Shown here: positions 1 to 64,000 of the stretch, piece after piece | How the letters are laid out: the number at the start of each line of letters is the position of its first letter | Numbering within the stretch: the stretch's first letter is position 1 | Virus record (IMG/VR): IMGVR_UViG_3300001041_000017 | Span: 1-64,000 of that record | Source: a virus | Direction: 5' to 3' (one strand) | Length of the DNA stretch: 64,000 nt | Translations under genes and position numbers: made by a program | The notes under the pieces: model-generated | What the model was told of the DNA's origin: nothing | The model's database searches: none | Seen by the model: the letters and a program-made list of their open reading frames with translations, nothing else

Positions 1-29
1 ATTCAATCTATCCAATCATCACCCAGAAG

Positions 30-69
30 AGAACCCTCTTGAGAAATTTGAGGGTTCTATTTCTTTTTG
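30..69 (+). terminator. Intrinsic terminator of upstream operon
   Basis: AGAACCCTC-loop-GAGGGTTCT followed by a T-rich tract. Confidence 0.7.
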
Positions 70-145
70 GAGATTTTTATTTTCCCAATAATATCAACAT
101 TTAAAGAATACAAATTTTAATAAAAAAGAAAGGGTCGATTTAATC

Positions 146-817
146 ATGAAAAGGGGAGTCAAGAATAAAGAAGATACAATCCCAAAAAGTAAAATACCTA
201 AAAAATATAAGAAGGTCAAAAAGGCCAAGACTTCTAAACCGAAAGTAACTACTGTAACTATTGGGAGTAATCCATATAAGATTCACAACTTCACCCATGT
301 TCATCTTCAGATAATAGATGATCTAGTCGAGGGAAGACTCAAAAAAGGAGAAATAGCTAAAAAGAATGATATAACTTCACAAATGCTTTGTAACTACTTT
401 AAAGATCCTCAATTTATGAAGATGTTACAGTCTGCTCAAATGGAAGCCGAGTCTGTATTTAGGACTGAAAGAATTAGATTCTACAGAAGAATAGCTCAAG
501 CAGCATTAATAGAAATAACTCATAAATTAGAAAGTGCAAAAGAAAGAAAGAAATTAACTGTTCCCACATTGTTAAATATGGTAGACAGAACTTTAGATAT
601 GCTAGACAAAGATAATGGAATATCATCTTCTGGAGATAAGAATAAAAATACTACTCCCGGAAGCGTAAATGTAAACATAATGAATACAAGTTTAGAAGAC
701 CAGGGATTCAGAAACCAATTTAAGATGATATTAAAAGGAGATTCTCAAAAGAAATTACCAGAACCAAAAGCTATAAATGTAGATTTTAGAACTGAAGAAG
801 ATGTTGAAGATGAATAA
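146..817 (+). CDS. terS: Probable terminase small subunit (HTH)
   Basis: Directly upstream of terL; HTH-like segment LKKGEIAKKNDITSQMLCNYFKDPQF; basic N-terminus. Confidence 0.65.
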   Translation: MKRGVKNKEDTIPKSKIPKKYKKVKKAKTSKPKVTTVTIGSNPYKIHNFTHVHLQIIDDLVEGRLKKGEIAKKNDITSQMLCNYFKDPQFMKMLQSAQMEAESVFRTERIRFYRRIAQAALIEITHKLESAKERKKLTVPTLLNMVDRTLDMLDKDNGISSSGDKNKNTTPGSVNVNIMNTSLEDQGFRNQFKMILKGDSQKKLPEPKAINVDFRTEEDVEDE

Positions 818-907
818 AGTATCTATTTTTGGTAAAAATAATAAAGCGAAAATAACTTTCTTAAAAACTCTCCCGTTGGAGGGTTTCTTTTTATTTAGAG
901 GGCTATT

Positions 908-2527
908 ATGCAAGTAGATACATTAGGAAATTATAATCAGAATGAAGCAAGGAAAGATTATTTAGATTGGTGTTTGAAAAATTTATTAGCAAGTAAGGAT
1001 AAAGAAGAATTACACGATTTTATAACTATAATATTAGGATCTCATGTTCCTAGATTATCTGTTTGTCCAGAACATGATGCTCCATTCGATTTCTTGGCTG
1101 ACTTATTTTTTGAAGACGTTCTAAACGCTTTAGTTTTGGCAAACAGGAACGGGGGTAAGACTTGGAATTTTGCCATTAAAAATGCCTTAGATGCTGTTTT
1201 TAAAGGTGTTGAAATTGCAAACATTGGAGCTATTCAAGCACAGGCAGAAAAATGTTTCAAGTATACCCAAGATCATTTTAAAGAGGGAACATTATTAAAT
1301 CCTTTTGCTATTGAGCTTCTTATGAAGAGGTCTAAGATAAGAACTTATGATGGATTTATTTCAGAACTTCAGATTTTGCCCGGCACAATGGCAGGAACTA
1401 ATAGCCCACATCCGGAGAAAGCTAACTTAGATGAAATAGATTTAATGGACTGGAAAATACTCCAGGAGGCTATGTCCATGCCTAAATCTACAAAAAGGGC
1501 TAGGGCAAGTCTTTGTTTAACAAGTACCCGGAAATCAGGATCAGGTCCAATGCAGAAATTATTAGACGAAGCAAAAACAAGAGATCTGAAAGTCTACTCC
1601 TGGTGTATCTGGGAGGTAATCGAAAACTGCTCATCCAAAAGGTCAGGTATTATTCCTGTGGAATATGAATACCTACCATACGGAGAAAAGGATAAATACA
1701 AAAGAAAAACTCTCTGGGTTTATACTCATAATAGATCTCTTAAAAATAGATACGTAACAAAAGAATTTCTAGAAGAAAAATCAGATCCAAGTAAATATTC
1801 TGGATGTTTAGCATGTCCATTAATTGAGGTCTGTCAAACTAAAGCTAAAAGGTCTGACGGATATTATTTGATTGATGATACAATTAGCAAGTTTAGAAAT
1901 CTAGATAGGGAAACCTGGGATGCTCAATGGGAATGTAAAAAACCAGGGAGAGACGGATTAGTTTATAAAGAATTTGATGATATTCATATTATAGATAGAT
2001 TTGATAGGAGCTTATATTTACCTGTAGATGCTGGACAAGATTTTGGATACACTAATCCGGCTCATACGGTATTTATGCAAAAAACAAATAGAGATCAGAT
2101 TATTATTTTTGATGAAATAGTAAGAACCCAAACTACACTAAACTTATTAATAAGTGAATGGTGGAAACCTGCCCAAGAGGAATATAATACATTAGACTGG
2201 ATATGTGATCCTGAAGATCCTAATGCTATTGCTCAAATGAGGCAAGCTAACATACCTGCTAGAGCTGCGGTTGACCGTGAAGTGGATGCAGGTATCAGAA
2301 CCCTAAGAGGGCTTATTAAGCCCAGTATAGGGGAGCCTAGACTGTATATATTGGCAAAGTGCGTAGAAACAATTAGAGACTTTCAAAGTTATCCTTATAG
2401 GCCAGGAACAGATAAACCATTTAAAGATAAATTTGATCATGGTTGTGATGCAGCGAGATACTGTATTCATACTAAATGGCCGAGTTTATCACAGCCTAAA
2501 AAGCAATTTAGAGCTACAACGGCTTGA
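908..2527 (+). CDS. terL: Terminase large subunit
   Basis: Walker A-like ANRNGGKT, Walker B ANLDEID, nuclease motifs AGQDFGYTNP and DHGCDAARY. Confidence 0.92.
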   Translation: MQVDTLGNYNQNEARKDYLDWCLKNLLASKDKEELHDFITIILGSHVPRLSVCPEHDAPFDFLADLFFEDVLNALVLANRNGGKTWNFAIKNALDAVFKGVEIANIGAIQAQAEKCFKYTQDHFKEGTLLNPFAIELLMKRSKIRTYDGFISELQILPGTMAGTNSPHPEKANLDEIDLMDWKILQEAMSMPKSTKRARASLCLTSTRKSGSGPMQKLLDEAKTRDLKVYSWCIWEVIENCSSKRSGIIPVEYEYLPYGEKDKYKRKTLWVYTHNRSLKNRYVTKEFLEEKSDPSKYSGCLACPLIEVCQTKAKRSDGYYLIDDTISKFRNLDRETWDAQWECKKPGRDGLVYKEFDDIHIIDRFDRSLYLPVDAGQDFGYTNPAHTVFMQKTNRDQIIIFDEIVRTQTTLNLLISEWWKPAQEEYNTLDWICDPEDPNAIAQMRQANIPARAAVDREVDAGIRTLRGLIKPSIGEPRLYILAKCVETIRDFQSYPYRPGTDKPFKDKFDHGCDAARYCIHTKWPSLSQPKKQFRATTA

Positions 2528-2542
2528 AAATATTTTATTAGT

Positions 2543-2582
2543 AAGGGAAATACCATAACTGGTTAGATATAATATAGGTAAG
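2543..2582 (+). promoter_or_regulatory. Phage-type promoter, copy 1
   Basis: AAGGGAAA-N15-GATATAATATAGGTAAG; the motif recurs at 3943, 54775 and 60637. Confidence 0.65.
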
Positions 2583-2618
2583 GGGTTAATTTAGTAGAGA
2601 GAGAGGGGGTGGGTTAGA

Positions 2619-2861
2619 GTAGGTAAAAAGAAGATATTACAGGATATAATAAACTTCTTTGAATTAGAGGAAGGGTTTGACAAGAATGAAATTATTAATG
2701 AAATACTTCACGGAATGAAAGAACTTAAAGGTTACGAGTCCGATGAAATAAGTCTAGAATGGGACGGAGATAACCTTATGGTTTTAAATGATTTCGTTGA
2801 AGAATTTTACCGGAAACTAATCGAAGGGATATGTAATGTCTTAAAGAGTTTTCAGAAATAA
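2619..2861 (+). CDS. Hypothetical acidic protein, not in ORF track; probable non-canonical start (GTA 2619 or ATA 2634)
   Basis: Open frame VGKKKILQDIINFFELEEGFD...NVLKSFQK after the promoter and a GGGGGTG SD; first ATG only at 2715. Confidence 0.5.
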   Translation, partial: VGKKKILQDIINFFELEEGFDKNEIINEILHGMKELKGYESDEISLEWDGDNLMVLNDFVEEFYRKLIEGICNVLKSFQK

Positions 2862-2889
2862 ATAATATAAATAGAAGGAGAGTGTTAGA

Positions 2890-3378
2890 ATGGGTGAAGT
2901 CACAATTAAGACTGGAGAAGACACCAGAATATGCTTATTGGTGGATGAAAATTGTCCGGATACCTCTTTGAAGTTTGAACAGCTATCCGATAACACAGTT
3001 AAGATCGAGAAACTGCCGAGTTTTCAGGAAAGTGAATTGGAAGAGTTTGACGAAGAACACGAATCACTTCCGGTAATCGTAGCCCTGTATGGAGATAGGT
3101 TGAAGAGTGTTTCTTTCGATATGGAAGACGATAGTCTAACCTTCACTACAATGAAAAGGGCTGCCGATGATAAGAATTATTCTAGCAGGAATATTTTCCT
3201 TGAAACTATGAATAACCCTGAAGGTAATCATTACGTCCAGACAGTTTATTTTGTGGAGGATTTTTCTGATAAGATCTCTGAAGATCTGGACCATCTGGAT
3301 CGGGCTATGGAAATAGGAGAAGATTTGGTTAATAATCTGAGTAAAAAACAAAAGAAAGAATTATCTTTGGTAAAATAA
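2890..3378 (+). CDS. Hypothetical acidic protein
   Basis: ORF with AAGGAG RBS. Confidence 0.75.
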   Translation: MGEVTIKTGEDTRICLLVDENCPDTSLKFEQLSDNTVKIEKLPSFQESELEEFDEEHESLPVIVALYGDRLKSVSFDMEDDSLTFTTMKRAADDKNYSSRNIFLETMNNPEGNHYVQTVYFVEDFSDKISEDLDHLDRAMEIGEDLVNNLSKKQKKELSLVK

Positions 3379-3420
3379 TTAGGTATACCTATTATTTTGA
3401 TTAAGAAAGGGGGTTCTTGA

Positions 3421-3891
3421 ATGGATCAGACCGTATCAGAAGAACAAACCTTAAAAGGTACTATAGATTCTGAGTGGCTGGCTACAGAAATAGCCGTAAT
3501 GATATACTCTTCTAGTCGGAAAGAGATTTTCGATGTTCTGGAGTGTATTTATGAAAAAGAACGAGACCCTAGGCTTTCTGCTAATAAGAAATTAGTGAGC
3601 AATATTCTTGATAAAACCTGCAAGAATATCAGTAAACTAATTGCCGATGTTTTGGAGAATTGGGAAGTGAAAGTTGAAGTAGGGGGAGAAATTTCTCCAG
3701 AAGAAACACTTCAAGCTATTAGGGAATACAACAATGTCAGGGGAATGATAGGATTTCCTCCGATACTACGCCCAGAAGTTTTTATTAGTCGTATTTCTGA
3801 AGAAACCAATATCTCTCCTGCTATTGTGAAACAGATTCTTGATGCCGAAACAGAATTAATTATTGAAAGAGTTAGTCCTAAAAAATTATAA
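3421..3891 (+). CDS. Hypothetical protein with HU-like helical segment at C-terminus
   Basis: ORF with GAAAGGGGG RBS; FISRISEETNISPAIVKQILDA resembles HU helices 1-2. Confidence 0.6.
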   Translation: MDQTVSEEQTLKGTIDSEWLATEIAVMIYSSSRKEIFDVLECIYEKERDPRLSANKKLVSNILDKTCKNISKLIADVLENWEVKVEVGGEISPEETLQAIREYNNVRGMIGFPPILRPEVFISRISEETNISPAIVKQILDAETELIIERVSPKKL

Positions 3892-3898
3892 CGGAAAG

Positions 3899-3937
3899 AA
3901 AACACCAGGATTTTATTATTCTGGTGTTTTTATTTTT
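3899..3937 (+). terminator. Intrinsic terminator
   Basis: AAAACACCAG...CTGGTGTTTT plus T tract. Confidence 0.75.
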
Positions 3938-3942
3938 ATCAT

Positions 3943-3983
3943 AAGGGAAAAACTGAAAATGTCTTGATATAATAAAGATAAGG
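3943..3983 (+). promoter_or_regulatory. Phage-type promoter, copy 2
   Basis: AAGGGAAA-N15-GATATAATAAAGATAAGG immediately after a terminator. Confidence 0.65.
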
Positions 3984-4007
3984 ACAGTTTTAAGGAGGTT
4001 TATTGTA

Positions 4008-4202
4008 GTGTGGAATTGTAAAAATCCTAGAGACTTTTATCCATCCAAAATGTTTTGCTCTATTTGTGGTAACATTCAAGAGATTCAACGTCCTAAAAGG
4101 AAAACTAGGAAAAATGGTCATATAAAAGACTTGTGGTGTATTCGGTGTAAAACCGAAACTAAACACATTGAAAACGCCGATATTCTTGCTATGACTGTTT
4201 AA
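4008..4202 (+). CDS. Small basic zinc-ribbon protein, L33-like
   Basis: CSIC...KDLWCIRCKTETKHIE; TAAGGAGG RBS. Confidence 0.6.
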   Translation: MWNCKNPRDFYPSKMFCSICGNIQEIQRPKRKTRKNGHIKDLWCIRCKTETKHIENADILAMTV

Positions 4203-4216
4203 ATAATTATTAAGAG

Positions 4217-4666
4217 GTGATTAGTATGAGTAAGTGTAGAATATGTGGTGAGATGGAATATCAAAACGGTATGTGTCTAAAATGTTTCATCATTGACAGG
4301 GATGTAAATATAGCTAATATTGAAAACTGCAAAAAGCAGTTAGAAGAATTATACGGTCAAAAAGAGAAAGAATTGCAATTTAAAGCAGAATATATGTGTA
4401 GGCCTTTTCTGGATGGGAAACCTGTAGACTTTGATTATGAATCTTCTAAATCAGATTCTTTACCATTAGACTATCCAATTCTCCCTAAAAAAATAGTATC
4501 CAAAGTAATATTAAATAATCCCAGAAAAATATTTGTTTACTCTGGTAAGGTTTCGGGATTGTTGAAACGGTTAGAGGAATTAAGATTTTCCTTTGAAAAG
4601 AATATATTTTCAACAATCGAAAATCAAATGTCTATTGATTTTATGAGAGCAGGTTTGTATAAATGA
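4217..4666 (+). CDS. Hypothetical protein with N-terminal CxxC...CxxC
   Basis: CRICG...MCLKC; RBS GAGGTG suggests start at 4226. Confidence 0.65.
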   Translation: MISMSKCRICGEMEYQNGMCLKCFIIDRDVNIANIENCKKQLEELYGQKEKELQFKAEYMCRPFLDGKPVDFDYESSKSDSLPLDYPILPKKIVSKVILNNPRKIFVYSGKVSGLLKRLEELRFSFEKNIFSTIENQMSIDFMRAGLYK

Positions 4667-5196
4667 ACATTAGAATAGCCGGACCTATAGTTCAAGATTC
4701 TATAGTTGATGGACCGGGGATAAGACATACTATTTTTACTCAAGGATGTCATTGGAATTGTCCAGGATGTCATAATCCTGAATCTCATAGTCTTAGTGGT
4801 GGAAAGATTTTAAAAGTAGATGATTTATATATGGAATTGAAAGAAATACTTAGACCATCAATTCATAGAGGGATAACTTTTTCCGGTGGAGATCCTTTTC
4901 TCTGGCCGTTAGAATTAAGTTATCTTGCTGAGAAAATAAAAACTCTTGGAAACTATGATATTATAGTTTACACTGGTTATAGTATGGAAGAATTAAAGCC
5001 TTTGAAGAAATGGATAAAGTTTTTAGAATTGATTGATTTGTTAGTAACAGATAGATTTCTTTTAGAACAAAAAGATTTATCGACTCCATTCCGGGGAAGT
5101 AGAAATCAAAGGATTTGGAAAAAGATTCTTAGAAATAATGGAATGATGTCTTTTGAACAAATTTCTGAAAAAGATATTTTGGGAGGTAAGATATGA
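4663..5196 (+). CDS. nrdG: Anaerobic ribonucleotide reductase activating protein (radical SAM)
   Basis: DSIVDGPGIR, FTQGCHWNCPGCHNP (CxxxCxxC), GITFSGGDP, FRGSRNQR. Confidence 0.92.
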   Translation: MNIRIAGPIVQDSIVDGPGIRHTIFTQGCHWNCPGCHNPESHSLSGGKILKVDDLYMELKEILRPSIHRGITFSGGDPFLWPLELSYLAEKIKTLGNYDIIVYTGYSMEELKPLKKWIKFLELIDLLVTDRFLLEQKDLSTPFRGSRNQRIWKKILRNNGMMSFEQISEKDILGGKI

Positions 5197-5393
5197 AAAA
5201 TCTATCAGTCGATGAGAAATATGAATTATGTTATAAACATTATTTAGAAAGTTGTACTATGGCAGGAGAAAAAACGGAAGTAACCCTGGAGACCTACGAA
5301 AGAGTTGTTCCTATTTCTCAAATTGATGAAATGATCAAATATGGTTATGTGGGAGACAGTAAGATTATTTTTGATAAGAAGGAGGTTTTCTAA
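5193..5393 (+). CDS. Hypothetical protein
   Basis: GGAGGT RBS; overlaps the nrdG stop. Confidence 0.65.
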   Translation: MKNLSVDEKYELCYKHYLESCTMAGEKTEVTLETYERVVPISQIDEMIKYGYVGDSKIIFDKKEVF

Positions 5394-5954
5394 ATAAATA
5401 TTATAGATTTTGATGTCCCATATCATATTGATTTAGTAGAAATCAGAAGGATATGTTCTGAAATACAAAACACAATTTGGGGACCAGATATAGATACTCC
5501 TATTTATATTATAGGAGTTAAACATAAAAAGTTCTTCTTTGAAAATGATAAGTATACTAAAGGATTAAAATATCCTGGGGATAAGTCATTCCGTGGAACT
5601 TGTTATCCTGTAGAAAATGAAATATTTGTTTATGCAGATAAATATGAAACAACAGAAAGTATCTTGTGGCTTATTTTTCACGAATTAACCCATATGGTTC
5701 TACGGAAAAATAAAATAACTTATTATTACATGATTTATAAAACTTTTCATTATTCTAGAGAATTGGGTTATCCGGATCTTCAATCGTATTACAATGATCC
5801 AAGAACTACTCTAAATGATGAAATACATGAAAAAGATCCAGAGGAAATATTCTGCAATTCTTCGGCATCTATTATGTTTAAAGATTGGGTATATCCTTCT
5901 GGAATTCAATATGATAGATTTTGGTGGAGGGCTAGGAATGAAAAGGATTTATAG
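5394..5954 (+). CDS. HExxH zinc-metallopeptidase-like protein; probable ATA start at 5394 (track shows only 5664-5954)
   Basis: AAGGAGG 8 nt before ATA 5394; open frame to 5954; IFHELTH plus downstream PEEIFCN. Confidence 0.65.
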   Translation: MNIIDFDVPYHIDLVEIRRICSEIQNTIWGPDIDTPIYIIGVKHKKFFFENDKYTKGLKYPGDKSFRGTCYPVENEIFVYADKYETTESILWLIFHELTHMVLRKNKITYYYMIYKTFHYSRELGYPDLQSYYNDPRTTLNDEIHEKDPEEIFCNSSASIMFKDWVYPSGIQYDRFWWRARNEKDL

Positions 5955-6138
5955 AAATACCATAACCGGAAAGATTCATATTACAAATATTTTTGAAAAC
6001 GCTCCTCACTTAGAGGAAATACCTTTAGAAAAGTTTTCTGCTGATAAAATAGAAAAAGAAATATCTAAATTAGAATCAAAAATAGAAACACTAAAAGAGT
6101 TACTTTCTCTTTTGAAGGAAATGATTAATGGAGGTTAG
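5938..6138 (+). CDS. Small coiled-coil protein (start likely ATG 5938)
   Basis: GGAGG RBS before 5938; heptad-like C-terminus. Confidence 0.55.
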   Translation: MKRIYRNTITGKIHITNIFENAPHLEEIPLEKFSADKIEKEISKLESKIETLKELLSLLKEMINGG

Positions 6139-6328
6139 TCAGGGAGAGTTAAGTAGAATGTTGGGAAGACATAATTCTGAAGGAATATTAGAAGGGAGAG
6201 GAATAGAGAAGAAAAGAATAAAATCAATCATCCAAAAATTAATTGAAGAAAATAAAAAATTTCAAGATACAAATTACAAAAAGGGAAGACAAGATATTTT
6301 AGAAAAACTTCTTTCAGAAATTAAATAA
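6128..6328 (+). CDS. Hypothetical basic protein
   Basis: Coupled ORF followed by a terminator. Confidence 0.55.
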   Translation: MEVSQGELSRMLGRHNSEGILEGRGIEKKRIKSIIQKLIEENKKFQDTNYKKGRQDILEKLLSEIK

Positions 6329-6335
6329 CCAAATC

Positions 6336-6368
6336 AAACGACTAAGAATTTACTTAGTCGTTTTTTTT
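6336..6368 (+). terminator. Intrinsic terminator closing the accessory island
   Basis: AAACGACTAAG-AATTTA-CTTAGTCGTTT plus T run. Confidence 0.85.
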
Positions 6369-6427
6369 ACGTTTTAAAACTTCAAAATTAACCAAATTAC
6401 AAAACGACAGAAAGGATTGATATACAT

Positions 6428-7936
6428 TTGTCTGGATTAATACTTCCTCCTGGTGTCAAAGTAGAAAAACAGCATAAATCATATGTTGTAGATAGTGAAG
6501 GTGAAATTCAAGAAATTCAAGAGGTTAAGAAAAATAAAGTATTTAAGGCTGACAACAAAATGAAAATATTTGATGAGTCGGCCGAATCAACACAGCTTTT
6601 AGACGAATCTTGGAGGGATCGATATCTGACAGGTGAAGTTATAAGACCTCCCTATGATCCGTATAAGCTCAGACAGTTCTTAGAGGATTCTGTTTTCCAT
6701 CTACGTTCTGTTAAACAGAAAGCTATTGATGTTTGCTGTTTAGGATGGGACATACTCCCCATAGATCCTCTTCAACCAAAAGAGGGAACTAATTATAAAA
6801 CTCTAGTTGACTTTTTTACAGAAGCTAACCCAGATATAGAACTCGTAGAAGTTTTAGAAAATGCTTGGGTGGATTACGAATCAATAGGCTGGAAATGTAT
6901 TGAAATGACAAGAAATAAAGCAAAAAAACCATACGCTTTTTATCATGTCCCATCTTACACTATGAGAAAAGCAGTAAAAGATCATGTTCATTGGGGCTAC
7001 ATTCAGAGGCGTTTCAATAGTAAGGGTATCCTCATTGCAGAAAGACATTTTAAGAAACTTGGAGACATGGAAGAAAGAATAGATCCCAACACAGGTAAAC
7101 CTATGAACGAAATGATATGGATGGACAATTACAGCACATTAAACGACTGGTACGGGGTTCCAGAATGGATTCCTGCAATCGGAGCCATGATCGGCAACAA
7201 CGAAGCCAGGGATTATAACATAGCCTTTTTTGCAAACGGGGCTATTCCTCAGTACGCTATAATTATGGAGGGTGGGGAAGTAACACCTGAAGTAAGAAAT
7301 ATCATTAAGAAACATTTTAGAGATCTTAAGGGAACCCAAAATTCTCACAGAACTCTTATCCTGGAATGTCCTGAAGGTGGTAAGATTCATTTAATACCAT
7401 TAGCCGTTGAAGTCCGTGACGGACATTTCCGGCTCTATAGAAAAGATAATAGAGATGAGGTTCTAGTAGCTCATGGAATGCCCCCATATCGCATAGGGAT
7501 AGCTGAAACAGGTAGTCTAGGTAGTAACGTGAGCGAGAACGCTACAGTTGTTTATAAGAACTCTGTGGTAACTCCCAGGCAAGTTAAGTTAGAACATAGA
7601 CTAAAAAGATTAATAAAAAAATGTTTCGGAATATATGACTTCTATTTGAAGTTTGCCGAAATTGATATTGACGATAAGAAATTGAAAGCAGAAATAGACG
7701 AAATTGAATCCAAAGCAGCAAAGAATTGGGTAGATTCAAGAATTTATACTCCAAACGAAATAAGAAAACAAAGAGGCTCAGGACCTCTTCCCGGTGGAGA
7801 CGAATTTCCTAGTGATACTCCTCCTATTCAAAATGGTACTGAAAAGATTGATAATAAGGATGATCAAAATAAAGAGAAGAAAAAAGTAATCAAGAGAGGT
7901 TCTGAAGATTGGAACAAAAAATTCAACGTCAGCTAG
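6428..7936 (+). CDS. Portal protein (PBSX/HK97-like)
   Basis: WYGVPEW, FFANGAIP, NRDEVLVAHGMPPYRIG, YTPNEIRK...PLPGGD. Confidence 0.92.
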   Translation: MSGLILPPGVKVEKQHKSYVVDSEGEIQEIQEVKKNKVFKADNKMKIFDESAESTQLLDESWRDRYLTGEVIRPPYDPYKLRQFLEDSVFHLRSVKQKAIDVCCLGWDILPIDPLQPKEGTNYKTLVDFFTEANPDIELVEVLENAWVDYESIGWKCIEMTRNKAKKPYAFYHVPSYTMRKAVKDHVHWGYIQRRFNSKGILIAERHFKKLGDMEERIDPNTGKPMNEMIWMDNYSTLNDWYGVPEWIPAIGAMIGNNEARDYNIAFFANGAIPQYAIIMEGGEVTPEVRNIIKKHFRDLKGTQNSHRTLILECPEGGKIHLIPLAVEVRDGHFRLYRKDNRDEVLVAHGMPPYRIGIAETGSLGSNVSENATVVYKNSVVTPRQVKLEHRLKRLIKKCFGIYDFYLKFAEIDIDDKKLKAEIDEIESKAAKNWVDSRIYTPNEIRKQRGSGPLPGGDEFPSDTPPIQNGTEKIDNKDDQNKEKKKVIKRGSEDWNKKFNVS

Positions 7937-9930
7937 AAAACAGAATTTATAAGTTAAAAAATGAAATAATTAAAGTATTTCAGAAATGGCAAACAAATAT
8001 TATGACTTCATTTTGGGGATCAGATTTTGATGGTCTTATAATAAAATCATCTTCCGGCATACCTCAAGAATTAGAGGATAAATTAATAGCTATGGTTCCG
8101 GTAGAAGAATTAAATGAAGTTATAAGGGAATCTTTTAATCAAGGAATAAAAATAGAAACAATAAATCATTCAGTCAAATTTGATGATGGATTAATAGACT
8201 GGACTTTATACGATAAAAGAACTTCTAAATTTCTAGACAACTACACATTTAAGGCCAGTCAAAAAACTCTAGATCGGATAAATGGAGGAAATATTCTGGG
8301 ATTGATTAAAGATCAGAATGAAAAGGGTGGAGATATCAACGATATGATCCATTCCATCCATAAGTCTTTTCAGGAGTTTTCCGATTACGAGGCAGAAAGA
8401 ATAGCAAGAACTGAAACATTAAGAGCAAGAAACTTTGCTAGATTTATGTCTTTAAAAGAAGACTTTAATGTAGATAAAAAGACTTGGCAAACTCATATAG
8501 ACGGTAGACAAAGAAAATCACATGAAAAATTGCATCTGGAGACTGTTCCAATAGATGAACCGTTTCCTAATGGATTGATGTTTCCGGGAGATCCTTCGGG
8601 TATTCCAAGTGAAGTAATAAATTGTAGATGTAGTCTACTTTCTGGTCAAAGTCCTGATAAAATAAAAAGAAAAACAGATGATGAGGATTATGAGATAGAA
8701 GATCCTATGGAATCTATAAAGGAAGACCTTCCACAACACTATATAGATTATTCCCTAAAATATATGGAGAGGTTAGCTAGGAAGTTAGAAAAAGAAATGA
8801 TTGATAATGAAGAAATAAATAATTTATTAAATCAAAATATGAGTATTATGGCAAAACAAGCAGAAGAAACAATGAGAGAAATGGAAGTTGATCTATCAGG
8901 AAATGTTTTTGTTTTAGATACTAGAAATAGCTATGAAAACATTGTTTTTGGAAACATTAAAAATGTTAATCGGGAATTATCTTTGGTTTCAGAAATAACT
9001 CCAGAAATTATTTTAGCGGAGTCTAAAAACATAACCATTCCTGAATACTTCAAGATACCTGAAGAGGGTTATAAATATTATCCTTTGGTAAGTCAAAAAG
9101 AAATTCTTAGAGAAGTTTCAAGACTTCCTCAAGGGCCTAAAAGGTATAGAATAAAACAAACAGGGTTCAAGATACCTAATAAAACTATTATTGTTGATGA
9201 TGTTATTTATACAGCTTACGATTCCGAGATAGAAGATATCATCTATTCAGCAACAGAAATATTTGTTAAACAAGAACAAGAACATCTACCTGGTCTTACC
9301 GTTCAAGACGTTATAGATACGTTTTTTGACGGAGATAATAGGTTTGAATTTGATATAGTAACACCAGAAGAAAAAAGACAATTCTTAAAGCAATATTGTT
9401 ATAAGAATAAAATGTTAGCCGGATCTGTTAATTTTGAGATAGACCTGAAAGACATAGAAAATACTTTTGGTGGAGTAGAAGAAATATTGAATCTACCTAA
9501 TGATGATTTTAGAGAAATTTTCTTTAAGTCATTTAGCCCAAAATTTGATTTAGATGTTTCTGTAGAAGATAGTTTTTCAAATAAAACAATTAAGAAAATA
9601 TCTAATATGATCGATTGGGTGGAAGGTTATATTTTTGGCTCCGTATTAACTGCCCCAATAATAATTCACTATGTTAAAGAGGAAAGTTATTACGATTTAA
9701 TCAACAATATTATTTACTTGAATGATGAGTCGGATGAAGAAGATATTCTAAGATATATTGGATTCTACATTCAGAATACTAATTCAGGAATATTTAAAGA
9801 GTTATCTCAGAGTGATTTTATGGCAAGAATATTACCAAAATTACTTTCTGGTAAATCTATAAAAGAGTTATACAAAAATGACAAAGAATCATTTGAAAAA
9901 ATATTTTCAATTGTAAGGGGGAGTTTTTAA
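7909..9930 (+). CDS. MuF / SPP1 gp7-like head morphogenesis protein with long C-terminal extension
   Basis: AERIARTE, KTWQT..DGRQRKSH, LMFPGDP, EVINCRC; ~430 extra residues. Confidence 0.88.
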   Translation: MEQKIQRQLENRIYKLKNEIIKVFQKWQTNIMTSFWGSDFDGLIIKSSSGIPQELEDKLIAMVPVEELNEVIRESFNQGIKIETINHSVKFDDGLIDWTLYDKRTSKFLDNYTFKASQKTLDRINGGNILGLIKDQNEKGGDINDMIHSIHKSFQEFSDYEAERIARTETLRARNFARFMSLKEDFNVDKKTWQTHIDGRQRKSHEKLHLETVPIDEPFPNGLMFPGDPSGIPSEVINCRCSLLSGQSPDKIKRKTDDEDYEIEDPMESIKEDLPQHYIDYSLKYMERLARKLEKEMIDNEEINNLLNQNMSIMAKQAEETMREMEVDLSGNVFVLDTRNSYENIVFGNIKNVNRELSLVSEITPEIILAESKNITIPEYFKIPEEGYKYYPLVSQKEILREVSRLPQGPKRYRIKQTGFKIPNKTIIVDDVIYTAYDSEIEDIIYSATEIFVKQEQEHLPGLTVQDVIDTFFDGDNRFEFDIVTPEEKRQFLKQYCYKNKMLAGSVNFEIDLKDIENTFGGVEEILNLPNDDFREIFFKSFSPKFDLDVSVEDSFSNKTIKKISNMIDWVEGYIFGSVLTAPIIIHYVKEESYYDLINNIIYLNDESDEEDILRYIGFYIQNTNSGIFKELSQSDFMARILPKLLSGKSIKELYKNDKESFEKIFSIVRGSF

Positions 9931-9931
9931 T

Positions 9932-10234
9932 TTGATTAGTATTAAAGACGGTGAAAAAAGAAAGGTAGGAATAGAATTAGAATCAAGTAATAAGAAAAAT
10001 AATTTTGTGATAAGTGATGCAGAATTTAAGGTTGAAAGAATGGACGAAAAAACACCTGTTTCTATTGATGAAAGGCAGATTTTCATAATTCAACCTACTA
10101 AAACCTCTCCAGCAGAGGTTTATATTATTTTAGACTGGAATGAACTTTTACCAGATATTTATTCTTTCCTTTTTTCAGTAAGTATTTTTGATGAAATATA
10201 TACTGGTAAAGTTACGGTTGAAATAGAGATATGA
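9932..10234 (+). CDS. Small beta-rich virion protein
   Basis: ORF in head module with Ig/BppU-N-like strand pattern. Confidence 0.55.
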   Translation: MISIKDGEKRKVGIELESSNKKNNFVISDAEFKVERMDEKTPVSIDERQIFIIQPTKTSPAEVYIILDWNELLPDIYSFLFSVSIFDEIYTGKVTVEIEI

Positions 10235-10289
10235 TTTTAAGATTTTTATTAACAGAAAAAATTAAAAACTTTGAAAAGGAGAATGAATC

Positions 10290-10706
10290 TTGAATTACAT
10301 TCTACTTTTAAACAATAATCCAACAGTAGGGGTAGAAGATGGGGATAATGTTTCTAGCGGAGATAGGCTTAATCCGGTACTATCAGATCCTTTAGATACT
10401 TCTTTTAACGAAGAGAGTTTACCAATAAAATTAGCTATAAGATGTATTTTTGGTTACGAAACTTCTAATAATGTCAAAATAACTCCTTTTGGAGAAAATG
10501 AAGATAGATGGAGTTTGGCATTAGATGATAACGAACAGCCAGGAATATTTCTAAGTTATGGTGACTCTTTAGAAATAAATGAAGTTATCAAGGATAAAAA
10601 TTATGTATTCTGGGTTAAAGACAGAACGATCTCTGGAGAATTACCTGTTAACGACAAAACAGTTTCTTTAAAAGTCGAAACAAAGATCTCCTCTAATCTC
10701 TTATAA
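10290..10706 (+). CDS. Virion structural protein (putative)
   Basis: AAAGGAG RBS; beta-rich; located in head module. Confidence 0.6.
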   Translation: MNYILLLNNNPTVGVEDGDNVSSGDRLNPVLSDPLDTSFNEESLPIKLAIRCIFGYETSNNVKITPFGENEDRWSLALDDNEQPGIFLSYGDSLEINEVIKDKNYVFWVKDRTISGELPVNDKTVSLKVETKISSNLL

Positions 10707-10731
10707 ATGAAAAAAGGGAGGGTAAAACATT

Positions 10732-11442
10732 ATGGCTAGTTATGTAGAACTAATTCTCGATGTTACAGGACCGGCAGGAGTTACCGCTACGCTTGAGGGT
10801 GGGGCTAATTTTACAACGGGTCAATTGGTTGACTGTGCAATCGCTACGTCCGATGCTGATGCTACGGGATATAAAGTTAAAATCTGGGGTGACGTTGACG
10901 AGACCGAAAATCCCAACATTCAGACCGACGAAGCTGATGCTATTTACTTCAGTCCTACTTGGGATGTTAATGAAGTAACACAGCAAGTAAAACTGGTCTC
11001 TGGTGACGGTCTCAAGACTATTTATGTAAAGATCATGGATACCGTTGATAACGTGTCTAGTTCAGCAAATGACACTATTACCTTGGATGAAACAAGTCCG
11101 GCTATTACTACTGGGGATCCTAACGTGCCGAGGATTAGTAATAAGACAGGCAAAAGAACTGCCGTATTCACATTCCAAGCGGATACCGCTTTTGACGAAT
11201 ACGTAGTTATGGTGGTTCCGACTACTGGTTCTGTGTATGCCGATGGAACCGTTATTGGTACTACAAACGGTTCTGCTAATACTTCTGGTAATGCTGGAGA
11301 ATATCCGGCCACAACTCCTATTTCTGTTACTGTCGATTATGATGATCTTATCGCTGCCGGGGCAGCTTCCGGAGAAACCCCCAACATCGTTAAAGTGTTT
11401 GTCAAAGAGCATTCCGATGTTGAAGAATGGACTACTATCTAG
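10732..11442 (+). CDS. Two-Ig-domain protein, putative major head-fibre subunit
   Basis: GDGLKTIYVK, TITLDETSP Ig junction; Thr/Ala/Gly-rich; strong RBS; own terminator. Confidence 0.65.
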   Translation: MASYVELILDVTGPAGVTATLEGGANFTTGQLVDCAIATSDADATGYKVKIWGDVDETENPNIQTDEADAIYFSPTWDVNEVTQQVKLVSGDGLKTIYVKIMDTVDNVSSSANDTITLDETSPAITTGDPNVPRISNKTGKRTAVFTFQADTAFDEYVVMVVPTTGSVYADGTVIGTTNGSANTSGNAGEYPATTPISVTVDYDDLIAAGAASGETPNIVKVFVKEHSDVEEWTTI

Positions 11443-11445
11443 TTT

Positions 11446-11483
11446 AAAAAAGAGGAGATGCTTTTATAGGTCTCCTCTTTTTT
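11446..11483 (+). terminator. Intrinsic terminator
   Basis: AAAAAAGAGGAGA...TCTCCTCTTTTTT. Confidence 0.8.
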
Positions 11484-11520
11484 ATTATGTAATTTTAATA
11501 TAAAGATTGGAGTTGAGAAT

Positions 11521-11826
11521 ATGTCTAATCCAATTATAAATATAATATCAAGATCTGTTCCTGTTATCTCCCGAAAGGAAGGATCTAATTCTTGCACAAT
11601 AGTTTTTACTTCAGATCAAAATCTAACAGAATGGGAAGCTAGAGCAGACGGAACCGGTCCGGGAACAGGTTTACTTGTAGGGAGTGGAACTTCTTTAACA
11701 GCAGAAACAGAACAATCTTTTTATGTTGATTCTACAGAACTGGATACAGAAACATATATAAATAAAACCTATAGAATTAATGTTTATGGAAAGAATTCAA
11801 GCGGAGAATGGTCTTTGTATGAATAG
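11521..11826 (+). CDS. Single Ig-like domain, paralogue of the C-terminal half of 10732-11442
   Basis: PVISRKEGSNSCTIVFTSD vs PRISNKTGKRTAVFTFQAD; both end with a Trp close to the C-terminus. Confidence 0.7.
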   Translation: MSNPIINIISRSVPVISRKEGSNSCTIVFTSDQNLTEWEARADGTGPGTGLLVGSGTSLTAETEQSFYVDSTELDTETYINKTYRINVYGKNSSGEWSLYE

Positions 11827-12628
11827 TTGGATTGAATTAATTATTGATATTTCTAATCCAAATATTGAAGTAGACTATCCATCGGTAATTTATCAAGGAG
11901 ATGTTGTATCTCTTAGAATTGTGTCAGATAAAATTTTGGATACTGAATTTCAAAACATTTATTTGATAGACCTATTAGGAGAGAAAAATATTCTCCTTTT
12001 TAATTTCATGGATGAAAATAATTTAACCTTAGAACTAGATACAACAAATATACCTACGGGAATAATTCAATTATTTATTTCCCTAAGAGACGATCTTCAT
12101 AATCCTAGAATTATTGAGAAAGATATAAGAATCTATCCTGAAAATTATTTCAATAAAAGTAGTTGGATTGAGTTAGTTTTGGATGTTTCAAATCCAAACT
12201 TAAGTATAGGGTTTCCTATAGAAATTTATCAAGAAGACATTATTTCACTAACAATAAATTCAGATAAAATTTTGGATACGGAATTTCAAAACATTTATCT
12301 GGTTGATAGGTTAGGCGAAAAACATGATCTTCTTTTTTCTTTTGTAGATGAGAAAAGGTTAACTTTAGAATTAGACACAAGAAATATTTCTCCTGGAACA
12401 GCTATTCTTCATGTCGAATTAAGAGATGATTTATATAACACCAGGATAGTAGAAACATCTATGAAAATAAATTTCAGACCTAAAGATATTATTTATTTCT
12501 TTGATACATTAAGAAAGATTTATCAGCCAATAGAAACACGGTTTGATTTAGAAAGATCCTTTAAGCAATTAAATTTTGTTATTTCAGAAATCAAACCAAC
12601 GGTGAAAATTAAGGAGATGATTTTTTGA
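11819..12628 (+). CDS. Tandem-duplicated Ig-like protein (start likely ATG 11819)
   Basis: Two copies of SWIELxxDxSNPN...SDKILDTEFQNIYL; the duplication is also visible in the DNA. Confidence 0.7.
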   Translation: MNSWIELIIDISNPNIEVDYPSVIYQGDVVSLRIVSDKILDTEFQNIYLIDLLGEKNILLFNFMDENNLTLELDTTNIPTGIIQLFISLRDDLHNPRIIEKDIRIYPENYFNKSSWIELVLDVSNPNLSIGFPIEIYQEDIISLTINSDKILDTEFQNIYLVDRLGEKHDLLFSFVDEKRLTLELDTRNISPGTAILHVELRDDLYNTRIVETSMKINFRPKDIIYFFDTLRKIYQPIETRFDLERSFKQLNFVISEIKPTVKIKEMIF

Positions 12629-13602
12629 AATATGTAATAAGAAAAGAAGAAAATATTTTATCTAATTTGGATCAAGCAAATACTGTGATATCTCAATTAT
12701 CAGAAGATGATATTAACCTTCTAGGTCCAAGATGGTTTTATGACGAAGCTCAGTTGAGAATTATTTATGTAGAAGATGATATTCCTGTAGGATTTATAGA
12801 AACAAGAATCATAGGGAAAAGATGTTATCTAAATATTGCTGTTTTGTCCGATCATAGAAACAAAGGAATTTCGGATGCTTTAATTTCTGGAATGAAAGAA
12901 TTGATAATTCAAGATTATCCAGATGTTAATAAAATTTTCTACATAACAAAATCAGATAATCAGGCATCTATAAATTTAGCAACAAGAACGGGTTTTATAG
13001 ATTCAGGAAGTAAGGACGGATACACCAGATACTCTTTTGTTTTAAAAGAAGATTACTCTATAGAGAAAGTAGATGATGATTTTATGGTTTATAGTGAAGT
13101 CAAAAAAAGTGTAACTCAAACCGACTTTTCATTACAAATGAATATTTTTAAAGTTGATGAAATGAAAGGAATTGTTTATGGAAAAGCTTTAATTCCAAAC
13201 TATGTAGATTCTCAATCTGATATTTGTACTCCAGAAGAGGTCGAAAAAATAGCTCATGGTTTTATGATCGGATTACAAATGCCGGTAGTTCAAAAAAGCC
13301 AGCTTGGAGATATGCACGAAAACTTTGGGGAAAACCCTTGGGAAATAGGATTAGTATTAGAGTCTTATATTTCTCCCGATGATGGAAGTTGGGTTCTTGT
13401 AACAAAACCTAACGAAGTTATTTTAGAGAAAATTAAAAAACTAGAAATAACAGGATACTCAATTGGTGGAGTTGGTTTCAGAACTCCATTAGAAATTGAC
13501 GATGAAAATTTAGTTGAAAAAGTAGAAAAAAACAAAGCATTAAGTTCAGAAATTACTCAAGAAATATCTGATATATACAAACAACTAACAAATAACAAAT
13601 AA
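12625..13602 (+). CDS. GNAT acetyltransferase fused to XkdF-type prohead serine protease domain
   Basis: GNAT: IAVLSDHRNKGISDAL, NQASINLATRTGF. Protease: IVYGKALIPN..DSQSD, DMH, VLESYI, GSWVLVTK, ITGYSIGG. Confidence 0.8.
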   Translation: MKYVIRKEENILSNLDQANTVISQLSEDDINLLGPRWFYDEAQLRIIYVEDDIPVGFIETRIIGKRCYLNIAVLSDHRNKGISDALISGMKELIIQDYPDVNKIFYITKSDNQASINLATRTGFIDSGSKDGYTRYSFVLKEDYSIEKVDDDFMVYSEVKKSVTQTDFSLQMNIFKVDEMKGIVYGKALIPNYVDSQSDICTPEEVEKIAHGFMIGLQMPVVQKSQLGDMHENFGENPWEIGLVLESYISPDDGSWVLVTKPNEVILEKIKKLEITGYSIGGVGFRTPLEIDDENLVEKVEKNKALSSEITQEISDIYKQLTNNK

Positions 13603-13644
13603 AAAGATACGCACAAAACAAAAAATAATGAGGAGGTGTAAATA

Positions 13645-14769
13645 TTGGCGAAAACTAAAGTAAATCTCCTTCACGACACTCAAGTTAATGAAGTTTCTTA
13701 TGTCGATAAAGGAGCAATTGGGCAAAAGTTTTACTTTATGAAAAGAGATACTTCTGCCGAACCGGAAACTCAAATTCCTGAAAAGCAAACTACTATCCAA
13801 AAAATTATTTCTTCGATTACTAAATCCTTCAAAGGTAAAGTTGAGAAGAGTGACGGTTTTACCGATTTCACGGCTGCCATAAGTTACGAAGTTAACAATG
13901 ATAAACTTTGGGATGCTTATTGGGCTATAAGAGATGTTATTTTTAACATCATTGGTGATGAAAATATAACAGATAAAAGTTTTGCTATCGGTAATGCGTG
14001 TGATCAGTTTAAGAATTATGTTATTTCTCTGGTTAGTCAATTCACTGTAGCCAAACGCCAGGAAATTGTTAAAAAGTATCAGGAAGAAAACACTACTGTA
14101 GATGATGCTTTCGGAGTTTTCATTGAGGATCTAGTTAACATCTCAAAAAGTTCACAAACTCCGGAAACTGATATTGGTTCTGCCGTTTTAAACTTCAAAA
14201 ATCAAATGACTTCGGTATTGAGTGATAATGTTCAAAAGGCAGGTAAGAAAGTTTCTTCTGCCAGATTGGACACCTTAAAGGTTTTATCTAGTCAATTGAA
14301 TGACTTTATTGCGGATGCGGAATCTGTTCCGGCTGATACAGGAGATGGTTCCGGTGAGGGTGTTTCAAAAAACGATAATGGTAAGGGGGAAGATAACGAG
14401 ATGAAACCTGAAGATTTAACTGCGGTTCTTAAAGGTGTTTTGGAACCTCTTTCTCAAAAGATGGATGAGGTAACAAAACGTCTTGAAGATGTTGAAAAGA
14501 AAAAGACAGAAGAATCCCCTTCTGCTGGAGCAACTACTGAAACTGTAGTCAAAACAGCAGAACCGGTCCAAAAAACTGAGGCAGAACTTATTACTGAAGC
14601 TATTCAGAAAGCTATGGAACCGTTAACTACAAAAATCGAAGAAGTTACCAAACGCCTTGAAACCGTTGAAAAAATGGAAGCAAATCCTCCGGCAGCTGCT
14701 ACTGGCTCCGAGGGAACTCCTGATCCGGTAACTAAAAGCGGTAAGAAGTGGCCTAGTTTTTCCGCTTAA
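13645..14769 (+). CDS. Capsid scaffold protein carrying the EVSYVDKGA protease strand at its N-terminus
   Basis: VNEVSYVDKGA; coiled-coil repeats EPL..K.EEVTKRLE.VEK; directly upstream of the capsid gene. Confidence 0.75.
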   Translation: MAKTKVNLLHDTQVNEVSYVDKGAIGQKFYFMKRDTSAEPETQIPEKQTTIQKIISSITKSFKGKVEKSDGFTDFTAAISYEVNNDKLWDAYWAIRDVIFNIIGDENITDKSFAIGNACDQFKNYVISLVSQFTVAKRQEIVKKYQEENTTVDDAFGVFIEDLVNISKSSQTPETDIGSAVLNFKNQMTSVLSDNVQKAGKKVSSARLDTLKVLSSQLNDFIADAESVPADTGDGSGEGVSKNDNGKGEDNEMKPEDLTAVLKGVLEPLSQKMDEVTKRLEDVEKKKTEESPSAGATTETVVKTAEPVQKTEAELITEAIQKAMEPLTTKIEEVTKRLETVEKMEANPPAAATGSEGTPDPVTKSGKKWPSFSA

Positions 14770-14844
14770 CAACTAAATACTTTAGTTAAATTTAATCCGG
14801 TGTAATCCGGTTTTTTTATTTTCAATTTTAGGGAGGGAAATAAA

Positions 14845-16044
14845 TTGGCTAAGTCTGTTCAACAGCTTATAAACAAAGGAGTTGTTACTAGCGGATCTTT
14901 TACAGGTTCCATTGGTATGACTCACGATGAAGCAAATACTTTTATTGATTATGTGGTAGATGAAAGCTGGTTAAAAGGTAACGTCCGGCTAGAACGGATG
15001 TCTGCTGCTACTAAAAAGATTGACAAGCTTGATATCGGTGGTCGTGTTTTAGTTCCTGCTACTGCTGCTCAAGATCCTGGTAACACTGTAGGTATCGAAA
15101 CCAGTCAAATTGAATTAGTCGCAAGAGAAATGATCGCCATTGCTGAAATCGGAGATGATTCCCTAGAGGATAACATCGAAGGTGATGCTTTTGTAGATCA
15201 CTTGATGCGCATGGTTGCAGCTAAAATTGGTAACGAACTTGAAGAAGCGTACCTAATGGGTAAGGCTTTACTTCCTGGTCAGATGAATACTGCTACTCAT
15301 ATCAATCAACTCTTCGAAGGTTGGTATCAAAGAAGCCTTGCAGGTGCTCACATTTTTGATTGTTCTACTTCCGATACACGGTTTATTGACAGACCTAAAC
15401 TTTCGAAAGCATTAAAACTTCTGCCGACTAAGTATCGCCGGAATAAGGCGAATATGAGGTACTTAATGGCCGATGATCTGAGTCAGGATTACAATGACTA
15501 TCTGGCTGATAGCAGGGGAACACCTCTGGGTGATAACTTTGTCATGGGTACGGCCCAAATGTCTTACAGTAATATAAGACTCCAATCCATGTCTCTGTTA
15601 CCGACTGAAATGCCAGTAGCTAAAACTGGTGGTGTTAGTACCAAAATGACATCCGATGTACCTGCAAAATCTATGTCATTCCAAGTGGTTTCTGTTACTG
15701 GTATTACCGCTGGACAAGAATTAGTTCTTGGGTTGAATACCCCTTATGAAGAAAAAGTTATGGTTTCTGCGGTAGATGCTGATACCAAAACTGTTACCAT
15801 TAGATCTTTGTTGGCGTTTAAGCATTACGCCGGAAGTGATATTCAGGAATGTACTTCTGACGGAACCTTTGCTATGTTAACTGATTACCGAAATCTTATC
15901 TGTGGTATTCATCGTGATATTCGGTTTGAAACCGAGAGACATCCCAGAAAGCGTTCTACTTCTTTCGTGTTTACTCTCCGGGCAGATGTTCAAATGGAGA
16001 ATCCTGAAGCCGTTGTCCTTTTGACCAATCTTCAGGTGAAGTAG
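14845..16044 (+). CDS. Major capsid protein (HK97 fold, XkdG-like)
   Basis: ANTFIDYVVDES, DDSLEDNIEG, KIGNELE, LPTKYRR, RADVQMENPEAVV. Confidence 0.9.
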   Translation: MAKSVQQLINKGVVTSGSFTGSIGMTHDEANTFIDYVVDESWLKGNVRLERMSAATKKIDKLDIGGRVLVPATAAQDPGNTVGIETSQIELVAREMIAIAEIGDDSLEDNIEGDAFVDHLMRMVAAKIGNELEEAYLMGKALLPGQMNTATHINQLFEGWYQRSLAGAHIFDCSTSDTRFIDRPKLSKALKLLPTKYRRNKANMRYLMADDLSQDYNDYLADSRGTPLGDNFVMGTAQMSYSNIRLQSMSLLPTEMPVAKTGGVSTKMTSDVPAKSMSFQVVSVTGITAGQELVLGLNTPYEEKVMVSAVDADTKTVTIRSLLAFKHYAGSDIQECTSDGTFAMLTDYRNLICGIHRDIRFETERHPRKRSTSFVFTLRADVQMENPEAVVLLTNLQVK

Positions 16045-16045
16045 T

Positions 16046-16399
16046 ATGGAAAAACAGCTAAGTAAAAATTTCAATGAATCAGAATTTGTATGCAAATGTG
16101 GCTGCGGAACCGTCCATGTAAATCCTAATCTTATCTCTAAACTTCAAAAACTTAGAGATATGGTTGGGAAACCTATAACTATTGTTTCTGGTTATAGGTG
16201 TGCAGCTCATAACGCTGCTGTAGGTGGGGTTCCGAGAAGTCAACATAAACTTGGTAATGCTGCCGATATATCTATATCAGGAATGTCTCCTGCTGAAGTC
16301 GCTAAACTGGCTGAAAAGGTTGGGTTTAACGGTATCGGGAGATATTCTACATTCACTCACGTTGATGTTAGAGGTTATAGATCTAGGTGGAATGGTTAG
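16046..16399 (+). CDS. Peptidase M15A (D-Ala-D-Ala / L-Ala-D-Glu type), possible endolysin
   Basis: EFVCKCGCG, SGYRC..HN..VGG...SQHKLGNAADI, FTHVDVR. Confidence 0.9.
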   Translation: MEKQLSKNFNESEFVCKCGCGTVHVNPNLISKLQKLRDMVGKPITIVSGYRCAAHNAAVGGVPRSQHKLGNAADISISGMSPAEVAKLAEKVGFNGIGRYSTFTHVDVRGYRSRWNG

Positions 16400-16461
16400 A
16401 CCATATTGCTGAACCTAACAATATGGTCTTAATAAAATACTTAATGAAAGGAGGAATCCTA

Positions 16462-16641
16462 ATGCCTAAAGTACCGAAAAATATGACTGGTGACGGTAAT
16501 TTAGTTCATCCTGACGTTAAAGAGTGCTTGAATGCTGCTGTAGCAGATTTGGCAACACTTCGGGCTGAAATAATTGCCCTGAAAGGTGAAGAAGGAACTG
16601 AAACTCCCGAACTCACACTGGAAAAATCGGAAGATTCCTAA
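16462..16641 (+). CDS. Small coiled-coil virion protein (start ATG 16462)
   Basis: GAAAGGAGG RBS 7 nt upstream; VADLATLRAEIIALK. Confidence 0.65.
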   Translation: MPKVPKNMTGDGNLVHPDVKECLNAAVADLATLRAEIIALKGEEGTETPELTLEKSEDS

Positions 16642-16666
16642 ACTTCATAAAATCCAAAAACTACAG

Positions 16667-16699
16667 AGGGGCTAAATGTTAAAGTTTAGCCCCTTTTTT
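16667..16699 (+). terminator. Terminator of the capsid operon
   Basis: AGGGGCTAAA...TTTAGCCCCT plus TTTTT. Confidence 0.8.
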
Positions 16700-16739
16700 A
16701 ATATCTATTTTTAATAATTGTTGAAAGGAAGTTTTATTT

Positions 16740-16967
16740 TTGTCAAATAAATCTGTTTCAAAAAATTTAGATTTAGAGAGAAAATTCTCTTATCATCCTC
16801 CAAAATTAGGACAGCCAGAAAAATATGAGATTATTAGAAGTATGGCTAAAGATTTAGCATACAGAATTAATGAATTATGTCCTGATTGTGAAGAAAAATA
16901 TGAATCCTTAAAAAGACTTCAGGAATCTGTTTTCTGGGCTAATGCCGGAATAGCTAGAAACGAATAA
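16740..16967 (+). CDS. Acb2/Tad1-like hairpin protein (putative immune-signal sponge)
   Basis: FSYHPPK.GQPEKYE.IR..AK.LA..I.ELCP..EK..SL..LQESVFWANAGIARN pattern recognised from memory of this family. Confidence 0.7.
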   Translation: MSNKSVSKNLDLERKFSYHPPKLGQPEKYEIIRSMAKDLAYRINELCPDCEEKYESLKRLQESVFWANAGIARNE

Positions 16968-16990
16968 TTTTTGAAAGGAGAATCTTTTAA

Positions 16991-17290
16991 GTGGCTAAAA
17001 AATATTTAGTTCAATTTATTGGGACAGCACAAACCAGGGCTACCCATAGGTATAAATTCACCAAAGCAAAACCCTTTGATATCGTTTTCGAAGAAGATAT
17101 TGAGTATTACCAAGACAATATCGACTTCCTTATTGTTCAAGAAATAAAAGATGTCTTGGAAGAAGTAGAGGAAGATTTGGATATCGAAGAAGAGGAAGAC
17201 TTAGATATTAAAGACGATGAGGATCTTCCCGACTCCTTAGAGGAAACCGAAGAACAAATTGCTGAAAAAAAGAAAAAAGTTAAAAAGTAA
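16991..17290 (+). CDS. Small protein with acidic tract and basic tail
   Basis: GAAAGGAG RBS; head-tail region. Confidence 0.65.
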   Translation: MAKKYLVQFIGTAQTRATHRYKFTKAKPFDIVFEEDIEYYQDNIDFLIVQEIKDVLEEVEEDLDIEEEEDLDIKDDEDLPDSLEETEEQIAEKKKKVKK

Positions 17291-17303
17291 GGGTGATGTT
17301 TAA

Positions 17304-17903
17304 ATGCCAGAAGATATTCTCTGGATAAGCCCTAAAGATGTCCGTGATAGTACAGAGATTAAGTTAGTTAAGGGTAAAACCGATTCAGTTTTAAATCTTT
17401 GCATAAAAAGAGCTATGGCTAAAATTCAGGCATTCTCTAATGTTAAATTTACTCCCTACGAAGACAGAAAGTATCTTGACGGAAACGATTCTTCAGTTAT
17501 TGAATTACCAGAAAACCTTATTAGTTTTGCTTTAGTGTTAGTTGACGGTGTAAACGTAACAGATTTAATAACGAACAACAATAAAAATATATCATCAATT
17601 AACGATGTTTTTTATTCTGGAACTTCTAATGTGATAGTTGAAGGAATCTGGGGATACGATCCTATTCCTGAAGAATTAAAGATGGGTTTATTTTTATTGA
17701 CTGAATCTTTAGCCTTAGTAAATAATGACATGGACGGTAAAAAAGCCTTAGCCTCACCTTTCAAGATACAGAAGTTTGGTTCATTTCAGTATGAAATGTT
17801 TTCTACTGGTGGGAATAAAAAAACTACTGGAATCCCTGAAGTGGATATGTTGATAAAACCTTTTACCTCTAAAGCAAATGCTATTTTTTGCGAGGTGATA
17901 TAA
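17304..17903 (+). CDS. Head-tail adaptor (gp6/gp15-like)
   Basis: Position; NVIVEGIWGYDPIPEELK; TGIPEVDMLIKPF. Confidence 0.75.
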   Translation: MPEDILWISPKDVRDSTEIKLVKGKTDSVLNLCIKRAMAKIQAFSNVKFTPYEDRKYLDGNDSSVIELPENLISFALVLVDGVNVTDLITNNNKNISSINDVFYSGTSNVIVEGIWGYDPIPEELKMGLFLLTESLALVNNDMDGKKALASPFKIQKFGSFQYEMFSTGGNKKTTGIPEVDMLIKPFTSKANAIFCEVI

Positions 17904-17904
17904 C

Positions 17905-18228
17905 TTGTTTGATACAACAATTTCTGTTCTTAGGAAAAAATCTAAACCAAACATTGATAAAAAGATTGAACAAGTTGAGGATCTAATAGCAAATGAAATT
18001 CCGGCTATGTTTGATAAGCCAAAAAGTTCTTTTAAAAGAACCGATGCTGGAGGTATGAATCAAACGGTCATACCTTTATATACTCAGTATGACGATTCAT
18101 TAGGATTTGTCGAATTATTAATTAACGACATAATCATAAACGAAAAAACAGGAAAGAGATATGTAGTTATTGAGGAACCCTTTGATTGTCGGGGTCATCA
18201 TATCGAAGCATATCTAAAGTCTAATTAA
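17905..18228 (+). CDS. Head closure / stopper protein
   Basis: Position; C-terminal HHIEAYL. Confidence 0.65.
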   Translation: MFDTTISVLRKKSKPNIDKKIEQVEDLIANEIPAMFDKPKSSFKRTDAGGMNQTVIPLYTQYDDSLGFVELLINDIIINEKTGKRYVVIEEPFDCRGHHIEAYLKSN

Positions 18229-18711
18229 ATGAAAATAATTTATAAATGTGACGTTGGTAAGTTAGTAACTGTCGTCCGGCAGCTAAGAAGACAAAAAATA
18301 CTTGAGCTTAGTCATGTTATCAATGTTAGAACAAAAGAGATTCTTGACGAAGCAAGGTTAGAACATAGTGGTTCAGGTATGCCTTTCACAGGTTATTTAG
18401 GAAGTAGTTTAACCCATGAATTCTACGTTGATTCTGGATTAGGAAGAATCATAGGTAAAGTAGGAACAAACGTCAAATACGCCGAACTAAGGCATAGTGG
18501 AAGCCCATCAAGAAAAAGATGGTTCGTTTCTTTCAAAACTGCTCCATTGCTTAAAGCATGGTTTATCAGAAAAGCAGGAGTTTCTAAAAAGGTTGTAGAC
18601 AAATGGAAAGGTGGATGGGTTACAGACTCTCACCATCCTTTCTTTAAAATTGTTTTCGATAGAAAGAAACTACTTATCAAGAGTGATTTAGATAGGGTGA
18701 TGAATTCTTGA
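18229..18711 (+). CDS. HK97 gp10-like neck protein
   Basis: TGYLGSSL, VGTNVKYA, HPFFK. Confidence 0.75.
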   Translation: MKIIYKCDVGKLVTVVRQLRRQKILELSHVINVRTKEILDEARLEHSGSGMPFTGYLGSSLTHEFYVDSGLGRIIGKVGTNVKYAELRHSGSPSRKRWFVSFKTAPLLKAWFIRKAGVSKKVVDKWKGGWVTDSHHPFFKIVFDRKKLLIKSDLDRVMNS

Positions 18712-19193
18712 AGAAAAAATTCTTTGGTAAACAGTTAAGCGAAAAACTCTTAGAAATCATTAGAAATGATTTTACAGAGTTGAAAACTTTAGAACTTGGT
18801 GAATTATCAAAACTCCCCTCTCCTACAGAGTGGGATTCTTTTTTGCCAGGAATAATCCTAATACCTTTAAGAACTAGGTCGGTAACGGCTGATAACGAAT
18901 CTATAGTTGATTCGGTCTACAGCTATACAATGTACTATTTAAAGATGTTTGAAGAGGATTCTAGTCCTTACAATTTTGTATACGAGGATTCAGAAAAAAT
19001 CTCTCAAATAATTCTTGAAAATAAAACATTGGGAGATTTTAAAATACCTGACGGTGGGAGAGTTATTAATTGTTCCTGCGAAAATGTTTTGTACGATAAT
19101 TCGCTTAATTCATATCTAAAGACTTTAGAAGAAGTGAATATTGTTGCAGTAGAGTTTGATCCAAAAATATATTTCAGGACACTAAGAGGTTAG
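18708..19193 (+). CDS. Tail terminator (putative)
   Basis: Position between neck and tail tube genes. Confidence 0.6.
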   Translation: MKKKFFGKQLSEKLLEIIRNDFTELKTLELGELSKLPSPTEWDSFLPGIILIPLRTRSVTADNESIVDSVYSYTMYYLKMFEEDSSPYNFVYEDSEKISQIILENKTLGDFKIPDGGRVINCSCENVLYDNSLNSYLKTLEEVNIVAVEFDPKIYFRTLRG

Positions 19194-19205
19194 GAGGGAA
19201 ATAGA

Positions 19206-19841
19206 ATGTCTGATTTCGAAAGCGTTAAACTTGGCGTTTGTGATGTATTTATAATGCCAAAAAATCAAACTGTTGAAATAAACTTAGGTCTAACTCAGGG
19301 TGGTATAGAATTCACCTATAAGCCTGAATGGTTCGATGTTAAAGCGGATCAGTATGGAAATACCCCAATTGATTCAGTTCTCATTGGTGAGCAGGGATCA
19401 GCGAAAGTTCCGATGCTTGAAAGTACAGTCAAGAAAATGAAAATGGCTATGCCTACATTCACGACTAAACCTGGGTCTACTACTGACAAACCGGGGTCTC
19501 TTCATTTTGGTAGAAAGCCCGGTCTAAGGGCTCAAGATCGATATATGAGATTACGATTACATCCTATTTCAATGGCTGACACTGACTACAGCGAAGATAT
19601 TATAATCTATCGGGCTGTAAATAAGGGAGAGGCAAAACTTGGTTTCACGTTTAATAAAGAAAGAATTATTGAGTGTACCTTTGATGCTTTCATAGATCCT
19701 ACCAAGAAAAATGGAAGTATGTTATTCCAAATTGGGTCAGAAGGATTGAGTGGTACATTCTTGGATCTTTCTACTGCTGCTGAAAATTCTCCAGAGTTTA
19801 CTTCGACTGAAGACTTCGGACAGGAAATAATTGAAGATTAA
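19206..19841 (+). CDS. Major tail tube protein
   Basis: VKLGVCDV, LGLTQGGIEF, VKADQYG.TPID, LRLHP, ERIIECTF. Confidence 0.85.
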   Translation: MSDFESVKLGVCDVFIMPKNQTVEINLGLTQGGIEFTYKPEWFDVKADQYGNTPIDSVLIGEQGSAKVPMLESTVKKMKMAMPTFTTKPGSTTDKPGSLHFGRKPGLRAQDRYMRLRLHPISMADTDYSEDIIIYRAVNKGEAKLGFTFNKERIIECTFDAFIDPTKKNGSMLFQIGSEGLSGTFLDLSTAAENSPEFTSTEDFGQEIIED

Positions 19842-19849
19842 GAAAACAT

Positions 19850-19886
19850 AAGGAATCGGAATAGAGATATTCTGGTTCCTTTTTTT
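19850..19886 (+). terminator. Terminator after the tail tube gene
   Basis: AAGGAATCGGAATA-GAGA-TATTCTGGTTCCTT plus T tract. Confidence 0.75.
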
Positions 19887-19926
19887 ATGAAATTTATGAA
19901 ATATAAATAATAGGAGGTTTTATTTT

Positions 19927-20370
19927 ATGTCTATTGGTGTAAGCAATCCTAAAATTCAGTATGTGGAATTGGACGATGATAAGAAGATCCCGATTAAGAA
20001 ATTAGGGATCAAAAAATATGCTTTGATCTGCGGTTCCCTTAGAAAAATACTTAAAAAACTATCAGAACAGGCAGAAAAAGCTAATCGGATTGAAAGTAAC
20101 TCGAACTTGGTCTTTATTGACCTAATAATTGAGTTTATTGAGGAAAATACAGATCTGGTTATTGAGTTTGTTATGGATGCTGTTCCCGTCCTTGAGATTA
20201 ACGACTTTGACGATCTTATAGGACTTTATGAATTGGTCAACATTGTTATAGCGGTTATAGAGGTAAACAACCTATTCGCTATTGGTGAGAAGGTAAAAAA
20301 GTACCTGCCGGAACAGATGGAAGTACCGGAGGAAATGCTGAGAGACCTTCTGAAGAATCAGAAAAAGTAG
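19927..20370 (+). CDS. Tail assembly chaperone G
   Basis: Between tube and tape measure genes; contains the slippery site. Confidence 0.8.
   Translation: MSIGVSNPKIQYVELDDDKKIPIKKLGIKKYALICGSLRKILKKLSEQAEKANRIESNSNLVFIDLIIEFIEENTDLVIEFVMDAVPVLEINDFDDLIGLYELVNIVIAVIEVNNLFAIGEKVKKYLPEQMEVPEEMLRDLLKNQKK
20295..20301 (+). other. -1 programmed frameshift site A AAA AAG
   Basis: The -1 frame is open from the site into ORF 20409-20744, giving the G-T fusion 19927-20744. Confidence 0.85.
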
Positions 20371-20408
20371 AAATTGATCCTAATTGGTATATAAAACTTG
20401 TAGGATTC

Positions 20409-20744
20409 ATGGGTAGAGAGTACAACTATTCCCCAGATACAGTTGCAGAATTGTATCCTGGGGAAATTTTATGTTTGGTTAATGAGGCCAAACAAAGGAA
20501 AGAAGATGAGTTTAAATTAGAGGGAACCAAAAAGATAATAGAATATTTGTCATTAATAAATATTCAGCATGGAGATCCAGAAGAAGTTAGGAGAGAATTA
20601 TTAAAATCTCTGGAATCAGAGAGTCCATACTATAAGAAAGAAGAAAGAGATGAAGAAGGTTTTCAAAGATTAAAAGAAATGCAAGAAAGAATAAAAGAAA
20701 CAAGTATAAGAGGAAGAGTAAATATAAAAATGGGTGGTGAATAG
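20409..20744 (+). CDS. Tail chaperone T portion (expressed as the frameshift fusion)
   Basis: In -1 frame relative to G; no clear RBS of its own. Confidence 0.75.
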   Translation: MGREYNYSPDTVAELYPGEILCLVNEAKQRKEDEFKLEGTKKIIEYLSLINIQHGDPEEVRRELLKSLESESPYYKKEERDEEGFQRLKEMQERIKETSIRGRVNIKMGGE

Positions 20745-23700
20745 CTTGCCTACAAATTACCTCTTACAAACAGAAGTAATAGCAGATGTAAATAATTTTA
20801 ATACTGGTATGAGTCAGGCAGAAAAACAATTAATGTCTTTAGGTGCTGCTGGAATGGCACTTAATACGGTATTTACTAATTTACAAAGATCTATTTCAGC
20901 GTTTAACGCTAGTTTAAAGAATCTAAATAGTACAAGTTTCACAAACATACGAAGCAATTTAAAAGCATTACAGACTTTAGGTAGGATTAATATACAAACA
21001 AAAGTAGATCATTCTGGGGTAGACCAAGTTATTACAAAACTTAAATCTGCTCATATGCTTAGAAATATCAATATTCAAACAAAAGTATATATGATTCCAG
21101 TAAACAATCTCATCACAAAATTAAAAACTGCCCATGCTTTAAATGATATAAGAATTAAAACTCAATCTGATAATAAAGGTGTTAATGATGTTGTAAAAAA
21201 ATTAGATTCAATAAAAATATTATTAACCCATCCTATGGAATTGAGAATAAAAGCAGAATTAACACCACTTAATTCTGTTGTAACAAAATTGATGGTTATT
21301 AAGAAATTATTAGAAGTTCCAATGAATCTTAGACTAAATGGAAGTCAGGCAAATTCAGTTTTCGCAAATATAAGAAGTTTATTCGCTGGAATGAGAGGAA
21401 TAAGAATTGAGGCTGATAATTCAAGAATTGCAGAAACTTTAAGAGTTCTTAATCGAATCATAATAGCAATAAATAAAATAAATGGTTCAAGGATTAGGGT
21501 AGATATTAACGGAAATCCATTAGGAGATTTAAGAAGAAGAACGGATCATGCAACAGACGGAATTGAGGCTTTAAGAAATTCAGTCAGAAATTTAAAGAAA
21601 GATATGTATTTACTTGCCGGAGTAGGTTATATTTTCACTGGTGGGTGGATTTCTGAAAAACTATGGGAGGCTTTTGTTAAGCCTAATATGGAACTAGAAA
21701 AGATGAAAATATCTTTTGAAGTTCTTTTAAAGGATAAAGAAAAAGCAAAAACTTTGATAGATTGGACCATAAAAGAAGCTGCGGTAAGTCCCTTTGAATC
21801 AAGAGGAATGCAGGACTTCGCTATGAAGATGTTAGGAGCTAATTTAGATCCAATTAAACATTATCAGGTATTAAAAGATTTAGGAGCTTCACCTTCCCCA
21901 TTAGGTTTGACTTCAGACCAGAACCTATCAGAGTTAGGTAGAATTATAGGATTAGCCTCCGGTGGTCAAATAGGTTTAGCTATGGACTCTATGGCATCCT
22001 TCTTTCCGGTAATAAGTCGTGCATCTATGAAACAATCGGCTGGATCTAAATTTGATAGCCAGAATCAGTATATGGGAGACTTTAAAGATTGGTTGGAAGA
22101 TTTAAAAATAACTGTGGCAGATAGATTAGGTGGAATGTCAGAAAGAATAGGTAAAGAGACAGTATCGGGCAGATTAAGTACATTATCTGATATATATAAT
22201 ATTAGAAAGAAAGATATTGGGGATGTTAAATTATATGGATTAGTTTCATATGAAATAGAAAAATTAACAAAACTACTTTTAAGAGTTAAACCTGAAAATG
22301 TTGAAGCTATTGGTAAAGCTTTAGCCGACATGGTCAAGGTGGGATTAGAAGTTGTAAAAGTTTTCGGAGCGATTGTCTATTTATTTCTAATCAATTGGCA
22401 GACAATAAGATTTCCAATAGTAACAGCTACTTTTGCTTTAGTCGGTTTTTATACAGCCTCATTGTTAGTAGCTACTTTTAGGCCAATATTTGTTTTCCTA
22501 AGAATGTTGTACGCTGGATTTATGTCTTTAATAATAATTCAAAGGGCTAGATTTTGGTTAGTCTCATTTATGCTTACGGTAAATGGAACAGGACCTATTG
22601 CAGTATTATCGGCATTAATTCGTAGACTAGCTTTAGCTTTTGCATTCTTAAGATCTCAAATAGTAGCTCAAGGTTTATTAACCTTTTTAAGATCTTTTGG
22701 AAGGTTAGCCTTATCTTTATTGAATCCTATAAAATTACTAACATTAGGAGTTAAAGGTTTAGGGGCAGCATTTTCTTTTTTAACAACAGCTACAGGTCTA
22801 AGACTTATAATAATGTTGGCAGCAATAGCTATAGGTATTGCAGGGATGACAGGGATGCTTGACGGAATATTTGAAAAGTACCCAAGTTTGAAGGAATTCT
22901 TTGGTTTTAGTCCAGCATTTGCTAGTGATTTTGATTATGATGAAGCAGTTAAAAAAGCATTATCGGAACAAGATGAAGCTCTAAAGGGAAGTGACTTAAC
23001 AAGTATTCCTGGATACCAAGAAAATGATATTACGGCAATAGCTTTAGCTATTAGGACAACGAAAGAAAAATATGACGACATAAGAAATAGAATAATGAGT
23101 GAAAGAGACAGAGATTTAGAGAACTTAAAACAAAAAGATCCAGATGCAGAACAATCAGACGAGTATAAAAAAATTCAGCAAGAAGCTGACAAAAAACTTT
23201 TAGAAATAAACAAGAAACTTATAGACGAATTAAATGTTATTGGAGATAAAAAGACATCCGATGAGGATAGAAATAAATTATTGGCAGCCATAGCAGAAAC
23301 TCAAAAAGAATCAGCAGAATATTTGAATGACATAAAATATAACACGATGCAAAATCAATATTCAGCTACGAAACAGCATGGAGATCTAGTAACATCCTTA
23401 GCTTCTGGTAAAAAAGACGTAGGGTTATTACAATACCTTGTCCAAAATCCTTTCGGATTACGAGAAGAATCTCCAATGTATAGGCAATTAAGTAAAAATT
23501 ATAGTATGGATATTATTGAATCGTTGAAGGATCAATTTAAAAGATTGACGGAGCAAAGAAATAAATTTGTAGATCAAGGTTATGGAGAAGGTAGCGATCA
23601 ATTAATGCAAATTGATTTAGATCTTTTAAACGTCCAAAAAGAAGCTTTAGGACATTTGGATGAAATTAAAAAATCACTAAATCAAGGATCATTCAATCTT

Positions 23701-23877
23701 CCTTCAGGTATAAGTCCAATAACTTTGTACGATTACCATTCTGGCAAACCTGGTGGAACTAGATCTATGACTTTTAAAGATTCTAAGTTTACCGTACAAG
23801 TTAAGCAATTAGCTGATATAGGTAATTCTTCATTTGAGGATGAGATTTCTAGGGCTGTAGCCCGATGGAGTGGATAA
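20734..23877 (+). CDS. Tape measure protein
   Basis: 1047 aa; AAVSPFE motif; hydrophobic central part; ~27-aa N-terminal repeats. Confidence 0.9.
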   Translation: MVNSLPTNYLLQTEVIADVNNFNTGMSQAEKQLMSLGAAGMALNTVFTNLQRSISAFNASLKNLNSTSFTNIRSNLKALQTLGRINIQTKVDHSGVDQVITKLKSAHMLRNINIQTKVYMIPVNNLITKLKTAHALNDIRIKTQSDNKGVNDVVKKLDSIKILLTHPMELRIKAELTPLNSVVTKLMVIKKLLEVPMNLRLNGSQANSVFANIRSLFAGMRGIRIEADNSRIAETLRVLNRIIIAINKINGSRIRVDINGNPLGDLRRRTDHATDGIEALRNSVRNLKKDMYLLAGVGYIFTGGWISEKLWEAFVKPNMELEKMKISFEVLLKDKEKAKTLIDWTIKEAAVSPFESRGMQDFAMKMLGANLDPIKHYQVLKDLGASPSPLGLTSDQNLSELGRIIGLASGGQIGLAMDSMASFFPVISRASMKQSAGSKFDSQNQYMGDFKDWLEDLKITVADRLGGMSERIGKETVSGRLSTLSDIYNIRKKDIGDVKLYGLVSYEIEKLTKLLLRVKPENVEAIGKALADMVKVGLEVVKVFGAIVYLFLINWQTIRFPIVTATFALVGFYTASLLVATFRPIFVFLRMLYAGFMSLIIIQRARFWLVSFMLTVNGTGPIAVLSALIRRLALAFAFLRSQIVAQGLLTFLRSFGRLALSLLNPIKLLTLGVKGLGAAFSFLTTATGLRLIIMLAAIAIGIAGMTGMLDGIFEKYPSLKEFFGFSPAFASDFDYDEAVKKALSEQDEALKGSDLTSIPGYQENDITAIALAIRTTKEKYDDIRNRIMSERDRDLENLKQKDPDAEQSDEYKKIQQEADKKLLEINKKLIDELNVIGDKKTSDEDRNKLLAAIAETQKESAEYLNDIKYNTMQNQYSATKQHGDLVTSLASGKKDVGLLQYLVQNPFGLREESPMYRQLSKNYSMDIIESLKDQFKRLTEQRNKFVDQGYGEGSDQLMQIDLDLLNVQKEALGHLDEIKKSLNQGSFNLPSGISPITLYDYHSGKPGGTRSMTFKDSKFTVQVKQLADIGNSSFEDEISRAVARWSG

Positions 23878-23880
23878 TAA

Positions 23881-25173
23881 ATGTCTTTTACAGACTGTTT
23901 TAAATTATACAGAATAGATGATACATCTCCAACATATTCTGAAAACTTTGATTATGAATCAGCTAAATTTGGAGATCAGAATCAAAATAATTTCATAGCA
24001 AATATGGGACATGGAACATTTTTTAAAGTAATAAAAGATGGCTATTTAACACAGGCCAAAGCTATTCTTAACTGTATATCGCAGGGAGGATACTTTAAAT
24101 GTCTAGTTAATGTATACAAAACAGACGGTACTTCCTTAGAATATATTTCTTCTGCCGAAGCTATAAGATCAGTTACATCACCAGGAAAAGCGGATTTATG
24201 GATAAGTTTCGATAACCTTTATTTGTTGGAAGGAACTTATTATATAGCACTCTGGCCGGATGTCTCTACCTCCCCAGCAAACGGTTGGCAGATTTTAGCT
24301 GCAACAGGAAGTGTTGAAGAAACAGAATATATAGAAAAACCAGAAACATTAATCGGTGGATTTAATGGTAGTGGAATTTCTCAATCTGGAGCATACATTA
24401 CAGAATATTTTGATCATTATTGTATTGTAGAAATACTTATGGGAAATATAACGGCTGGCTCATCCTCTTCTTCTGAAGACTGGAATATTGTCACAGGTTC
24501 TTCTTGGGAAACGGGAGTTCCTTGGAGTATTCTAAAAAGTAAAGAAAAAGAAATAGGATCTAGATGTGTTTATACGCAGGAAAAAACATTTAACAAACCT
24601 GGAGTTGTTAAATTTACAAGAAGAATTTTTGTTAATTTAAAAGAAACAAATAATCAAAAAAGTAAACTTAGTTTTTTCATAGATGGAATATTAAAAGTAT
24701 CATGGAAAGGAATTCACCCTTGGGAATTGTTTGATACCTATTTTATATTTCCTGCCGGAGAACATACTTTTACTTGGATTTTTGAAATAGAAGAAGAGGG
24801 GTCTTACGCAGAACTTGGATTAATAGAGTATTATAAGTTTCCCCCATTGAATGATATAGAAATAATGGAGTATAAACCTGGAAGACCAGAAATAGTTATG
24901 GCTGAGACTTCGGTTATAGACGGTTTTTCTGGGTGGCAACGGGGAGCATATAAAGGTACTGTTTTCAGTATGAAATTATACATATATGAAAACGATGCTT
25001 ATTTGGACTTTATAAAAAATCTGGACAAGGCTTATATATGGGTAGATGAATTATGTATCCCATATGTAGGCGTTTTCGTTCTGGAAGATGATATAAGTAA
25101 AATTGGGGCTAACTGTGCTTATATTGTCTCTTGCAAGCTACACTGTCCTCAAATGGCAGGTGTAGGAGCATGA
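23881..25173 (+). CDS. Distal tail (Dit-like) protein with inserted beta-sandwich domains
   Basis: Position after tape measure; FPAGEHTFTW-type jelly-roll strand. Confidence 0.55.
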   Translation: MSFTDCFKLYRIDDTSPTYSENFDYESAKFGDQNQNNFIANMGHGTFFKVIKDGYLTQAKAILNCISQGGYFKCLVNVYKTDGTSLEYISSAEAIRSVTSPGKADLWISFDNLYLLEGTYYIALWPDVSTSPANGWQILAATGSVEETEYIEKPETLIGGFNGSGISQSGAYITEYFDHYCIVEILMGNITAGSSSSSEDWNIVTGSSWETGVPWSILKSKEKEIGSRCVYTQEKTFNKPGVVKFTRRIFVNLKETNNQKSKLSFFIDGILKVSWKGIHPWELFDTYFIFPAGEHTFTWIFEIEEEGSYAELGLIEYYKFPPLNDIEIMEYKPGRPEIVMAETSVIDGFSGWQRGAYKGTVFSMKLYIYENDAYLDFIKNLDKAYIWVDELCIPYVGVFVLEDDISKIGANCAYIVSCKLHCPQMAGVGA

Positions 25174-26708
25174 TTATACAGCCATTCACTTCTAAAAGTA
25201 ATCTTGATTATCTCCAGTCTAAATTAGCGATTGGAGATAAAAAACCAAGATGTATTGTAAAGTTTTTTTATACAGATAGTAGTGGTATTTATACTGGTCT
25301 AATTTTTGAAAAAACTGTTTCTGTAGATATAGATCAAAAGATAGATACTCCATGTTCTGAAGCAACAATAAAGATAGATAATCCTATGGGTAGTTATTCT
25401 CCATTTTATGATGCAGCTAAATTTCCAGAAATAAATCTTCAACCATTTAATTTTAAGAATTTGTTTCTACCAAATACAAAAGTAGAAATTTGGTTAGGTT
25501 ACGGAAACAATATAAAGAAAAGATTCACTGGTTTAATAGATAAAGTCAGTTTTGCTGGATTTCCTAACACAATGACTCTTAGAGTTTTAAGTATGTATAA
25601 AATAATTCAGGAACATATACTAGAACCCCCTGGGGGTTCCTATACTTATCATTGGTGGTCTGCCGGAAGTATAATGGGAGACTTAATTGATAGGTGTACC
25701 GGACTTCCTGTTATGTTTGAAGAGGTTATGATTTGGGACGGTTCCAGGGGAGATTATGTTCCATATACAATAGAGAGTGTAGAATTTAAGTATGGAGAGT
25801 TTTTGAGTGATTCTGTTTCTAGCATAGCAAAAACTCTGAATCATAGAATTGGAGATAATGCTGAAGGTGTTATTTATTTCAAAGAAGATATTTACGATGC
25901 TACTTGGCCGGAAGATCACCTATATACAGACTGGGTAGGTTTAAAAGAATTAAGTATGGATATAGATGATCAAAAAATAAGAACTCATGTTATGGTTTTT
26001 GGTGGTAGCGGATTTAATCTTTTTAGAAATGATTATTTATTTAATGAAATAGCAAAAGGGAGAAGAAAAGTATCTCAAATTCCTCTTTGGTGGGGAGATA
26101 CAAGAGAAAAAAGAGAAGTAGCTGCAAGGAAATTTTTTAGAGATATTTTAAGAAAATTCAAAACAGGTAGTTTTGTTTCTACAGGAAACCCTAATATAAA
26201 GATAGCCGACTTAATACGTCTGAGAAATGTAGGAACCGGTATAAATTCTAAGTATAGGGTTGTTGGAATAAAGACATCTTTCAATACTTCTGGGGTCTAT
26301 TTAGACAATATAGAATACGAATCATGTCAAAATCTATCTTATGTTGTTGAGGAAAGAAGTGTTGTTATTCCAAAAAAACCAGTTGAAGAAACTTTCTTTT
26401 TTGAGTCTTTTGATACTTACAAAACAACATTAAATCCTGGTTTTTATAAAACTTTTCAATCAGAATTAAATCCTTTCCCTTTTGGTATCCAACATAATGA
26501 AGCGGAAGGTTGGGGTGTAGCGATTAGTAATGCAAATGATCCAATACCTATAACCCCAGACAATGTAGAGGTTCCTTCTGACGTTCCTGAAAAACCTCTA
26601 AATGAAGAACCTCATCCAGAAATCATAGAAGTATGGTCTGACGGAATTTTAATGGAAAAAAGATTATCAGAACCACCCTATACTATTTTATATAAAAAAC
26701 CTTCCTAA
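25170..26708 (+). CDS. Baseplate hub / Tal-like protein (start likely ATG 25170)
   Basis: ATIKIDNP.G.YSP, KVEIWLGYG..RFTGLIDKV, GNPNIKIAD. Confidence 0.75.
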   Translation: MIIQPFTSKSNLDYLQSKLAIGDKKPRCIVKFFYTDSSGIYTGLIFEKTVSVDIDQKIDTPCSEATIKIDNPMGSYSPFYDAAKFPEINLQPFNFKNLFLPNTKVEIWLGYGNNIKKRFTGLIDKVSFAGFPNTMTLRVLSMYKIIQEHILEPPGGSYTYHWWSAGSIMGDLIDRCTGLPVMFEEVMIWDGSRGDYVPYTIESVEFKYGEFLSDSVSSIAKTLNHRIGDNAEGVIYFKEDIYDATWPEDHLYTDWVGLKELSMDIDDQKIRTHVMVFGGSGFNLFRNDYLFNEIAKGRRKVSQIPLWWGDTREKREVAARKFFRDILRKFKTGSFVSTGNPNIKIADLIRLRNVGTGINSKYRVVGIKTSFNTSGVYLDNIEYESCQNLSYVVEERSVVIPKKPVEETFFFESFDTYKTTLNPGFYKTFQSELNPFPFGIQHNEAEGWGVAISNANDPIPITPDNVEVPSDVPEKPLNEEPHPEIIEVWSDGILMEKRLSEPPYTILYKKPS

Positions 26709-26720
26709 AGAGGTGAGAAT

Positions 26721-28484
26721 ATGTCGGTTGTAATAGAACCAGTTAATAACTGGTTAGGTATCGGAAGTAATACTTTTACCAATATAGGTAGCTCTGGAAT
26801 GTCTTATCCTTTAGCCCCTCCTCCGATACAACAAGCGGATAATTTATTCCCAGACCTACTTCAAGAATCAGATACTTATTATAAAGAAAATACTTCAGAA
26901 TTTTATTCAGATCTTATTTTAAACATAACAATACCAGAAAGAACTTCTTTAGACGAGGCATATTATTTAGAGTATACCTATTGTGTTGGTGGGATGCCTC
27001 AAGATTATTTAGCATTTCTTATAAACAATTCGATAAGAAAAACAACTCATTCACCTTCCGTCTGGAAGAAGAGTGAGAAAATATATCTCCCCTACGGGGA
27101 TTTAGAATTAATCTGGAGATATTATAAAATAGTAGTTGATGATTTAACAAAAATAGAAACAATAGATGTATCAAAAACCTATAGAATGACATCTGGTAAA
27201 TGGGATGGTCCGTATGCAGATACTATAAATACCGTAAGTTCTGCTGCTGGAGTAGATCCTAGATTAACAGCCATGATAATTAAGAAAGAATCTGGTTTTA
27301 ACGCTAAAGCTTTAAATAAAAAATCTGGTTGTTCCGGATTAATGCAAATATTACCTTCAAACAATAGATATTTAGGAATAACTAACGCTTACGATTATTT
27401 GCAAAATATTCAGGGTGGTGTTAAGTTATTTTCTGAATATCTTAAACAAGTAAACGGAGACGTTAGGTTTGCTCTGGCAGCCTATAATTGGGGACCGGGG
27501 AATGTCGAGAAAGCTGTTCGGAAATATGGTAGAGAAGAGGCTTTAAATCATGCCCCGACTGAAACTAAAGATTACGTCCAGAAAATAATAGAGCAATGGG
27601 AGGCTTTAGGTGGGAATCCTGCCGATCCTACTGCCCCTGTAGTTGTTGAGGGTGAAACCCAAGGGGAATATAAAGGGAATGGTTTTTATCAACTCCCGAT
27701 ACTTGGACCTTGGGGAAAAGCTTGTATCGGTGAAGTAAAGATAACGAAAGAAACCAAAGAAGATATAGCTTATGATAATTGGGAGGATGTTTTGAAGTTT
27801 TATGATTTAAAAACATTTTTCTTTACGGGAGTGTGGAGCAAGATTGAAGAAACTACAACATCTAATACATCTACTCCTACAAGTACAACTTCCACTCCTA
27901 CTACAGATATTCAGAAGTTAACATCGGAACAAATTGAATATATTCAACAGCAATTAAAAAACGGTGGTTATTATGGTGGAGTAGTTAACGGTATTTATAG
28001 TATAGAAATAGGAATATCTTTAAAGAATTTTAAAACTGCTGCCGGACTGTCAGCTAACACTAGCTACGATCAAGAAACCTCCGATGCTTTATACTTTTTT
28101 ATTAAACATCAATCTGGAGGTAGACAGATATCAGAGCATTTTAATGAAGATGAATTTGCTTGTCATGCCGATAATTCCGTTATGGTTCAACCAAAATTAA
28201 TAAAATTGTTAGAACAATTAAGAAATGCTATTGGGGTAGGAGTTAATATAAATAGTGGATATAGAACTCCAGAATATAATGCTACTCTTTCCGGGGCAGC
28301 TTTAAATTCTTATCATATAAAAGGTATGGCTGCCGATATCTCCCCTATCGACGGTTCTTCTTCCACTCTCCAATTGATAGCTTCAAAAGCTAGAGAATTA
28401 GGATTTGGTGGAGTAGCCTTATATTCAAGCGGATTTGTTCATGTAGATACCGGTCCCAAGAGAGATAGTTGGACTGGAGCGTAA
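26721..28484 (+). CDS. Tail-associated lysin: SLT lytic transglycosylase, PG-binding domain and M15A peptidase
   Basis: IKKESGFN, GLMQI, ALAAYNWGPG, ETKDYV; IQQQLKNGGYY.G.V.G; SGYRT..YN, SYHIKGMAADI, FVHVD. Confidence 0.88.
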   Translation: MSVVIEPVNNWLGIGSNTFTNIGSSGMSYPLAPPPIQQADNLFPDLLQESDTYYKENTSEFYSDLILNITIPERTSLDEAYYLEYTYCVGGMPQDYLAFLINNSIRKTTHSPSVWKKSEKIYLPYGDLELIWRYYKIVVDDLTKIETIDVSKTYRMTSGKWDGPYADTINTVSSAAGVDPRLTAMIIKKESGFNAKALNKKSGCSGLMQILPSNNRYLGITNAYDYLQNIQGGVKLFSEYLKQVNGDVRFALAAYNWGPGNVEKAVRKYGREEALNHAPTETKDYVQKIIEQWEALGGNPADPTAPVVVEGETQGEYKGNGFYQLPILGPWGKACIGEVKITKETKEDIAYDNWEDVLKFYDLKTFFFTGVWSKIEETTTSNTSTPTSTTSTPTTDIQKLTSEQIEYIQQQLKNGGYYGGVVNGIYSIEIGISLKNFKTAAGLSANTSYDQETSDALYFFIKHQSGGRQISEHFNEDEFACHADNSVMVQPKLIKLLEQLRNAIGVGVNINSGYRTPEYNATLSGAALNSYHIKGMAADISPIDGSSSTLQLIASKARELGFGGVALYSSGFVHVDTGPKRDSWTGA

Positions 28485-28499
28485 AGGGAGTGATGAATT

Positions 28500-28880
28500 A
28501 TGATCGGAACGATGGAACAGCAATTATCCGAATTTATAGATAGATGGTTTCAAAATAAAATAACGGATGGAAATAGAACTCAGAATTCTTCTTCAACATC
28601 TCCAACGGTAGTAATAAATACTCCTGAAGAGGTATTTATTCCAGATGAACATATTAGACTTTTTTATAATTCTGAAAACAAAGGGAGATTAGAAAAAGTA
28701 GTAACAGGTAGTAGTATTATTTCTCTGGTTGAAATAAAAAATAGATTAGAAAAAGTATTTACAGAAACATTGCAGGGAAAAACAGAAACGGCATTAACTT
28801 ACGATGATCTTAATAGATTGACAGACGTTATTATAAAACAAGTTGTAGAAATAGACGATCCTCCATTGGAGGACGTATAG
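28500..28880 (+). CDS. Tail-associated hypothetical protein
   Basis: ORF with RBS in the tail operon. Confidence 0.6.
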   Translation: MIGTMEQQLSEFIDRWFQNKITDGNRTQNSSSTSPTVVINTPEEVFIPDEHIRLFYNSENKGRLEKVVTGSSIISLVEIKNRLEKVFTETLQGKTETALTYDDLNRLTDVIIKQVVEIDDPPLEDV

Positions 28881-28881
28881 T

Positions 28882-31158
28882 ATGGTTTGGGTAAATACAA
28901 AAATATCTGAAGGGAGCCCAATTGAAGACTTAACAAATGTTATGGAGAGTAACGGTTGGGGTTTGGAAAGTAAATATAGCAGAATGGTTATTCCCTCAGA
29001 TTTTATTAAACCTAAAAGGATAACCATTCCGGTATTAAGAAATGATGATTTTAGTTATATCCCAATACCTCAAGAAATTAAGCGTATTAATAGCAAAAAA
29101 TATAGAAATTATTATTTATTCAAAGATGGAGAAGAAATAGTTTCTGATATACTAGGGCCGGTTATAGTTATAGAAAGAGATGACCTAGATTCAGTAGATA
29201 TGTATATAAGCCCAATAGAAGAAGGGGAGATCTTAGAAACCTCTGTTGGTATTCATTATATTTTTCAAAGTATTTTTGACGAAAGATTTATTTTGGGTAT
29301 TTCTTTTTATTTAGAAATAAAAGAGTCTGTGTTTTCGTTACTTAATAATAATTCTATGCCGATAACTGTACCTGGGGTGGACAGGATGATTATTAAAAAC
29401 GAAGAAGATTGTATCGGAAGTATTCTTAATAAAACAATGTCTAAAAGAGTTTTCCCTTCATCTTGGTATGTTTATTCTTTGAAATCTCTTAGTGATCATC
29501 TTTTAAGTGACCACGATATTTCTATTATTAAAAACTCTTTTATTTTTTTTAGCAAAGAAAACGATGATATAAAAAGAGTATGCTTAGATGTAGAAACAGA
29601 AACTTATTGGAATGAAAAAGAAGAAGTTAAAAGTAAAGGTTATCCTCAAATTATGCAATCACCAATAATAGAAATGAATTTAAGAAAACCAGATTTAGAG
29701 GATTATAGTTACGACAATACTTTGAAGATTAAAAAGATGAATACAAACTGGTGGAAAAATAGCAAAATATCCGTCGTTGGAAGAATAGATTCAAGGACTA
29801 TTTTTCTTATATTTCAAACTGATAATACTCCTTCTTTTGAGGGAAATGTCATTCCAGCGATACCTCTTTATTTTGGCGATTTAGATAAGCCTCAAGATTC
29901 TGGAAGAGGAGAAACGACTCCAATTTTAATAGCTGGGACAGTTCCCAATTTATCTTTAGACGAAATTAAATCTTTTGAATTTGATAATACAGAAATAACA
30001 CAGACTCCTATATTTCCATTGCTGAAAAGTTATAAAAGTTATCCTGGGAATGGAATTGATAATGTAATGATGAGGAGAACAAATAATGGTTCTTTTTATC
30101 AAAGATGCTACTTATCATGGAATACGATTTCAGACCTTGCAAGACCTAACAGGAAGAGTTCTGAAGGGTATCAGTATCCAAGGTCTTATTACGGAGAAGA
30201 TGAATTTCTTTATCAATTTAATCCTTCGGGATATTCAGAAGAAAATGAAAATAATTCTGTTTCCTCAAAGATATATGTTATCCATCCAGAAGACGGAATA
30301 CTTGGATCTCTAAGATTTTGCATAGCAATAAATCCTCTATCTTTAATATCAGGGATGGATAAATTGAAAGTAAGAAGAGAGTGTCCTAGTTTGTTTGACA
30401 TTTATTCTTTTAGAATAATAGAATCTGTTTCTCCATTTACGAAAAGACCAGGGACACCTTACAGATATATAGGTATTGGTCTTTTAGAATTATCAGAAAA
30501 AATAATAGAAGAACCATATTTGGGGTTAGATTCTTTTGGAACTTACGAAAATAGAGTTTCTGTTTCTTTTATTTCTAATGGTAACGCTATTATATATACA
30601 ACGGATGAAACTAATCCAATAGAATCTGAAACATCCATAGATTATTTAGGTCCTTTTGTGATTGAAGAAACCACTACAATCAATGTAGTGGCAACGGACG
30701 GAGAGGGTAATTTTAGCGAGGTTGTTACTGGAGAATTTATTATAACTCCAATCGAAACTCCTGAAGATCCTCCTGAAGATCCTCCTGAAGATCCTCCTGA
30801 AGATCCTCCTTCTACAGATGGGCCTACATCTATTCCTATAAAAGCTCTTTTTGATGTGGATGGTGGAGGACCGATAGGAAGAATTTATCCTGAAGGTTTC
30901 TTAACAACTCCTTTTAGCGATATTTCTGTATTGCAATTTGTTTTATGGGATCTACAACCACAAGATACTTTATTGGATGAAGTTTTTTGGACATCAAGTA
31001 ATCCAGAAGTAGCAGAAGTTTATGTAGTAATAGAAGCTCCTTTAGCCAGAAACGCTTATTATCATGTAAGATTCAAAAGTGTAGGAACAACAACATTTAC
31101 TATCTCTAGTAGGACTAACCCTAATGTAAATTCCACATTTGTATTAACATTGCAATAA
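28882..31158 (+). CDS. Tail appendage paralogue 1, with C-terminal Fn3-associated and Big_2-like Ig domains
   Basis: Shared core MQSPI/FNPS.YS/HPEDG; IIYTTDETNP; VFWTSSNPEVAEV. Confidence 0.7.
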   Translation: MVWVNTKISEGSPIEDLTNVMESNGWGLESKYSRMVIPSDFIKPKRITIPVLRNDDFSYIPIPQEIKRINSKKYRNYYLFKDGEEIVSDILGPVIVIERDDLDSVDMYISPIEEGEILETSVGIHYIFQSIFDERFILGISFYLEIKESVFSLLNNNSMPITVPGVDRMIIKNEEDCIGSILNKTMSKRVFPSSWYVYSLKSLSDHLLSDHDISIIKNSFIFFSKENDDIKRVCLDVETETYWNEKEEVKSKGYPQIMQSPIIEMNLRKPDLEDYSYDNTLKIKKMNTNWWKNSKISVVGRIDSRTIFLIFQTDNTPSFEGNVIPAIPLYFGDLDKPQDSGRGETTPILIAGTVPNLSLDEIKSFEFDNTEITQTPIFPLLKSYKSYPGNGIDNVMMRRTNNGSFYQRCYLSWNTISDLARPNRKSSEGYQYPRSYYGEDEFLYQFNPSGYSEENENNSVSSKIYVIHPEDGILGSLRFCIAINPLSLISGMDKLKVRRECPSLFDIYSFRIIESVSPFTKRPGTPYRYIGIGLLELSEKIIEEPYLGLDSFGTYENRVSVSFISNGNAIIYTTDETNPIESETSIDYLGPFVIEETTTINVVATDGEGNFSEVVTGEFIITPIETPEDPPEDPPEDPPEDPPSTDGPTSIPIKALFDVDGGGPIGRIYPEGFLTTPFSDISVLQFVLWDLQPQDTLLDEVFWTSSNPEVAEVYVVIEAPLARNAYYHVRFKSVGTTTFTISSRTNPNVNSTFVLTLQ
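30760..30810 (+). repeat. 12-bp tandem repeat x4 (CCTGAAGATCCT) encoding a PEDP linker
   Basis: Read directly from the sequence. Confidence 0.95.
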
Positions 31159-31197
31159 ATATTTTCTTACGCTTAGAGATAAATTATTGAAAGGGGA

Positions 31198-31626
31198 GTG
31201 ATGGGATTGGCTGAAAGTTTTTCAGTAAATTATTTAGCCGGAGGAAGATTAAACTCTCCCTGGTTCCCAACAAAAACAGAACCATATATTGAAGGTCTTA
31301 TTTTACCGATAAATAATTCTGTTTTAGAAACACCTAAAATACTAACTTTAGATTTTGATACAGAAATGTTATCAATGTCTATAGCAGCAGAAAGATATGA
31401 AATATTTGATTATTGGAAATTATTCATTAATAACAAGATAGTTATGAAAAATATTTATATGAAAAAGATACCAGAGGGGGTATTTTTAATGGTTGCAAAA
31501 AGTATACCTGCAAATACTCCAATATTATTAGTATTCTATAACCAAAGTCAAGTAGCAAATCATGTCTGGGTTAATTATCAGTTTTTAAGAGATCCAGAAG
31601 AAGATATAATAGAGGATGAACAATAA
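31198..31626 (+). CDS. Small tail appendage protein
   Basis: ORF with RBS inside the paralogue cluster. Confidence 0.65.
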   Translation: MMGLAESFSVNYLAGGRLNSPWFPTKTEPYIEGLILPINNSVLETPKILTLDFDTEMLSMSIAAERYEIFDYWKLFINNKIVMKNIYMKKIPEGVFLMVAKSIPANTPILLVFYNQSQVANHVWVNYQFLRDPEEDIIEDEQ

Positions 31627-33212
31627 TGTCCTGGGTAAATACAACAGTCCAAGAAGGTTTATTTTTAGAAGGAATTGCAGAAATATTAGAACCTGAAGGT
31701 TGGGAACTTTTAAAGAAATACAATAAGATAGTTTGTCCTAAAGAGTTTTTTATTATTGAAAAAATAGAATTAACTCTTCCGGCAAACACAACAACTTTAG
31801 AAATACCTCTGGGGTTAAAAAACGCTCCAGAGGGTATTATCCGAGGATTTCTTCTTTTCGAAAAAGAAACTGGTCTTATAGAAGAATATTCTTCAGGGAT
31901 AAATAATATTTACATTGAGAGCAAAGTTTATGATAGGGCTTATGTTCTATTCTACAATAACGTAAACCTATCCTCTGTTATGAATTTTAATATATCGTCT
32001 CATTATATTTTCAAAAATCAAGATGGATTAACTTTTGGATTAGCCTTATATTTAGAAACAACAAAAACTATAATAGAAATTCTAGAAAAATCATTACTTC
32101 CGTTTATTACTCCAAAAGACAATCTGGAAGACGAGAATACAAAAATAATTGCCGATAATGTTTTTTCTTCCTGGTTAATAGATTCTTCAAAACAATACTT
32201 TGAAAGATCTACATTATATTCGTATATGATTGAAAGTTTACAAGAAGAGATTATAAATAAGGAAGAAGAACTTTTTCCTTGGGAAGACAATGATACAGCT
32301 AAAAATTATTCTTTAGACCAAGAAACCATTTCTTATTTTGAATACAATCCTCTAGAGGATGAATACGAATTGAAAGTTGACAATTTTCCTGAAACAATGC
32401 AATCACCAATAGTTCCCATAAATATTAGAAGACATTCTCTAGATAATGTCTATAAGGATAATGATTTAGGTATAGATATTTATGATACTAATTGGTGGGA
32501 AGATAGTGATATTAAAGTAAAAGGGCAATTAGATTACCGAACTATATTTTTAATAATTGAGGCAGACAATACTTCTGCTTTTGAAGGAAATGTTGTTTCG
32601 ACAGTTCCTTTTTATTTTGGAGAAATAGATTTAGAAGAAACAGAAGAAAGAACAATAGTATTAATAACAGGAACAACTCCAAACGAAACAAATTATAACT
32701 TTGATGATTCATCTAATGAACCTATAGAAACAATATTACCGTTATCTAAAACTTACGAATCGAATCCGGCAAATGCTATTAATAATGTTATGGTTATGAA
32801 AAATAAAAACGGGTCATATTATAAATCTCATTATCTGTCTTGGAATACTATTTCTAATCTAGTATCTCCAGACCGAATAGGGAATAATAAATATCCGAGG
32901 TCTTGGGGTCAGAATTCAGAAGATGAATTTCTTTATCAATTTAATCCTTCGGGATATTCAGAAGAAGGAATGTCTTCTGAGATTTCTGTTATAAGCCCTG
33001 AAGAGGGAGTTAGGGGTAATTTAAGATTATGTGTTGCAATAAATCCTCTTTCTTTAATAGATGAGGATAAATTGAAGGCTACGAGTGAATTTTGTCCTAA
33101 TAAATACGATTATTATATCTTCAAAGAAATAAGTGGAATATCACCATTTACAAGTAGGCCTAGCACAGTTTATAGACCTATGGGTATTGGTATTTTTGAA
33201 AAAACAGAATAA
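31626..33212 (+). CDS. Tail appendage paralogue 2
   Basis: MQSPIVP, TNWW, FEGNV, FNPSGYS, SPFT.RP.T.YRP. Confidence 0.7.
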   Translation: MSWVNTTVQEGLFLEGIAEILEPEGWELLKKYNKIVCPKEFFIIEKIELTLPANTTTLEIPLGLKNAPEGIIRGFLLFEKETGLIEEYSSGINNIYIESKVYDRAYVLFYNNVNLSSVMNFNISSHYIFKNQDGLTFGLALYLETTKTIIEILEKSLLPFITPKDNLEDENTKIIADNVFSSWLIDSSKQYFERSTLYSYMIESLQEEIINKEEELFPWEDNDTAKNYSLDQETISYFEYNPLEDEYELKVDNFPETMQSPIVPINIRRHSLDNVYKDNDLGIDIYDTNWWEDSDIKVKGQLDYRTIFLIIEADNTSAFEGNVVSTVPFYFGEIDLEETEERTIVLITGTTPNETNYNFDDSSNEPIETILPLSKTYESNPANAINNVMVMKNKNGSYYKSHYLSWNTISNLVSPDRIGNNKYPRSWGQNSEDEFLYQFNPSGYSEEGMSSEISVISPEEGVRGNLRLCVAINPLSLIDEDKLKATSEFCPNKYDYYIFKEISGISPFTSRPSTVYRPMGIGIFEKTE

Positions 33213-33227
33213 AGGAGGTTTTAGGAA

Positions 33228-34694
33228 ATGCCTTGGATAGATGAGAAAATGATCGAAGAATCTAAAATTCAAATTGGGTTTCAAGAATTATTGGAATCTG
33301 AAGGATGGACTTTAGAATCGCATTTCAAGAAAGTTGTTTTTGGAGCGAATTTTATAAACCCAATTTCTCCTTTACAGAGTAATTTTCCTATAGAATTTCA
33401 TATTGCAGAGCATTTTATTTTTTCACCACAAAAACCAGAAGGTGTAGAAAGTCCTGATATTTACTTCGGTTTAGCTTCTTATGGATATTTTGAAATGTTT
33501 TATGGATCTATTCCCGTAGATATAGTACCAATATTAGATACCGAAGAAATTCCAACACCTGAAAATGGTATAGAAATCAAAGATAAAACAGGTTACAAAT
33601 TGCTTGGTGAGTGGGTTACTTCCAAATTCCCTAACTACAGAAGAAATTCTACTATCTATACTTATATGACAGAAAAGATTCCAGATATCACAGACGGAGA
33701 AGACGTAGTTATGGCATGGGATGAGGGTATATTGGGTGATTTTAAGAAAGCTTCTTTGGATATAGAAATTAAAAAGACTGGTTTTTTGAAATTTAGTGCC
33801 AGTCCTGTTTTTAAAATTTTTGTTGCAAAACCAGAATGTATGCAATCTCCCATAGTTCCTATAAATCTACGAACACCAGATTTAGAAGTAAAGAATACAA
33901 ACTATAACGAAGGTTTTTTAGTAAGCACGAATAACTTATGGTCAGATAGTCTTTTAAGATTATCTGGACATTTAGATGAAAATTCTTTATTTTTTATTTT
34001 ACAAGCCGACAATTCCGGCAATTTTGAAAATAATCTAGTTCCCTCAATACCTCTATATTGGGGTAAAATAGAGTCTCTTTCTGAAACAGATAAATATTCA
34101 GATGTAATAATAACCGGAAGTGCCTTAGAATCAAAAGAATCTTTTATAGACTATGATAGTTCCGATCCATTTATTTCCCCAGAAGATTCTTCTATAATGC
34201 CAATACTTAAGAATTATGGTTCTCTTTGTGGAAATGGAATTGATAATATAATGATTCATAGATCTAAATATGGTTCTAGGTATCAAGCAGGATATCTTAG
34301 TTGGAATGCCCCACCTAATAGTATGCCTCCAGAAAGATCTAAAATAATATCGGGACCTTCAGGATCTTCCGTTTTGGATTATCCTAGAGCGTATCTGGAT
34401 TCTTTGATGAATTATAAATTTAATCCTTCGGCTTATAGTAATAAAATTCATAGTTCTAGGGCTTACGTCGTTCATCCGGAAGAGGGGGTTCGGGGATTTC
34501 TCCCAAACATAATACTTTTCCCTGGAATGTCGATGATTAATTCAGATAAACTAAAAATAAGGAAAGCAAACTGTCCTAATAAATTCGATCTTTATAGGTA
34601 TTTTTCTATTGGATCAATATCCCCTTTTACAAAAAGACCGGGAACAGTTTATAGGCCGGCAGGTATCGGGTTTTACGAAAAGGAGATGGAATAA
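33228..34694 (+). CDS. Tail appendage paralogue 3
   Basis: MQSPIVP, GNGIDN, FNPSAYS, VHPEEGVRG, SPFTKRPGT. Confidence 0.7.
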   Translation: MPWIDEKMIEESKIQIGFQELLESEGWTLESHFKKVVFGANFINPISPLQSNFPIEFHIAEHFIFSPQKPEGVESPDIYFGLASYGYFEMFYGSIPVDIVPILDTEEIPTPENGIEIKDKTGYKLLGEWVTSKFPNYRRNSTIYTYMTEKIPDITDGEDVVMAWDEGILGDFKKASLDIEIKKTGFLKFSASPVFKIFVAKPECMQSPIVPINLRTPDLEVKNTNYNEGFLVSTNNLWSDSLLRLSGHLDENSLFFILQADNSGNFENNLVPSIPLYWGKIESLSETDKYSDVIITGSALESKESFIDYDSSDPFISPEDSSIMPILKNYGSLCGNGIDNIMIHRSKYGSRYQAGYLSWNAPPNSMPPERSKIISGPSGSSVLDYPRAYLDSLMNYKFNPSAYSNKIHSSRAYVVHPEEGVRGFLPNIILFPGMSMINSDKLKIRKANCPNKFDLYRYFSIGSISPFTKRPGTVYRPAGIGFYEKEME

Positions 34695-36692
34695 ATGTGG
34701 GTTGATTATTCTTCATATGTCCAATCTATTGTCGATGATTTAAGTACAGAGTTGTCGAAAAACGGTTGGAATAATTTTTTAAAGTATAGAATAAAAAATG
34801 GTTTTAATTTTGGAGAGGTTAGGCTTTTTAAGTCTCTAGGATCAGATCTCCAAACTAGATTTCTAGGAATTGTCTACGGATACAATACATCCAATTCATT
34901 GTTTAACGATAACAGAATTATTTTTAACGATTCCCCTTTAGGTTTAGTAGGACTTGGGGATGGGGTTAAAACTGATTTTCAATTAAAACTATATCCAGTT
35001 GATACTTCTATTTTTACTCTTTACAAAAATGGAGTAGAAATAAAATCAACAGATTATACATTAGAAAAAGAAAGAGGAAGGATAAGATTTTCTGTAGCAC
35101 CAGAACTAAATAGTCTTATAACAGTAACATATAAATTAGGAAGTTCTGCTCCAGAGCCTCCTACTAAACTAATATTCTTTACTTTTAACAATATATTTTT
35201 AGAAAATCAGAGTTTAATACAAGATGGAGGAAGTCCGGTCTCAATAGGAACTGGTAATGGTACTACCACAAAATTTCTTATACCTAATACTCCTATTAAA
35301 CCAGATTCTCTTACTGTTTATCTCAATGGAGTAACTACCTCTAATTACACGATAGATTACACCCTGGGAGAAGTGACATTTAATACTGCTCCATTATCTC
35401 AAGTAGAAATAACAGCAAAATACTTAATACTTTTCAACAGTGAATTAGATGTAACTATAGGAACTGGGGATGGAGAAGAAACAGAATTCTCCGTACCTAT
35501 AAAACCAATAAAAGAGGATTCTCTGTTAGAAGTTACGGTTGGTGGATTATTAAAAGAAATAGATACTGATTATACAGTTAACTATGTAGAAGGAATAATA
35601 GACTTTGAAAACGCTCCAGGAACAGGTCAAAAAATAGATGTTATATATACAACGACTATTTATAATAGCACTTCTATAGGAGATTTTTCAGTAACTATTC
35701 CAGATATATCTTCAGCAACTTTTGATGGCTTAAATACTCAGTCTCTAATGGGGGCTGTTTATAATTCATTGAATTATTCATTCCCTTCACTTCCGACAGT
35801 TGTTTCTTTTACTTCGGAAACAAACTTTGGTAGAGGATGGCAGAGAGATAGTTCTATCTATTTCTGGGGAAACATTAATAAGGATAGAATGATTTTATTT
35901 ATAAGACCAGATCCGGCTGTAGGAGCAGAATTAGCCTACTTCTCCACTTTGTACGCTGGAAGACTACAAACAATAGGGAAATCTCCAAGAAAGAATATGG
36001 TTCTTATTGGTGGGTGTAAAGATACTGATGAAATTTTATGGTCAGCAAATAAAAAACTTGGAAATTCCATAGTTGATTACGGACCGGGGACAAGTAATGG
36101 AAATTCTAGTCCTTTACTACAACAATCAATAGGTGGAGCATATTATCAAACTCATTATTTTGCTTTTATAACTCACGACAAAGCAATAGATTCAGGAGAA
36201 GGAAGATACAATCCTTCGGTTTATTCCGGTAAATATCATTTATCTGAAATATATTTGGTTCATCCTAACGACGGGTATGTAGGAAAACTGGACGATGTTT
36301 TTGCTATGCACCCGAAAAATGTTTATCAAAATAATGAGTTTGAAATTCAGGAAGATGTCAGTCTTTATCAGGTTGGAACTGGTGACGGAATCAATAAGAT
36401 ATTCCATGTCCCTCATGCCCCTACAGGTGGGAAAGAGGGTCTTGTAGTAACAATCAATAGTGAAGATGAATGTATTGAAACAACAGGTTTTGTTTATGAC
36501 GAAGAAACAAAAACAATAACCTTAAATACAGCAGCAGTAAATAAAGCTATTATTTTGGTATCTTATTCTTACAACCATGTTTATAAATTTGTCTTACCTA
36601 CGACTCCCAGAACCCCTTACAGAATAGATGGGATAACCCCATACAATCCTATTGGACTGGCTGTATTCAAAGAAAAAGATCCTGTAGAATAA
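34695..36692 (+). CDS. Tail appendage paralogue 4 with four G.GDG..T.F (DUF2460-like) modules
   Basis: GLGDGVKTDF, GTGNGTTTKF, GTGDGEETEF, GTGDGINKIF; YNPSVYS, VHPNDG. Confidence 0.7.
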   Translation: MWVDYSSYVQSIVDDLSTELSKNGWNNFLKYRIKNGFNFGEVRLFKSLGSDLQTRFLGIVYGYNTSNSLFNDNRIIFNDSPLGLVGLGDGVKTDFQLKLYPVDTSIFTLYKNGVEIKSTDYTLEKERGRIRFSVAPELNSLITVTYKLGSSAPEPPTKLIFFTFNNIFLENQSLIQDGGSPVSIGTGNGTTTKFLIPNTPIKPDSLTVYLNGVTTSNYTIDYTLGEVTFNTAPLSQVEITAKYLILFNSELDVTIGTGDGEETEFSVPIKPIKEDSLLEVTVGGLLKEIDTDYTVNYVEGIIDFENAPGTGQKIDVIYTTTIYNSTSIGDFSVTIPDISSATFDGLNTQSLMGAVYNSLNYSFPSLPTVVSFTSETNFGRGWQRDSSIYFWGNINKDRMILFIRPDPAVGAELAYFSTLYAGRLQTIGKSPRKNMVLIGGCKDTDEILWSANKKLGNSIVDYGPGTSNGNSSPLLQQSIGGAYYQTHYFAFITHDKAIDSGEGRYNPSVYSGKYHLSEIYLVHPNDGYVGKLDDVFAMHPKNVYQNNEFEIQEDVSLYQVGTGDGINKIFHVPHAPTGGKEGLVVTINSEDECIETTGFVYDEETKTITLNTAAVNKAIILVSYSYNHVYKFVLPTTPRTPYRIDGITPYNPIGLAVFKEKDPVE

Positions 36693-36710
36693 AATAAAGG
36701 GGAGACGATT

Positions 36711-39089
36711 ATGAAGAAAATTTATTCTTTGAGTATCGTCTCCCATACTTTTTTCAAAAAGTATGGGTTAGAATGTCCAATTCTTTTCTCAGGACAATAC
36801 TTAAAGACTCCTCTTACCTTGCCCCATTATAGTAAATGTGATGGAAAGGAATTAAGGATAAATAGAGGTTTTACTAGAAGGGTAGTTGAAGTTGAAAGCA
36901 TTCTTTCTGACTTTGTAGAATCTATAAAAAAAGATATTCAAGAAATTGTAACTAATAACGAAAAAAAATATGGAAACAAAGTAGGATATGTTTGGTTGGA
37001 ATCTGAAAATAATTATTTTGATTTTTATAAAAAAGAATTAGAAGTAAAAGATATCCTTCAAGAGATAAAAGGATATCTGATAAATAATTTAGAAACAGTA
37101 ATTATTGATGATAAAAAATCAGAAGTATTAAATAATTTAGAAATAGTAGAAATTGAGAGTAAAGATTCAAGAATGTTTAACAATTTAGAAACAGAGGTTA
37201 GTAATAGTCTTCAGGTTGGTATAGCAAGAGAAGTTATTGATACTGTAATTTATTTAAAAGATTCTAAGGAGGAAGTAGTCTCAGAAGTAGAAATAGATTC
37301 TGGAATTGATTCTGAGAAGGCTATTTTAATAGATGAGTTTGAAAAAGATTCTCTTAGCTCTTCTCAGAAAATAAATAATGAAATGTATTTTCAGCCAAAC
37401 AATTTATTTAATCCAGAACTATCTTTTAAGGATAATATCTTGGAACTACCAGAAGAAATTAAATCCTTTGATTTAGAGAATAAGGTAGTTATAGATATCC
37501 ATTGGATTAAAGATTTAATGAGAAAAAGTTTAACAGCGGAGAATCCTTTAACCGAAAAAATCTTAAATATTCTCCAGGTCAATTATGGAGAAGATTTTGT
37601 TAAGAGTATGAATTTAGAAAGAATTATTCCAGAAGAAGAATTTTTACTTTCGGAAACTTATTTATTGGAACCACATTACCCCTTATCAGAATTAATTTCT
37701 ATAAGCTCTTCTGAAAGAATATCTCCAGAAATTCCATTCTCTATAATTCAAGAAAAAGAATTATCCAAAAAAGATATAGTTGTCTTTAATATTGATTCAA
37801 GCAAAGAGTTTGTCAATAATCAAACAGTTGAAATAGATTTAACATCTTCTCCAGAGTTTGATAAGAACAATATTTTTGAGTCAGAAATATCAGAAAATAA
37901 AGAAATGTCTTTGGAAAATAATCTTGTCTTAACGGTTTCAAATGATATCGTTTCAAATAAAATAAATATTTCTGAGTCAATAATTGAAAACGGAAGAATG
38001 TTCTATAAAGATCAAATAGAAGAAGTTATCCCTTCTGATAGATTTATGGATTTTGCTAATTCAAATATTCACGAAATAAGGGGCGAAAGTATTATTGAGG
38101 GATCTCCCCACCAAAATTACAACGTATTTATTCCAGATAATTTCTTGGGGAATAGTCTTGTTTCTGAAATAGAGTCTATCGAAGATTATCTTACACAATT
38201 TAATAGAATTATTCCTATTGAGGAGTTATTAGAAAGTAAAATAATCTCTGGAGATAAAGGTCTGGTTGGTGAAGTTTATTTTCAGGAACTATTAAATCTT
38301 ACTCCTTATAATATAAGAATAGTAGATGTTGAAAAAAGCAAATTAAGCACAAAGAATGAAATATATGATTTTGAAATATTGAATAGCGAAAGTTTTTCAA
38401 GGAGAGAATCGTTAGAAGAATTCTCCCTTATAGATTTCTCAGAATTTAATCAACCAAGTATGATGTCAGAATTAATAGAACTACCTTCCGGAGCTACTCC
38501 AATACTTCGGGAAAATATTCTTTATGTCTTAGAAGACTTAATGGCAACAAGAAATATTACTGAAAAATTTATAGTAGATTCTTTGGAGGAGATGAAAGGT
38601 AGGGCTATTTTAGAATCTGTTCTCTCTCCATTAATGAATTTTACAAAAAATAAAAAAGTTCTTCCGATAAAGATTAGAAAAAGAAAGCTATCAAGTCTAA
38701 AAAACAAAGAAATTATAACTAGGGTAACAGATTTTAAAGATATGGTTAGGGATAATATTTTACCTATAGTTATACCTAAACAGAAAAAACTTCTTAGGTT
38801 AAATAATGAAATTATAACAGAATTGAAAGAGCAAAAAGAATTTGTTATTAATAGGCCAGAAATAATTATCAGAAAATCAAAAGATTCTTTTTTTAACAGA
38901 ATAAACAAAGAGATACTTTTGATAAATGATTCAATAGAAAATGCTTTAAGGATAAAACAAGTTATACCTATAAGTATAATTAAAGATGTTAATTTAACCG
39001 AGAAAGAAGAAGAAAGTAGTGAATTAATATGGCTCATAATGGGAAGACCTTATTTCTGGTCTAACTGGCCTGGAAAGAAAACAAGGTAG
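36711..39089 (+). CDS. Large acidic repetitive virion protein
   Basis: 792-aa ORF with short degenerate repeats and a Trp-rich C-terminus. Confidence 0.65.
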   Translation: MKKIYSLSIVSHTFFKKYGLECPILFSGQYLKTPLTLPHYSKCDGKELRINRGFTRRVVEVESILSDFVESIKKDIQEIVTNNEKKYGNKVGYVWLESENNYFDFYKKELEVKDILQEIKGYLINNLETVIIDDKKSEVLNNLEIVEIESKDSRMFNNLETEVSNSLQVGIAREVIDTVIYLKDSKEEVVSEVEIDSGIDSEKAILIDEFEKDSLSSSQKINNEMYFQPNNLFNPELSFKDNILELPEEIKSFDLENKVVIDIHWIKDLMRKSLTAENPLTEKILNILQVNYGEDFVKSMNLERIIPEEEFLLSETYLLEPHYPLSELISISSSERISPEIPFSIIQEKELSKKDIVVFNIDSSKEFVNNQTVEIDLTSSPEFDKNNIFESEISENKEMSLENNLVLTVSNDIVSNKINISESIIENGRMFYKDQIEEVIPSDRFMDFANSNIHEIRGESIIEGSPHQNYNVFIPDNFLGNSLVSEIESIEDYLTQFNRIIPIEELLESKIISGDKGLVGEVYFQELLNLTPYNIRIVDVEKSKLSTKNEIYDFEILNSESFSRRESLEEFSLIDFSEFNQPSMMSELIELPSGATPILRENILYVLEDLMATRNITEKFIVDSLEEMKGRAILESVLSPLMNFTKNKKVLPIKIRKRKLSSLKNKEIITRVTDFKDMVRDNILPIVIPKQKKLLRLNNEIITELKEQKEFVINRPEIIIRKSKDSFFNRINKEILLINDSIENALRIKQVIPISIIKDVNLTEKEEESSELIWLIMGRPYFWSNWPGKKTR

Positions 39090-39099
39090 GTGTTTAAGA

Positions 39100-40122
39100 T
39101 TGGGTTTATATAAATCAAGAAGTGGCCTTTATTTCGAAGATACTTTTAGAAGTCTAAATGATAGGTGGAAATTTTCTTCAGAAAACTATTCTCTAGGAAT
39201 TGATTATTTGAGATTAATACAATCGGATGTAGAATGTTTCGCTTTATTTGATCTTCCGGCAGAAAATAATATTGTCATAGACATCTATTCCGACTTCGCT
39301 CCTCAAGATAATATTTCACAAGCTGGACTATTGGTTTGGAGGAATTCCTATGAGAGATTAGAATTATTGAAAGATTTAGATTTAGCGGAAGAAGATTTTA
39401 TAGGTTTTAGAACAGTAAAAGAAAATGGTCTTTGGTCTTTCTATGGAATACAGGAGAACGGTATTAAATTTATAGACAAGACAGAGTTTCTAGGGGCTAT
39501 ATCCTGTGGCTTTATCTTAAAACAAGGAAACATACCTTTTGATGTTAAAAGGGTCTTAGTAAGCCTTGGAGACTCATTAAAAATAAGAAACATATTACCA
39601 GGACAAGTTGTTGAATTATATGATAGTGAATCAGTATTGATAGAATCAAAAGTTGTTCCAGATGATAGTAATGGTTTAGATTTTACATTATCGACAATGC
39701 CTCTCAATGGAAGAGTAATATTAAAAGATGAATTAAGTAACGAGTTAGATAATTTAGAAACAATTTTTTCTGGTGGAGATGTTTACGAATCTGGATCATA
39801 TCTTCAAGTATTGAAAGATGGACAAGAATTGTCAACGACAGACCTAACAAACTTGGGGATTATGCGAAATGGAGTTTTAGAAATTCCTTTGCAGCTTTTC
39901 AATCCTAAAACAGAGACTACAGCTACAAACATAAATATTTTTACAGAACAATATGAAACAAAGTTCGGATACCAATGGGTAACTATAAATGGTTTAGAAT
40001 CCTTAAGTCTTGGTTTTCTAAATCCTCTTGGTCTTTTTGATTTTACGATAAAAGTTGAACAATCAGACGATTATTCTGGTCCTCTTCCATTGTTTTTTAA
40101 TTTGGGGGTGGATCACAGATGA
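39100..40122 (+). CDS. Lectin/ConA-like beta-sandwich virion protein
   Basis: SQAGLLVW and FEDTF...RW pattern. Confidence 0.55.
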   Translation: MGLYKSRSGLYFEDTFRSLNDRWKFSSENYSLGIDYLRLIQSDVECFALFDLPAENNIVIDIYSDFAPQDNISQAGLLVWRNSYERLELLKDLDLAEEDFIGFRTVKENGLWSFYGIQENGIKFIDKTEFLGAISCGFILKQGNIPFDVKRVLVSLGDSLKIRNILPGQVVELYDSESVLIESKVVPDDSNGLDFTLSTMPLNGRVILKDELSNELDNLETIFSGGDVYESGSYLQVLKDGQELSTTDLTNLGIMRNGVLEIPLQLFNPKTETTATNINIFTEQYETKFGYQWVTINGLESLSLGFLNPLGLFDFTIKVEQSDDYSGPLPLFFNLGVDHR

Positions 40123-40487
40123 GATTGAAATTAAACATCATTTCAGGAGAACTCATAAAAGAAGAATATAAATTGTTTGATGTTTCTCCAGGAGATGTTG
40201 AAAGATTCTGGTTTCCCTATTATCCTTACGGAATTATTAAAGGAATAAAAGTTATCGGGACAGCCGGAGTTATGGGTTTTAATGTTTCTGTCTTTACAGA
40301 CGAAACAGAAAAGAATCCAATTTATTATTCTGGATCTGTTAATACGATTTTGTGGGACATTATGGACATTCCGGTTATTGACGAAACAGGAATGGAAAGA
40401 GTTTACGTTGTTTTGAAAAGCGAGAATTCACCAGAATCAATTATAGGTGATTTTCATATGGAAATCTATACACAGAGGAGGTTGTAA
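40119..40487 (+). CDS. Small virion protein
   Basis: Coupled ORF. Confidence 0.6.
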   Translation: MRLKLNIISGELIKEEYKLFDVSPGDVERFWFPYYPYGIIKGIKVIGTAGVMGFNVSVFTDETEKNPIYYSGSVNTILWDIMDIPVIDETGMERVYVVLKSENSPESIIGDFHMEIYTQRRL

Positions 40488-40492
40488 CAATT

Positions 40493-41008
40493 ATGGCAGG
40501 ACCGCCAGATGTACGTTGGTATGATAAAGATAGTATTGCTGAAGTAGTAGGTGGTTGGGATGCCGGAACAGTAGATGCCGGAGGAGAATCTGTTCCGGCA
40601 GTATTTCATATTTGGAATAACAAAGGTGGGGCAGAGACACTTTCAGATATGCAGGACGTTACAATAACCACGAAAAGTTATGTTCCTGGAGATGAGGCAG
40701 CCTCCGGCAAGGATGAAGGACCGGTAGCAACAAAATCTCAAGCTTCTGTTTTTGCATTATTCGAGACAGATGCAGGTTGGATTTCATCATTGGGAAATGG
40801 TGTTTATGAAGAGGTTGGAGGATCTGATACGGCTGTAGTCTACAGTAGGTCAGGTGTTGCCGGGATTATAAAGGGAACCTTAAATAATGGCGACGTTTTA
40901 ACCAACAAAGCTAATTATTCCAAAGTCAAATTAAAACTTGTAGCAAAAGCAGATGCGGCAGCAGGTCAAATTTGGTGGTTAACAAGATTTAGTTACAAAT
41001 ACGTCTAA
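40493..41008 (+). CDS. Putative abundant fibre subunit
   Basis: GGAGG RBS; Gly/Ala-rich; WDAGTVDAG, HIWNNKGG; followed by a terminator. Confidence 0.6.
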   Translation: MAGPPDVRWYDKDSIAEVVGGWDAGTVDAGGESVPAVFHIWNNKGGAETLSDMQDVTITTKSYVPGDEAASGKDEGPVATKSQASVFALFETDAGWISSLGNGVYEEVGGSDTAVVYSRSGVAGIIKGTLNNGDVLTNKANYSKVKLKLVAKADAAAGQIWWLTRFSYKYV

Positions 41009-41013
41009 GAATT

Positions 41014-41060
41014 AATAAAGCGGTGGTTTGGCTTAATAGCCGGATCTCCGCTTTATTTTT
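41014..41060 (+). terminator. Intrinsic terminator
   Basis: AATAAAGCGG...CCGCTTTATT plus TTT. Confidence 0.75.
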
Positions 41061-41083
41061 ATGTTAAGGGAGATGATTTATTT

Positions 41084-41836
41084 ATGTTATGGAATGCTCA
41101 GTTGAAAGATGGTTTATTCATAAGCGAAATACAGAATGGTAAAAGAAATGACTTCTTGGATATACCAAAAGAAAATATTGAAAAAATAGTAGTGAAAGAA
41201 TCAAATGCTTTAAGCAATATTTCTTTTTCAGCAGATGAAGGAATTTTTGACTTTAATAATCTTGATTTTTCAAAACTTCAAGAATTAGAAGAAGGAAAAG
41301 AATTTAAGTTTGTTTATAATAAAGAAAAAGGAAAGTTTTTATTAGATACAGACTCCAGGAATACTCTTTTGGATTTAATTTTAAAGCAAGAATATCAAGA
41401 TTATATAAGCCTTAATTCTAAAGGATTTTTTGAAATAAATAGGGAACCTTATTTCATTAGTTTGAAGGAAGATAAATCAGATGAAGAATTGTTGGTGTCA
41501 GACGGTTCTTTAGGTTTTATTTATTTCAAAGAAGGATATACGAATTTTATTGGGAATACGGGAAATGTTATTCCTCTGAAAAAATCTATGGGGAATATGT
41601 CTTACAATTTAGGTTATGAAAAAGAATATATTTTGGATGATTTGAAGTTTTACGTTAAAAATATCGTGTCATATAATGTATCTCAGAGAGGTATATTTAT
41701 GGATTTGATTATGAAATGTAATAGAAAAGATTTTAAAGTAGACTTAGATATTGTTTATGGTTCAAAAGTACATACTATTAATTTTATGTTTAGAGGAGAT
41801 CCGGTAAGAATATCAAGAACAATATGTATGATATAG
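41084..41836 (+). CDS. Hypothetical tail protein
   Basis: ORF with RBS. Confidence 0.65.
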   Translation: MLWNAQLKDGLFISEIQNGKRNDFLDIPKENIEKIVVKESNALSNISFSADEGIFDFNNLDFSKLQELEEGKEFKFVYNKEKGKFLLDTDSRNTLLDLILKQEYQDYISLNSKGFFEINREPYFISLKEDKSDEELLVSDGSLGFIYFKEGYTNFIGNTGNVIPLKKSMGNMSYNLGYEKEYILDDLKFYVKNIVSYNVSQRGIFMDLIMKCNRKDFKVDLDIVYGSKVHTINFMFRGDPVRISRTICMI

Positions 41837-41849
41837 AGGTGATTTAATT

Positions 41850-42515
41850 ATGTGTCCGATCCCGGCAACAAGCGGAATTTTAAGATCAAGCATTTATGAT
41901 ATGCAAGTTGGCGATTATATTCCTTTCAGATGGACAGCATTAACATCTGGAATAGTAGGTTTCCCTAGTGAATTAGGTACTTGTACGGTTACAGAAATTA
42001 CAACCGCAGGATATGATATACCTACCATTGATGGAAAAGCCTTTTTACTTAAAGCAGATAAAGGTTTGTTAATAGGTGATAGAACTGTTCAAACGAATAT
42101 TTCATGGAATAATTTGAATGCAGCTGGGTATATAGAAGGTAAAATATATACATTCTCATCAAAACAAATCCTATTACGATCTCTTTCAGGTGGTTGTTCC
42201 TATTCAGATGTTAATGGAGAAAAAAGTTCTTCTAATCAAGGTAAAGGTGGTTGGCCTACTATAAACGAATGGGATACGTATATAATTAAATCTGATTTAG
42301 GTGGAAAAATAATTCCGGCAGCAGACAATGTTTGGAACGCAAACACTAGATATAGTTTTACAAAAGATACTCCAATATTAGGTATAGCAGCATCCTCTAA
42401 TAGAGTAGTTCGTGTATCAAATTCTTTTGTTAATATTGATTGTGGATATTTGGCAGCAAATATGGGCTATCGTCCAGTATTAGAGTTTAAAGAAGATGGT
42501 AGCGGTGTATGGTAA
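41850..42515 (+). CDS. Putative receptor-binding protein, C-type-lectin-like fold
   Basis: LIGDRTVQTNISWNNLN, NEWDTYI, C-terminal GYRPVLEF. Confidence 0.6.
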   Translation: MCPIPATSGILRSSIYDMQVGDYIPFRWTALTSGIVGFPSELGTCTVTEITTAGYDIPTIDGKAFLLKADKGLLIGDRTVQTNISWNNLNAAGYIEGKIYTFSSKQILLRSLSGGCSYSDVNGEKSSSNQGKGGWPTINEWDTYIIKSDLGGKIIPAADNVWNANTRYSFTKDTPILGIAASSNRVVRVSNSFVNIDCGYLAANMGYRPVLEFKEDGSGVW

Positions 42516-42534
42516 TAAAAGGTGGTGATATGAT

Positions 42535-45500
42535 TTGGCGACAGTAGGGCAACAGTTATTATCTCCAGAAACAGGATGGACGAGAGTAAACGACACTGAT
42601 AGTAGACTTGTATATAGTAGTGGATGGTTATTGGACGCATCTGTTTCTGGCTCGTATAGAGGAAATTATCACTATACGAATTTGGTTAATGCAACAATGT
42701 CCTTTTCTTTCAACGGAACAGGTTTGAGATTTGTAGGAGCAATACATCCTAATAGAAGCAATAATATCACAGTAATTATTGATGGAATATCTTATCCTTC
42801 AAGTGAATACGGTAGTTCGTATCAATTACAAACGCTATGGTTTGAAAAAATAGATCTATCTGATACAAGACATGATGTTGTACTGAAATTAAATAATAAT
42901 GCATATTTAGATCTGGATGCTATAGATATCTATACCCCTCCAAAAACAACTTTAGCAAATTGTATGTCTCTTGGAGATAAAATAATTTGTAAATACACTG
43001 CTACTTCAAATTCTTTTGGAGTTTTCAGCCAGTTAGGAGTTTCTACAGCAAGTTTACTTCCAGCAAGTGCCGTATCTAATCCTGATGGAAGCTTTTTTCT
43101 AACATTAGTAGGATGGGACAGTTTAGGTAGAAAGAAATTTGTAGCTGACAGAAATATTCAATCTTCTATTAGTTGGGATACTTTAAATACTTCTGGAGTT
43201 TCTTCAGCTAGTGGAGTCCCTGTTAAAATAGATTCGTTAACAGACGTAATAGTTCGACTACCATCCGGGGGATGGGACAATAGTAGTAAGGAAAATGAAT
43301 GGGATAAGTACATAACAGAAAGTACACTTGGAGGATTAATAGTTCCAGGAGATATTGTATTCTGGAATTTAGGTTCGTTTTATTGTATAACATCTTCAAG
43401 AAGAAATATATCTGAATCTTTACCGAATTATATATCTATTAGAGGGTATGGTAGTGCAGGATATAGAGATGCTTGTAGAACTGACGAAGTTAATGCAATA
43501 TTTGGATTTAGACCTCTATTTATTGATAATTCACCACTGGGTTTTGATATAGTTTCAGTTTCTACTTTATCAGATATAACAGTAGCAAACGGAACAGACT
43601 TAACTTCTATAATACTACCAACAGTTGTTACAGTCATACTTAGTAATGATACAGCACAAGAATTAGCTGTAATATGGAATACTAGCAGCTATAATAAAAA
43701 TATAGCCGGATCATGTACTTTTGTTGGTGAATTAGCATTAATAGAAGAGGTATTAAATCCTAGCAATATAACTGCAAGTATAAATATAATAGTTTTAGCT
43801 GCTAATATTACATCCATTCAAAGTATCTTTGAATCAAACATATTTGTCAAATACGGAACAGACATAAACTCCTTGGGATTACTACAATCAACAGATGTTT
43901 TATTAAGTAATGGTTTAACATCTACATTACAAATAGTTTGGAATAGTAATCCTACTTATAATCCAGAAACAGCCGGAAATTATGTTTTCACAGGAATATT
44001 AATCTTACCGGAAGGAATAGCTAATCCTAGTAATTTAAAAATAACAATAACAGTAACAGTAAAACCTCTTGGAATAACTATTCAAACTTCAACAGGAATA
44101 ATAAGAGTAGCAAAAGAAAAAGAAATAACTTCACAACTAGGAATATTTTCACCCAGAATATTTAAAGGAATTACTTCTGGTGTAAGTATTGAGTTAGTGA
44201 AAGGTCCAAGATATTACTGTGAAAGATCTACATATATTTCTTCTAGTGAAAGATTACTGAACTTCAATTCAGACGATATATTAAAAATAGGGTCAGGAAA
44301 TCATAGCTTATTCAAAATACCTCTGAACAAAAGTTTGGGGTACATATCAAAAGCACTACTAAAATTAAATGTAAAAACAATAGTAAATAATTTAGATATA
44401 CCAGGAAGAATCAGTATCTATAGAATCAACAACTTAACAGACTGGAATGAAGAAACCGTAACTTATAACAGTGGAATATCTTATGATACCTCTAATGTTT
44501 TAAACATATTTTTTGAGAATGAACAGCCTGGAGAAGTAGTTATTGATATAACTCAGATAATTAAAAATATTGACAATAGCGATAATGATTTTGGCTTCGC
44601 TATTTACTCTAGCGACATTTATTTAGAAATTGATAAATCAGAAATAGTTATGAATACAGAGGTTATTCCTACTGAGATAGATTTTCCTAGTCAAATATAT
44701 CCCAATCTAGTTTATCTAAAATGGAAAGATGTAAGAGTCCCTTTTGGAACATTTACAAAAACCTACGTATTAAGAAGCAAGACAGAATTATTAGATTTTG
44801 ATGCTAGTAAGGTTATTTTTGAAACAAATAATATAAACGAAACAGAATATACAGACGATAATCCTCCCGAAAAAGATACTCATTATTATTACTATGTATA
44901 TATAGAACAGCCAGAATTGAATTATTATTTCAGAGAAAACGCTGTATCAGCAGTAGTAAAAGAATTTGTTTCAGAATCAGATGATTGTTCTGCTGAAACG
45001 AACTTTACAATAAGCCCAGAAACGACAGAAATTATTTCTGGTAAAATTAAACCCAAAGAAGGTAGTTCTTCTATTGTTGTTTTTAATTATGAGAATTTTG
45101 ATTGGGAAGAGTTTAATCATTTACTAATAGAATGTTCAAAAGATTGTAGATTTTTGATAAATACAGAATCAAATCTTTGGTTCAAATATACTTATGGTAT
45201 TTTTGTAGAAACAGATGAAATTATAAATGGGAATACTTCAGACGAATTAAACAATATGTTCTATGAGGACTGGAATAAGTCTTGGATTTTTAATAAGTTG
45301 AATATTAAGATATTTATACCGGAGAACGGTTTCTTGGATAGAATAAATATAAGTTATAGAAAGAACAGAGAAATAGTTTTAGAAAAAGGATCTCCTGAAA
45401 TATATTTGCCAATACCAAAAAATAATTTCAGATATATTCTTCAGCTAGATAATTCTTATGAATTGTGGATTATGAAAGGTCTAAGCTTTGATGATGTTCA

Positions 45501-45894
45501 GACTGATTATGATTTTTATACCGGTCCAGACAAAGTTAAAATAAGACCTCTAGATGCCGGAAATCTTATTGGTAAATTATATTCAAATATTTATCCTGTT
45601 GAATTGATTAACTCATATACAAACAGTAACTTTAATATCAGATTGATAGTATCACAAAATGGAATTGCAGCTAAAAAAGTAGGAGACTATTGTTTGTTAA
45701 ATGATTCAGAAATAGAGGATCAAAAAACCAAAATAGAGTTAAGTCTAAGTGGTGAGAATTTCAGACCTCAGTATCCTCTAAATGTAGTTTTATTTTCTGG
45801 AGAGAAAAAGAATTTCTATGTGAGAATATACCCGACAGAATTAGTTTCTGGTAATTCTCAATTTCAAATACAAGCATTTTTGGAACCTATATAA
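42535..45894 (+). CDS. Multidomain tail fibre/adhesin: CBM-like, CLec-like, two Big_4-like Ig, DNRLRE-like and Fn3-like domains
   Basis: FSFNGTG, VADRNIQSSISWDTLN...GFRPLF, LPTVVTVILSN, WNEETVTYN. Confidence 0.7.
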   Translation: MATVGQQLLSPETGWTRVNDTDSRLVYSSGWLLDASVSGSYRGNYHYTNLVNATMSFSFNGTGLRFVGAIHPNRSNNITVIIDGISYPSSEYGSSYQLQTLWFEKIDLSDTRHDVVLKLNNNAYLDLDAIDIYTPPKTTLANCMSLGDKIICKYTATSNSFGVFSQLGVSTASLLPASAVSNPDGSFFLTLVGWDSLGRKKFVADRNIQSSISWDTLNTSGVSSASGVPVKIDSLTDVIVRLPSGGWDNSSKENEWDKYITESTLGGLIVPGDIVFWNLGSFYCITSSRRNISESLPNYISIRGYGSAGYRDACRTDEVNAIFGFRPLFIDNSPLGFDIVSVSTLSDITVANGTDLTSIILPTVVTVILSNDTAQELAVIWNTSSYNKNIAGSCTFVGELALIEEVLNPSNITASINIIVLAANITSIQSIFESNIFVKYGTDINSLGLLQSTDVLLSNGLTSTLQIVWNSNPTYNPETAGNYVFTGILILPEGIANPSNLKITITVTVKPLGITIQTSTGIIRVAKEKEITSQLGIFSPRIFKGITSGVSIELVKGPRYYCERSTYISSSERLLNFNSDDILKIGSGNHSLFKIPLNKSLGYISKALLKLNVKTIVNNLDIPGRISIYRINNLTDWNEETVTYNSGISYDTSNVLNIFFENEQPGEVVIDITQIIKNIDNSDNDFGFAIYSSDIYLEIDKSEIVMNTEVIPTEIDFPSQIYPNLVYLKWKDVRVPFGTFTKTYVLRSKTELLDFDASKVIFETNNINETEYTDDNPPEKDTHYYYYVYIEQPELNYYFRENAVSAVVKEFVSESDDCSAETNFTISPETTEIISGKIKPKEGSSSIVVFNYENFDWEEFNHLLIECSKDCRFLINTESNLWFKYTYGIFVETDEIINGNTSDELNNMFYEDWNKSWIFNKLNIKIFIPENGFLDRINISYRKNREIVLEKGSPEIYLPIPKNNFRYILQLDNSYELWIMKGLSFDDVQTDYDFYTGPDKVKIRPLDAGNLIGKLYSNIYPVELINSYTNSNFNIRLIVSQNGIAAKKVGDYCLLNDSEIEDQKTKIELSLSGENFRPQYPLNVVLFSGEKKNFYVRIYPTELVSGNSQFQIQAFLEPI

Positions 45895-48189
45895 ATGGCT
45901 ATATATGAATCTTTATCAACAGCAGGAATAAGGATTAAAGAAAGTCATTTATCAGAAAATTCTCAGGCAGAAATTAGAAACGTCACTACTATGGACGTTT
46001 CTTTTTCTGTTCCTTTTGGATTAGATTCAAATACAAAAGGGTCTACTGGATTCATAAAAGAAAGACTAGAAACAATCTCCAAAGCTTTACTTGATATGAC
46101 CAATCATAAAACTCATTCATCTTCTTTTATTTCCTACAAAAATAAATTTCCTAGTTGGGCAAGAATCGTAGGAATGACGGAAATGGATCTAAATTATAAC
46201 TTGATCCAATTTCCTGTTTATAAAATTAATAGTTATATAACAAAAGATGCTTTCGTAAGACAATCAAGGCCTAGAAGTAATTACGGATACTATGAAAATA
46301 TGTCTTTGGGACAATCTCTTGATGGAGAATATGTTGTCTTACTACAAGCTGACGTATCTCAGATTTTAGATTTAGATTTAGAGAGAGAATCTTTAGAGAT
46401 AAGGAAAGCACATCTCTTTTTATACTTTCCAATGTTTGATAGCTATTTAGAAAAACCAGAAGTTGAAGTTTATGAAATAGATAGAGACTGGCAAGAAAAT
46501 AGTGTTACTTGGGCTGAAAGTTTAGCTTTCAACTTAACCTATGTCTTCAACTTCAACATAGTATCTCAGGTTAATAGGGTTAATATTTTAGACTATCTAA
46601 AAGATCTGAAAAGTAGAGGAAAGACAGTAGTAAATATTTTATTAAAAACAAAAGTAAATAAAACTTTTTCAATATCAGCTAAAGAAACAGAAGATCTTAT
46701 TATTTCTCCAAAAATAGAATTTGAGTTTAGAGATTTCTTGGAACCTATTTTTTATGGTTCAAAAAATAAAGTGGGAACATCGGTGATAAGGAGGAAGGAT
46801 AAACTTGATTTAGAATATTGCACATCAAGAATAATTTCAGAATATCAGAGAGATTCAGAAGATATTTCTGGAACAGCATTACTAAAAGAATTGAGAGGAG
46901 ATTCAGATCTTTCTTCTCAGATAAGTCTATCAAATTACGATGGTTCTACGGTTGTTTCTATGGCCGGAATCAGGCTATCAAATAAGATTTGCACAGTAAA
47001 TATAGTAGTCTCTTCAAGAATACCTTCTGGGGCTATTATAACGTCTAAAACAAATTACAATATGAATTCCTTTGCCGGAATTAGAGGTTCTAATAAAATT
47101 TCTACAGCTAAATTGAAAAGCTCTAATAGTATTCATGGGGCAGCCTTTATAAGAGAAAGAGAAAAGGATGAAATAATTTCAGGAATAAAAATAGTAGGAC
47201 AATTAAATCAAAAAATTTCTACAGCTAAATTTAGATATTTCTCTGGAATGATTTCAGATGCAAGAATCAGAGTAAAAACTAATTCTGACGAAACATCAAA
47301 TTTGGTTGTTAGGAGATCTTCTAAGCAAGACACTCTAAGTATGGCAAAAATAATTTATATTGAAAATATGAATAGCGAAGCCGTTATAAGGGCTATAAAA
47401 AACTATGATTTTAATGGGAAAGGTTTTATTTATGCTGAAGTCCTTAATTCAATAAATTCTAATGCAATCATTAGACGTAAGGATTTTAAAGACATAACTT
47501 CATCCTCTTCTCTTAAAGTAATAAGTAATAAAGAATCAAATGGTTTTATTAGAATTTCAGAAACAAAAAACGAAAAAAGTTCAGCAATTATTCGGAGAGA
47601 AGAACAAAAAGATATAATTTCTGAGTCTATATTGAAGCAAATTTTAGAAACAAATTCAACAGCAGAAATAAGAGGTTTTAATTATCATAATGAATTTAGT
47701 TCTGCTGAAATAAGAATCGAAGAAAGAAAAGATTTAATTTCAGAAACCACTTTAAAAATATTCCTGGATGGAAATTCTACAGCCAAATTAGTTTATCCGG
47801 CTGACGAAGATTATTTTGGAAATTCAATTATTAGAAGAAAAGATTCTTCTGAAGAAGAATGTATAGCTACAATTTCAGTACAAAAGTTTTCTGATAGAGC
47901 AGGTAAAGTAAAAATAACAATCATAAACCAATTTAATTCTAATGATATTCCAGCACAAGCATTTATAAGAGTAGATACTTTTAATAGCGATATAATTTCT
48001 GGTATGAAAATAAGACAAGAGGATTTATTGGATACTGTTTCAAATGTTATTATAAGATCTCAAGAGTCTAGAGAAATCAAGGGATCTGTTATAATTATGG
48101 CGAAAAGACACTGGATACCGAATAGGCAAGGTTACGACATTTTTAGTTTTGAAGACAGAAAACTGCCTAGACAATATAAATATAAATAG
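45895..48189 (+). CDS. DNRLRE-like carbohydrate-binding protein with repetitive beta-strand shaft
   Basis: KDAFVRQSRPRSNYG, DWQENSVTW; repeats such as SSAIIRREEQKDIIS. Confidence 0.7.
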   Translation: MAIYESLSTAGIRIKESHLSENSQAEIRNVTTMDVSFSVPFGLDSNTKGSTGFIKERLETISKALLDMTNHKTHSSSFISYKNKFPSWARIVGMTEMDLNYNLIQFPVYKINSYITKDAFVRQSRPRSNYGYYENMSLGQSLDGEYVVLLQADVSQILDLDLERESLEIRKAHLFLYFPMFDSYLEKPEVEVYEIDRDWQENSVTWAESLAFNLTYVFNFNIVSQVNRVNILDYLKDLKSRGKTVVNILLKTKVNKTFSISAKETEDLIISPKIEFEFRDFLEPIFYGSKNKVGTSVIRRKDKLDLEYCTSRIISEYQRDSEDISGTALLKELRGDSDLSSQISLSNYDGSTVVSMAGIRLSNKICTVNIVVSSRIPSGAIITSKTNYNMNSFAGIRGSNKISTAKLKSSNSIHGAAFIREREKDEIISGIKIVGQLNQKISTAKFRYFSGMISDARIRVKTNSDETSNLVVRRSSKQDTLSMAKIIYIENMNSEAVIRAIKNYDFNGKGFIYAEVLNSINSNAIIRRKDFKDITSSSSLKVISNKESNGFIRISETKNEKSSAIIRREEQKDIISESILKQILETNSTAEIRGFNYHNEFSSAEIRIEERKDLISETTLKIFLDGNSTAKLVYPADEDYFGNSIIRRKDSSEEECIATISVQKFSDRAGKVKITIINQFNSNDIPAQAFIRVDTFNSDIISGMKIRQEDLLDTVSNVIIRSQESREIKGSVIIMAKRHWIPNRQGYDIFSFEDRKLPRQYKYK

Positions 48190-48209
48190 ATTAGAGAAGA
48201 GGGATTATA

Positions 48210-48584
48210 ATGTCTAGTGAAGAAGTGATTTTAAAAACCTTTCTCCAGCAATATCAGCAATCTCTTGATATGTTTGGAGATAACTTTAAACGAGTTCACG
48301 AAAGGTTGGACGACATGGTTAACAAACAGTTTGTCCCTCTTAGTCAATGTGAAAAGTATAGGGGAACTTGTTCTTTCGAAAAAGGTATTACAGAATTGAA
48401 AAATGATTTCAATAGTGAGTTAGATGAAATTAAGACGAATGTAAAAACAATGCAAGAAGAAATATCAAAAAAGGTTTCAGAAATAAAAGTAGGTTGGCCT
48501 CCTTGGATTACAATAACAACTAATATTTTATCAACACTACTAACAGCATTGATTATTTATATTTTAACTACAAAAGGGCATTAG
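48210..48584 (+). CDS. XhlA-like coiled-coil membrane protein (lysis-associated)
   Basis: Coiled coil plus a single C-terminal TM helix. Confidence 0.6.
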   Translation: MSSEEVILKTFLQQYQQSLDMFGDNFKRVHERLDDMVNKQFVPLSQCEKYRGTCSFEKGITELKNDFNSELDEIKTNVKTMQEEISKKVSEIKVGWPPWITITTNILSTLLTALIIYILTTKGH

Positions 48585-48596
48585 GGGGTTTGTTTA

Positions 48597-48923
48597 ATGG
48601 AGAACTTACTTTTAAACTCAAAAATATCAGTATCAACAGTAATAGTATTTTTAAATGCTTTAGGATATTTATTCAGATTTCATACCAACAAATTAAATAA
48701 CAAATATATACCTTGGGTTATGGCTGGGATAGGTGTAATTGTTGGTTTGTTATCTTTTAGAACGATAGACGGGGCTGTGGAAGGGATGGTGATGGGATTG
48801 GCCTCTGTTGGTATTCATGGTCTTAGAAGTGGTATTGTTTTTGAAAGTACCACAAAAGAAATTGTAGCAGAAAAACCTAAAGAAGAAATTAGAACTACAA
48901 AAGTTATTGATGATCAAAATTAA
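48597..48923 (+). CDS. Holin
   Basis: Three hydrophobic segments; NKYIPWV; GLASVGIH; charged C-terminal tail. Confidence 0.8.
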   Translation: MENLLLNSKISVSTVIVFLNALGYLFRFHTNKLNNKYIPWVMAGIGVIVGLLSFRTIDGAVEGMVMGLASVGIHGLRSGIVFESTTKEIVAEKPKEEIRTTKVIDDQN

Positions 48924-49012
48924 AGTTGATTTTCTTTTAGAGTTACTATATATTTATATTTAAGATTCAAACCAATACAGAATTTCTTATTATGGAGATT
49001 AGAAATTCTGGG

Positions 49013-49045
49013 GAGAACAGTTTTGCACAACTGTTCTCTTTTTTT
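49013..49045 (+). terminator. Terminator at end of the late region
   Basis: GAGAACAGTT-TTGCAC-AACTGTTCTC plus T7. Confidence 0.85.
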
Positions 49046-49091
49046 ATTTGTAAAAGTATTTAGATATAATAATAGTTAGGAATATTTAAAA

Positions 49092-49107
49092 TGTTCTACG
49101 TGGAACA
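49092..49107. promoter_or_regulatory. parS-like site
   Basis: TGTTCTACGTGGAACA, 15/16 to TGTTCCACGTGGAACA; intergenic. Confidence 0.6.
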
Positions 49108-49138
49108 ATTACTTTGTTATAGAAGATAATTTGAGGAA

Positions 49139-50584
49139 GTGATTTATTTGATAGAGTTAATCATTAAGGATAAAATCAAAATACCCTTAAAAAGTCTTTC
49201 AAAGACCTTAATCAAAGAATTGAAAGATATGTTTACTATGAAGAACCCTACATATTACAAAATGAGAGCTGCCGGATTTAGACCTACTGAAAATCAGTAC
49301 ATAAGAACTTTTGAGATTGATAAAAAATTCATATCTTTACCCAGAGGCTCCTTCCAGGAAATACTTAATATTTTTGAAAGAGAAAAGTTGAAGTTTAAAA
49401 TAATTGATCAGCGAATAGTCAAACCTTTTAAGTTTAAGTCAACTATTAAACTAAAAGAGTATCAACTAGAACCAGTTAACGAGGCTGTAAAAGCTGAACA
49501 AGGAATCATTAAGGGTGTTTGTTCAAGCGGAAAAACAATAATGTTAATTCAAACTATGGTTCAACTTGGTCAGAGAACTTTGATTATTGTTCCGACTAAA
49601 AAATTACAGGATCAATGGGTTAAGAATTTGAAGGGTTTAATATCAACTTCTGAATCAACGACAACGCCCCTGATAGCCTCTTACGGAGGAGGCAAGAAGG
49701 AGATAGGAATAGTTACTGTTGGAATCATAAATAGTGTCTCTAAAGACGTTAAAAAACTATCCGATATTTTTGGAACTGTTATTGGTGATGAGATACATCG
49801 AGCAGCAGCTCCAATGTTTCTAAACATAGTAAATCATATGAAAGCAAAATATAGGATAGGTGGTACAGCTACTCCCTACAGAAAAGATGGAAAGCAATTC
49901 TTAATGTTTCAAACATTTGGACCGGTTGTAGCCTCAGTAGAAGATTCAGACCTGGAGGAAGCCGGAGATGCAATGGAGGTAGAAATAAGAGTAATCCCAA
50001 CAGATTTTTATTACGATCCCAAAGAAATAGGTGAAGAATACGAAAGAATAGATTATAATGAATTTCTGAATCAGATTGTTAACGATGAAGAAAGAAACCA
50101 ATTAATTTTTAGATTTCTAAAGAAAGAATATGATAAAGGAAATTACTCTATTCTTCTGGCTGATAGATTAGAATTCTGCCATAATTGGAAAGAAGAATTG
50201 AAGAAACAAGGAATTAAAGCTAAACTAGCAATCGGAGGTCTTGAAGAAGAATATAAATTAGCACAGAGATTGATTGAGAAGGGTAAACTAAGGGTTCTAA
50301 TTGGCACGGCAGTAGCAGACGAGGGGTTAGACATAAGTCAGCTTAATAGGGGCTTTATTTGTACCCCTACAGTTAACAATAAGAGAAGGATAGTTCAACA
50401 GGCCGGACGTATGAAGCGGAGACATCCAGGTAAAGTTGATGCTATATGTTATTACGTCTGGGACAAGAATGTTTTTGATGATTCAGTTCTGGATAAATTA
50501 AAAAGTTATTTCAAGACTGTTAAAGTTTTTTCTTTAGGCAAGTGGTATTCGGTGAGAAATTATAAAAAGATTTTGATATATTAA
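49139..50584 (+). CDS. SF2 DEAD/DEAH-box helicase (UvsW/ResIII-like)
   Basis: LKEYQ, SSGKT, GDEIH, GTATPYRKDG, EGLDI, QQAGRMKR. Confidence 0.9.
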   Translation: MIYLIELIIKDKIKIPLKSLSKTLIKELKDMFTMKNPTYYKMRAAGFRPTENQYIRTFEIDKKFISLPRGSFQEILNIFEREKLKFKIIDQRIVKPFKFKSTIKLKEYQLEPVNEAVKAEQGIIKGVCSSGKTIMLIQTMVQLGQRTLIIVPTKKLQDQWVKNLKGLISTSESTTTPLIASYGGGKKEIGIVTVGIINSVSKDVKKLSDIFGTVIGDEIHRAAAPMFLNIVNHMKAKYRIGGTATPYRKDGKQFLMFQTFGPVVASVEDSDLEEAGDAMEVEIRVIPTDFYYDPKEIGEEYERIDYNEFLNQIVNDEERNQLIFRFLKKEYDKGNYSILLADRLEFCHNWKEELKKQGIKAKLAIGGLEEEYKLAQRLIEKGKLRVLIGTAVADEGLDISQLNRGFICTPTVNNKRRIVQQAGRMKRRHPGKVDAICYYVWDKNVFDDSVLDKLKSYFKTVKVFSLGKWYSVRNYKKILIY

Positions 50585-50648
50585 AAGAAGGAAGATTATT
50601 GGCATGATCATTCCCGTCCTCCTTTCTTTTAATATATCTCTTATGGAA

Positions 50649-50688
50649 AACTTCTGAGACTTGATAAACCTCAGAAGTTATTTTTTTC
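50649..50688 (+). terminator. Intrinsic terminator
   Basis: AACTTCTGAG...CTCAGAAGTT plus T tract. Confidence 0.8.
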
Positions 50689-50758
50689 TGGTTTAAAGAC
50701 GAATAACAGATTTAAGTTTTCCATACTTCCGTTAAACTTATAGAAGAACAATTAAGGA

Positions 50759-51034
50759 GTGATTTTATTGAATTATATTGAAGACCCTTTTTTATCTATG
50801 AAATCTAAAGGAGTATTGGACTGTATTATTTTATTAAGAAAAAAAGGAGAAATAATAAGTGTTTCTAATATTGGAAACATGGGAACAGATAAAAAGACAT
50901 CTGTTAGAACATCTATAAAAGAATTAATTGATAATGAGTATATTTATAAAGAAAGAGCCAAAACAGAAGACGGAAGATATTCTGGTTGGAATTATTATTT
51001 AACATCAAAATGTTATCCTAAAAAGAAAAAATAG
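50759..51034 (+). CDS. Winged-HTH protein (replication-initiator N-terminal-like)
   Basis: LSMKSKGVL, SVRTSIKELIDNEYI, GRYSGWNY. Confidence 0.7.
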   Translation: MILLNYIEDPFLSMKSKGVLDCIILLRKKGEIISVSNIGNMGTDKKTSVRTSIKELIDNEYIYKERAKTEDGRYSGWNYYLTSKCYPKKKK

Positions 51035-52219
51035 GTGAAATATATGAATAATAAATGTTTACTATATGAAAAAGGACCATACTTTACTGGTTGTTTTGCT
51101 ATTTTTGAAACAGATTGGTCTTTATCTGAAAGAATGGTTTATATATATTTATTTAGTTTACAAAGTGAATTTAAAAAAGTCTTTCCTAGTTATCAAACTA
51201 TAGCTGATAGATGTTTGATTAGCAGAAGAACAGCTATCTCTGCAATTCAAAAATTAGAAAGTATAGGAATAATAGAAAAAACAACGAGTGTAGATTATAA
51301 TGGTATAAATAATTCTAATAGTTATATTATTCAAGATATTTTTACAGACGAATATATAGTCAGAGTCTCTAGCAGAATGGGGGTTAACAGAACAGAAGTC
51401 GGAGATTCTAATATAGTGAAATCATTTCACTATGAAAATAAAAAAAGTAAGAAAAAAGCCATTTCACCACCAAAGAGTAAAAAACCTATGAGTACCAAGA
51501 AGGTTGGTGGTGATCTCAGATCACCCAATATCTCTTTTAACAATACTAATAATATTTCTATTAATAATAAAGAAATAGATAATAATAAGATACGAAGTAC
51601 AGAGCCAGCAAAAATGAAAAAAATTAAATATGCAAAAAAAGAAAATTCTATCTCTGGTAATTCTAAAAACAAAACTTCAGCTTTAGATCAGTTTCAAAAA
51701 CTGAGACAAACTGAATCGAAAAGCAACACAAGAAAAGAAACAATAGAAAAATTTAAAAAGTATCCAAGTAAAAGATTTATTTCTTGGAAGATTAAAGAAC
51801 CTTCCAAATGGAACAAGTTAGAGATGTTAGGGTTCTACCTATCTACTTGGTTAGAATTTAGCGAATCAGAAGATCCAGAATTCAAAAGAAACAGCAGATT
51901 CTCAAAAGAAAGTCATTTACTTGGATTATTTGTAGAAAAATTTTTTGATGGAAACAAAGAAGAATTTAAGAAATATACTCTCTGGTGTTTTGATTATATT
52001 TTCAACTCTGGAGATAGTGACTGGATTCAAAATGCAGGATTTTATAAAATATATTCTAATTATAATAATTTATTTTGGAAAACTTTCAAAACTTCCAAAA
52101 ATAAATCTAGTAAGAAAAATAAGAAAGATACTTCTTGGGGAAATGTTGAAACATGGAGATCTAAATATAAAGATTTAGATGAGTTAAAACCTCAAATGGG
52201 AGTCAGGAAGAAAACCTAG
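51035..52219 (+). CDS. Replication initiator with N-terminal wHTH
   Basis: FPSYQTIADRCLISRRTAISAIQKLESIGII; upstream of dnaC and dnaB. Confidence 0.8.
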   Translation: MKYMNNKCLLYEKGPYFTGCFAIFETDWSLSERMVYIYLFSLQSEFKKVFPSYQTIADRCLISRRTAISAIQKLESIGIIEKTTSVDYNGINNSNSYIIQDIFTDEYIVRVSSRMGVNRTEVGDSNIVKSFHYENKKSKKKAISPPKSKKPMSTKKVGGDLRSPNISFNNTNNISINNKEIDNNKIRSTEPAKMKKIKYAKKENSISGNSKNKTSALDQFQKLRQTESKSNTRKETIEKFKKYPSKRFISWKIKEPSKWNKLEMLGFYLSTWLEFSESEDPEFKRNSRFSKESHLLGLFVEKFFDGNKEEFKKYTLWCFDYIFNSGDSDWIQNAGFYKIYSNYNNLFWKTFKTSKNKSSKKNKKDTSWGNVETWRSKYKDLDELKPQMGVRKKT

Positions 52220-52354
52220 ACTTATAATTTGATATTAGAATACAACTACAACGTGTCCTACATTCTTTAATTTATGAGCAAACATCATTTAGGTACGAAT
52301 TTACCTTTAAATCTAAAATAAGCCTTCTAAGGCTTTTAAAAAGGAGATGTTATT

Positions 52355-53011
52355 TTGTTAACAGAAGAGCTACGAAACAACTCTTGGTTTAGAAATTGTC
52401 ATTTTTCAAACATTCCAAAAAAATTCATAAATTCTAAGTTAGATGATTTTCGTATTTTAGGAAAAAATAAAGAAAAAAAATTAAATCAAGAAAGTTTAAA
52501 ATCGGTAAAATTATATATAGAAAACTTAGAAGAAAATATTATCAACGGAAAAGGAATTATTTTATGCGGACCCTTTGGAGTTGGCAAAACAATGCTTCTT
52601 TCAATAATAGCTATGAATATTTTGAAAAGTTTATCTAGGGTAAACGCAAAAATTAGAAATGAGAAAGATATTTTTGAAAATAAATCATACTTTATTTTAG
52701 CAAACACATTAATAGATTTGGTTTTCAGATCAAATCTTACTGACAAAGAATTGAAAATGAGAAGTAAGATAAAAGATATCTCCGCTTTATTTATTGATGA
52801 CTTACTGAAATTCAAGAAAACAAAAAGTGAGGTCGAGTTAGATTTCCTGGATGAAATTTTAAGAACAAGACATCATAATAATTTAATCACTTGCATGACT
52901 ATTCAGGTAGGTTCATCTGAATTGGATAAATGGTTGCCAGAAAATATAATTGAGTTATTAGAAAACTTTGTAGTTCTAAATTTCGTTGGAGATAGTCAAC
53001 GTGGGAAGTAA
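52355..53011 (+). CDS. dnaC: DnaC/IstB-like helicase loader ATPase
   Basis: GPFGVGKT; LFIDDL. Confidence 0.85.
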   Translation: MLTEELRNNSWFRNCHFSNIPKKFINSKLDDFRILGKNKEKKLNQESLKSVKLYIENLEENIINGKGIILCGPFGVGKTMLLSIIAMNILKSLSRVNAKIRNEKDIFENKSYFILANTLIDLVFRSNLTDKELKMRSKIKDISALFIDDLLKFKKTKSEVELDFLDEILRTRHHNNLITCMTIQVGSSELDKWLPENIIELLENFVVLNFVGDSQRGK

Positions 53012-54329
53012 AGTAATAAACCATAATGTTAGGAATGAACAAATAGTTCTTTCTAGTATGATTCAATCACCAAAACATAGAAGAAAGTTTACAAAACTTC
53101 TTCAAGAAAGAAATTTCATAGGTAAAAAACACAAGACAATATTCACGGCTCTAAAAATAATCGGAGAAAGAAATATGAAATTTGACGAAGATACTCTAGA
53201 TCAGATTATTGGAGATGAAGAATATGGTGGATATAAATACATCCGAAAACTGAAAGATTTATTTGGAAAAAACGATAACATAGAATTTCACATCAAAAAA
53301 CTATTAGAGGATTCCGTTAGAATTAATTTATTAGAAAAACGAGGAACGAAATTTTATGAAATGTTGGAAGATCCCAGAACCGAAATTGAGGACCTTCTAA
53401 AAATAACATCAAAAATAAATCAAGAATTAAGAAGCGGAAGAACTCTAAACAAAACTAAATCAGGAAAACAATTAAACGAAATCTATATGAGAGATTTTAC
53501 GGAAAGAAGAAAGAAGAGTATTTTCGTCCCAACACATTTAGGAGATGATTTTGATTCTGGACTAACTGAAGGGTTAGCAAGAAAAAGAGTTTCAATCTGG
53601 GCTGGCCGTCCTAGTATGGGTAAAACTACAGTCGTTGCAAACGTAATAAATAGATTAATCAATAACGGAAAGAAAGTTTTAGCTGCCCCAATTGAGGGAG
53701 GGGATGTTTCATTTCTGGATGCACTTTTAGCAATGAGAACCGAGATTACTTTAGATGAGTTAATAAAATTCCCTCACGTTATGAAAAAGAAAAGAGTATG
53801 TAGAGTTAAGAGAACCATGATTGAAATTACAAATAACAAAAACTTAGTTCTGTTAGATGATCCAGATACAACTCTGGATGAGATAGGAGTAATTTTGGAA
53901 GAAGGAAATTTTGATGCTTGTTTCATAGATCGTTTTGAAAATCTGAGAGATATAAACTCAGACAGAGAAACGCTAGATAGAAAGTTGAAACAAGTTCAAA
54001 ATATGAGTAAGGCTATAGACGTACATATTGGCTTATTAAGCCAGATAAAAAGACTTGGGGATAGTTTTACAAAAAAAGATAAAAGACCGACTCTGGAACA
54101 GCTAAAGAACGCTGGAGCATATGAAGAGATAGCGGATCTTATATTTCTAATCTACCGTCATAAATATTATAACCCCTGGGTAGAAGAGGATATAGTTGAG
54201 ATTAACGCTGCCAAACAAAGAAGAGGGAAACAGAACCATATTGGGTACATAGAATTTCATGGGAACATATCAAAGCTAGGTGAGGAAAGAGAACCGGAAA
54301 ACGAAAATACTGAGAATGAAGTTTTCTAA
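52986..54329 (+). CDS. dnaB: Replicative DNA helicase
   Basis: AGRPSMGKT, LLSQIKR, RPTLEQLK.AG.YEE.AD, AKQRRG. Confidence 0.92.
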   Translation: MEIVNVGSKVINHNVRNEQIVLSSMIQSPKHRRKFTKLLQERNFIGKKHKTIFTALKIIGERNMKFDEDTLDQIIGDEEYGGYKYIRKLKDLFGKNDNIEFHIKKLLEDSVRINLLEKRGTKFYEMLEDPRTEIEDLLKITSKINQELRSGRTLNKTKSGKQLNEIYMRDFTERRKKSIFVPTHLGDDFDSGLTEGLARKRVSIWAGRPSMGKTTVVANVINRLINNGKKVLAAPIEGGDVSFLDALLAMRTEITLDELIKFPHVMKKKRVCRVKRTMIEITNNKNLVLLDDPDTTLDEIGVILEEGNFDACFIDRFENLRDINSDRETLDRKLKQVQNMSKAIDVHIGLLSQIKRLGDSFTKKDKRPTLEQLKNAGAYEEIADLIFLIYRHKYYNPWVEEDIVEINAAKQRRGKQNHIGYIEFHGNISKLGEEREPENENTENEVF

Positions 54330-54339
54330 AATATCTTTA

Positions 54340-54368
54340 TTGACAAGGTATTTTGTATGATTTATAAT
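54340..54368 (+). promoter_or_regulatory. Consensus sigmaA promoter
   Basis: TTGACA-17-TATAAT, perfect match. Confidence 0.85.
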
Positions 54369-54398
54369 GTATAAAAATCATATAGGCGGTGAAAATTT

Positions 54399-54644
54399 AT
54401 GGAAAAATCCTGCGAGGAAAAGTTGTTTCTACTTCAGGAAAAACACAATAAAGTATTAAGAAGTCTTCAGGATCTTACGGAGTGTCTGAAACTGGCTGTT
54501 AAAGAAAGGGATTATCTAATAAATCAAAGGGAAGAAATTAATAGAATGTTAGATCTTTTAGGCGTTCCGAGAGAATTGAACGGAGATCCTCTTACTATTC
54601 CTAATCGTTTAAAAGAAGTATCTCCTCTTTATAAAGAAAAGTAA
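54399..54644 (+). CDS. Small coiled-coil protein (moron-like)
   Basis: Own sigmaA promoter and a downstream hairpin. Confidence 0.7.
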   Translation: MEKSCEEKLFLLQEKHNKVLRSLQDLTECLKLAVKERDYLINQREEINRMLDLLGVPRELNGDPLTIPNRLKEVSPLYKEK

Positions 54645-54711
54645 AAATAATCCCGACTGTTCATTTAAAAAAGTGTTGGGTGTGAAAAGTATTTGAAAAA
54701 GTAAAAACAAT

Positions 54712-54764
54712 TAAAAGTACGCCGTGTAGAAAAGGTTTAACCTTTTCTACACGGCGTACTTTTA
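54712..54764. repeat. Perfect 53-bp palindrome (26-bp arms, 1-nt centre)
   Basis: TAAAAGTACGCCGTGTAGAAAAGGTT-T-AACCTTTTCTACACGGCGTACTTTTA. Confidence 0.95.
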
Positions 54765-54774
54765 TTTTCAAAAC

Positions 54775-54815
54775 AAGGGAAATTACCTTAACTGATTAGA
54801 TATATTAAAGATAAG
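54775..54815 (+). promoter_or_regulatory. Phage-type promoter, copy 3
   Basis: AAGGGAAA-N16-GATATATTAAAGATAAG; spacer nearly identical to copy 1. Confidence 0.65.
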
Positions 54816-54837
54816 AGATAAAATTATTAAAGAAGGG

Positions 54838-55038
54838 GTGTTAATTTTGAAAAAGGAAAGATGGAAAAAATTAAGTAAGAAAGATCAAAGAAAGAAAAGG
54901 CTTAGTCGTTGCAATTTTATGGAGAGAGATAGTAATATCGGATATATGAAAGACTTTATAAAATCCGGTCTAGCCAAAAGTTTAGATTTAGAAAACATAA
55001 CCTATCCTATAAATTCTGCTGGAAAACTGACTTATTAA
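54838..55038 (+). CDS. Small basic hypothetical protein
   Basis: ORF between promoter and primase. Confidence 0.55.
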   Translation: MLILKKERWKKLSKKDQRKKRLSRCNFMERDSNIGYMKDFIKSGLAKSLDLENITYPINSAGKLTY

Positions 55039-56055
55039 ATGAACAGACTTAAATCTTTCAAACATAATATCAGTATCGAAAAGATACTTGATAGTCTTAA
55101 TATGGAATACAAACGCCGGGGAAAAGAACTCCTGGCGTTTTGTCCTAATGAGGAACATATAGAAACTGCCCCATCATGGTCTATAAATGCAGAACCAAAC
55201 AGTAAGAGGTTCGGAATACATTATTGTTTCGGCTGCGGATACCGGGGCAGCGTTATTTCGTTAGTTAAAAAATATAGAAACTGCAACGATGTAAAAGCTG
55301 TAAAATTCATAAAAGCTATCTGCGGAATAAGCGGAACAGTAGATGAAGATTATCTACTGGAACAATCATTAAATGATAAATCAGACGATAAGAAAAAAAT
55401 ACTTTATAAGAGAATAAAAATAGCTTTGCCGGATGAATTTAAAAAACTAACTTCTAAGAGTGAAAAATATTTTACATATGCAACACAGAGAGGATTGACA
55501 GAAGAATCAATTAAAAAATTTAAAGTAGGATTTTGTCATACGGGATATTATTGGAACCGTTTAATAATGCCAATATATTTCCAAGGTAATCTTTATTCAT
55601 TTTTAGCAAGGAATAATGATCACAGAAGAAGATGTAAAAAAGACAAAAGAGTATTGTATGTTCCAGGTCCCAAAATGAGCTTTATAGTTTGGCCTTATGA
55701 CGATCTAGATTTTGATTTAGATTATGTGATTATCGTTGAAGGTCTATTTGATGCTATTAAAATATTATCCTGGGATTATGAAAATGTCATAACTGTTTTC
55801 GGCAACAAAATCTCAGAAGAACAAGAGGAATTAATAAGACCATTCAAAAATATCTATCTGGTCCCGGATGGGGATGAAGGTGGAGAAATACTAAAAGATT
55901 ACTCCAAAGGATTAGTTTACGATCATAATGTATTTGTTATAGAACTTCCGGAAAATCAAGATCCGGGATCAATCTCAGAAGATGTTTTTGAAAAATGTTT
56001 TAATAACAAGAAAAATTTATTTAGCCAGAAGGTTAGAGTTAAAATAAAATATTAG
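55039..56055 (+). CDS. dnaG: DNA primase (CHC2 zinc finger plus TOPRIM)
   Basis: CP..EH.ET.PS, YCFGC, IVEGLFDA, PDGDEGG, DPG. Confidence 0.92.
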   Translation: MNRLKSFKHNISIEKILDSLNMEYKRRGKELLAFCPNEEHIETAPSWSINAEPNSKRFGIHYCFGCGYRGSVISLVKKYRNCNDVKAVKFIKAICGISGTVDEDYLLEQSLNDKSDDKKKILYKRIKIALPDEFKKLTSKSEKYFTYATQRGLTEESIKKFKVGFCHTGYYWNRLIMPIYFQGNLYSFLARNNDHRRRCKKDKRVLYVPGPKMSFIVWPYDDLDFDLDYVIIVEGLFDAIKILSWDYENVITVFGNKISEEQEELIRPFKNIYLVPDGDEGGEILKDYSKGLVYDHNVFVIELPENQDPGSISEDVFEKCFNNKKNLFSQKVRVKIKY

Positions 56056-56067
56056 GATTGGTGAAAT

Positions 56068-56169
56068 ATGAATAGAGAAGATATTCTTAGAATATTTTAT
56101 AGAGAGTTAATTAAACGAACAAAAAATTCTTCAGCCAAGAAGATTAAGAAAAAGAGAGTTAAGTTTTAA
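56068..56169 (+). CDS. 33-aa basic peptide upstream of the integrase (not in track)
   Basis: GGTGA SD; MNREDILRIFYRELIKRTKNSSAKKIKKKRVKF. Confidence 0.4.
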   Translation: MNREDILRIFYRELIKRTKNSSAKKIKKKRVKF

Positions 56170-56203
56170 ATAACTTGACTCTCTTTTTTTATTGTGATAA
56201 TAT
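56149..56203 (+). promoter_or_regulatory. Terminator overlapping the sigmaA-like integrase promoter
   Basis: AAAAAGAGAGTTAAGTT...AACTTGACTCTCTTTTT hairpin; TTGACT-17-TAATAT with TG extension. Confidence 0.65.
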
Positions 56204-56212
56204 CAAAATATC

Positions 56213-57832
56213 TTGATATTATTTACATTAGGGGGAATTTATTTGAAAGAAAATCATATACCTCCTCATTTGAGAATGGCAAATTATAAAGAGCAAAAAA
56301 GAAATTCTGACAAAGAATCAGACAAGAGTTTAATTAAGCTTCAGGGATATGTCAGGATTTCTACAAAAAAAGAAGCTCAAAAAACATCTCTAGAATTTCA
56401 GGAAAAGCTATTAAAAGAATGGTGTGAAGTTCATGGATATCAATATGCTGGAACGGTTTTTGATATAAAATCTGGGGCATATATGAATTCAAGGACCGGT
56501 ATTCAAGATCTTTTAGAGATGGCTAAGAATGAAGAAATTCACGGATTAATAACCAAGGAGGTTTCAAGAACCTCCAGAGATATTCAAGACATAATTCAGT
56601 TAAAAAGAAAACTCTCTGATTATGGAGCCTTCTTAATTTCAATAAAGGAGGGTTACGACAGTAGATCGGATAACGATGAATTTTTGTTAACTATTTATGC
56701 AGCAATAGCCCAGAAAGAAAGAACCACTATTGGGAGTAGGTTGAAGACTACGCAACTAATAAAGGCCAGGAATGGTAGACCGAATAATAGGCCAGCTTTC
56801 GGATACCGAATATCAGAAGATAAAACCAGATATGAACCCTGCCCAATACATACTCCAATCTATAAAGAGATAGTAGATATGTTTCTGTCTGGGAAGGGTA
56901 AGAATGCTATTTGTAGAGAGTTGAATGGAAGAGGGTTAAAAACATACCTTGGATCTAAATTCTCCTCTCTAACGATAGATACAATCCTTAGAAACCCGGT
57001 CTACATCGGAACGTATATGTATAACACTTCATATTGTTTCCGTGATGCAGAGGGTAAAAAACAGAGGGTTATTAGACCTCAGAACGAATGGATAGTCAGA
57101 GAAAATAATCACGAATCCTTAATAGAAAACTTAACCTGGGAATCTATACAAGAGTCATTGGATAAGCGTAAAATAGATAAGAAATATACTGTTGATAAAA
57201 AATATTTACTAACCGGTAATTTAATTTGTTCAAGATGCGGATCTAAAATTTATGGAAAGATTCATTCTAGAACTAGGAAAGATGGATCGCGTCCTGTTTA
57301 TTATTTATGTTATAATGAGTTCGGAAACTGTCATTTACCGTATACCAGAAAAGAAATAATTGAGGATATGGTAAAAGAACATTTAACAAAAATAATTTAC
57401 GATCCGGAAATTCTGAGAGATGAAATAAATAATCAGAAAAATATTATGGACGTAAATAATTCAGATCTTGTCCAAAGAAGAGAAATTATTCAGAAGGAAT
57501 TATCCGATATCGAAAAAGCTATGAATAAACAATTTGTGGCCTACGAAAAGGATATAATTGATGTAGATACTTATGGTAAAAGAATTAAAGAATTAAAACA
57601 AAACAAACTAATTTTAGAGGAAGAATTATCTGTCCTGGAGAAGAAGTTAAGGAAAACTGATCGGATGGATAATAAGACAGAAATACTTTTCAGAGAAATA
57701 AAACAACTGTTGGATTTAGAAAAAAATCCTGATGTTGCTGAATTAGCCCTAGGTTTATTTGTAGATAAGATATATGTAGACTATAAGAAAGACAAATTAA
57801 TTTTGAAGTATAAATATACTTTTCAAGAGTGA
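56213..57832 (+). CDS. Large serine recombinase (integrase); start possibly TTG 56243
   Basis: GYVRIST, SRTSR, recombinase domain ILRNPVYIG, zinc ribbon CSRCG...YYLC, coiled coil. Confidence 0.95.
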   Translation: MILFTLGGIYLKENHIPPHLRMANYKEQKRNSDKESDKSLIKLQGYVRISTKKEAQKTSLEFQEKLLKEWCEVHGYQYAGTVFDIKSGAYMNSRTGIQDLLEMAKNEEIHGLITKEVSRTSRDIQDIIQLKRKLSDYGAFLISIKEGYDSRSDNDEFLLTIYAAIAQKERTTIGSRLKTTQLIKARNGRPNNRPAFGYRISEDKTRYEPCPIHTPIYKEIVDMFLSGKGKNAICRELNGRGLKTYLGSKFSSLTIDTILRNPVYIGTYMYNTSYCFRDAEGKKQRVIRPQNEWIVRENNHESLIENLTWESIQESLDKRKIDKKYTVDKKYLLTGNLICSRCGSKIYGKIHSRTRKDGSRPVYYLCYNEFGNCHLPYTRKEIIEDMVKEHLTKIIYDPEILRDEINNQKNIMDVNNSDLVQRREIIQKELSDIEKAMNKQFVAYEKDIIDVDTYGKRIKELKQNKLILEEELSVLEKKLRKTDRMDNKTEILFREIKQLLDLEKNPDVAELALGLFVDKIYVDYKKDKLILKYKYTFQE

Positions 57833-57839
57833 AATATAC

Positions 57840-57887
57840 TGTCCTAAATTGTAAGGGCGGGCAAAAGTACCTTTACAATTTAGGACA
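57840..57887. mobile_element. Candidate attP
   Basis: 15-bp perfect inverted repeat TGTCCTAAATTGTAA/TTACAATTTAGGACA around an 18-bp core, 7 bp after the integrase stop. Confidence 0.7.
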
Positions 57888-57896
57888 ACAAAAACC

Positions 57897-58316
57897 CTAA
57901 CAATGATTAATGTTAGGGTTTAATTTTTCCTGTAATTCTATTATGCTGTTGATGATTTTTTCGAGAGTGGAGACAGGGATTTTTTTATCATATGCTTTTT
58001 CGATTAAGAGAATATACGGAAGGAAATCCGTATGAGAAAGTATGTCTGGACTTAATTTATTATTGAGAATTCCTGATTCGTAAACATCATTTAAAGTAAA
58101 GTCGAACAAAAAATAAAACGGAGACACATTAAGTATTTCACTAAGAGTTGATATTAATTCTTTAGAAATATTTTTACCTCTTTTATCTTTAGAAAGAACA
58201 CTAATATAAGCTGCGGTCACATTTACCTTTTCTGCTAACTCCTTTTGTTTCAAACTCCTATTCTCCATAATTAATTTTAACTTTTCCCCAAATGTCAGAA
58301 CATCAAATCTCTTCAT
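57897..58316 (-). CDS. XRE-family HTH repressor (CI-like)
   Basis: FGEKLKLIMENRSLKQKELAEKVNVTAAYIS; GGAGGTG RBS; the only clear minus-strand gene. Confidence 0.88.
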   Translation of the reverse strand: MKRFDVLTFGEKLKLIMENRSLKQKELAEKVNVTAAYISVLSKDKRGKNISKELISTLSEILNVSPFYFLFDFTLNDVYESGILNNKLSPDILSHTDFLPYILLIEKAYDKKIPVSTLEKIINSIIELQEKLNPNINHC

Positions 58317-58519
58317 ATTATCACCTCCAAATTAAATGAATTATAGGCTATAAAACTTAAATTTGATTTATTGTTGTTATTGTACCCTAATATCAAAACA
58401 ATTTCTGTGACCGTCGTCACATTTTTATATATTTTTTTAACTTTTTAATTATATAACAAAAAGTTTATTCAAACAACAAAAATTCTCTTGTCTTTTTTCG
58501 ACAAATTAACTGAATGTTG

Positions 58520-58548
58520 TTGACATTAAGGTTATTATGAAATATAAT
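58520..58548 (+). promoter_or_regulatory. Consensus sigmaA promoter driving the phage sigma gene
   Basis: TTGACA-17-TATAAT, perfect match. Confidence 0.85.
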
Positions 58549-58657
58549 TCATGGAAATAACATAAAGTTAATTGATCGGCATATCATAATATAAACCCTA
58601 CATAAATAATAACGGTTAGTTAACAAAACCTTTATATTTAGAGAGGAGAGATATTTT

Positions 58658-59551
58658 GTGAAGAAGGGTCAATGCCAACAATGCCAAATATGTAGTTATT
58701 CCTGTGAGGACAAGGATTTACTTCTGAAACATCTAGAAGAATACCACGGATTAAGAGTAGGTTTTGTTTTAGAGAATGAGACAGGTGTTTTAGAGAACGA
58801 AATGTATCTAATAAGAGAAGGTCTCAGTAGTTCTATAGAGAAAGTTATAAGAAAGATGAGACCTTACTTAATTAAGGCTGTAAACCAGAAGTATTCTAAT
58901 TATCCCTCGAATCTTATGAATAAAGATGATTTTATCTCTATTGCAGAGATTTCTATTTGGGAGAGCTTGAATTGTCAGATAGAAAATCCAGAAATAAAGG
59001 ATAAATGTTATAAATATATTTGTCCGGTATGTGGTAAAGCGTTTACTAGCATGATTAGATACGAAAAACATTTGCTGGTTAAGCATGGTAAACAAATCTC
59101 CCCTAAAGTATCTATTGGAGAATTTGTTAACTTCAGATTAGGGGTACGACTCCAAAATGCCGTTAGAGATGAATACGCTCAAAAACGGCAAGGGAATCAT
59201 TTTTATAGTCGGGACGATGAAATGTCCCAATCATTATATTTAGACTATGCTTCTGAGAGAGACGAAGATTCTGATTTTAAGGAACTTGACTCTGGTATAA
59301 ACATAGAGGACGAAGTTTCTGAAAAGTTTTTGATTGAGGGAATAATCAAGAGACTTGGATCTTCTAATATAGATAAGGCAATTATAATTCAGCTATTTCG
59401 TGGTATAAAAGTAAGAAAAATTGCCACTAAAATATATAACGCTTATGGAGAGCATTCGTCTATTAAATCAGCTACTACAACCGTCAAAAATATGATAAAA
59501 GTTCTACTGGAGAACGGAAATGTATTTGAAGACGGTTTAAAAATATCATAA
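58658..59551 (+). CDS. Sigma70-family (SigH-like) factor with two C2H2 zinc fingers
   Basis: Region 2-like KMRPYLIKAV...KDDFISIAEISIWES / SIGEFV..RL..RLQNAVRDEYAQKR; region 4-like DKAIIIQLFRGIKVRKIA; two Cx2Cx12Hx4H motifs. Confidence 0.72.
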   Translation: MKKGQCQQCQICSYSCEDKDLLLKHLEEYHGLRVGFVLENETGVLENEMYLIREGLSSSIEKVIRKMRPYLIKAVNQKYSNYPSNLMNKDDFISIAEISIWESLNCQIENPEIKDKCYKYICPVCGKAFTSMIRYEKHLLVKHGKQISPKVSIGEFVNFRLGVRLQNAVRDEYAQKRQGNHFYSRDDEMSQSLYLDYASERDEDSDFKELDSGINIEDEVSEKFLIEGIIKRLGSSNIDKAIIIQLFRGIKVRKIATKIYNAYGEHSSIKSATTTVKNMIKVLLENGNVFEDGLKIS

Positions 59552-59556
59552 ATAAT

Positions 59557-59600
59557 TTAAGAAGAAACCTTTTACAATAAGAGGTTTCTTCTTAATTTTT
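59557..59600 (+). terminator. Intrinsic terminator
   Basis: TTAAGAAGAAACCT...AGGTTTCTTCTTAA plus TTTTT. Confidence 0.8.
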
Positions 59601-59706
59601 GATAAAATTATAAAAATTTTTCTACTAATCGTAAAAATAAAAAAGCAATTGATATATTAAAGATAGAGGGTAATTAAACACAAAATACAAAAGGTAAAGG
59701 GAGGAA

Positions 59707-60543
59707 TTGTTTTTGGCTAAGAAAACAACTGAAAAAAAGGACGATAAGAAAACTTCCAAGACTAAATCCAAATTTAAACTGAAGGATTTACTAGCCGGGG
59801 CTGAAGCTCTTGAGCTTGATACAGATGATATCGAGGATGATGCAAAGGCTTTAGAAGCAGCCATTGATGATGCTGTTTCAGATTTAGACGAGGATGATAC
59901 CTGTGAGTGTGGTGAGTGCGGTAAAGACATTCCTGACGTAGACACTTGCCCCTACTGCGGTAAAGTCTTCGAAACAGACGACTCCGATGAAGACGAAGAA
60001 TCGGATGAAGATAACGACGAAGAAGAGGAAGAAGAACCTGCCACTATTAAGACTGTGGGCAAAGGCAAGAATAAAACCTTTAGCTGCTCTAAGTGCGGTA
60101 AGGCTGTAAAAGAGGATTCCAAGTCTTGCCCTAATAAGAAGTGTAAAGCTGTTTTTGAGACCGAAGAAGAGGATGAGGACGAGGAAGAAGAAACGTCCAA
60201 AAAGTCCTCTAAGAAGGATGATAAAAAAGCTGGCAAGGCTTCCGATAAAAAATCGGGCAAGGGTAAGAAAGATCCCGATCCGGAAGAAGAGGAAGATGAG
60301 GACGACGAAGAGGATGAAGAAGAAGTCGTCTATATAACTACTTCCGGTAAGGGTAAGAAGAAGAAATTTATCTGCTCAGGCTGCGGTGAAGAAGTAAAAG
60401 AAACCGCTAAAAAGTGCAAGGGTTGTAAGGCCGTATTTGGCGAAGAACCCGAAGAAGAGGAAGACGAGGAAGAAGAAACTCCTCCTCCGAAGAAGTCTTC
60501 CAAGAAGGACGATAAGAAGTCGTCCAAAAAGGGTAAGAAGTAA
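59707..60543 (+). CDS. Low-complexity acidic/Lys-rich protein with three zinc ribbons
   Basis: Three CxxC...CxxC-type units separated by poly-D/E and KKSSKKDDKK blocks; GGGAGG RBS. Confidence 0.8.
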   Translation: MFLAKKTTEKKDDKKTSKTKSKFKLKDLLAGAEALELDTDDIEDDAKALEAAIDDAVSDLDEDDTCECGECGKDIPDVDTCPYCGKVFETDDSDEDEESDEDNDEEEEEEPATIKTVGKGKNKTFSCSKCGKAVKEDSKSCPNKKCKAVFETEEEDEDEEEETSKKSSKKDDKKAGKASDKKSGKGKKDPDPEEEEDEDDEEDEEEVVYITTSGKGKKKKFICSGCGEEVKETAKKCKGCKAVFGEEPEEEEDEEEETPPPKKSSKKDDKKSSKKGKK

Positions 60544-60589
60544 ACTTTTAATAACCTGTCCCGGCACTTCCATCTGTTCCGGTATAGAG

Positions 60590-60620
60590 AAATCGCCTTT
60601 AATATCAAGGCGATTTTTTT
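60590..60620 (+). terminator. Intrinsic terminator
   Basis: AAATCGCCTT...AAGGCGATTT plus TTTT. Confidence 0.8.
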
Positions 60621-60636
60621 ATTTTATTTTTCAAAC

Positions 60637-60680
60637 AAGGGAAAAAACGAATTTATTTATATATAATATAGATAAGGAGG
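60637..60680 (+). promoter_or_regulatory. Phage-type promoter, copy 4
   Basis: AAGGGAAA-N15-TATATAATATAGATAAGG. Confidence 0.65.
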
Positions 60681-60691
60681 AAAAATTGAAA

Positions 60692-61120
60692 ATGTCTATA
60701 CCGACAGGATTAATTCTAGTAAATAAAGAATGTATGCCATTTCGGAAATACGAAACAGATTCAGGCTGGGATGTTAAAGCTAATATTAAAAGAAATATTA
60801 TAATCTGGCCTTTCTGTAGAAAAACAATTCCAATTGGGATAAAAATAGAACCTCCAGAATTTATTTGTTCAGAGGTTAGACCTAGAAGCGGATTATCAAA
60901 AGATGAAGGTTTGATAGCTGTGGTAGGAACCATAGATACAAACTACAGGGGAGAGATAGGAGTTACATTATTGAACTTCTCATTCTGGCCTAAAGTAGTT
61001 AAACCTTATCAAAGGATAGCTCAAATTGTTTTCGCTAAAAGATTCAATATTGAGTTTCTTGAGAAAGTAAGATTTAAGGAAACAGACCGGGGAACAAATG
61101 GTTTCGGTTCCACTGGTTAG
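60692..61120 (+). CDS. dut: Trimeric dUTPase (start 60686 or 60692, not 60437)
   Basis: SGWDV, RPRSG, GTIDTNYRGEI, RIAQIV, RGTNGFGSTG. Confidence 0.93.
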   Translation: MSIPTGLILVNKECMPFRKYETDSGWDVKANIKRNIIIWPFCRKTIPIGIKIEPPEFICSEVRPRSGLSKDEGLIAVVGTIDTNYRGEIGVTLLNFSFWPKVVKPYQRIAQIVFAKRFNIEFLEKVRFKETDRGTNGFGSTG

Positions 61121-61153
61121 TTATATAAAATAAAATTAGAGGGGGATTTTATA

Positions 61154-61525
61154 ATGAATACAGCAACAAGAGATAAGTTTTCAGCAAACTATTCGGCCAG
61201 AACACCCAAAGAGGCTATTGCCTTAATCTTAACCAAAGGAAAGGCTGTTATTAATGCCAAAAACAACCTACCTCCGACATTGGGTGCTTTGGAGGCTATG
61301 TATCTGCCGTATACTATGGATTTCGAAGACAGAACTTGGACAATCCGGTTAAAGGATTCTATGGTAAGAATCGAACCTGACAGGGCTGTTGAAAAACCAG
61401 TGGTGAAACTGGCTGAGAAAGAAGAGGTGGAAACCACTCCTCCGGTTCCGGCGAAAGCTGAAAAGAAAGTTAAAGGTGGTCAGCAGGTAACAGCAGAAAC
61501 CATTTCTGCCTTATCAGAGGAATAA
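61154..61525 (+). CDS. Hypothetical protein
   Basis: GAGGGGG RBS. Confidence 0.7.
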   Translation: MNTATRDKFSANYSARTPKEAIALILTKGKAVINAKNNLPPTLGALEAMYLPYTMDFEDRTWTIRLKDSMVRIEPDRAVEKPVVKLAEKEEVETTPPVPAKAEKKVKGGQQVTAETISALSEE

Positions 61526-61529
61526 AATA

Positions 61530-64000
61530 TTGAGCAGTAAAACTTTTCTCTCCCTTCATGTCCATGAAGAATATAGTCTTAGAGACGGAATGGGAACAGT
61601 AGAAAAACTGGCTGAGATAGCGAAGAGCAGGGGAAACCCTGCTCTTTGTGTTACTAATCATGGAACTATTGGTCAGTATGCAAGACAATACTTCTCTTGC
61701 CGGGATGAGGGTATTAAACCCATTTTCGGCTGCGAAGTATACGTTAATAATTTTAGGGATGAAGTAAAAGAAATCATAGAAAAAATTAAGATACTTAAAG
61801 AAGAAAATAAGAAAATTAAGAACGATAAAGATCCGGTATCAATAAAAAATCTAAAGAAAATAGTTAAACTGGATTCAAGACTAGAAAAGATAAAACCAAA
61901 CAATCACTTAATTTTATTAGCAAAAAATAAAACTGGTTTAGACAATCTAATAAAGATAACGAATGATGGTTGGAAGAACGGATTCTATAGTAGGCCAAGG
62001 GTCACTATGGATTTTGTAATGGAAAACAAAGAAGGTTTAATAATTTCTACAGCTTGCATTGCTGGAGAGATTCCTCAAACCTTAATTAAAGAAGGTTATG
62101 AAGAAGCAAAAGAATTACTTTTAGAATGGAAAAAAGTATTCGGTAAAAGTAATCTATTTGTTGAAATAACTATGATAGATTTTAAGCAGCAAGTAAAAAT
62201 TACAAAAGAATTAATTAGACTAGCAAAAGAATGTAAGTTGAAATGGATTGTAACAACAGACAGTCATTACATAGAACCAGAGGACTCAGAAACTCACGAT
62301 ATACTTCTTATGATTAATTCTGGTAAGACGGTAAATGATCTTCAAAAGAATCCAGAAGAAGTATGGCAATTTGAAAGTAAAGATCTCTGGTATAAGGATT
62401 ACAAAGGAATGTATCGAACCTGGAAAAAACATTATAGAAAAGTTATGTCTAAGGAAGACTTTCATTCAGCTATAGATAACGTAATGGACATTGTAGAAAG
62501 AATTGAAGAGTTTGATTTAGATACTTCGGTAAAACTTCCTATGATTTATGAAACTCCAGAGGAAGGGTTTAGAGAATTAAAAAGATTATGTAAAAAGGGT
62601 TGGAAAAGAAGAGAAATAGAGAATGAGGATAATATTCCTGATTACATAGAAAGAAGAGATTTTGAACTTGGTGTTATTGAGCAAATGGAGTATGCTGATT
62701 TCTTTTTAATTATGGAAGATATGTTAAGTTGGGCAAGAATGGAAAAAATACCTGTAGGTCCCAGCCGAGGATCAGCAGCAGGATCATTAGTTTCATATCT
62801 TCTTGGTATTACTGATATTGATCCCCTTAAACATAATCTACTTTTTGAAAGATTTATTAACATAGATAGAAAAGACGTTCCAGATATAGACGTAGATTTC
62901 AGTCCAGAAAGAAGAGGAGAAGTAAGAAATTACTTAAGAGAAAAATATGGTCACGAATATACGATGTTTATAGGATCCTACGGAACCTTTGGAACTAAGG
63001 CCGTAATAGGTGATGTTTCAAGAGTGTTATGTATTCCGCTAGGTGAAGTATTTAGAGTAACTACAAAAATGGCCGGAGGGGTAGACGAAGATCATACTTC
63101 ATGGGAAGACTTAAGAAAATTCTACCCAGACCTTGATAATTTCTTTGACAAATATCCAGAAGCATTTAATTTATGTGAAAGGTTGAGAGGACAAATTAAA
63201 AACCTTTCAAAACATGCTGCTGGAGTAGTAATTTGTAGCCAGAATGTTTATAACTCAATGCCCATCCATACGATAGACGGAGTAGAAGTTACAGCTTTAC
63301 AGATTGGCCTAAACAGAAAATATAAAGAACTTGAAGAATTAGGATTCCCAAAGTTTGATTTATTGGGACTGAATAATTTAGATGTTATTTATGATTGTGT
63401 AAGATTAATTGAAGAAAATCATGGGAAGAAAATAGACTTATTAAAAATACCATTGAACGATAAGAAAGCATTAAGATTGGGAAACAAGAAAGATACATTA
63501 GGTGTATTCCAATTAGAAACACATTTGATGAGACAAATTATAGATACAATCGGAATAAATACTTTTAACGATATTTCAGCTATTGTAGCTATTGCAAGAC
63601 CAGGACCGTTGAACGCAAAAGTACATGAATTTTATGCTGATAGAAAATCAGGAGAAGAAAAATTCAAGATACCTGAATGTTGGGAGAATGATTTAAGATC
63701 ATCTTTTGGTTTGATTATTTACCAGGAACAAGTTATGAATATGGTTCAGAGGATCGGATTCTCTCAAGCTGAAAGTAATAAATTTAGAAAATTCGTTTCT
63801 AAGAAACCATTACCAGATGAACCACTTTATAAAGATTTCTTAGCATACAAGAAAAGATTTATAAAAGGTGCTGTGATGTCTGGGATATCCAAAACAGAGG
63901 CTAAAAAGTATTGGCAAGACATTGAGTTCTTCAGCAAATATTCATTTAACCTGAGTCATTCTGTGGCCTATGCTTTAATTGCTTATTGGGAATTATATTT
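61530..64000 (+). CDS. dnaE: DNA polymerase III alpha subunit, truncated by window end (absent from track)
   Basis: TTG start; LHVHEEYSLRDG, IKPIFGCE, RGSAAGSLV, LLFERF, PDIDVDF, KFDLLGL, YQEQVM, YSFNLSH. Confidence 0.95.
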   Translation, partial: MSSKTFLSLHVHEEYSLRDGMGTVEKLAEIAKSRGNPALCVTNHGTIGQYARQYFSCRDEGIKPIFGCEVYVNNFRDEVKEIIEKIKILKEENKKIKNDKDPVSIKNLKKIVKLDSRLEKIKPNNHLILLAKNKTGLDNLIKITNDGWKNGFYSRPRVTMDFVMENKEGLIISTACIAGEIPQTLIKEGYEEAKELLLEWKKVFGKSNLFVEITMIDFKQQVKITKELIRLAKECKLKWIVTTDSHYIEPEDSETHDILLMINSGKTVNDLQKNPEEVWQFESKDLWYKDYKGMYRTWKKHYRKVMSKEDFHSAIDNVMDIVERIEEFDLDTSVKLPMIYETPEEGFRELKRLCKKGWKRREIENEDNIPDYIERRDFELGVIEQMEYADFFLIMEDMLSWARMEKIPVGPSRGSAAGSLVSYLLGITDIDPLKHNLLFERFINIDRKDVPDIDVDFSPERRGEVRNYLREKYGHEYTMFIGSYGTFGTKAVIGDVSRVLCIPLGEVFRVTTKMAGGVDEDHTSWEDLRKFYPDLDNFFDKYPEAFNLCERLRGQIKNLSKHAAGVVICSQNVYNSMPIHTIDGVEVTALQIGLNRKYKELEELGFPKFDLLGLNNLDVIYDCVRLIEENHGKKIDLLKIPLNDKKALRLGNKKDTLGVFQLETHLMRQIIDTIGINTFNDISAIVAIARPGPLNAKVHEFYADRKSGEEKFKIPECWENDLRSSFGLIIYQEQVMNMVQRIGFSQAESNKFRKFVSKKPLPDEPLYKDFLAYKKRFIKGAVMSGISKTEAKKYWQDIEFFSKYSFNLSHSVAYALIAYWELY

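Follow-up and report, generated by a model that had tools for sequence, protein, structure and literature searches.

The source genome is that of an uncultured groundwater phage, represented by a record of 80,057 bp that is 67% complete (full genome, about 120 kb); the first 64,000 nucleotides of this record are the window analyzed here. An initial annotation had described promoter-like sites of the layout GGGAAA-N17-TATAWT-AWAGATAAG, with strong copies at 2543, 3943, 54775, and 60637. We found all four at these positions, between genes and on the plus strand, with the fuller layout AAGGGAAA-N17/18-TATAWT-AWAGATAAG and spacers of the claimed lengths (17, 17, 18, and 17 nt, the longer one at 54775). 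Counted across the lineage, the family has six strong copies or more. Its members and partial members are as follows.

2543 to 2583, plus strand: strong copy 1; AAGGGAAA, 17-nt spacer, TATAAT (2568 to 2573), ATAGGTAAG
3943 to 3983, plus strand: strong copy 2; AAGGGAAA, 17-nt spacer, TGA-TATAAT (3968 to 3973), AAAGATAAG
54775 to 54815, plus strand: strong copy 3; AAGGGAAA, 18-nt spacer, TATATT (54801 to 54806), AAAGATAAG
60637 to 60677, plus strand: strong copy 4; AAGGGAAA, 17-nt spacer, TATAAT (60662 to 60667), ATAGATAAG
64950, outside the window: strong copy 5; AAAGTAAA-17-TATAAT-AAAGATAAG
About 1010 on strain contig G006: strong copy 6
59628 to 59667, plus strand: weak copy; ATCGTAAA, 17-nt spacer, TGA-TATATT, AAAGATAGA; 15.0 bits
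50552 to 50591, plus strand: doubtful weak copy; GAGAAA-17-TGA-TATATT-AAAAGAAGG; below the 14-bit threshold
49062 to 49080, plus strand: partial copy without the GGGAAA box; GATATAAT (-10 at 49065 to 49070), then AATAGTTAGG
78984: partial copy with the -10 and downstream block only

Bit scores come from a position-weight scan (threshold, 14 bits) that was trained on five strong sites and is hence circular for those five. The weak copies had been reported as GAGAAA-17-TATATT at 50554 and CGTAAA-17-TATATT at 59630. Both carry these letters; the site beginning at 59628 passes the scan and is plausible, whereas the one beginning at 50552 is doubtful.

Motif frequency and conservation

In the window, GGGAAA-N16-19-TATAWT had four matches, all on the plus strand, against 0.49 expected (standard deviation, 0.70), and none of 100 shuffles gave four or more. 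Across the whole record there were still four matches on the plus strand and none on the minus strand. Among 8-mers shared by four or more of the 33 intergenic stretches (3,816 nt), AAGGGAAA was the most enriched (21-fold). Each of its four plus-strand copies in the record is a family site, and its two minus-strand copies (26481 and 29458) are both intragenic. Exact matches to TATAWTAWAGATAAG lie at 3968, 54801, 60662, and 64975 (the last beyond the window end), all on the plus strand of the record, with none on the minus strand; allowing up to two mismatches gave 14 matches versus 4.45 expected, a number reached in 0 of 100 shuffles.

The box and the -10 element are 17 to 18 bp apart in all nine aligned copies, four of which carry a TGn extension. 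GGGAAA agrees with TTGACA at only three of six positions, so the sites fail the sigma-70 scan rule, and the exact hexamer occurs in four copies despite unlike spacers. The copy 2 spacer shows no relation to that of copy 4, and neither is related to the spacers of copies 1 and 3. Identical boxes beside differing spacers suggest selection on the boxes rather than copying. The -10 element precedes the first start codon by 18 to 34 nt at copies 2, 3, 4, and 5 and by 22 nt in a strain's version of copy 1. Each site combines three blocks that are conserved: AAGGGAAA, spanning roughly -38 to -31; 17 to 18 bp downstream, a -10 of the host type (TATAAT or TATATT); and AWAGATAAG over the discriminator and the expected start, with transcription predicted to begin about 7 nt past the -10. 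We consider it very probable that these sites are promoters. The pairing of a normal -10 with a non-TTGACA -35, pointed out in the initial annotation, sets them apart as a class from the two consensus sigmaA promoters described below.

Genomic context and strain variation

Terminators precede three of the four strong copies in the window (3898 to 3931, 54716 to 54760, and 60584 to 60622), in line with the earlier claim that most copies follow one; none was called before the copy at 2543, which lies immediately past the terL stop codon. Copy 2 lies ahead of a small zinc-finger gene (4008) and NrdG (4663 to 5196), and copy 3, after a 20-pair terminator, lies ahead of a 66-amino-acid (aa) open reading frame (ORF) and the primase gene (55039). 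Copy 4, in which ATAGATAAG directly abuts GGAGG, lies ahead of the dUTPase gene, a 123-aa ORF, and DnaE. The weak copy at 59628 sits between a terminator (59557 to 59595) and a zinc-ribbon gene (59707 to 60543). A terminator (49010 to 49041) also precedes the partial copy at 49065, which is followed by a helicase gene (49139 to 50584); the doubtful copy at 50552 falls within the final codons of that gene. Hairpins were seen by eye between the latter copy and the next gene (50759). As proposed, the copies precede accessory or replication genes, and also genes of nucleotide metabolism; the set comprises primase, NrdG, dUTPase-DnaE, and the zinc-ribbon gene. That they never precede structural genes holds for the first downstream gene, but 2543 and 3943 lie between the large terminase gene (908 to 2527) and the portal gene (6428).

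A cassette has been swapped between strains, and copy 1 marks its exact left breakpoint: homology of a strain contig to the window stops 3 nt past this copy and restarts 274 bp on, and the strain's own copy 1 is 90% identical to copy 3 over 41 bp. The spacer of copy 3 is similar to that of copy 1, and the two share letters with the G006 copy. Together with the terminator-promoter pairs at three of four strong copies, these observations speak for a reading as plain sigmaA promoters, for which a perfect -10, A/T-rich upstream DNA, and sometimes TGn would be enough; the shared boxes would then reflect common descent and gene conversion of shuffling terminator-promoter cassettes resembling PeSLs. 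PeSLs are described for T4-like phages as composite motifs of a terminator and an early promoter at the borders of cassettes, where a stem-loop terminator and then a conserved promoter stand between small variable genes (PMC4122927). The breakpoint at copy 1 adds to the likeness, but the promoters in that account are of the host-sigma early type and belong to virulent myoviruses (PMC4122927), and in our phage a single swap was seen and the hairpins are mutually dissimilar. Moreover, AAGGGAAA is identical in copies 2 and 4 despite their unrelated spacers, a hexamer with three of six matches should not stay fixed by drift or by selection through sigmaA alone, and unregulated polymerase and primase promoters would run in the lysogen. 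We therefore regard plain sigmaA promoters as unlikely; the family probably needs a dedicated factor.

Consensus promoters and a candidate repressor

The window also contains the following features.

54340 to 54381, plus strand: perfect TTGACA-17-TATAAT promoter; a palindrome with 7-bp arms (54357 to 54381) covers the -10
57897 to 58316, minus strand: HTH_3 (Cro/CI-type) repressor candidate, by family match
58520 to 58552, plus strand: perfect TTGACA-17-TATAAT promoter; palindrome ATGAAATATAATTCAT (58537 to 58552) covers the -10
58658 to 59551, plus strand: P0001, 297 aa, sigma-like, with two C2H2 fingers; candidate reader of the family

The two perfect promoters, also reported initially, are the sole 12/12 matches in 48 to 64 kb, and none was found in 1 to 20 kb or 60 to 80 kb (56 kb scanned in total). 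Each of the two heads a unit that consists of one gene and ends in a terminator. The first would drive an 81-aa coiled-coil ORF (54399 to 54644), whose product had no family match; the second, divergent from the repressor gene, would drive P0001, whose transcript unit ends at the terminator at 59557 to 59595. Only two ATGAWWT...AWWTCAT palindromes occur in the window, each over the -10 of a perfect promoter, which suggests repressor control of both. The repressor candidate is the only minus-strand gene of the record with a family match and adjoins a serine recombinase gene (56213 to 57832). By this gene content the phage is temperate, and free-running promoters would therefore not be expected at its replication genes.

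Candidate readers of the family

A profile of the 11-member P0001 family matched SigH in the PDB (3mzy; E = 1.6e-5), SigF (1l0o; 0.0029), and another sigma factor (0.0055), with regions 2.2, 2.3-2.4, and 4 aligned in the correct order and the C2H2 finger in the loop that separates region 2.2 from region 2.3. Weak Pfam matches occurred among the family members (Sigma70_r2 in 4 of 11, Sigma70_r4 in 2 of 11, and Sigma70_r4_2 in 1 of 11); the Pfam sigma models matched neither the P0001 protein nor the record in a six-frame search. P0001 would be a very divergent sigma factor, and its region 2.3 lacks the tryptophan pair. By profile likeness, P0001 is plausibly a sigma factor. The initial annotation had also compared the -35 box with that of SigH. 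The SigH consensus has an AGGA-type -35 and a GAAT -10; the family has no AGGA, and its -10 is TATAAT rather than GAAT, so this resemblance is weak.

P0001 is not the only candidate. The lineage also has a 229-aa canonical sigma-70-family protein, P0031, so "the phage sigma" is not unique. Its gene stands on a contig about 3.7 kb upstream of that for the small terminase, which would place it in the part of our genome that the record lacks. P0031 passes the Pfam cutoffs for Sigma70_r4_2 (27.8 bits; cutoff, 25.7) and Sigma70_r2 (24.2; cutoff, 24) and matches SigH 3mzy at 1.7e-8; its contig is 99% identical to positions 1 to 2585 of the window, and two family copies fall within the packaging module. 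As a reader of the family it is nevertheless quite improbable. Its own promoter (TGATATAAT plus AGATAAT) lacks AAGGGAAA, and the protein is absent from the 80 kb of this record. Late regulators usually sit near lysis genes, upstream of terminase genes; P0031 occupies such a place, beside lysis-type genes, but the motif precedes replication genes. Against P0001, in turn, an hhalign comparison of its family with P0031 gave only a 28-column match in region 2.2 (probability, 9.9; E = 0.0032).

A further alternative is that host sigmaA reads the -10 (plus TGn where present) while a nonsigma early phage protein binds AAGGGAAA at the -35 position as an activator, either in class II mode or by sigma appropriation like T4 MotA/AsiA. 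Candidates for this protein are the 81-aa early protein, the zinc-ribbon protein encoded at 59707, and P0001 itself in the role of a zinc-finger/HTH activator. Every copy has an excellent -10 and four of nine have TGn, traits also ascribed to the MotA-dependent middle promoters of T4, which need a stringent -10 and carry TGn in about half of the cases (PMC2988021). A perfect sigmaA hexamer with this TGn frequency would fit sigmaA better than the very divergent P0001. The downstream replication and nucleotide-metabolism genes recall T4 middle genes, and there are two early units, P0001 and the 81-aa protein of AsiA-like size. The geometry differs: the box is 17 to 18 bp from the -10, at a true -35 position, whereas the MotA box is placed 12 ± 1 bp away, centered at -30 (PMC2988021). 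The MotA/AsiA model raised initially thus agrees with our data in its logic but not in its geometry, and the record has no MotA_activ or AsiA match. The 81-aa protein, as noted, matches no family, and P0001 resembles a sigma factor more than a known activator. We judge this arrangement fairly unlikely and retain P0001 as the candidate sigma.

Three promoters (49065, 78984, and that of P0031) have the -10 and the block past it but no box, so the block is not tied to the box, a point against P0001 as reader of the whole element. The third block might alternatively serve another function: AWAGATAAG could be a loading signal for a phage NusG-like protein, allowing polymerase to read through the many terminators of this one-directional genome. 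A protein with a NusG N-terminal domain is encoded at 77674 to 78210, terminator-like hairpins are in excess (19 versus 6.8, 18 versus 10.1, and 16 versus 8.4 expected), and in the structural module the gap between several hairpins and the gene that follows is too short for a promoter. Known NusG paralogues, however, are recruited in the transcribed leader, whereas the block spans roughly -6 to +3; such a role is highly improbable.

Comparison with known systems

The middle and late promoters of SPO1 have non-host -10 elements. In this Bacillus phage the cascade is reported to run from sigmaA (early) through gp28 (middle) to gp33/34 (late) (PMC13401047). Our phage is likewise of the Firmicute type, with host sigmaA promoters leading to its own putative sigma factors and more than one such factor per genome, but SPO1 is virulent and our phage temperate.

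Salmonella phage 7-11 gp47 is described as reading GTAAtg-16-aCTA at 8 promoters and phiEco32 gp36 as reading tAATGTAtA at 6 (PMC8948821). Shared features are a few near-identical promoters per genome that differ from the host consensus, a two-part element where the sigma factor has region 4, and, by hypothesis in our phage, a very divergent phage sigma acting with the host core enzyme (PMC8948821). Those systems are presented as having a non-host -10, late or middle-late genes, virulent phages, and reading shown in vitro; the present family has a perfect host -10, a third conserved block, a temperate phage, and a C2H2 candidate sigma. T4 middle promoters share with it a high-quality host-type -10, a phage box replacing the -35, replication and nucleotide-metabolism genes downstream, and factors made from strong consensus early promoters, but T4 is credited with nearly 60 of them versus 6 to 9 here (PMC2988021).

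Proposed regulatory cascade

The earlier proposal of middle promoters read by the phage sigma stands as far as the distinct promoter class and the plausible sigma nature of P0001 are concerned; its link between motif and P0001 is circumstantial, drawn from genome logic, and a second sigma exists. Among the relatives searched, none combined a P0001 homologue with a motif of this kind, and covariation thus lends the link no support. From the sequence we infer transcriptional activity, dependence on a phage factor, and P0001 as that factor; the whole chain of phage-specific promoters, a dedicated factor, and P0001 as reader is put forward tentatively. Once the repressor is lost, host sigmaA would read the two consensus promoters with a palindrome over the -10, one of which would yield P0001. 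P0001 would then bind the host core RNA polymerase and read the AAGGGAAA box through its region 4, and the family would fire. These promoters would act as a "middle" class, restarting transcription past intrinsic terminators and ahead of replication, nucleotide-metabolism, and accessory cassettes.

A boxed family of predicted promoters on one strand

We searched the window for GGGAAA-N16-19-TATAWT and found four matches, all on the plus strand, against an expectation of 0.49; four matches were reached in none of 100 shuffles. The 8-mer AAGGGAAA, which forms a conserved block at the -35 position (the box), has four plus-strand copies in the 80-kb record, each one a strong promoter site, and was the top enriched 8-mer among those common to at least 4 of 33 intergenic stretches. 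The -10 hexamer plus the block downstream of it, TATAWTAWAGATAAG, has four exact occurrences on the plus strand of the record and none on the minus strand. The fourth exact occurrence, at 64975, lies beyond the window and is part of a fifth strong promoter. Every coordinate that the initial annotation had assigned to the promoter copies was correct. The copies and related sites are as follows.

Boxed promoter copies and related sites
2543, plus strand: strong copy 1
3943, plus strand: strong copy 2
54775, plus strand: strong copy 3
60637, plus strand: strong copy 4
64950, plus strand: strong copy 5, AAAGTAAA-17-TATAAT-AAAGATAAG, 18 nt before the gene at 64999
Extra upstream DNA of strain contig G006: sixth strong copy, GGGAAA-18-TGATATAAT-ATAAATAAG
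59628: weak copy, CGTAAA-17-TATATT
50552: doubtful weak copy, GAGAAA-17-TATATT
49065: partial copy without the box
78984: box-less promoter, TTGATT-18-TATAAT-ACAGATAAT, preceding an HU-like gene

A position-weight scan, for which the five strong sites served as the training set and which is hence circular for them, added only 59628 (15.0 bits) and returned nothing in 10 shuffles. Two weak copies had been proposed: 59628 is plausible, and 50552, which fell under the threshold, is doubted because it falls within the final part of the helicase gene and because, as judged by eye, hairpins come after it. Three blocks stand out in an alignment of nine copies: the box, the -10 hexamer, and a downstream AWAGATAAG. 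The -10 is TATAAT or TATATT in all nine; six copies have a 17-bp spacer and the other three an 18-bp spacer, within the 17 +/- 1 bp of the sigmaA criterion. At the -35 position, GGGAAA agrees with TTGACA at 3/6 bases and AGTAAA and CGTAAA at 2/6, short of the sigmaA criterion of at least 4/6. With three agreements, boxed sites cannot qualify in sigma-70-type scans, three of which gave no excess of ordinary promoter-like sites (70 versus 68.0, 68 versus 79.8, and 78 versus 78.9 expected).

All strong copies are intergenic, and each is oriented toward the next gene. From the end of the -10 to the first start codon there are 18 to 34 nt at copies 2 to 5 and at the strain version of copy 1. A called intrinsic terminator precedes three of the four strong copies in the window, as well as the weak copy at 59628 and the partial copy at 49065. 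The spacer of copy 2 bears no relation to that of copy 4, and neither is related to the spacers of copies 1 and 3. Conserved blocks beside such dissimilar spacers argue for retention of the blocks by selection, as opposed to mere recent duplication. No other over-represented motif was found among intergenic 8-mers or upstream of packaging and structural genes, and the latter regions yielded no common late-promoter motif, only T-runs.

Gene order and two probable early promoters of consensus type

The 80,057-bp record, whose bases 1-64000 make up the window, has a CheckV completeness of 67%. Three IMG/VR contigs (L002, L003, and L004) match it at 99 to 100% from base 1 and extend 7 to 16.5 kb further upstream, a 5'-3' exonuclease open reading frame (ORF) that begins at 79563 runs off the end of the record at base 80057, and a contig of 119,937 bp is listed in the protein cluster of the sigma-like zinc-finger protein P0001. 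The record is therefore a fragment of a phage genome of probably about 120 kb, one third of which is absent; this ruled out our first idea that the record was circularly permuted. The four sequencing runs containing this sequence are all DNA runs, from groundwater metagenomes of one study, with no RNA run among them. G+C content is about 32% in the window. No tRNA was found, and the window had no Rfam match. In the 80-kb record, all genes with a family match except one are on the plus strand. Three minus-strand calls in the greedy ORF list, two of 42 to 54 amino acids (aa) inside the exonuclease ORF (79.6 to 80.0 kb) and one over the dUTPase gene (60631-60933), were taken as miscalls.

Genes of the record in order
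146: small terminase
908: large terminase, then two small accessory blocks
6428: portal, then about 42 kb of virion genes
49139: helicase
50759/51035: replication initiator, with DnaC- and DnaB-like genes
54399: 81-aa ORF
55039: primase
56213: serine recombinase
57897-58316, minus strand: helix-turn-helix (HTH) repressor
58658-59551, plus strand: P0001
59707: zinc-ribbon protein, then dUTPase
61530-64925: DnaE, then RecA-like, MT-A70, and SbcC-like genes
77674: NusG-like protein
79025: HU-like protein

After the NrdG block comes a 421-nt gap in the window (5394-5814), for which the gene list has no ORF of at least 45 aa before the next small genes begin; this gap may be a decayed gene or reflect a miscalled start. 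The virion region carries three tandem paralogues of one structural protein family, phrog_9258 (28882-31158, 31626-33212, and 33228-34694), followed by a related phrog_11431 protein (34695-36692).

The perfect TTGACA promoters reported earlier at 54340 and 58520 were borne out as the only two 12/12 TTGACA-17-TATAAT sites in the 56 kb scanned. Each heads a single terminator-closed gene, the 81-aa ORF and P0001, respectively, and over both -10s lie palindromes with ATGAWWT arms (54357-54381 and 58537-58552). The pattern ATGAWWT...AWWTCAT matches only these two sites in the window; it was written after the sites had been seen, and 10 of 100 shuffles also gave two matches, so only the positions of the palindromes carry weight. 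These palindromes may be operators for the HTH repressor. Taken with the divergent repressor gene, they give 54340 and 58520 the look of a pair of early promoters guarded by a repressor. No palindrome of this kind occurs at the boxed promoters, and AWAGATAAG is absent from both early promoters. We also noted two TTAACA-16-TATAAT matches (11/12), 148 nt apart and inside genes (record positions 70323 and 70471; L001:10323-10350 and 10471-10498). The serine recombinase gene is closely preceded by another palindrome, TAATATCAA-N6-TTGATATTA (56198-56221), and there are single TAATATCAA half-sites at 89 (upstream of the small terminase gene), 58388 (between the repressor and P0001 genes), and 52237 (minus strand).

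As judged from sequence, the boxed copies are a real, strand-specific, and statistically solid family of predicted promoters, distinct from the two consensus early promoters. They are most likely middle promoters requiring a dedicated factor.

Candidate readers of the box

SigH promoters have AGGA in the -35 and GAAT in the -10. The SigH-type promoter suggested in the initial annotation does not fit, as the box AAGGGAAA lacks AGGA and the -10 is TATAWT in every aligned copy. SigD-type promoters read TAAA-N15-GCCGATAT; this reading was rejected because the spacing is 3 nt too short. A phage RNA polymerase was rejected as well, having no match in the proteins scanned (10 large structural-region ORFs compared with PHROGs, plus 20 PHROGs scans and 50 Pfam scans, with 45895-48189 outside the scan). 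Of the large ORFs, those at 20734, 23881, and 36711 had no match of any kind.

The best candidate for the reader is P0001. This 297-aa protein has two C2H2 fingers; of 1.84 billion representative proteins, only about ten are full-length relatives, all of them distant. Used as a profile, the 11-member family matched the solved sigma factors SigH (3mzy; E = 1.6e-5), SigF (1l0o; 0.0029), and 8x6g (0.0055), with region 2.2 aligning before the finger and regions 2.3-2.4 and 4 after it. Weak Pfam matches were found to Sigma70_r2 in 4, Sigma70_r4 in 2, and Sigma70_r4_2 in 1 of the 11 members. P0001 itself matched no Pfam sigma model, those models found nothing in the six reading frames of the record, and an Atlas search gave only a subthreshold lead to a viral Sigma70_r2 cluster. 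We consider it probable that P0001 is a sigma-family protein. The case for linking it to the motif is one of genome logic: P0001 would be made early, a temperate phage needs a switch for its replication genes, the box has the geometry of a true -35, and no other intergenic motif is over-represented. It is improbable that P0001 is a new kind of sigma whose fingers add a third DNA contact, such that the holoenzyme would read a three-part promoter of box, -10, and AWAGATAAG around the start; one finger would then replace the region 1.2 position and the other would sit between regions 2.2 and 2.3.

SigmaA aided by an activator is a live rival to P0001. The perfect host -10 hexamer and a TGn in four of nine copies are the signature of sigmaA-dependent, activator-assisted promoters such as the T4 middle promoters (PMC2988021). 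The MotA/AsiA parallel drawn in the initial annotation holds to this extent, in that a host -10 is here too combined with a phage box in place of the -35; it departs in spacing and, within the record searched, in the proteins. According to the same source, the MotA box of T4 middle promoters lies 12 +/- 1 bp from the -10, centered at -30, whereas the box here ends 17 to 18 bp away. No MotA or AsiA homologue was found in the 80-kb, 67%-complete record (PF09114 and PF09010, no match at E <= 10).

A second phage sigma, P0031, is also a live rival as reader of the box. It is a 229-aa protein encoded on a strain contig (L028, G006:12875-13564) and absent from the 80-kb record; it passes the Pfam Sigma70_r2 and Sigma70_r4_2 cutoffs and matches SigH in the PDB (3mzy; 1.7e-8). 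Its gene has lysis-type genes as neighbors and is situated some 3.7 kb upstream of the small terminase gene, a position that suggests a late regulator. The P0031 promoter consists of a terminator and then TGATATAAT-AGATAAT, with no box.

The downstream block and possible antitermination

AWAGATAAG would cover about -6 to +3. Promoters without the box, at 49065, at 78984, and upstream of P0031, likewise have it after the -10. At copies 4 and 5 it runs directly into the ribosome-binding site, so leaders there would be about 15 to 20 nt. The block could be a preferred start region, a contact for a P0001 finger, or a loading site for the NusG-like protein. A role as repressor operator was rejected, since the stretch between the repressor and P0001 genes does not contain the block.

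The NusG-like protein carries an NGN domain (record 77674-78210; L001:17674-18210). Terminator-like hairpins stud the packaging and virion module (865-886, 6336-6363, 11445-11485, 16665-16696, 19850-19881, and 41020-41060), several of them too close to the next gene to leave space for a promoter. Together with the NusG-like protein, such hairpins suggest phage-directed antitermination. The gene behind the promoter at 78984 encodes an HU/IHF-family DNA-binding protein (record 79025-79486; L001:19025-19486; Bac_DNA_binding, E = 5.5e-16), which recalls TF1, the HU-like protein of SPO1.

Relatives and a recombination joint at copy 1

No close relative was found among 50,697 phage records, either by DNA or with P0001, and a portal-gene search returned only relatives less than 60% identical. 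P0001 and its family members P0003, P0018, and P0012 were not found in IMG/VR, nor was P0001 in GTDB genomes. P0018 was not found in JGI metagenomes; P0012 was, and its locus (L018/L019) is the sole retrievable one with a P0001 homologue. That locus has 46% GC and few intergenic stretches, and no repeated motif was seen by eye. A word-index search with the P0001 family alignment returned P0002 and P0018 only, and five related viral records searched whole, all fragments, held no homologue of the family profile or of P0031. In the fetched loci of 13 related contigs (L005 to L017; terL 44 to 49% identical), the exact downstream block was absent, and GGGAAA-spacer-TATAWT gave a single match, on the minus strand of L016. 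An IMG/VR motif scan returned the strain contigs plus three matches inside unrelated sequence without tblastx likeness to this genome, which we took as chance. A query with the exonuclease for DNA beyond base 80057 gave only a 28%-identical relative.

The strain contigs G006 and G007 are 99% identical to the window up to 2585, 3 nt after copy 1, and homology resumes at 2860. The intervening 274 bp (2586-2859) is replaced in the strain by an unrelated 481 bp (L002:11680-12160). The swapped cassettes encode unrelated ORFs, of 48 aa from its ATG in the window and 150 aa in the strain. In the strain, the spacer of copy 1 is 18 bp long, and a 41-bp stretch of this copy matches copy 3 at 90%. In this one case, the breakpoint behaves like the PeSL terminator-promoter motifs of T4-like phages (PMC4122927). 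The PeSL arrangement, a stem-loop terminator directly upstream of a conserved promoter, is found at the same three strong in-window copies and at 59628 and 49065.

Implications

A private phage promoter set is a known kind of thing; the three-block architecture and the candidate reader are what is particular here. If P0001 reads the family, then a rare sigma-like protein whose region 2 contains a eukaryote-style zinc finger forms a compact, testable pair with its six to nine defined promoters. Such a pair would show whether an inserted finger extends promoter recognition beyond the -35 and -10, and it would be usable in low-GC bacteria as an orthogonal sigma-promoter set. Should the reader instead be sigmaA plus an activator, the family would be a Firmicute-type parallel to sigma appropriation by T4, with a different geometry. 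Either way, the result is a working model of transcription in an uncultured temperate phage of about 120 kb, made up of two early promoters probably guarded by a repressor, a middle class carrying the box, and cassettes bounded by terminators, and an instance of promoter copies as recombination joints outside T4-like phages.

Follow-up and report, generated by a model that had tools for sequence, protein, structure and literature searches.

A predicted phage sigma-70-family factor with a conserved C2H2 zinc finger between sigma regions 2.2 and 2.3

To our knowledge, the -10 element is recognized in all known sigma groups by a helix together with a short loop. In other sigma factors the loop between regions 2.2 and 2.3, L3, makes up the pocket that receives the flipped -11 'master nucleotide' and determines -10 specificity, and ECF specificity can be reprogrammed by L3 swaps. 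The sigma3 domain normally touches duplex DNA immediately upstream of the -10 box. We know of no phage sigma factor with a zinc finger inside sigma2. Loop L3 has been described as a modular -11 specificity determinant of sigma factors and, for ECF factors, as a known modular -10 specificity determinant (PMC6372665).

We analyzed a gene from an uncultured groundwater phage whose product, as judged from its sequence profile and predicted structure, is closest to SigH and ECF-like factors. SigH, represented by B. subtilis SigH and the Fusobacterium 'sigma-H' fragment 3mzy, gave the top sequence-profile and Foldseek PDB matches and shares the compact sigma2 plus sigma4 layout. However, identity to B. 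subtilis SigH is only ~15% in the Foldseek alignment and no NCBIfam SigH equivalog is matched, so that the similarity is at profile and fold level only. Relative to SigH, the phage protein carries a 25-residue C2H2 finger and a connector in place of the short 2.2/2.3 loop, together with an added N-terminal finger and a longer sigma4 helix-turn-helix (HTH) turn. The ECF factors (group 4; E. coli sigmaE, M. tuberculosis SigL, S. coelicolor ShbA) likewise consist of only sigma2, a flexible linker and sigma4. Their sigma2 superposes at an rmsd of ~3 Å (Z 8–8.8), and the phage protein has a Trp at the ECF-typical spot of the region 2.2 helix. Their L3, however, is a short loop of ~10 residues where the phage protein has a zinc-finger domain, and the phage protein shows no ECF model match, no known-type anti-sigma neighbour and no sign of autoregulation.

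Phage sigma factors (Bacillus phages G, Bobb and phiAGATE; Tenacibaculum phages) supply the nearest predicted viral structures in BFVD, and 7d7d chain F, which we take to be phage T4 gp55, appears in the PDB structure list with Z 7.6. The presumed shared role is that of an early-made protein taking host RNA polymerase to later phage promoters, but tblastn and PHROGs gave no sequence match to any phage sigma factor. The fingers resemble classical C2H2 (Zif268/Kruppel-type) fingers in their Cx2Cx12Hx4H pattern, CP-CGK-F signature and hydrophobic core (F129, Y135, L22). In contrast to these, they are single fingers on and in a bacterial-type sigma rather than tandem arrays with TGEKP linkers, their His spacing is Hx4H where Hx3H is commoner, and the reading positions in the family of this protein are neither conserved nor basic. 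The Kruppel signature read in the initial annotation stands as a resemblance, not as evidence for eukaryotic origin.

The gene and its expression signals lie in the window (the whole stretch of 64,000 nucleotides that was analyzed) as follows.

58658..59551, plus strand: coding sequence of the predicted zinc-finger sigma factor (P0001), 297 aa, GTG start
58520..58548, plus strand: sigmaA-type promoter of the sigma gene, TTGACA-17-TATAAT, 12/12 matches
58643..58648, plus strand: ribosome-binding site GAGGAG, 9 nt before the GTG, read from the sequence
59557..59595, plus strand: intrinsic terminator of the sigma gene, 18-pair stem and then a T run

This promoter is the sole 12/12 match within 57800–59800. 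Since the total of promoter-like matches in that interval is not above shuffles, the weight placed on it comes from the perfect match and its position. The ribosome-binding site is graded strong from its sequence, and the terminator makes the gene monocistronic. A Spo0A box near the promoter was dropped as evidence, being a single copy with a window-wide count at chance, and the palindrome TGTGAC-N4-GTCACA, considered as a repeated operator, occurs only once in the window. A protein identical to P0001 is recorded for 13+5 contigs, of which the longest has ~119.9 kb. Sequencing-run matches for the gene are groundwater metagenome DNA, from which this contig may itself derive, with no RNA run among those listed.

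The predicted layout of the protein is given below.

58658..58801, plus strand: N-terminal extension, residues 1–48, absent from every homologue in alignment A1
58676..58747, plus strand: finger 1, residues 7–30, with C9, C12, H25 and H30
58781..58969, plus strand: first part of predicted sigma domain 2, helices 42–53, 60–81 and 89–104
58970..59008, plus strand: insert directly before finger 2, found only in this protein, residues 105–117, bounded by C105 and C117
59012..59086, plus strand: finger 2, residues 119–143, with C122, C125, H138 and H143, in the predicted 2.2/2.3 loop (loop L3)
59102..59194, plus strand: connector P-K-V-x-I and long region 2.3/2.4-like helix, residues 149–179
59195..59302, plus strand: acidic linker, predicted disordered, residues 180–215, pLDDT 30–39
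59303..59527, plus strand: predicted sigma domain 4, four helices, residues 216–290

The two exact Cx2Cx12Hx4H motifs noted in the initial annotation are present in the 297-aa ORF (C9/C12/H25/H30 and C122/C125/H138/H143), and finger 2 reads Y-I-C-P-V-C-G-K-A-F as first given. No further match turns up when 80 kb of the genome are translated in all six frames. The protein contains 8 Cys and 6 His; when it was shuffled 200,000 times, at least one match appeared in 0.017% of shuffles and two matches in none. The Pfam zf-C2H2 model (PF00096) scores 30.6 bits, above its gathering cut-off of 25.2 bits, and picks out two stretches, the top one being residues 120–143. In the AF2 model finger 2 forms a beta-beta-alpha unit (strands ~120–128, helix 132–143, pLDDT 82–92). 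Finger 1, folded alone, is also predicted as a beta-beta-alpha unit, with strands 7–8 and 15–16, a helix at 19–30 and pLDDT of 81–85 over residues 11–30. All 50 of the PDB matches listed by Foldseek for this model are C2H2 fingers, at E-values (0.09–0.6) that are weak because the model has ~25 residues. Both putative C2H2 fingers would be expected to bind zinc.

Beyond the ligands, four cysteines lie beside the fingers: C6 and C16 at finger 1, and C105 and C117 at the ends of the insert that appears as an 11-column gap in the alignment. None of the four is conserved in the family. The helix positions with which a classical finger reads DNA (-1, +2, +3 and +6) are variable across the family in alignment A1 and often acidic, and finger 2 has no consistent positive net charge. 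As judged from these sequences, finger 2 does not look like a classical duplex-reading finger.

Homologues were sought with phmmer among 1.84 billion representatives. About 10 full-length relatives of 225–261 aa were found, with 21–29% identity in alignment A1. The four ligands of finger 2 are invariant in 11/11 family members, while the segment of finger 1 has no homologous counterpart in any relative, and the internal Met49 lines up with the N-termini of the homologues. Conservation of the Cys and His ligands, which had been put forward as a check, therefore holds for finger 2; on these sequences, only finger 2 is a family feature, and finger 1 is private to this protein. The family is rare and known from metagenomes only. 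Searching 50,697 GenBank phage records by tblastn with three family members (P0001, P0003 and P0012) gave no match. A word-indexed protein search returned P0001 itself only, and the family profile added only P0018. Related loci were found neither in viral contigs (for P0001, P0012, P0013 and P0018), nor in genome contigs for P0001, nor in metagenome contigs for P0018. Full-text literature searches on phage sigma factors with C2H2 or zinc fingers yielded no account of such a layout, in agreement with the initial view that no sigma factor of this architecture has been described; neither a paper nor a named family was found to show a finger in L3 combined with an N-terminal finger.

The sigma assignment rests on the 11-sequence profile and the predicted structure. 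With the single sequence P0001, searches of Pfam, NCBIfam, PHROGs and the PDB gave no sigma match: no curated sigma model (Pfam Sigma70_r2/r4, NCBIfam) was listed at E up to 10, no PHROG sigma family matched, and the two halves of the protein without the finger retrieved from the PDB only ribosomal S13 and antibodies, at E > 0.1. The nearest ESM Atlas clusters, one of them a viral Sigma70_r2 cluster, lie at 0.83–0.84, below the level at which they were counted. Across the family, Pfam Sigma70_r2 gave weak matches in 4/11 members (best E 0.012) and Sigma70_r4 in 2/11 (best E 0.014). Searching the 80-kb record with the Sigma70_r2 model revealed no second sigma gene.

The profile built from alignment A1, with only 11 sequences, had SigH (3mzy_A) as its top PDB match, with an E-value of 1.6e-5. 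Profile positions 52–75 align with 3mzy_A chain residues 3–36, corresponding to region 2.2, and positions 102–233 with residues 25–151, which run from regions 2.3/2.4 through the HTH of region 4.2. SigF (1l0o_C, E 0.003, profile positions 8–72) and SigB (8x6g_H, E 0.0055) were also matched. The by-eye alignment with sigma regions on which the sigma reading was originally based is thus not reproduced by the single sequence and is borne out by the family profile and the predicted fold.

The AF2 model (mean pLDDT 69.8) is confident over residues 41–179 and 216–290. In the VIA structure search all 24 top rows are sigma-family chains, counting 7d7d_F as gp55. The matches include SigB (Z 9.9), ShbA (Z 8.8, rmsd 3.5 over 100 residues) and SigI6 (Z 8.7, rmsd 2.7 over 94 residues), along with SigC, RpoS, pro-sigmaK, AlgU, SigW and sigmaE; for helical domains, Z values of 8–10 are not decisive alone. 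Residues 40–179 of the model superpose on sigma2 of SigI6, SigC, RpoS, sigmaK, AlgU, SigW and sigmaE with Z 8.0–8.7 and rmsd 2.7–3.9 over 88–98 residues. Residues 216–292 match SigA domain 4 (4g6d_A; Z 6.1, rmsd 2.4 over 57 residues), and this part also matches SigR region 4 and SigD4 (5fgm_A and 3vep_D among the chains). The Foldseek lists are dominated by sigma factors in the PDB, with B. subtilis SigH first, and by phage sigma factors in BFVD. The predicted sigma2 and sigma4 folds, together with the zf-C2H2 score above cut-off, agree with the original proposal of a sigma-70-family protein with both domains and two C2H2 fingers. The helix at 89–104 is region 2.2-like, and D91 and W101 are nearly invariant in the family. 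Sigma4 has conserved G264, S271 and A272 and an HTH turn ~8 residues longer than usual. The sigma3 domain is absent from the model, residues 180–215 being predicted disordered with no third domain.

Alignment to 3mzy places finger 2 after region 2.2 ends and before region 2.3 begins. The sigma2 structural alignments cover 88–100 of ~135–147 model residues, and the 44–49 unaligned residues are the finger segment. Thus, on the alignment and the model, finger 2 appears to occupy loop L3 between the 2.2 and 2.3 helices, adjoining the -10 recognition and melting residues, where it had been put by eye. In a two-step alignment through 3mzy, with the 3mzy-to-sigma70 residue numbering matched by eye and presumed correct, F156 and F159 align with sigma70 Y430 and W433. 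The Y430-equivalent position is aromatic in 9/11 family members, and the W433-equivalent likewise in 9/11. The aromatics against which the flipped base stacks and which act as a wedge in the duplex therefore appear, from these sequences, to be retained.

Two neighbouring genes bear on the role of the protein.

57897..58316, minus strand: divergent HTH_3 (cI-like) repressor candidate, facing the sigma gene
59707..60543, plus strand: conserved downstream neighbour protein with three zinc ribbons, poly-D/E tracts and Lys-rich blocks

A known-type anti-sigma gene was not seen adjacent to the sigma gene, the neighbours being the HTH repressor and zinc-ribbon polyampholyte genes. In L004, the sole related phage whose gene context was read, a zinc-ribbon polyampholyte counterpart directly follows the sigma homologue, so that the pairing occurs in two distant phages in total; their GC contents differ (45% in the related phage against 32% in this one). 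The homologue in L004 has primase on one side and DnaE on the other, and neither a repressor nor an integrase is close by. From this arrangement the sigma gene looks like a core gene in the neighbourhood of the replication module, beside which the lysogeny cassette seems to have been inserted. The initial annotation had proposed a lytic master switch. The facing HTH_3 repressor-like gene and the perfect sigmaA promoter fit that idea, and the L004 homologue weakens it.

Potential targets of the factor were found within the phage genome itself.

2543..2573, plus strand: candidate target promoter AAGGGAAA-17-TATAAT, linked to the zinc-finger sigma by inference only
3943..3973, plus strand: candidate target promoter AAGGGAAA-17-TATAAT
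54775..54806, plus strand: candidate target promoter AAGGGAAA-18-TATATT, ahead of the primase gene
60637..60667, plus strand: candidate target promoter AAGGGAAA-17-TATAAT, ahead of the genes for dUTPase and DnaE

Four sites were observed where 0.29 are expected by chance. All four AAGGGAAA octamers in the 80 kb are intergenic, all four are at a fixed distance from a -10 box, and they precede genes for accessory functions, replication and nucleotide metabolism. No class of promoter was recognized before the phage structural genes, and the related phage (L003/L004), with too few intergenic regions for a useful comparison, showed no shared motif. The layout of the candidates, GGGA-N17/18-GATA, resembles that of SigH promoters, AGGA-N17/18-GAAT (PMC12456013). 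These four AAGGGAAA-N17/18-TATAAT sites are the most likely candidates for targets of the zinc-finger sigma. Their -10 box is near the sigmaA consensus, some with a TG extension, and so host sigmaA with an activator, or host SigH, could also read them.

We consider it probable that the gene encodes a sigma-70-family factor of sigma2-linker-sigma4 layout in which the conserved finger in L3 alters the -10 reading surface. Its action, from the binding of core to the finger's contact with DNA and the set of promoters served, we infer as follows. Host sigmaA-RNA polymerase would transcribe the gene early from the perfect consensus promoter, which the divergent repressor would probably keep off in a lysogen. 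The factor would then bind host core, docking its region 2.2 helix against the beta-prime clamp helices and its sigma4 against the beta flap, and would send the host polymerase to phage promoters. The place of finger 2 in the -11 pocket loop, with the melting aromatics kept, suggests that it forms part of, or lies directly on, the -10 and upstream-fork reading surface and alters recognition there. Since sigma3, which contacts the duplex upstream of the -10 box elsewhere, is absent, finger 2 may stand in for it.

A stronger version, which we put forward tentatively, is that the C2H2 finger has taken over the job of L3: promoter opening would depend on recognition of the -10 element's upstream edge by the finger, the variable finger helix would be a swappable specificity cassette, and in this member finger 1 would add a further DNA or regulatory contact. 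What the finger reads would be either the flipped base or the adjacent duplex normally contacted by sigma3.

Rather unlikely, in our judgement, is a working sigma whose finger makes no DNA contact and serves as a zinc-stabilized plug or as a docking or sensing module, which could be an anti-sigma or co-factor site, a beta/beta-prime contact or a zinc/redox on-off switch. The unconserved, often acidic reading positions (Glu is common at +1) and the net negative finger of some family members are in keeping with this, although variable reading positions are equally expected from diversifying promoter specificity. C6, C16, C105 and C117 could be taken as signs of a switch, but they are not conserved in the family. 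The zinc-ribbon polyampholyte gene that follows the sigma gene in two distant phages makes a partner conceivable. Against a finger without DNA contact, finger 2 sits exactly in the loop that is used elsewhere to read the -11 base.

We regard as improbable a SigH-like host mimic that reprograms transition-state or sporulation genes of a spore-forming host instead of driving phage genes. SigH is the top sequence and Foldseek match, and there is precedent in the documented phage sigma factors that alter host sporulation (PMC9429907), as reported for the sporulation-like factors of Bacillus phages. However, identity to any cellular sigma is only ~8–18% with no NCBIfam SigH match, and the protein is not a recent host copy; the gene stays among the replication genes of a phage whose GC content is quite different; and promoter-like sites of SigH-like layout lie within the phage genome itself. 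A sigma-derived DNA-binding regulator or decoy that is no longer an initiation factor (an HTH-plus-finger repressor or activator, or a core-occupying protein that shuts off the host) could explain the lack of a curated sigma model above threshold, the unusually long sigma4 HTH turn and an L3 disrupted by ~35–45 extra residues, but is highly improbable given that the family keeps sigma2, sigma4, an ECF-length linker, the D91/W101 signature and the melting aromatics, a pattern that points to selection for full initiation function.

If the finger has indeed taken over from L3, the family would represent a new mode of bacterial promoter recognition. Replacement of L3 by an independently folding, zinc-dependent DNA-binding module would be surprising: it would mean that sigma2 can accommodate an entire domain on the surface that matters most, and possibly that promoter melting is nucleated in a different way. 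Such a factor would also be a natural template for orthogonal, engineerable sigma factors, and would add to the few cases of classical C2H2 fingers with a defined job in bacterial viruses.

The sigma gene of the window encodes a 297-residue protein (P0001), and the two Cx2Cx12Hx4H motifs claimed in the initial annotation are both present exactly where it placed them, finger 1 with ligands C9/C12/H25/H30 and finger 2 with C122/C125/H138/H143. The protein contains 8 Cys and 6 His, and among 200,000 shuffles of its sequence one motif match arose in 0.017% and two in none; the six-frame translation of the 80 kb contig holds no further match. Pfam zf-C2H2 recognized two stretches of the protein (30.6 bits, gathering cut-off 25.2), and the best PDB sequence matches were consensus and ZBTB20 fingers. 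Finger 2 forms a confident β-hairpin and helix in the full-length AF2 model (pLDDT 82–92); finger 1 is of low quality there because no homologue covers it. Predicted alone, finger 1 adopts a β-β-α fold (pLDDT 81–85), and C2H2 fingers made up 50/50 of the Foldseek matches listed for it, with the weak E-values expected for 25 residues.

An exhaustive phmmer search against 1.84 billion cluster representatives returned 27 matches, around 10 of which are full-length relatives (225–261 residues, 21–29% identity); the others are multi-finger proteins whose likeness is confined to the finger. In the alignment of the protein with its relatives, C122, C125, H138 and H143 are invariant in 11/11 sequences, so that the ligands of finger 2 are conserved as a zinc-finger reading predicts, and P123, D91, W101, I153, E172, A256, G264, S271 and A272 vary little or not at all. 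The first ~48 residues are absent from every relative, all N-termini aligning near Met49, thus finger 1 is private to this protein and the extra N-terminal finger is a special feature of the window's member of the family. A second private insert, residues 105–117, lies just before finger 2, is bounded by C105 and C117 and corresponds to an 11-column gap in the alignment. The relatives are all metagenomic and unnamed, and tblastn with three family members gave no match among 50,697 deposited phage genomes.

Single-sequence searches of Pfam, NCBIfam, PHROGs and PDB gave no sigma match, and the sigma regions proposed initially drew their support from the family profile and the predicted fold. Against the PDB, the profile matched SigH (3mzy_A, E 1.6e-5), aligning the region 2.2 helix with profile positions 52–75 and the stretch from regions 2.3/2.4 to the 4.2 helix-turn-helix with 102–233, followed by SigF across the N-terminal helices (E 0.003) and SigB (E 0.0055). 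Pfam Sigma70_r2 and r4 matched several family members weakly. The AF2 model, built on the family alignment, has confident blocks at 41–179 and 216–290 joined by an acidic disordered linker, and matches both sigma2 and sigma4 folds. Foldseek against the PDB returned mostly sigma factors, with B. subtilis SigH first, and in an independent VIA search sigma-family chains filled the first 24 rows (sigma2-only entries, RMSD of 2.7–3.9 Å over 88–100 residues, Z 8.0–8.8; sigma4 entries, Z 5.2–6.1). The closest predicted viral structures were phage sigma factors. The protein falls outside the curated sigma-70 family model and belongs to none of the curated sigma subfamilies; its predicted fold, domain order and key residues are those of the family. 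It is very probably a sigma-70-family protein, with SigH as its nearest cellular relative, and its predicted mode of action is that of a phage sigma factor of the SigH/ECF type. No sigma factor bearing a C2H2 finger came up in full-text searches of the literature.

In the residue-level alignment to 3mzy, the 2.2 helix ends immediately N-terminal to the first strand of finger 2, and 44–49 residues of the model range have no partner in the sigma2 superpositions, a number that matches the length of the finger segment. In most relatives a conserved K-F closes region 2.2 with the first finger Cys two residues on, and a conserved P-K-V-x-I connector immediately precedes the 2.3 helix. The location first suggested, in the 2.2–2.3 interval next to the −10 melting surface, is therefore supported and can be sharpened: by alignment, the finger-bearing loop is loop L3, and finger 2 is predicted to occupy the specificity loop itself. 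The flipped −11 ‘master nucleotide’ is accommodated in a pocket formed by loop L3, which in ECF sigma factors is a swappable module that determines −10 specificity (PMC6372665). F156 and F159 fall at the sigma70 Y430 and W433 positions via 3mzy, the 3mzy-to-sigma70 step being mapped by eye, and these positions are aromatic in 9/11 and 9/11 members.

Larger sigma factors have a sigma3 domain, which touches the duplex immediately upstream of the −10 box. The window's protein lacks sigma3, and a finger projecting from L3 would be well placed to touch the flipped base or this same duplex. Contact of finger 2 with DNA is a tentative reading. The residues at its canonical reading positions (−1, +2, +3, +6) vary and are frequently acidic, which speaks against a classical duplex-reading role and fits a role in structure, docking or sensing, although such variability is equally compatible with diversifying specificity.

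The window covers the first 64 kb of a viral contig of 80,057 bp in IMG/VR (completeness estimate 67%); contigs of up to ~119.9 kb carry the identical sigma protein, and reads containing this stretch come from groundwater metagenomes. The gene and its surroundings comprise:

56213-57832, large serine integrase gene, just past the repressor-like gene
57897-58316, − strand, HTH_3 repressor-like gene, divergent from the sigma gene
58520-58548, sigmaA-type promoter of the sigma gene, TTGACA-17-TATAAT, 12/12 consensus match
9 nt 5' of the GTG, + strand, ribosome-binding site GAGGAG
58658-59551, + strand, sigma-factor CDS, 297 aa, GTG start
59557-59595, terminator 3' of the sigma gene, 18-pair stem
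59707-60543, + strand, gene 3' of the sigma gene, three zinc ribbons with poly-D/E and Lys-rich blocks between them

With its own sigmaA-type promoter and terminator, the sigma gene is a monocistronic unit readable by unmodified host polymerase. Met49, where the homologues begin, is an internal ATG at 58802, translation from which could conceivably yield a shorter isoform lacking finger 1; the GTG at 58658 has a much better ribosome-binding site. A Spo0A-box heptamer, TGTCGAA (58497-58503, − strand), is located 17 nt 5' of the −35 hexamer of the sigma promoter, and the five such boxes in the window equal the chance count. The repressor/sigma intergenic region also holds a perfect palindrome, TGTGACCGTCGTCACA (58406-58421, sole copy in the window), which could be an operator or bidirectional terminator. 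The word TAATATCAA occurs in four intergenic regions (56190-56215, 58380-58395, ~88 and ~60600), 5' of the integrase gene as part of an inverted repeat, AATATCAA ... TTGATATT, and may serve the repressor as an operator.

The octamer AAGGGAAA has four copies in 80 kb, all intergenic and each 17–18 nt upstream of TATAAT or TATATT. These candidate promoters precede accessory genes, a cluster with an NrdG-like radical-SAM gene, the primase gene and the dUTPase/DnaE block:

2543-2573, candidate promoter, AAGGGAAA-N17/18-TATAAT(TATATT)
3943-3973, candidate promoter of the same form
54775-54806, candidate promoter of the same form
60637-60667, candidate promoter of the same form

Four such sites were observed against 0.29 expected, and none of the shuffles reached four. 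Most follow a terminator, and their flanks are alike, T-rich upstream and containing AWAGATAAGG downstream. No structural gene is preceded by a AAGGGAAA site, nor was another promoter class found ahead of these genes. Read as GGGA-N17/18-GATA, the sites parallel the AGGA-N17/18-GAAT layout of SigH promoters (PMC12456013), a likeness that makes them possible targets of the window's sigma but is suggestive only. Other possible readers are host SigH and host sigmaA assisted by an activator, because the −10 boxes of the sites come close to the sigmaA consensus and some carry a TG extension. A −10-plus-downstream element, roughly GATATAWTAWAGATAAGG, recurs at ~8 intergenic sites, some without the AAGGGAAA box; it could define a class of phage promoters or be a conserved 5' leader:

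window ~2566, 3966, 49062, 50575, 54798, 59650 and 60660, GATATAWTAWAGATAAGG-like element
genome ~64975 (~4975 of locus L002, on the same genome), GATATAWTAWAGATAAGG-like element

A radical-SAM protein (4663-5196, + strand; Fer4_12 + Radical_SAM) resembles anaerobic ribonucleotide reductase activase, which suggests an anaerobic host.

In the contig of a distant related phage (L004), the sigma homologue is likewise followed by a zinc-ribbon gene:

L004 7918-9156, counterpart 3' of the sigma homologue, similar first ribbon, long acidic tract, H1-like Lys/Pro-rich tract

A BLASTP comparison aligned the first zinc ribbons of the two downstream proteins at E 6e-4, and both contain extreme acidic tracts; judged by sequence, the sigma and zinc-ribbon genes are a conserved pair in both phages. 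A 66-residue HTH ORF, excisionase- or MerR-like (L004 6959-7159, + strand), overlaps the start of the homologue. This homologue, P0012, was located on two overlapping metagenome contigs (45% GC) in the order helicase, DnaB, primase, four small ORFs, sigma homologue, zinc-ribbon/poly-acidic/Lys-rich protein, DnaE and, later, RecA. This is the gene order of the window without the integrase and repressor, thus the sigma gene belongs to the replication-gene neighbourhood of the lineage, with the lysogeny cassette next to it in the window. Control of the sigma promoter by the repressor is quite plausible in this phage, but a master-switch role read from the facing repressor, as first proposed, is not a property of the family.
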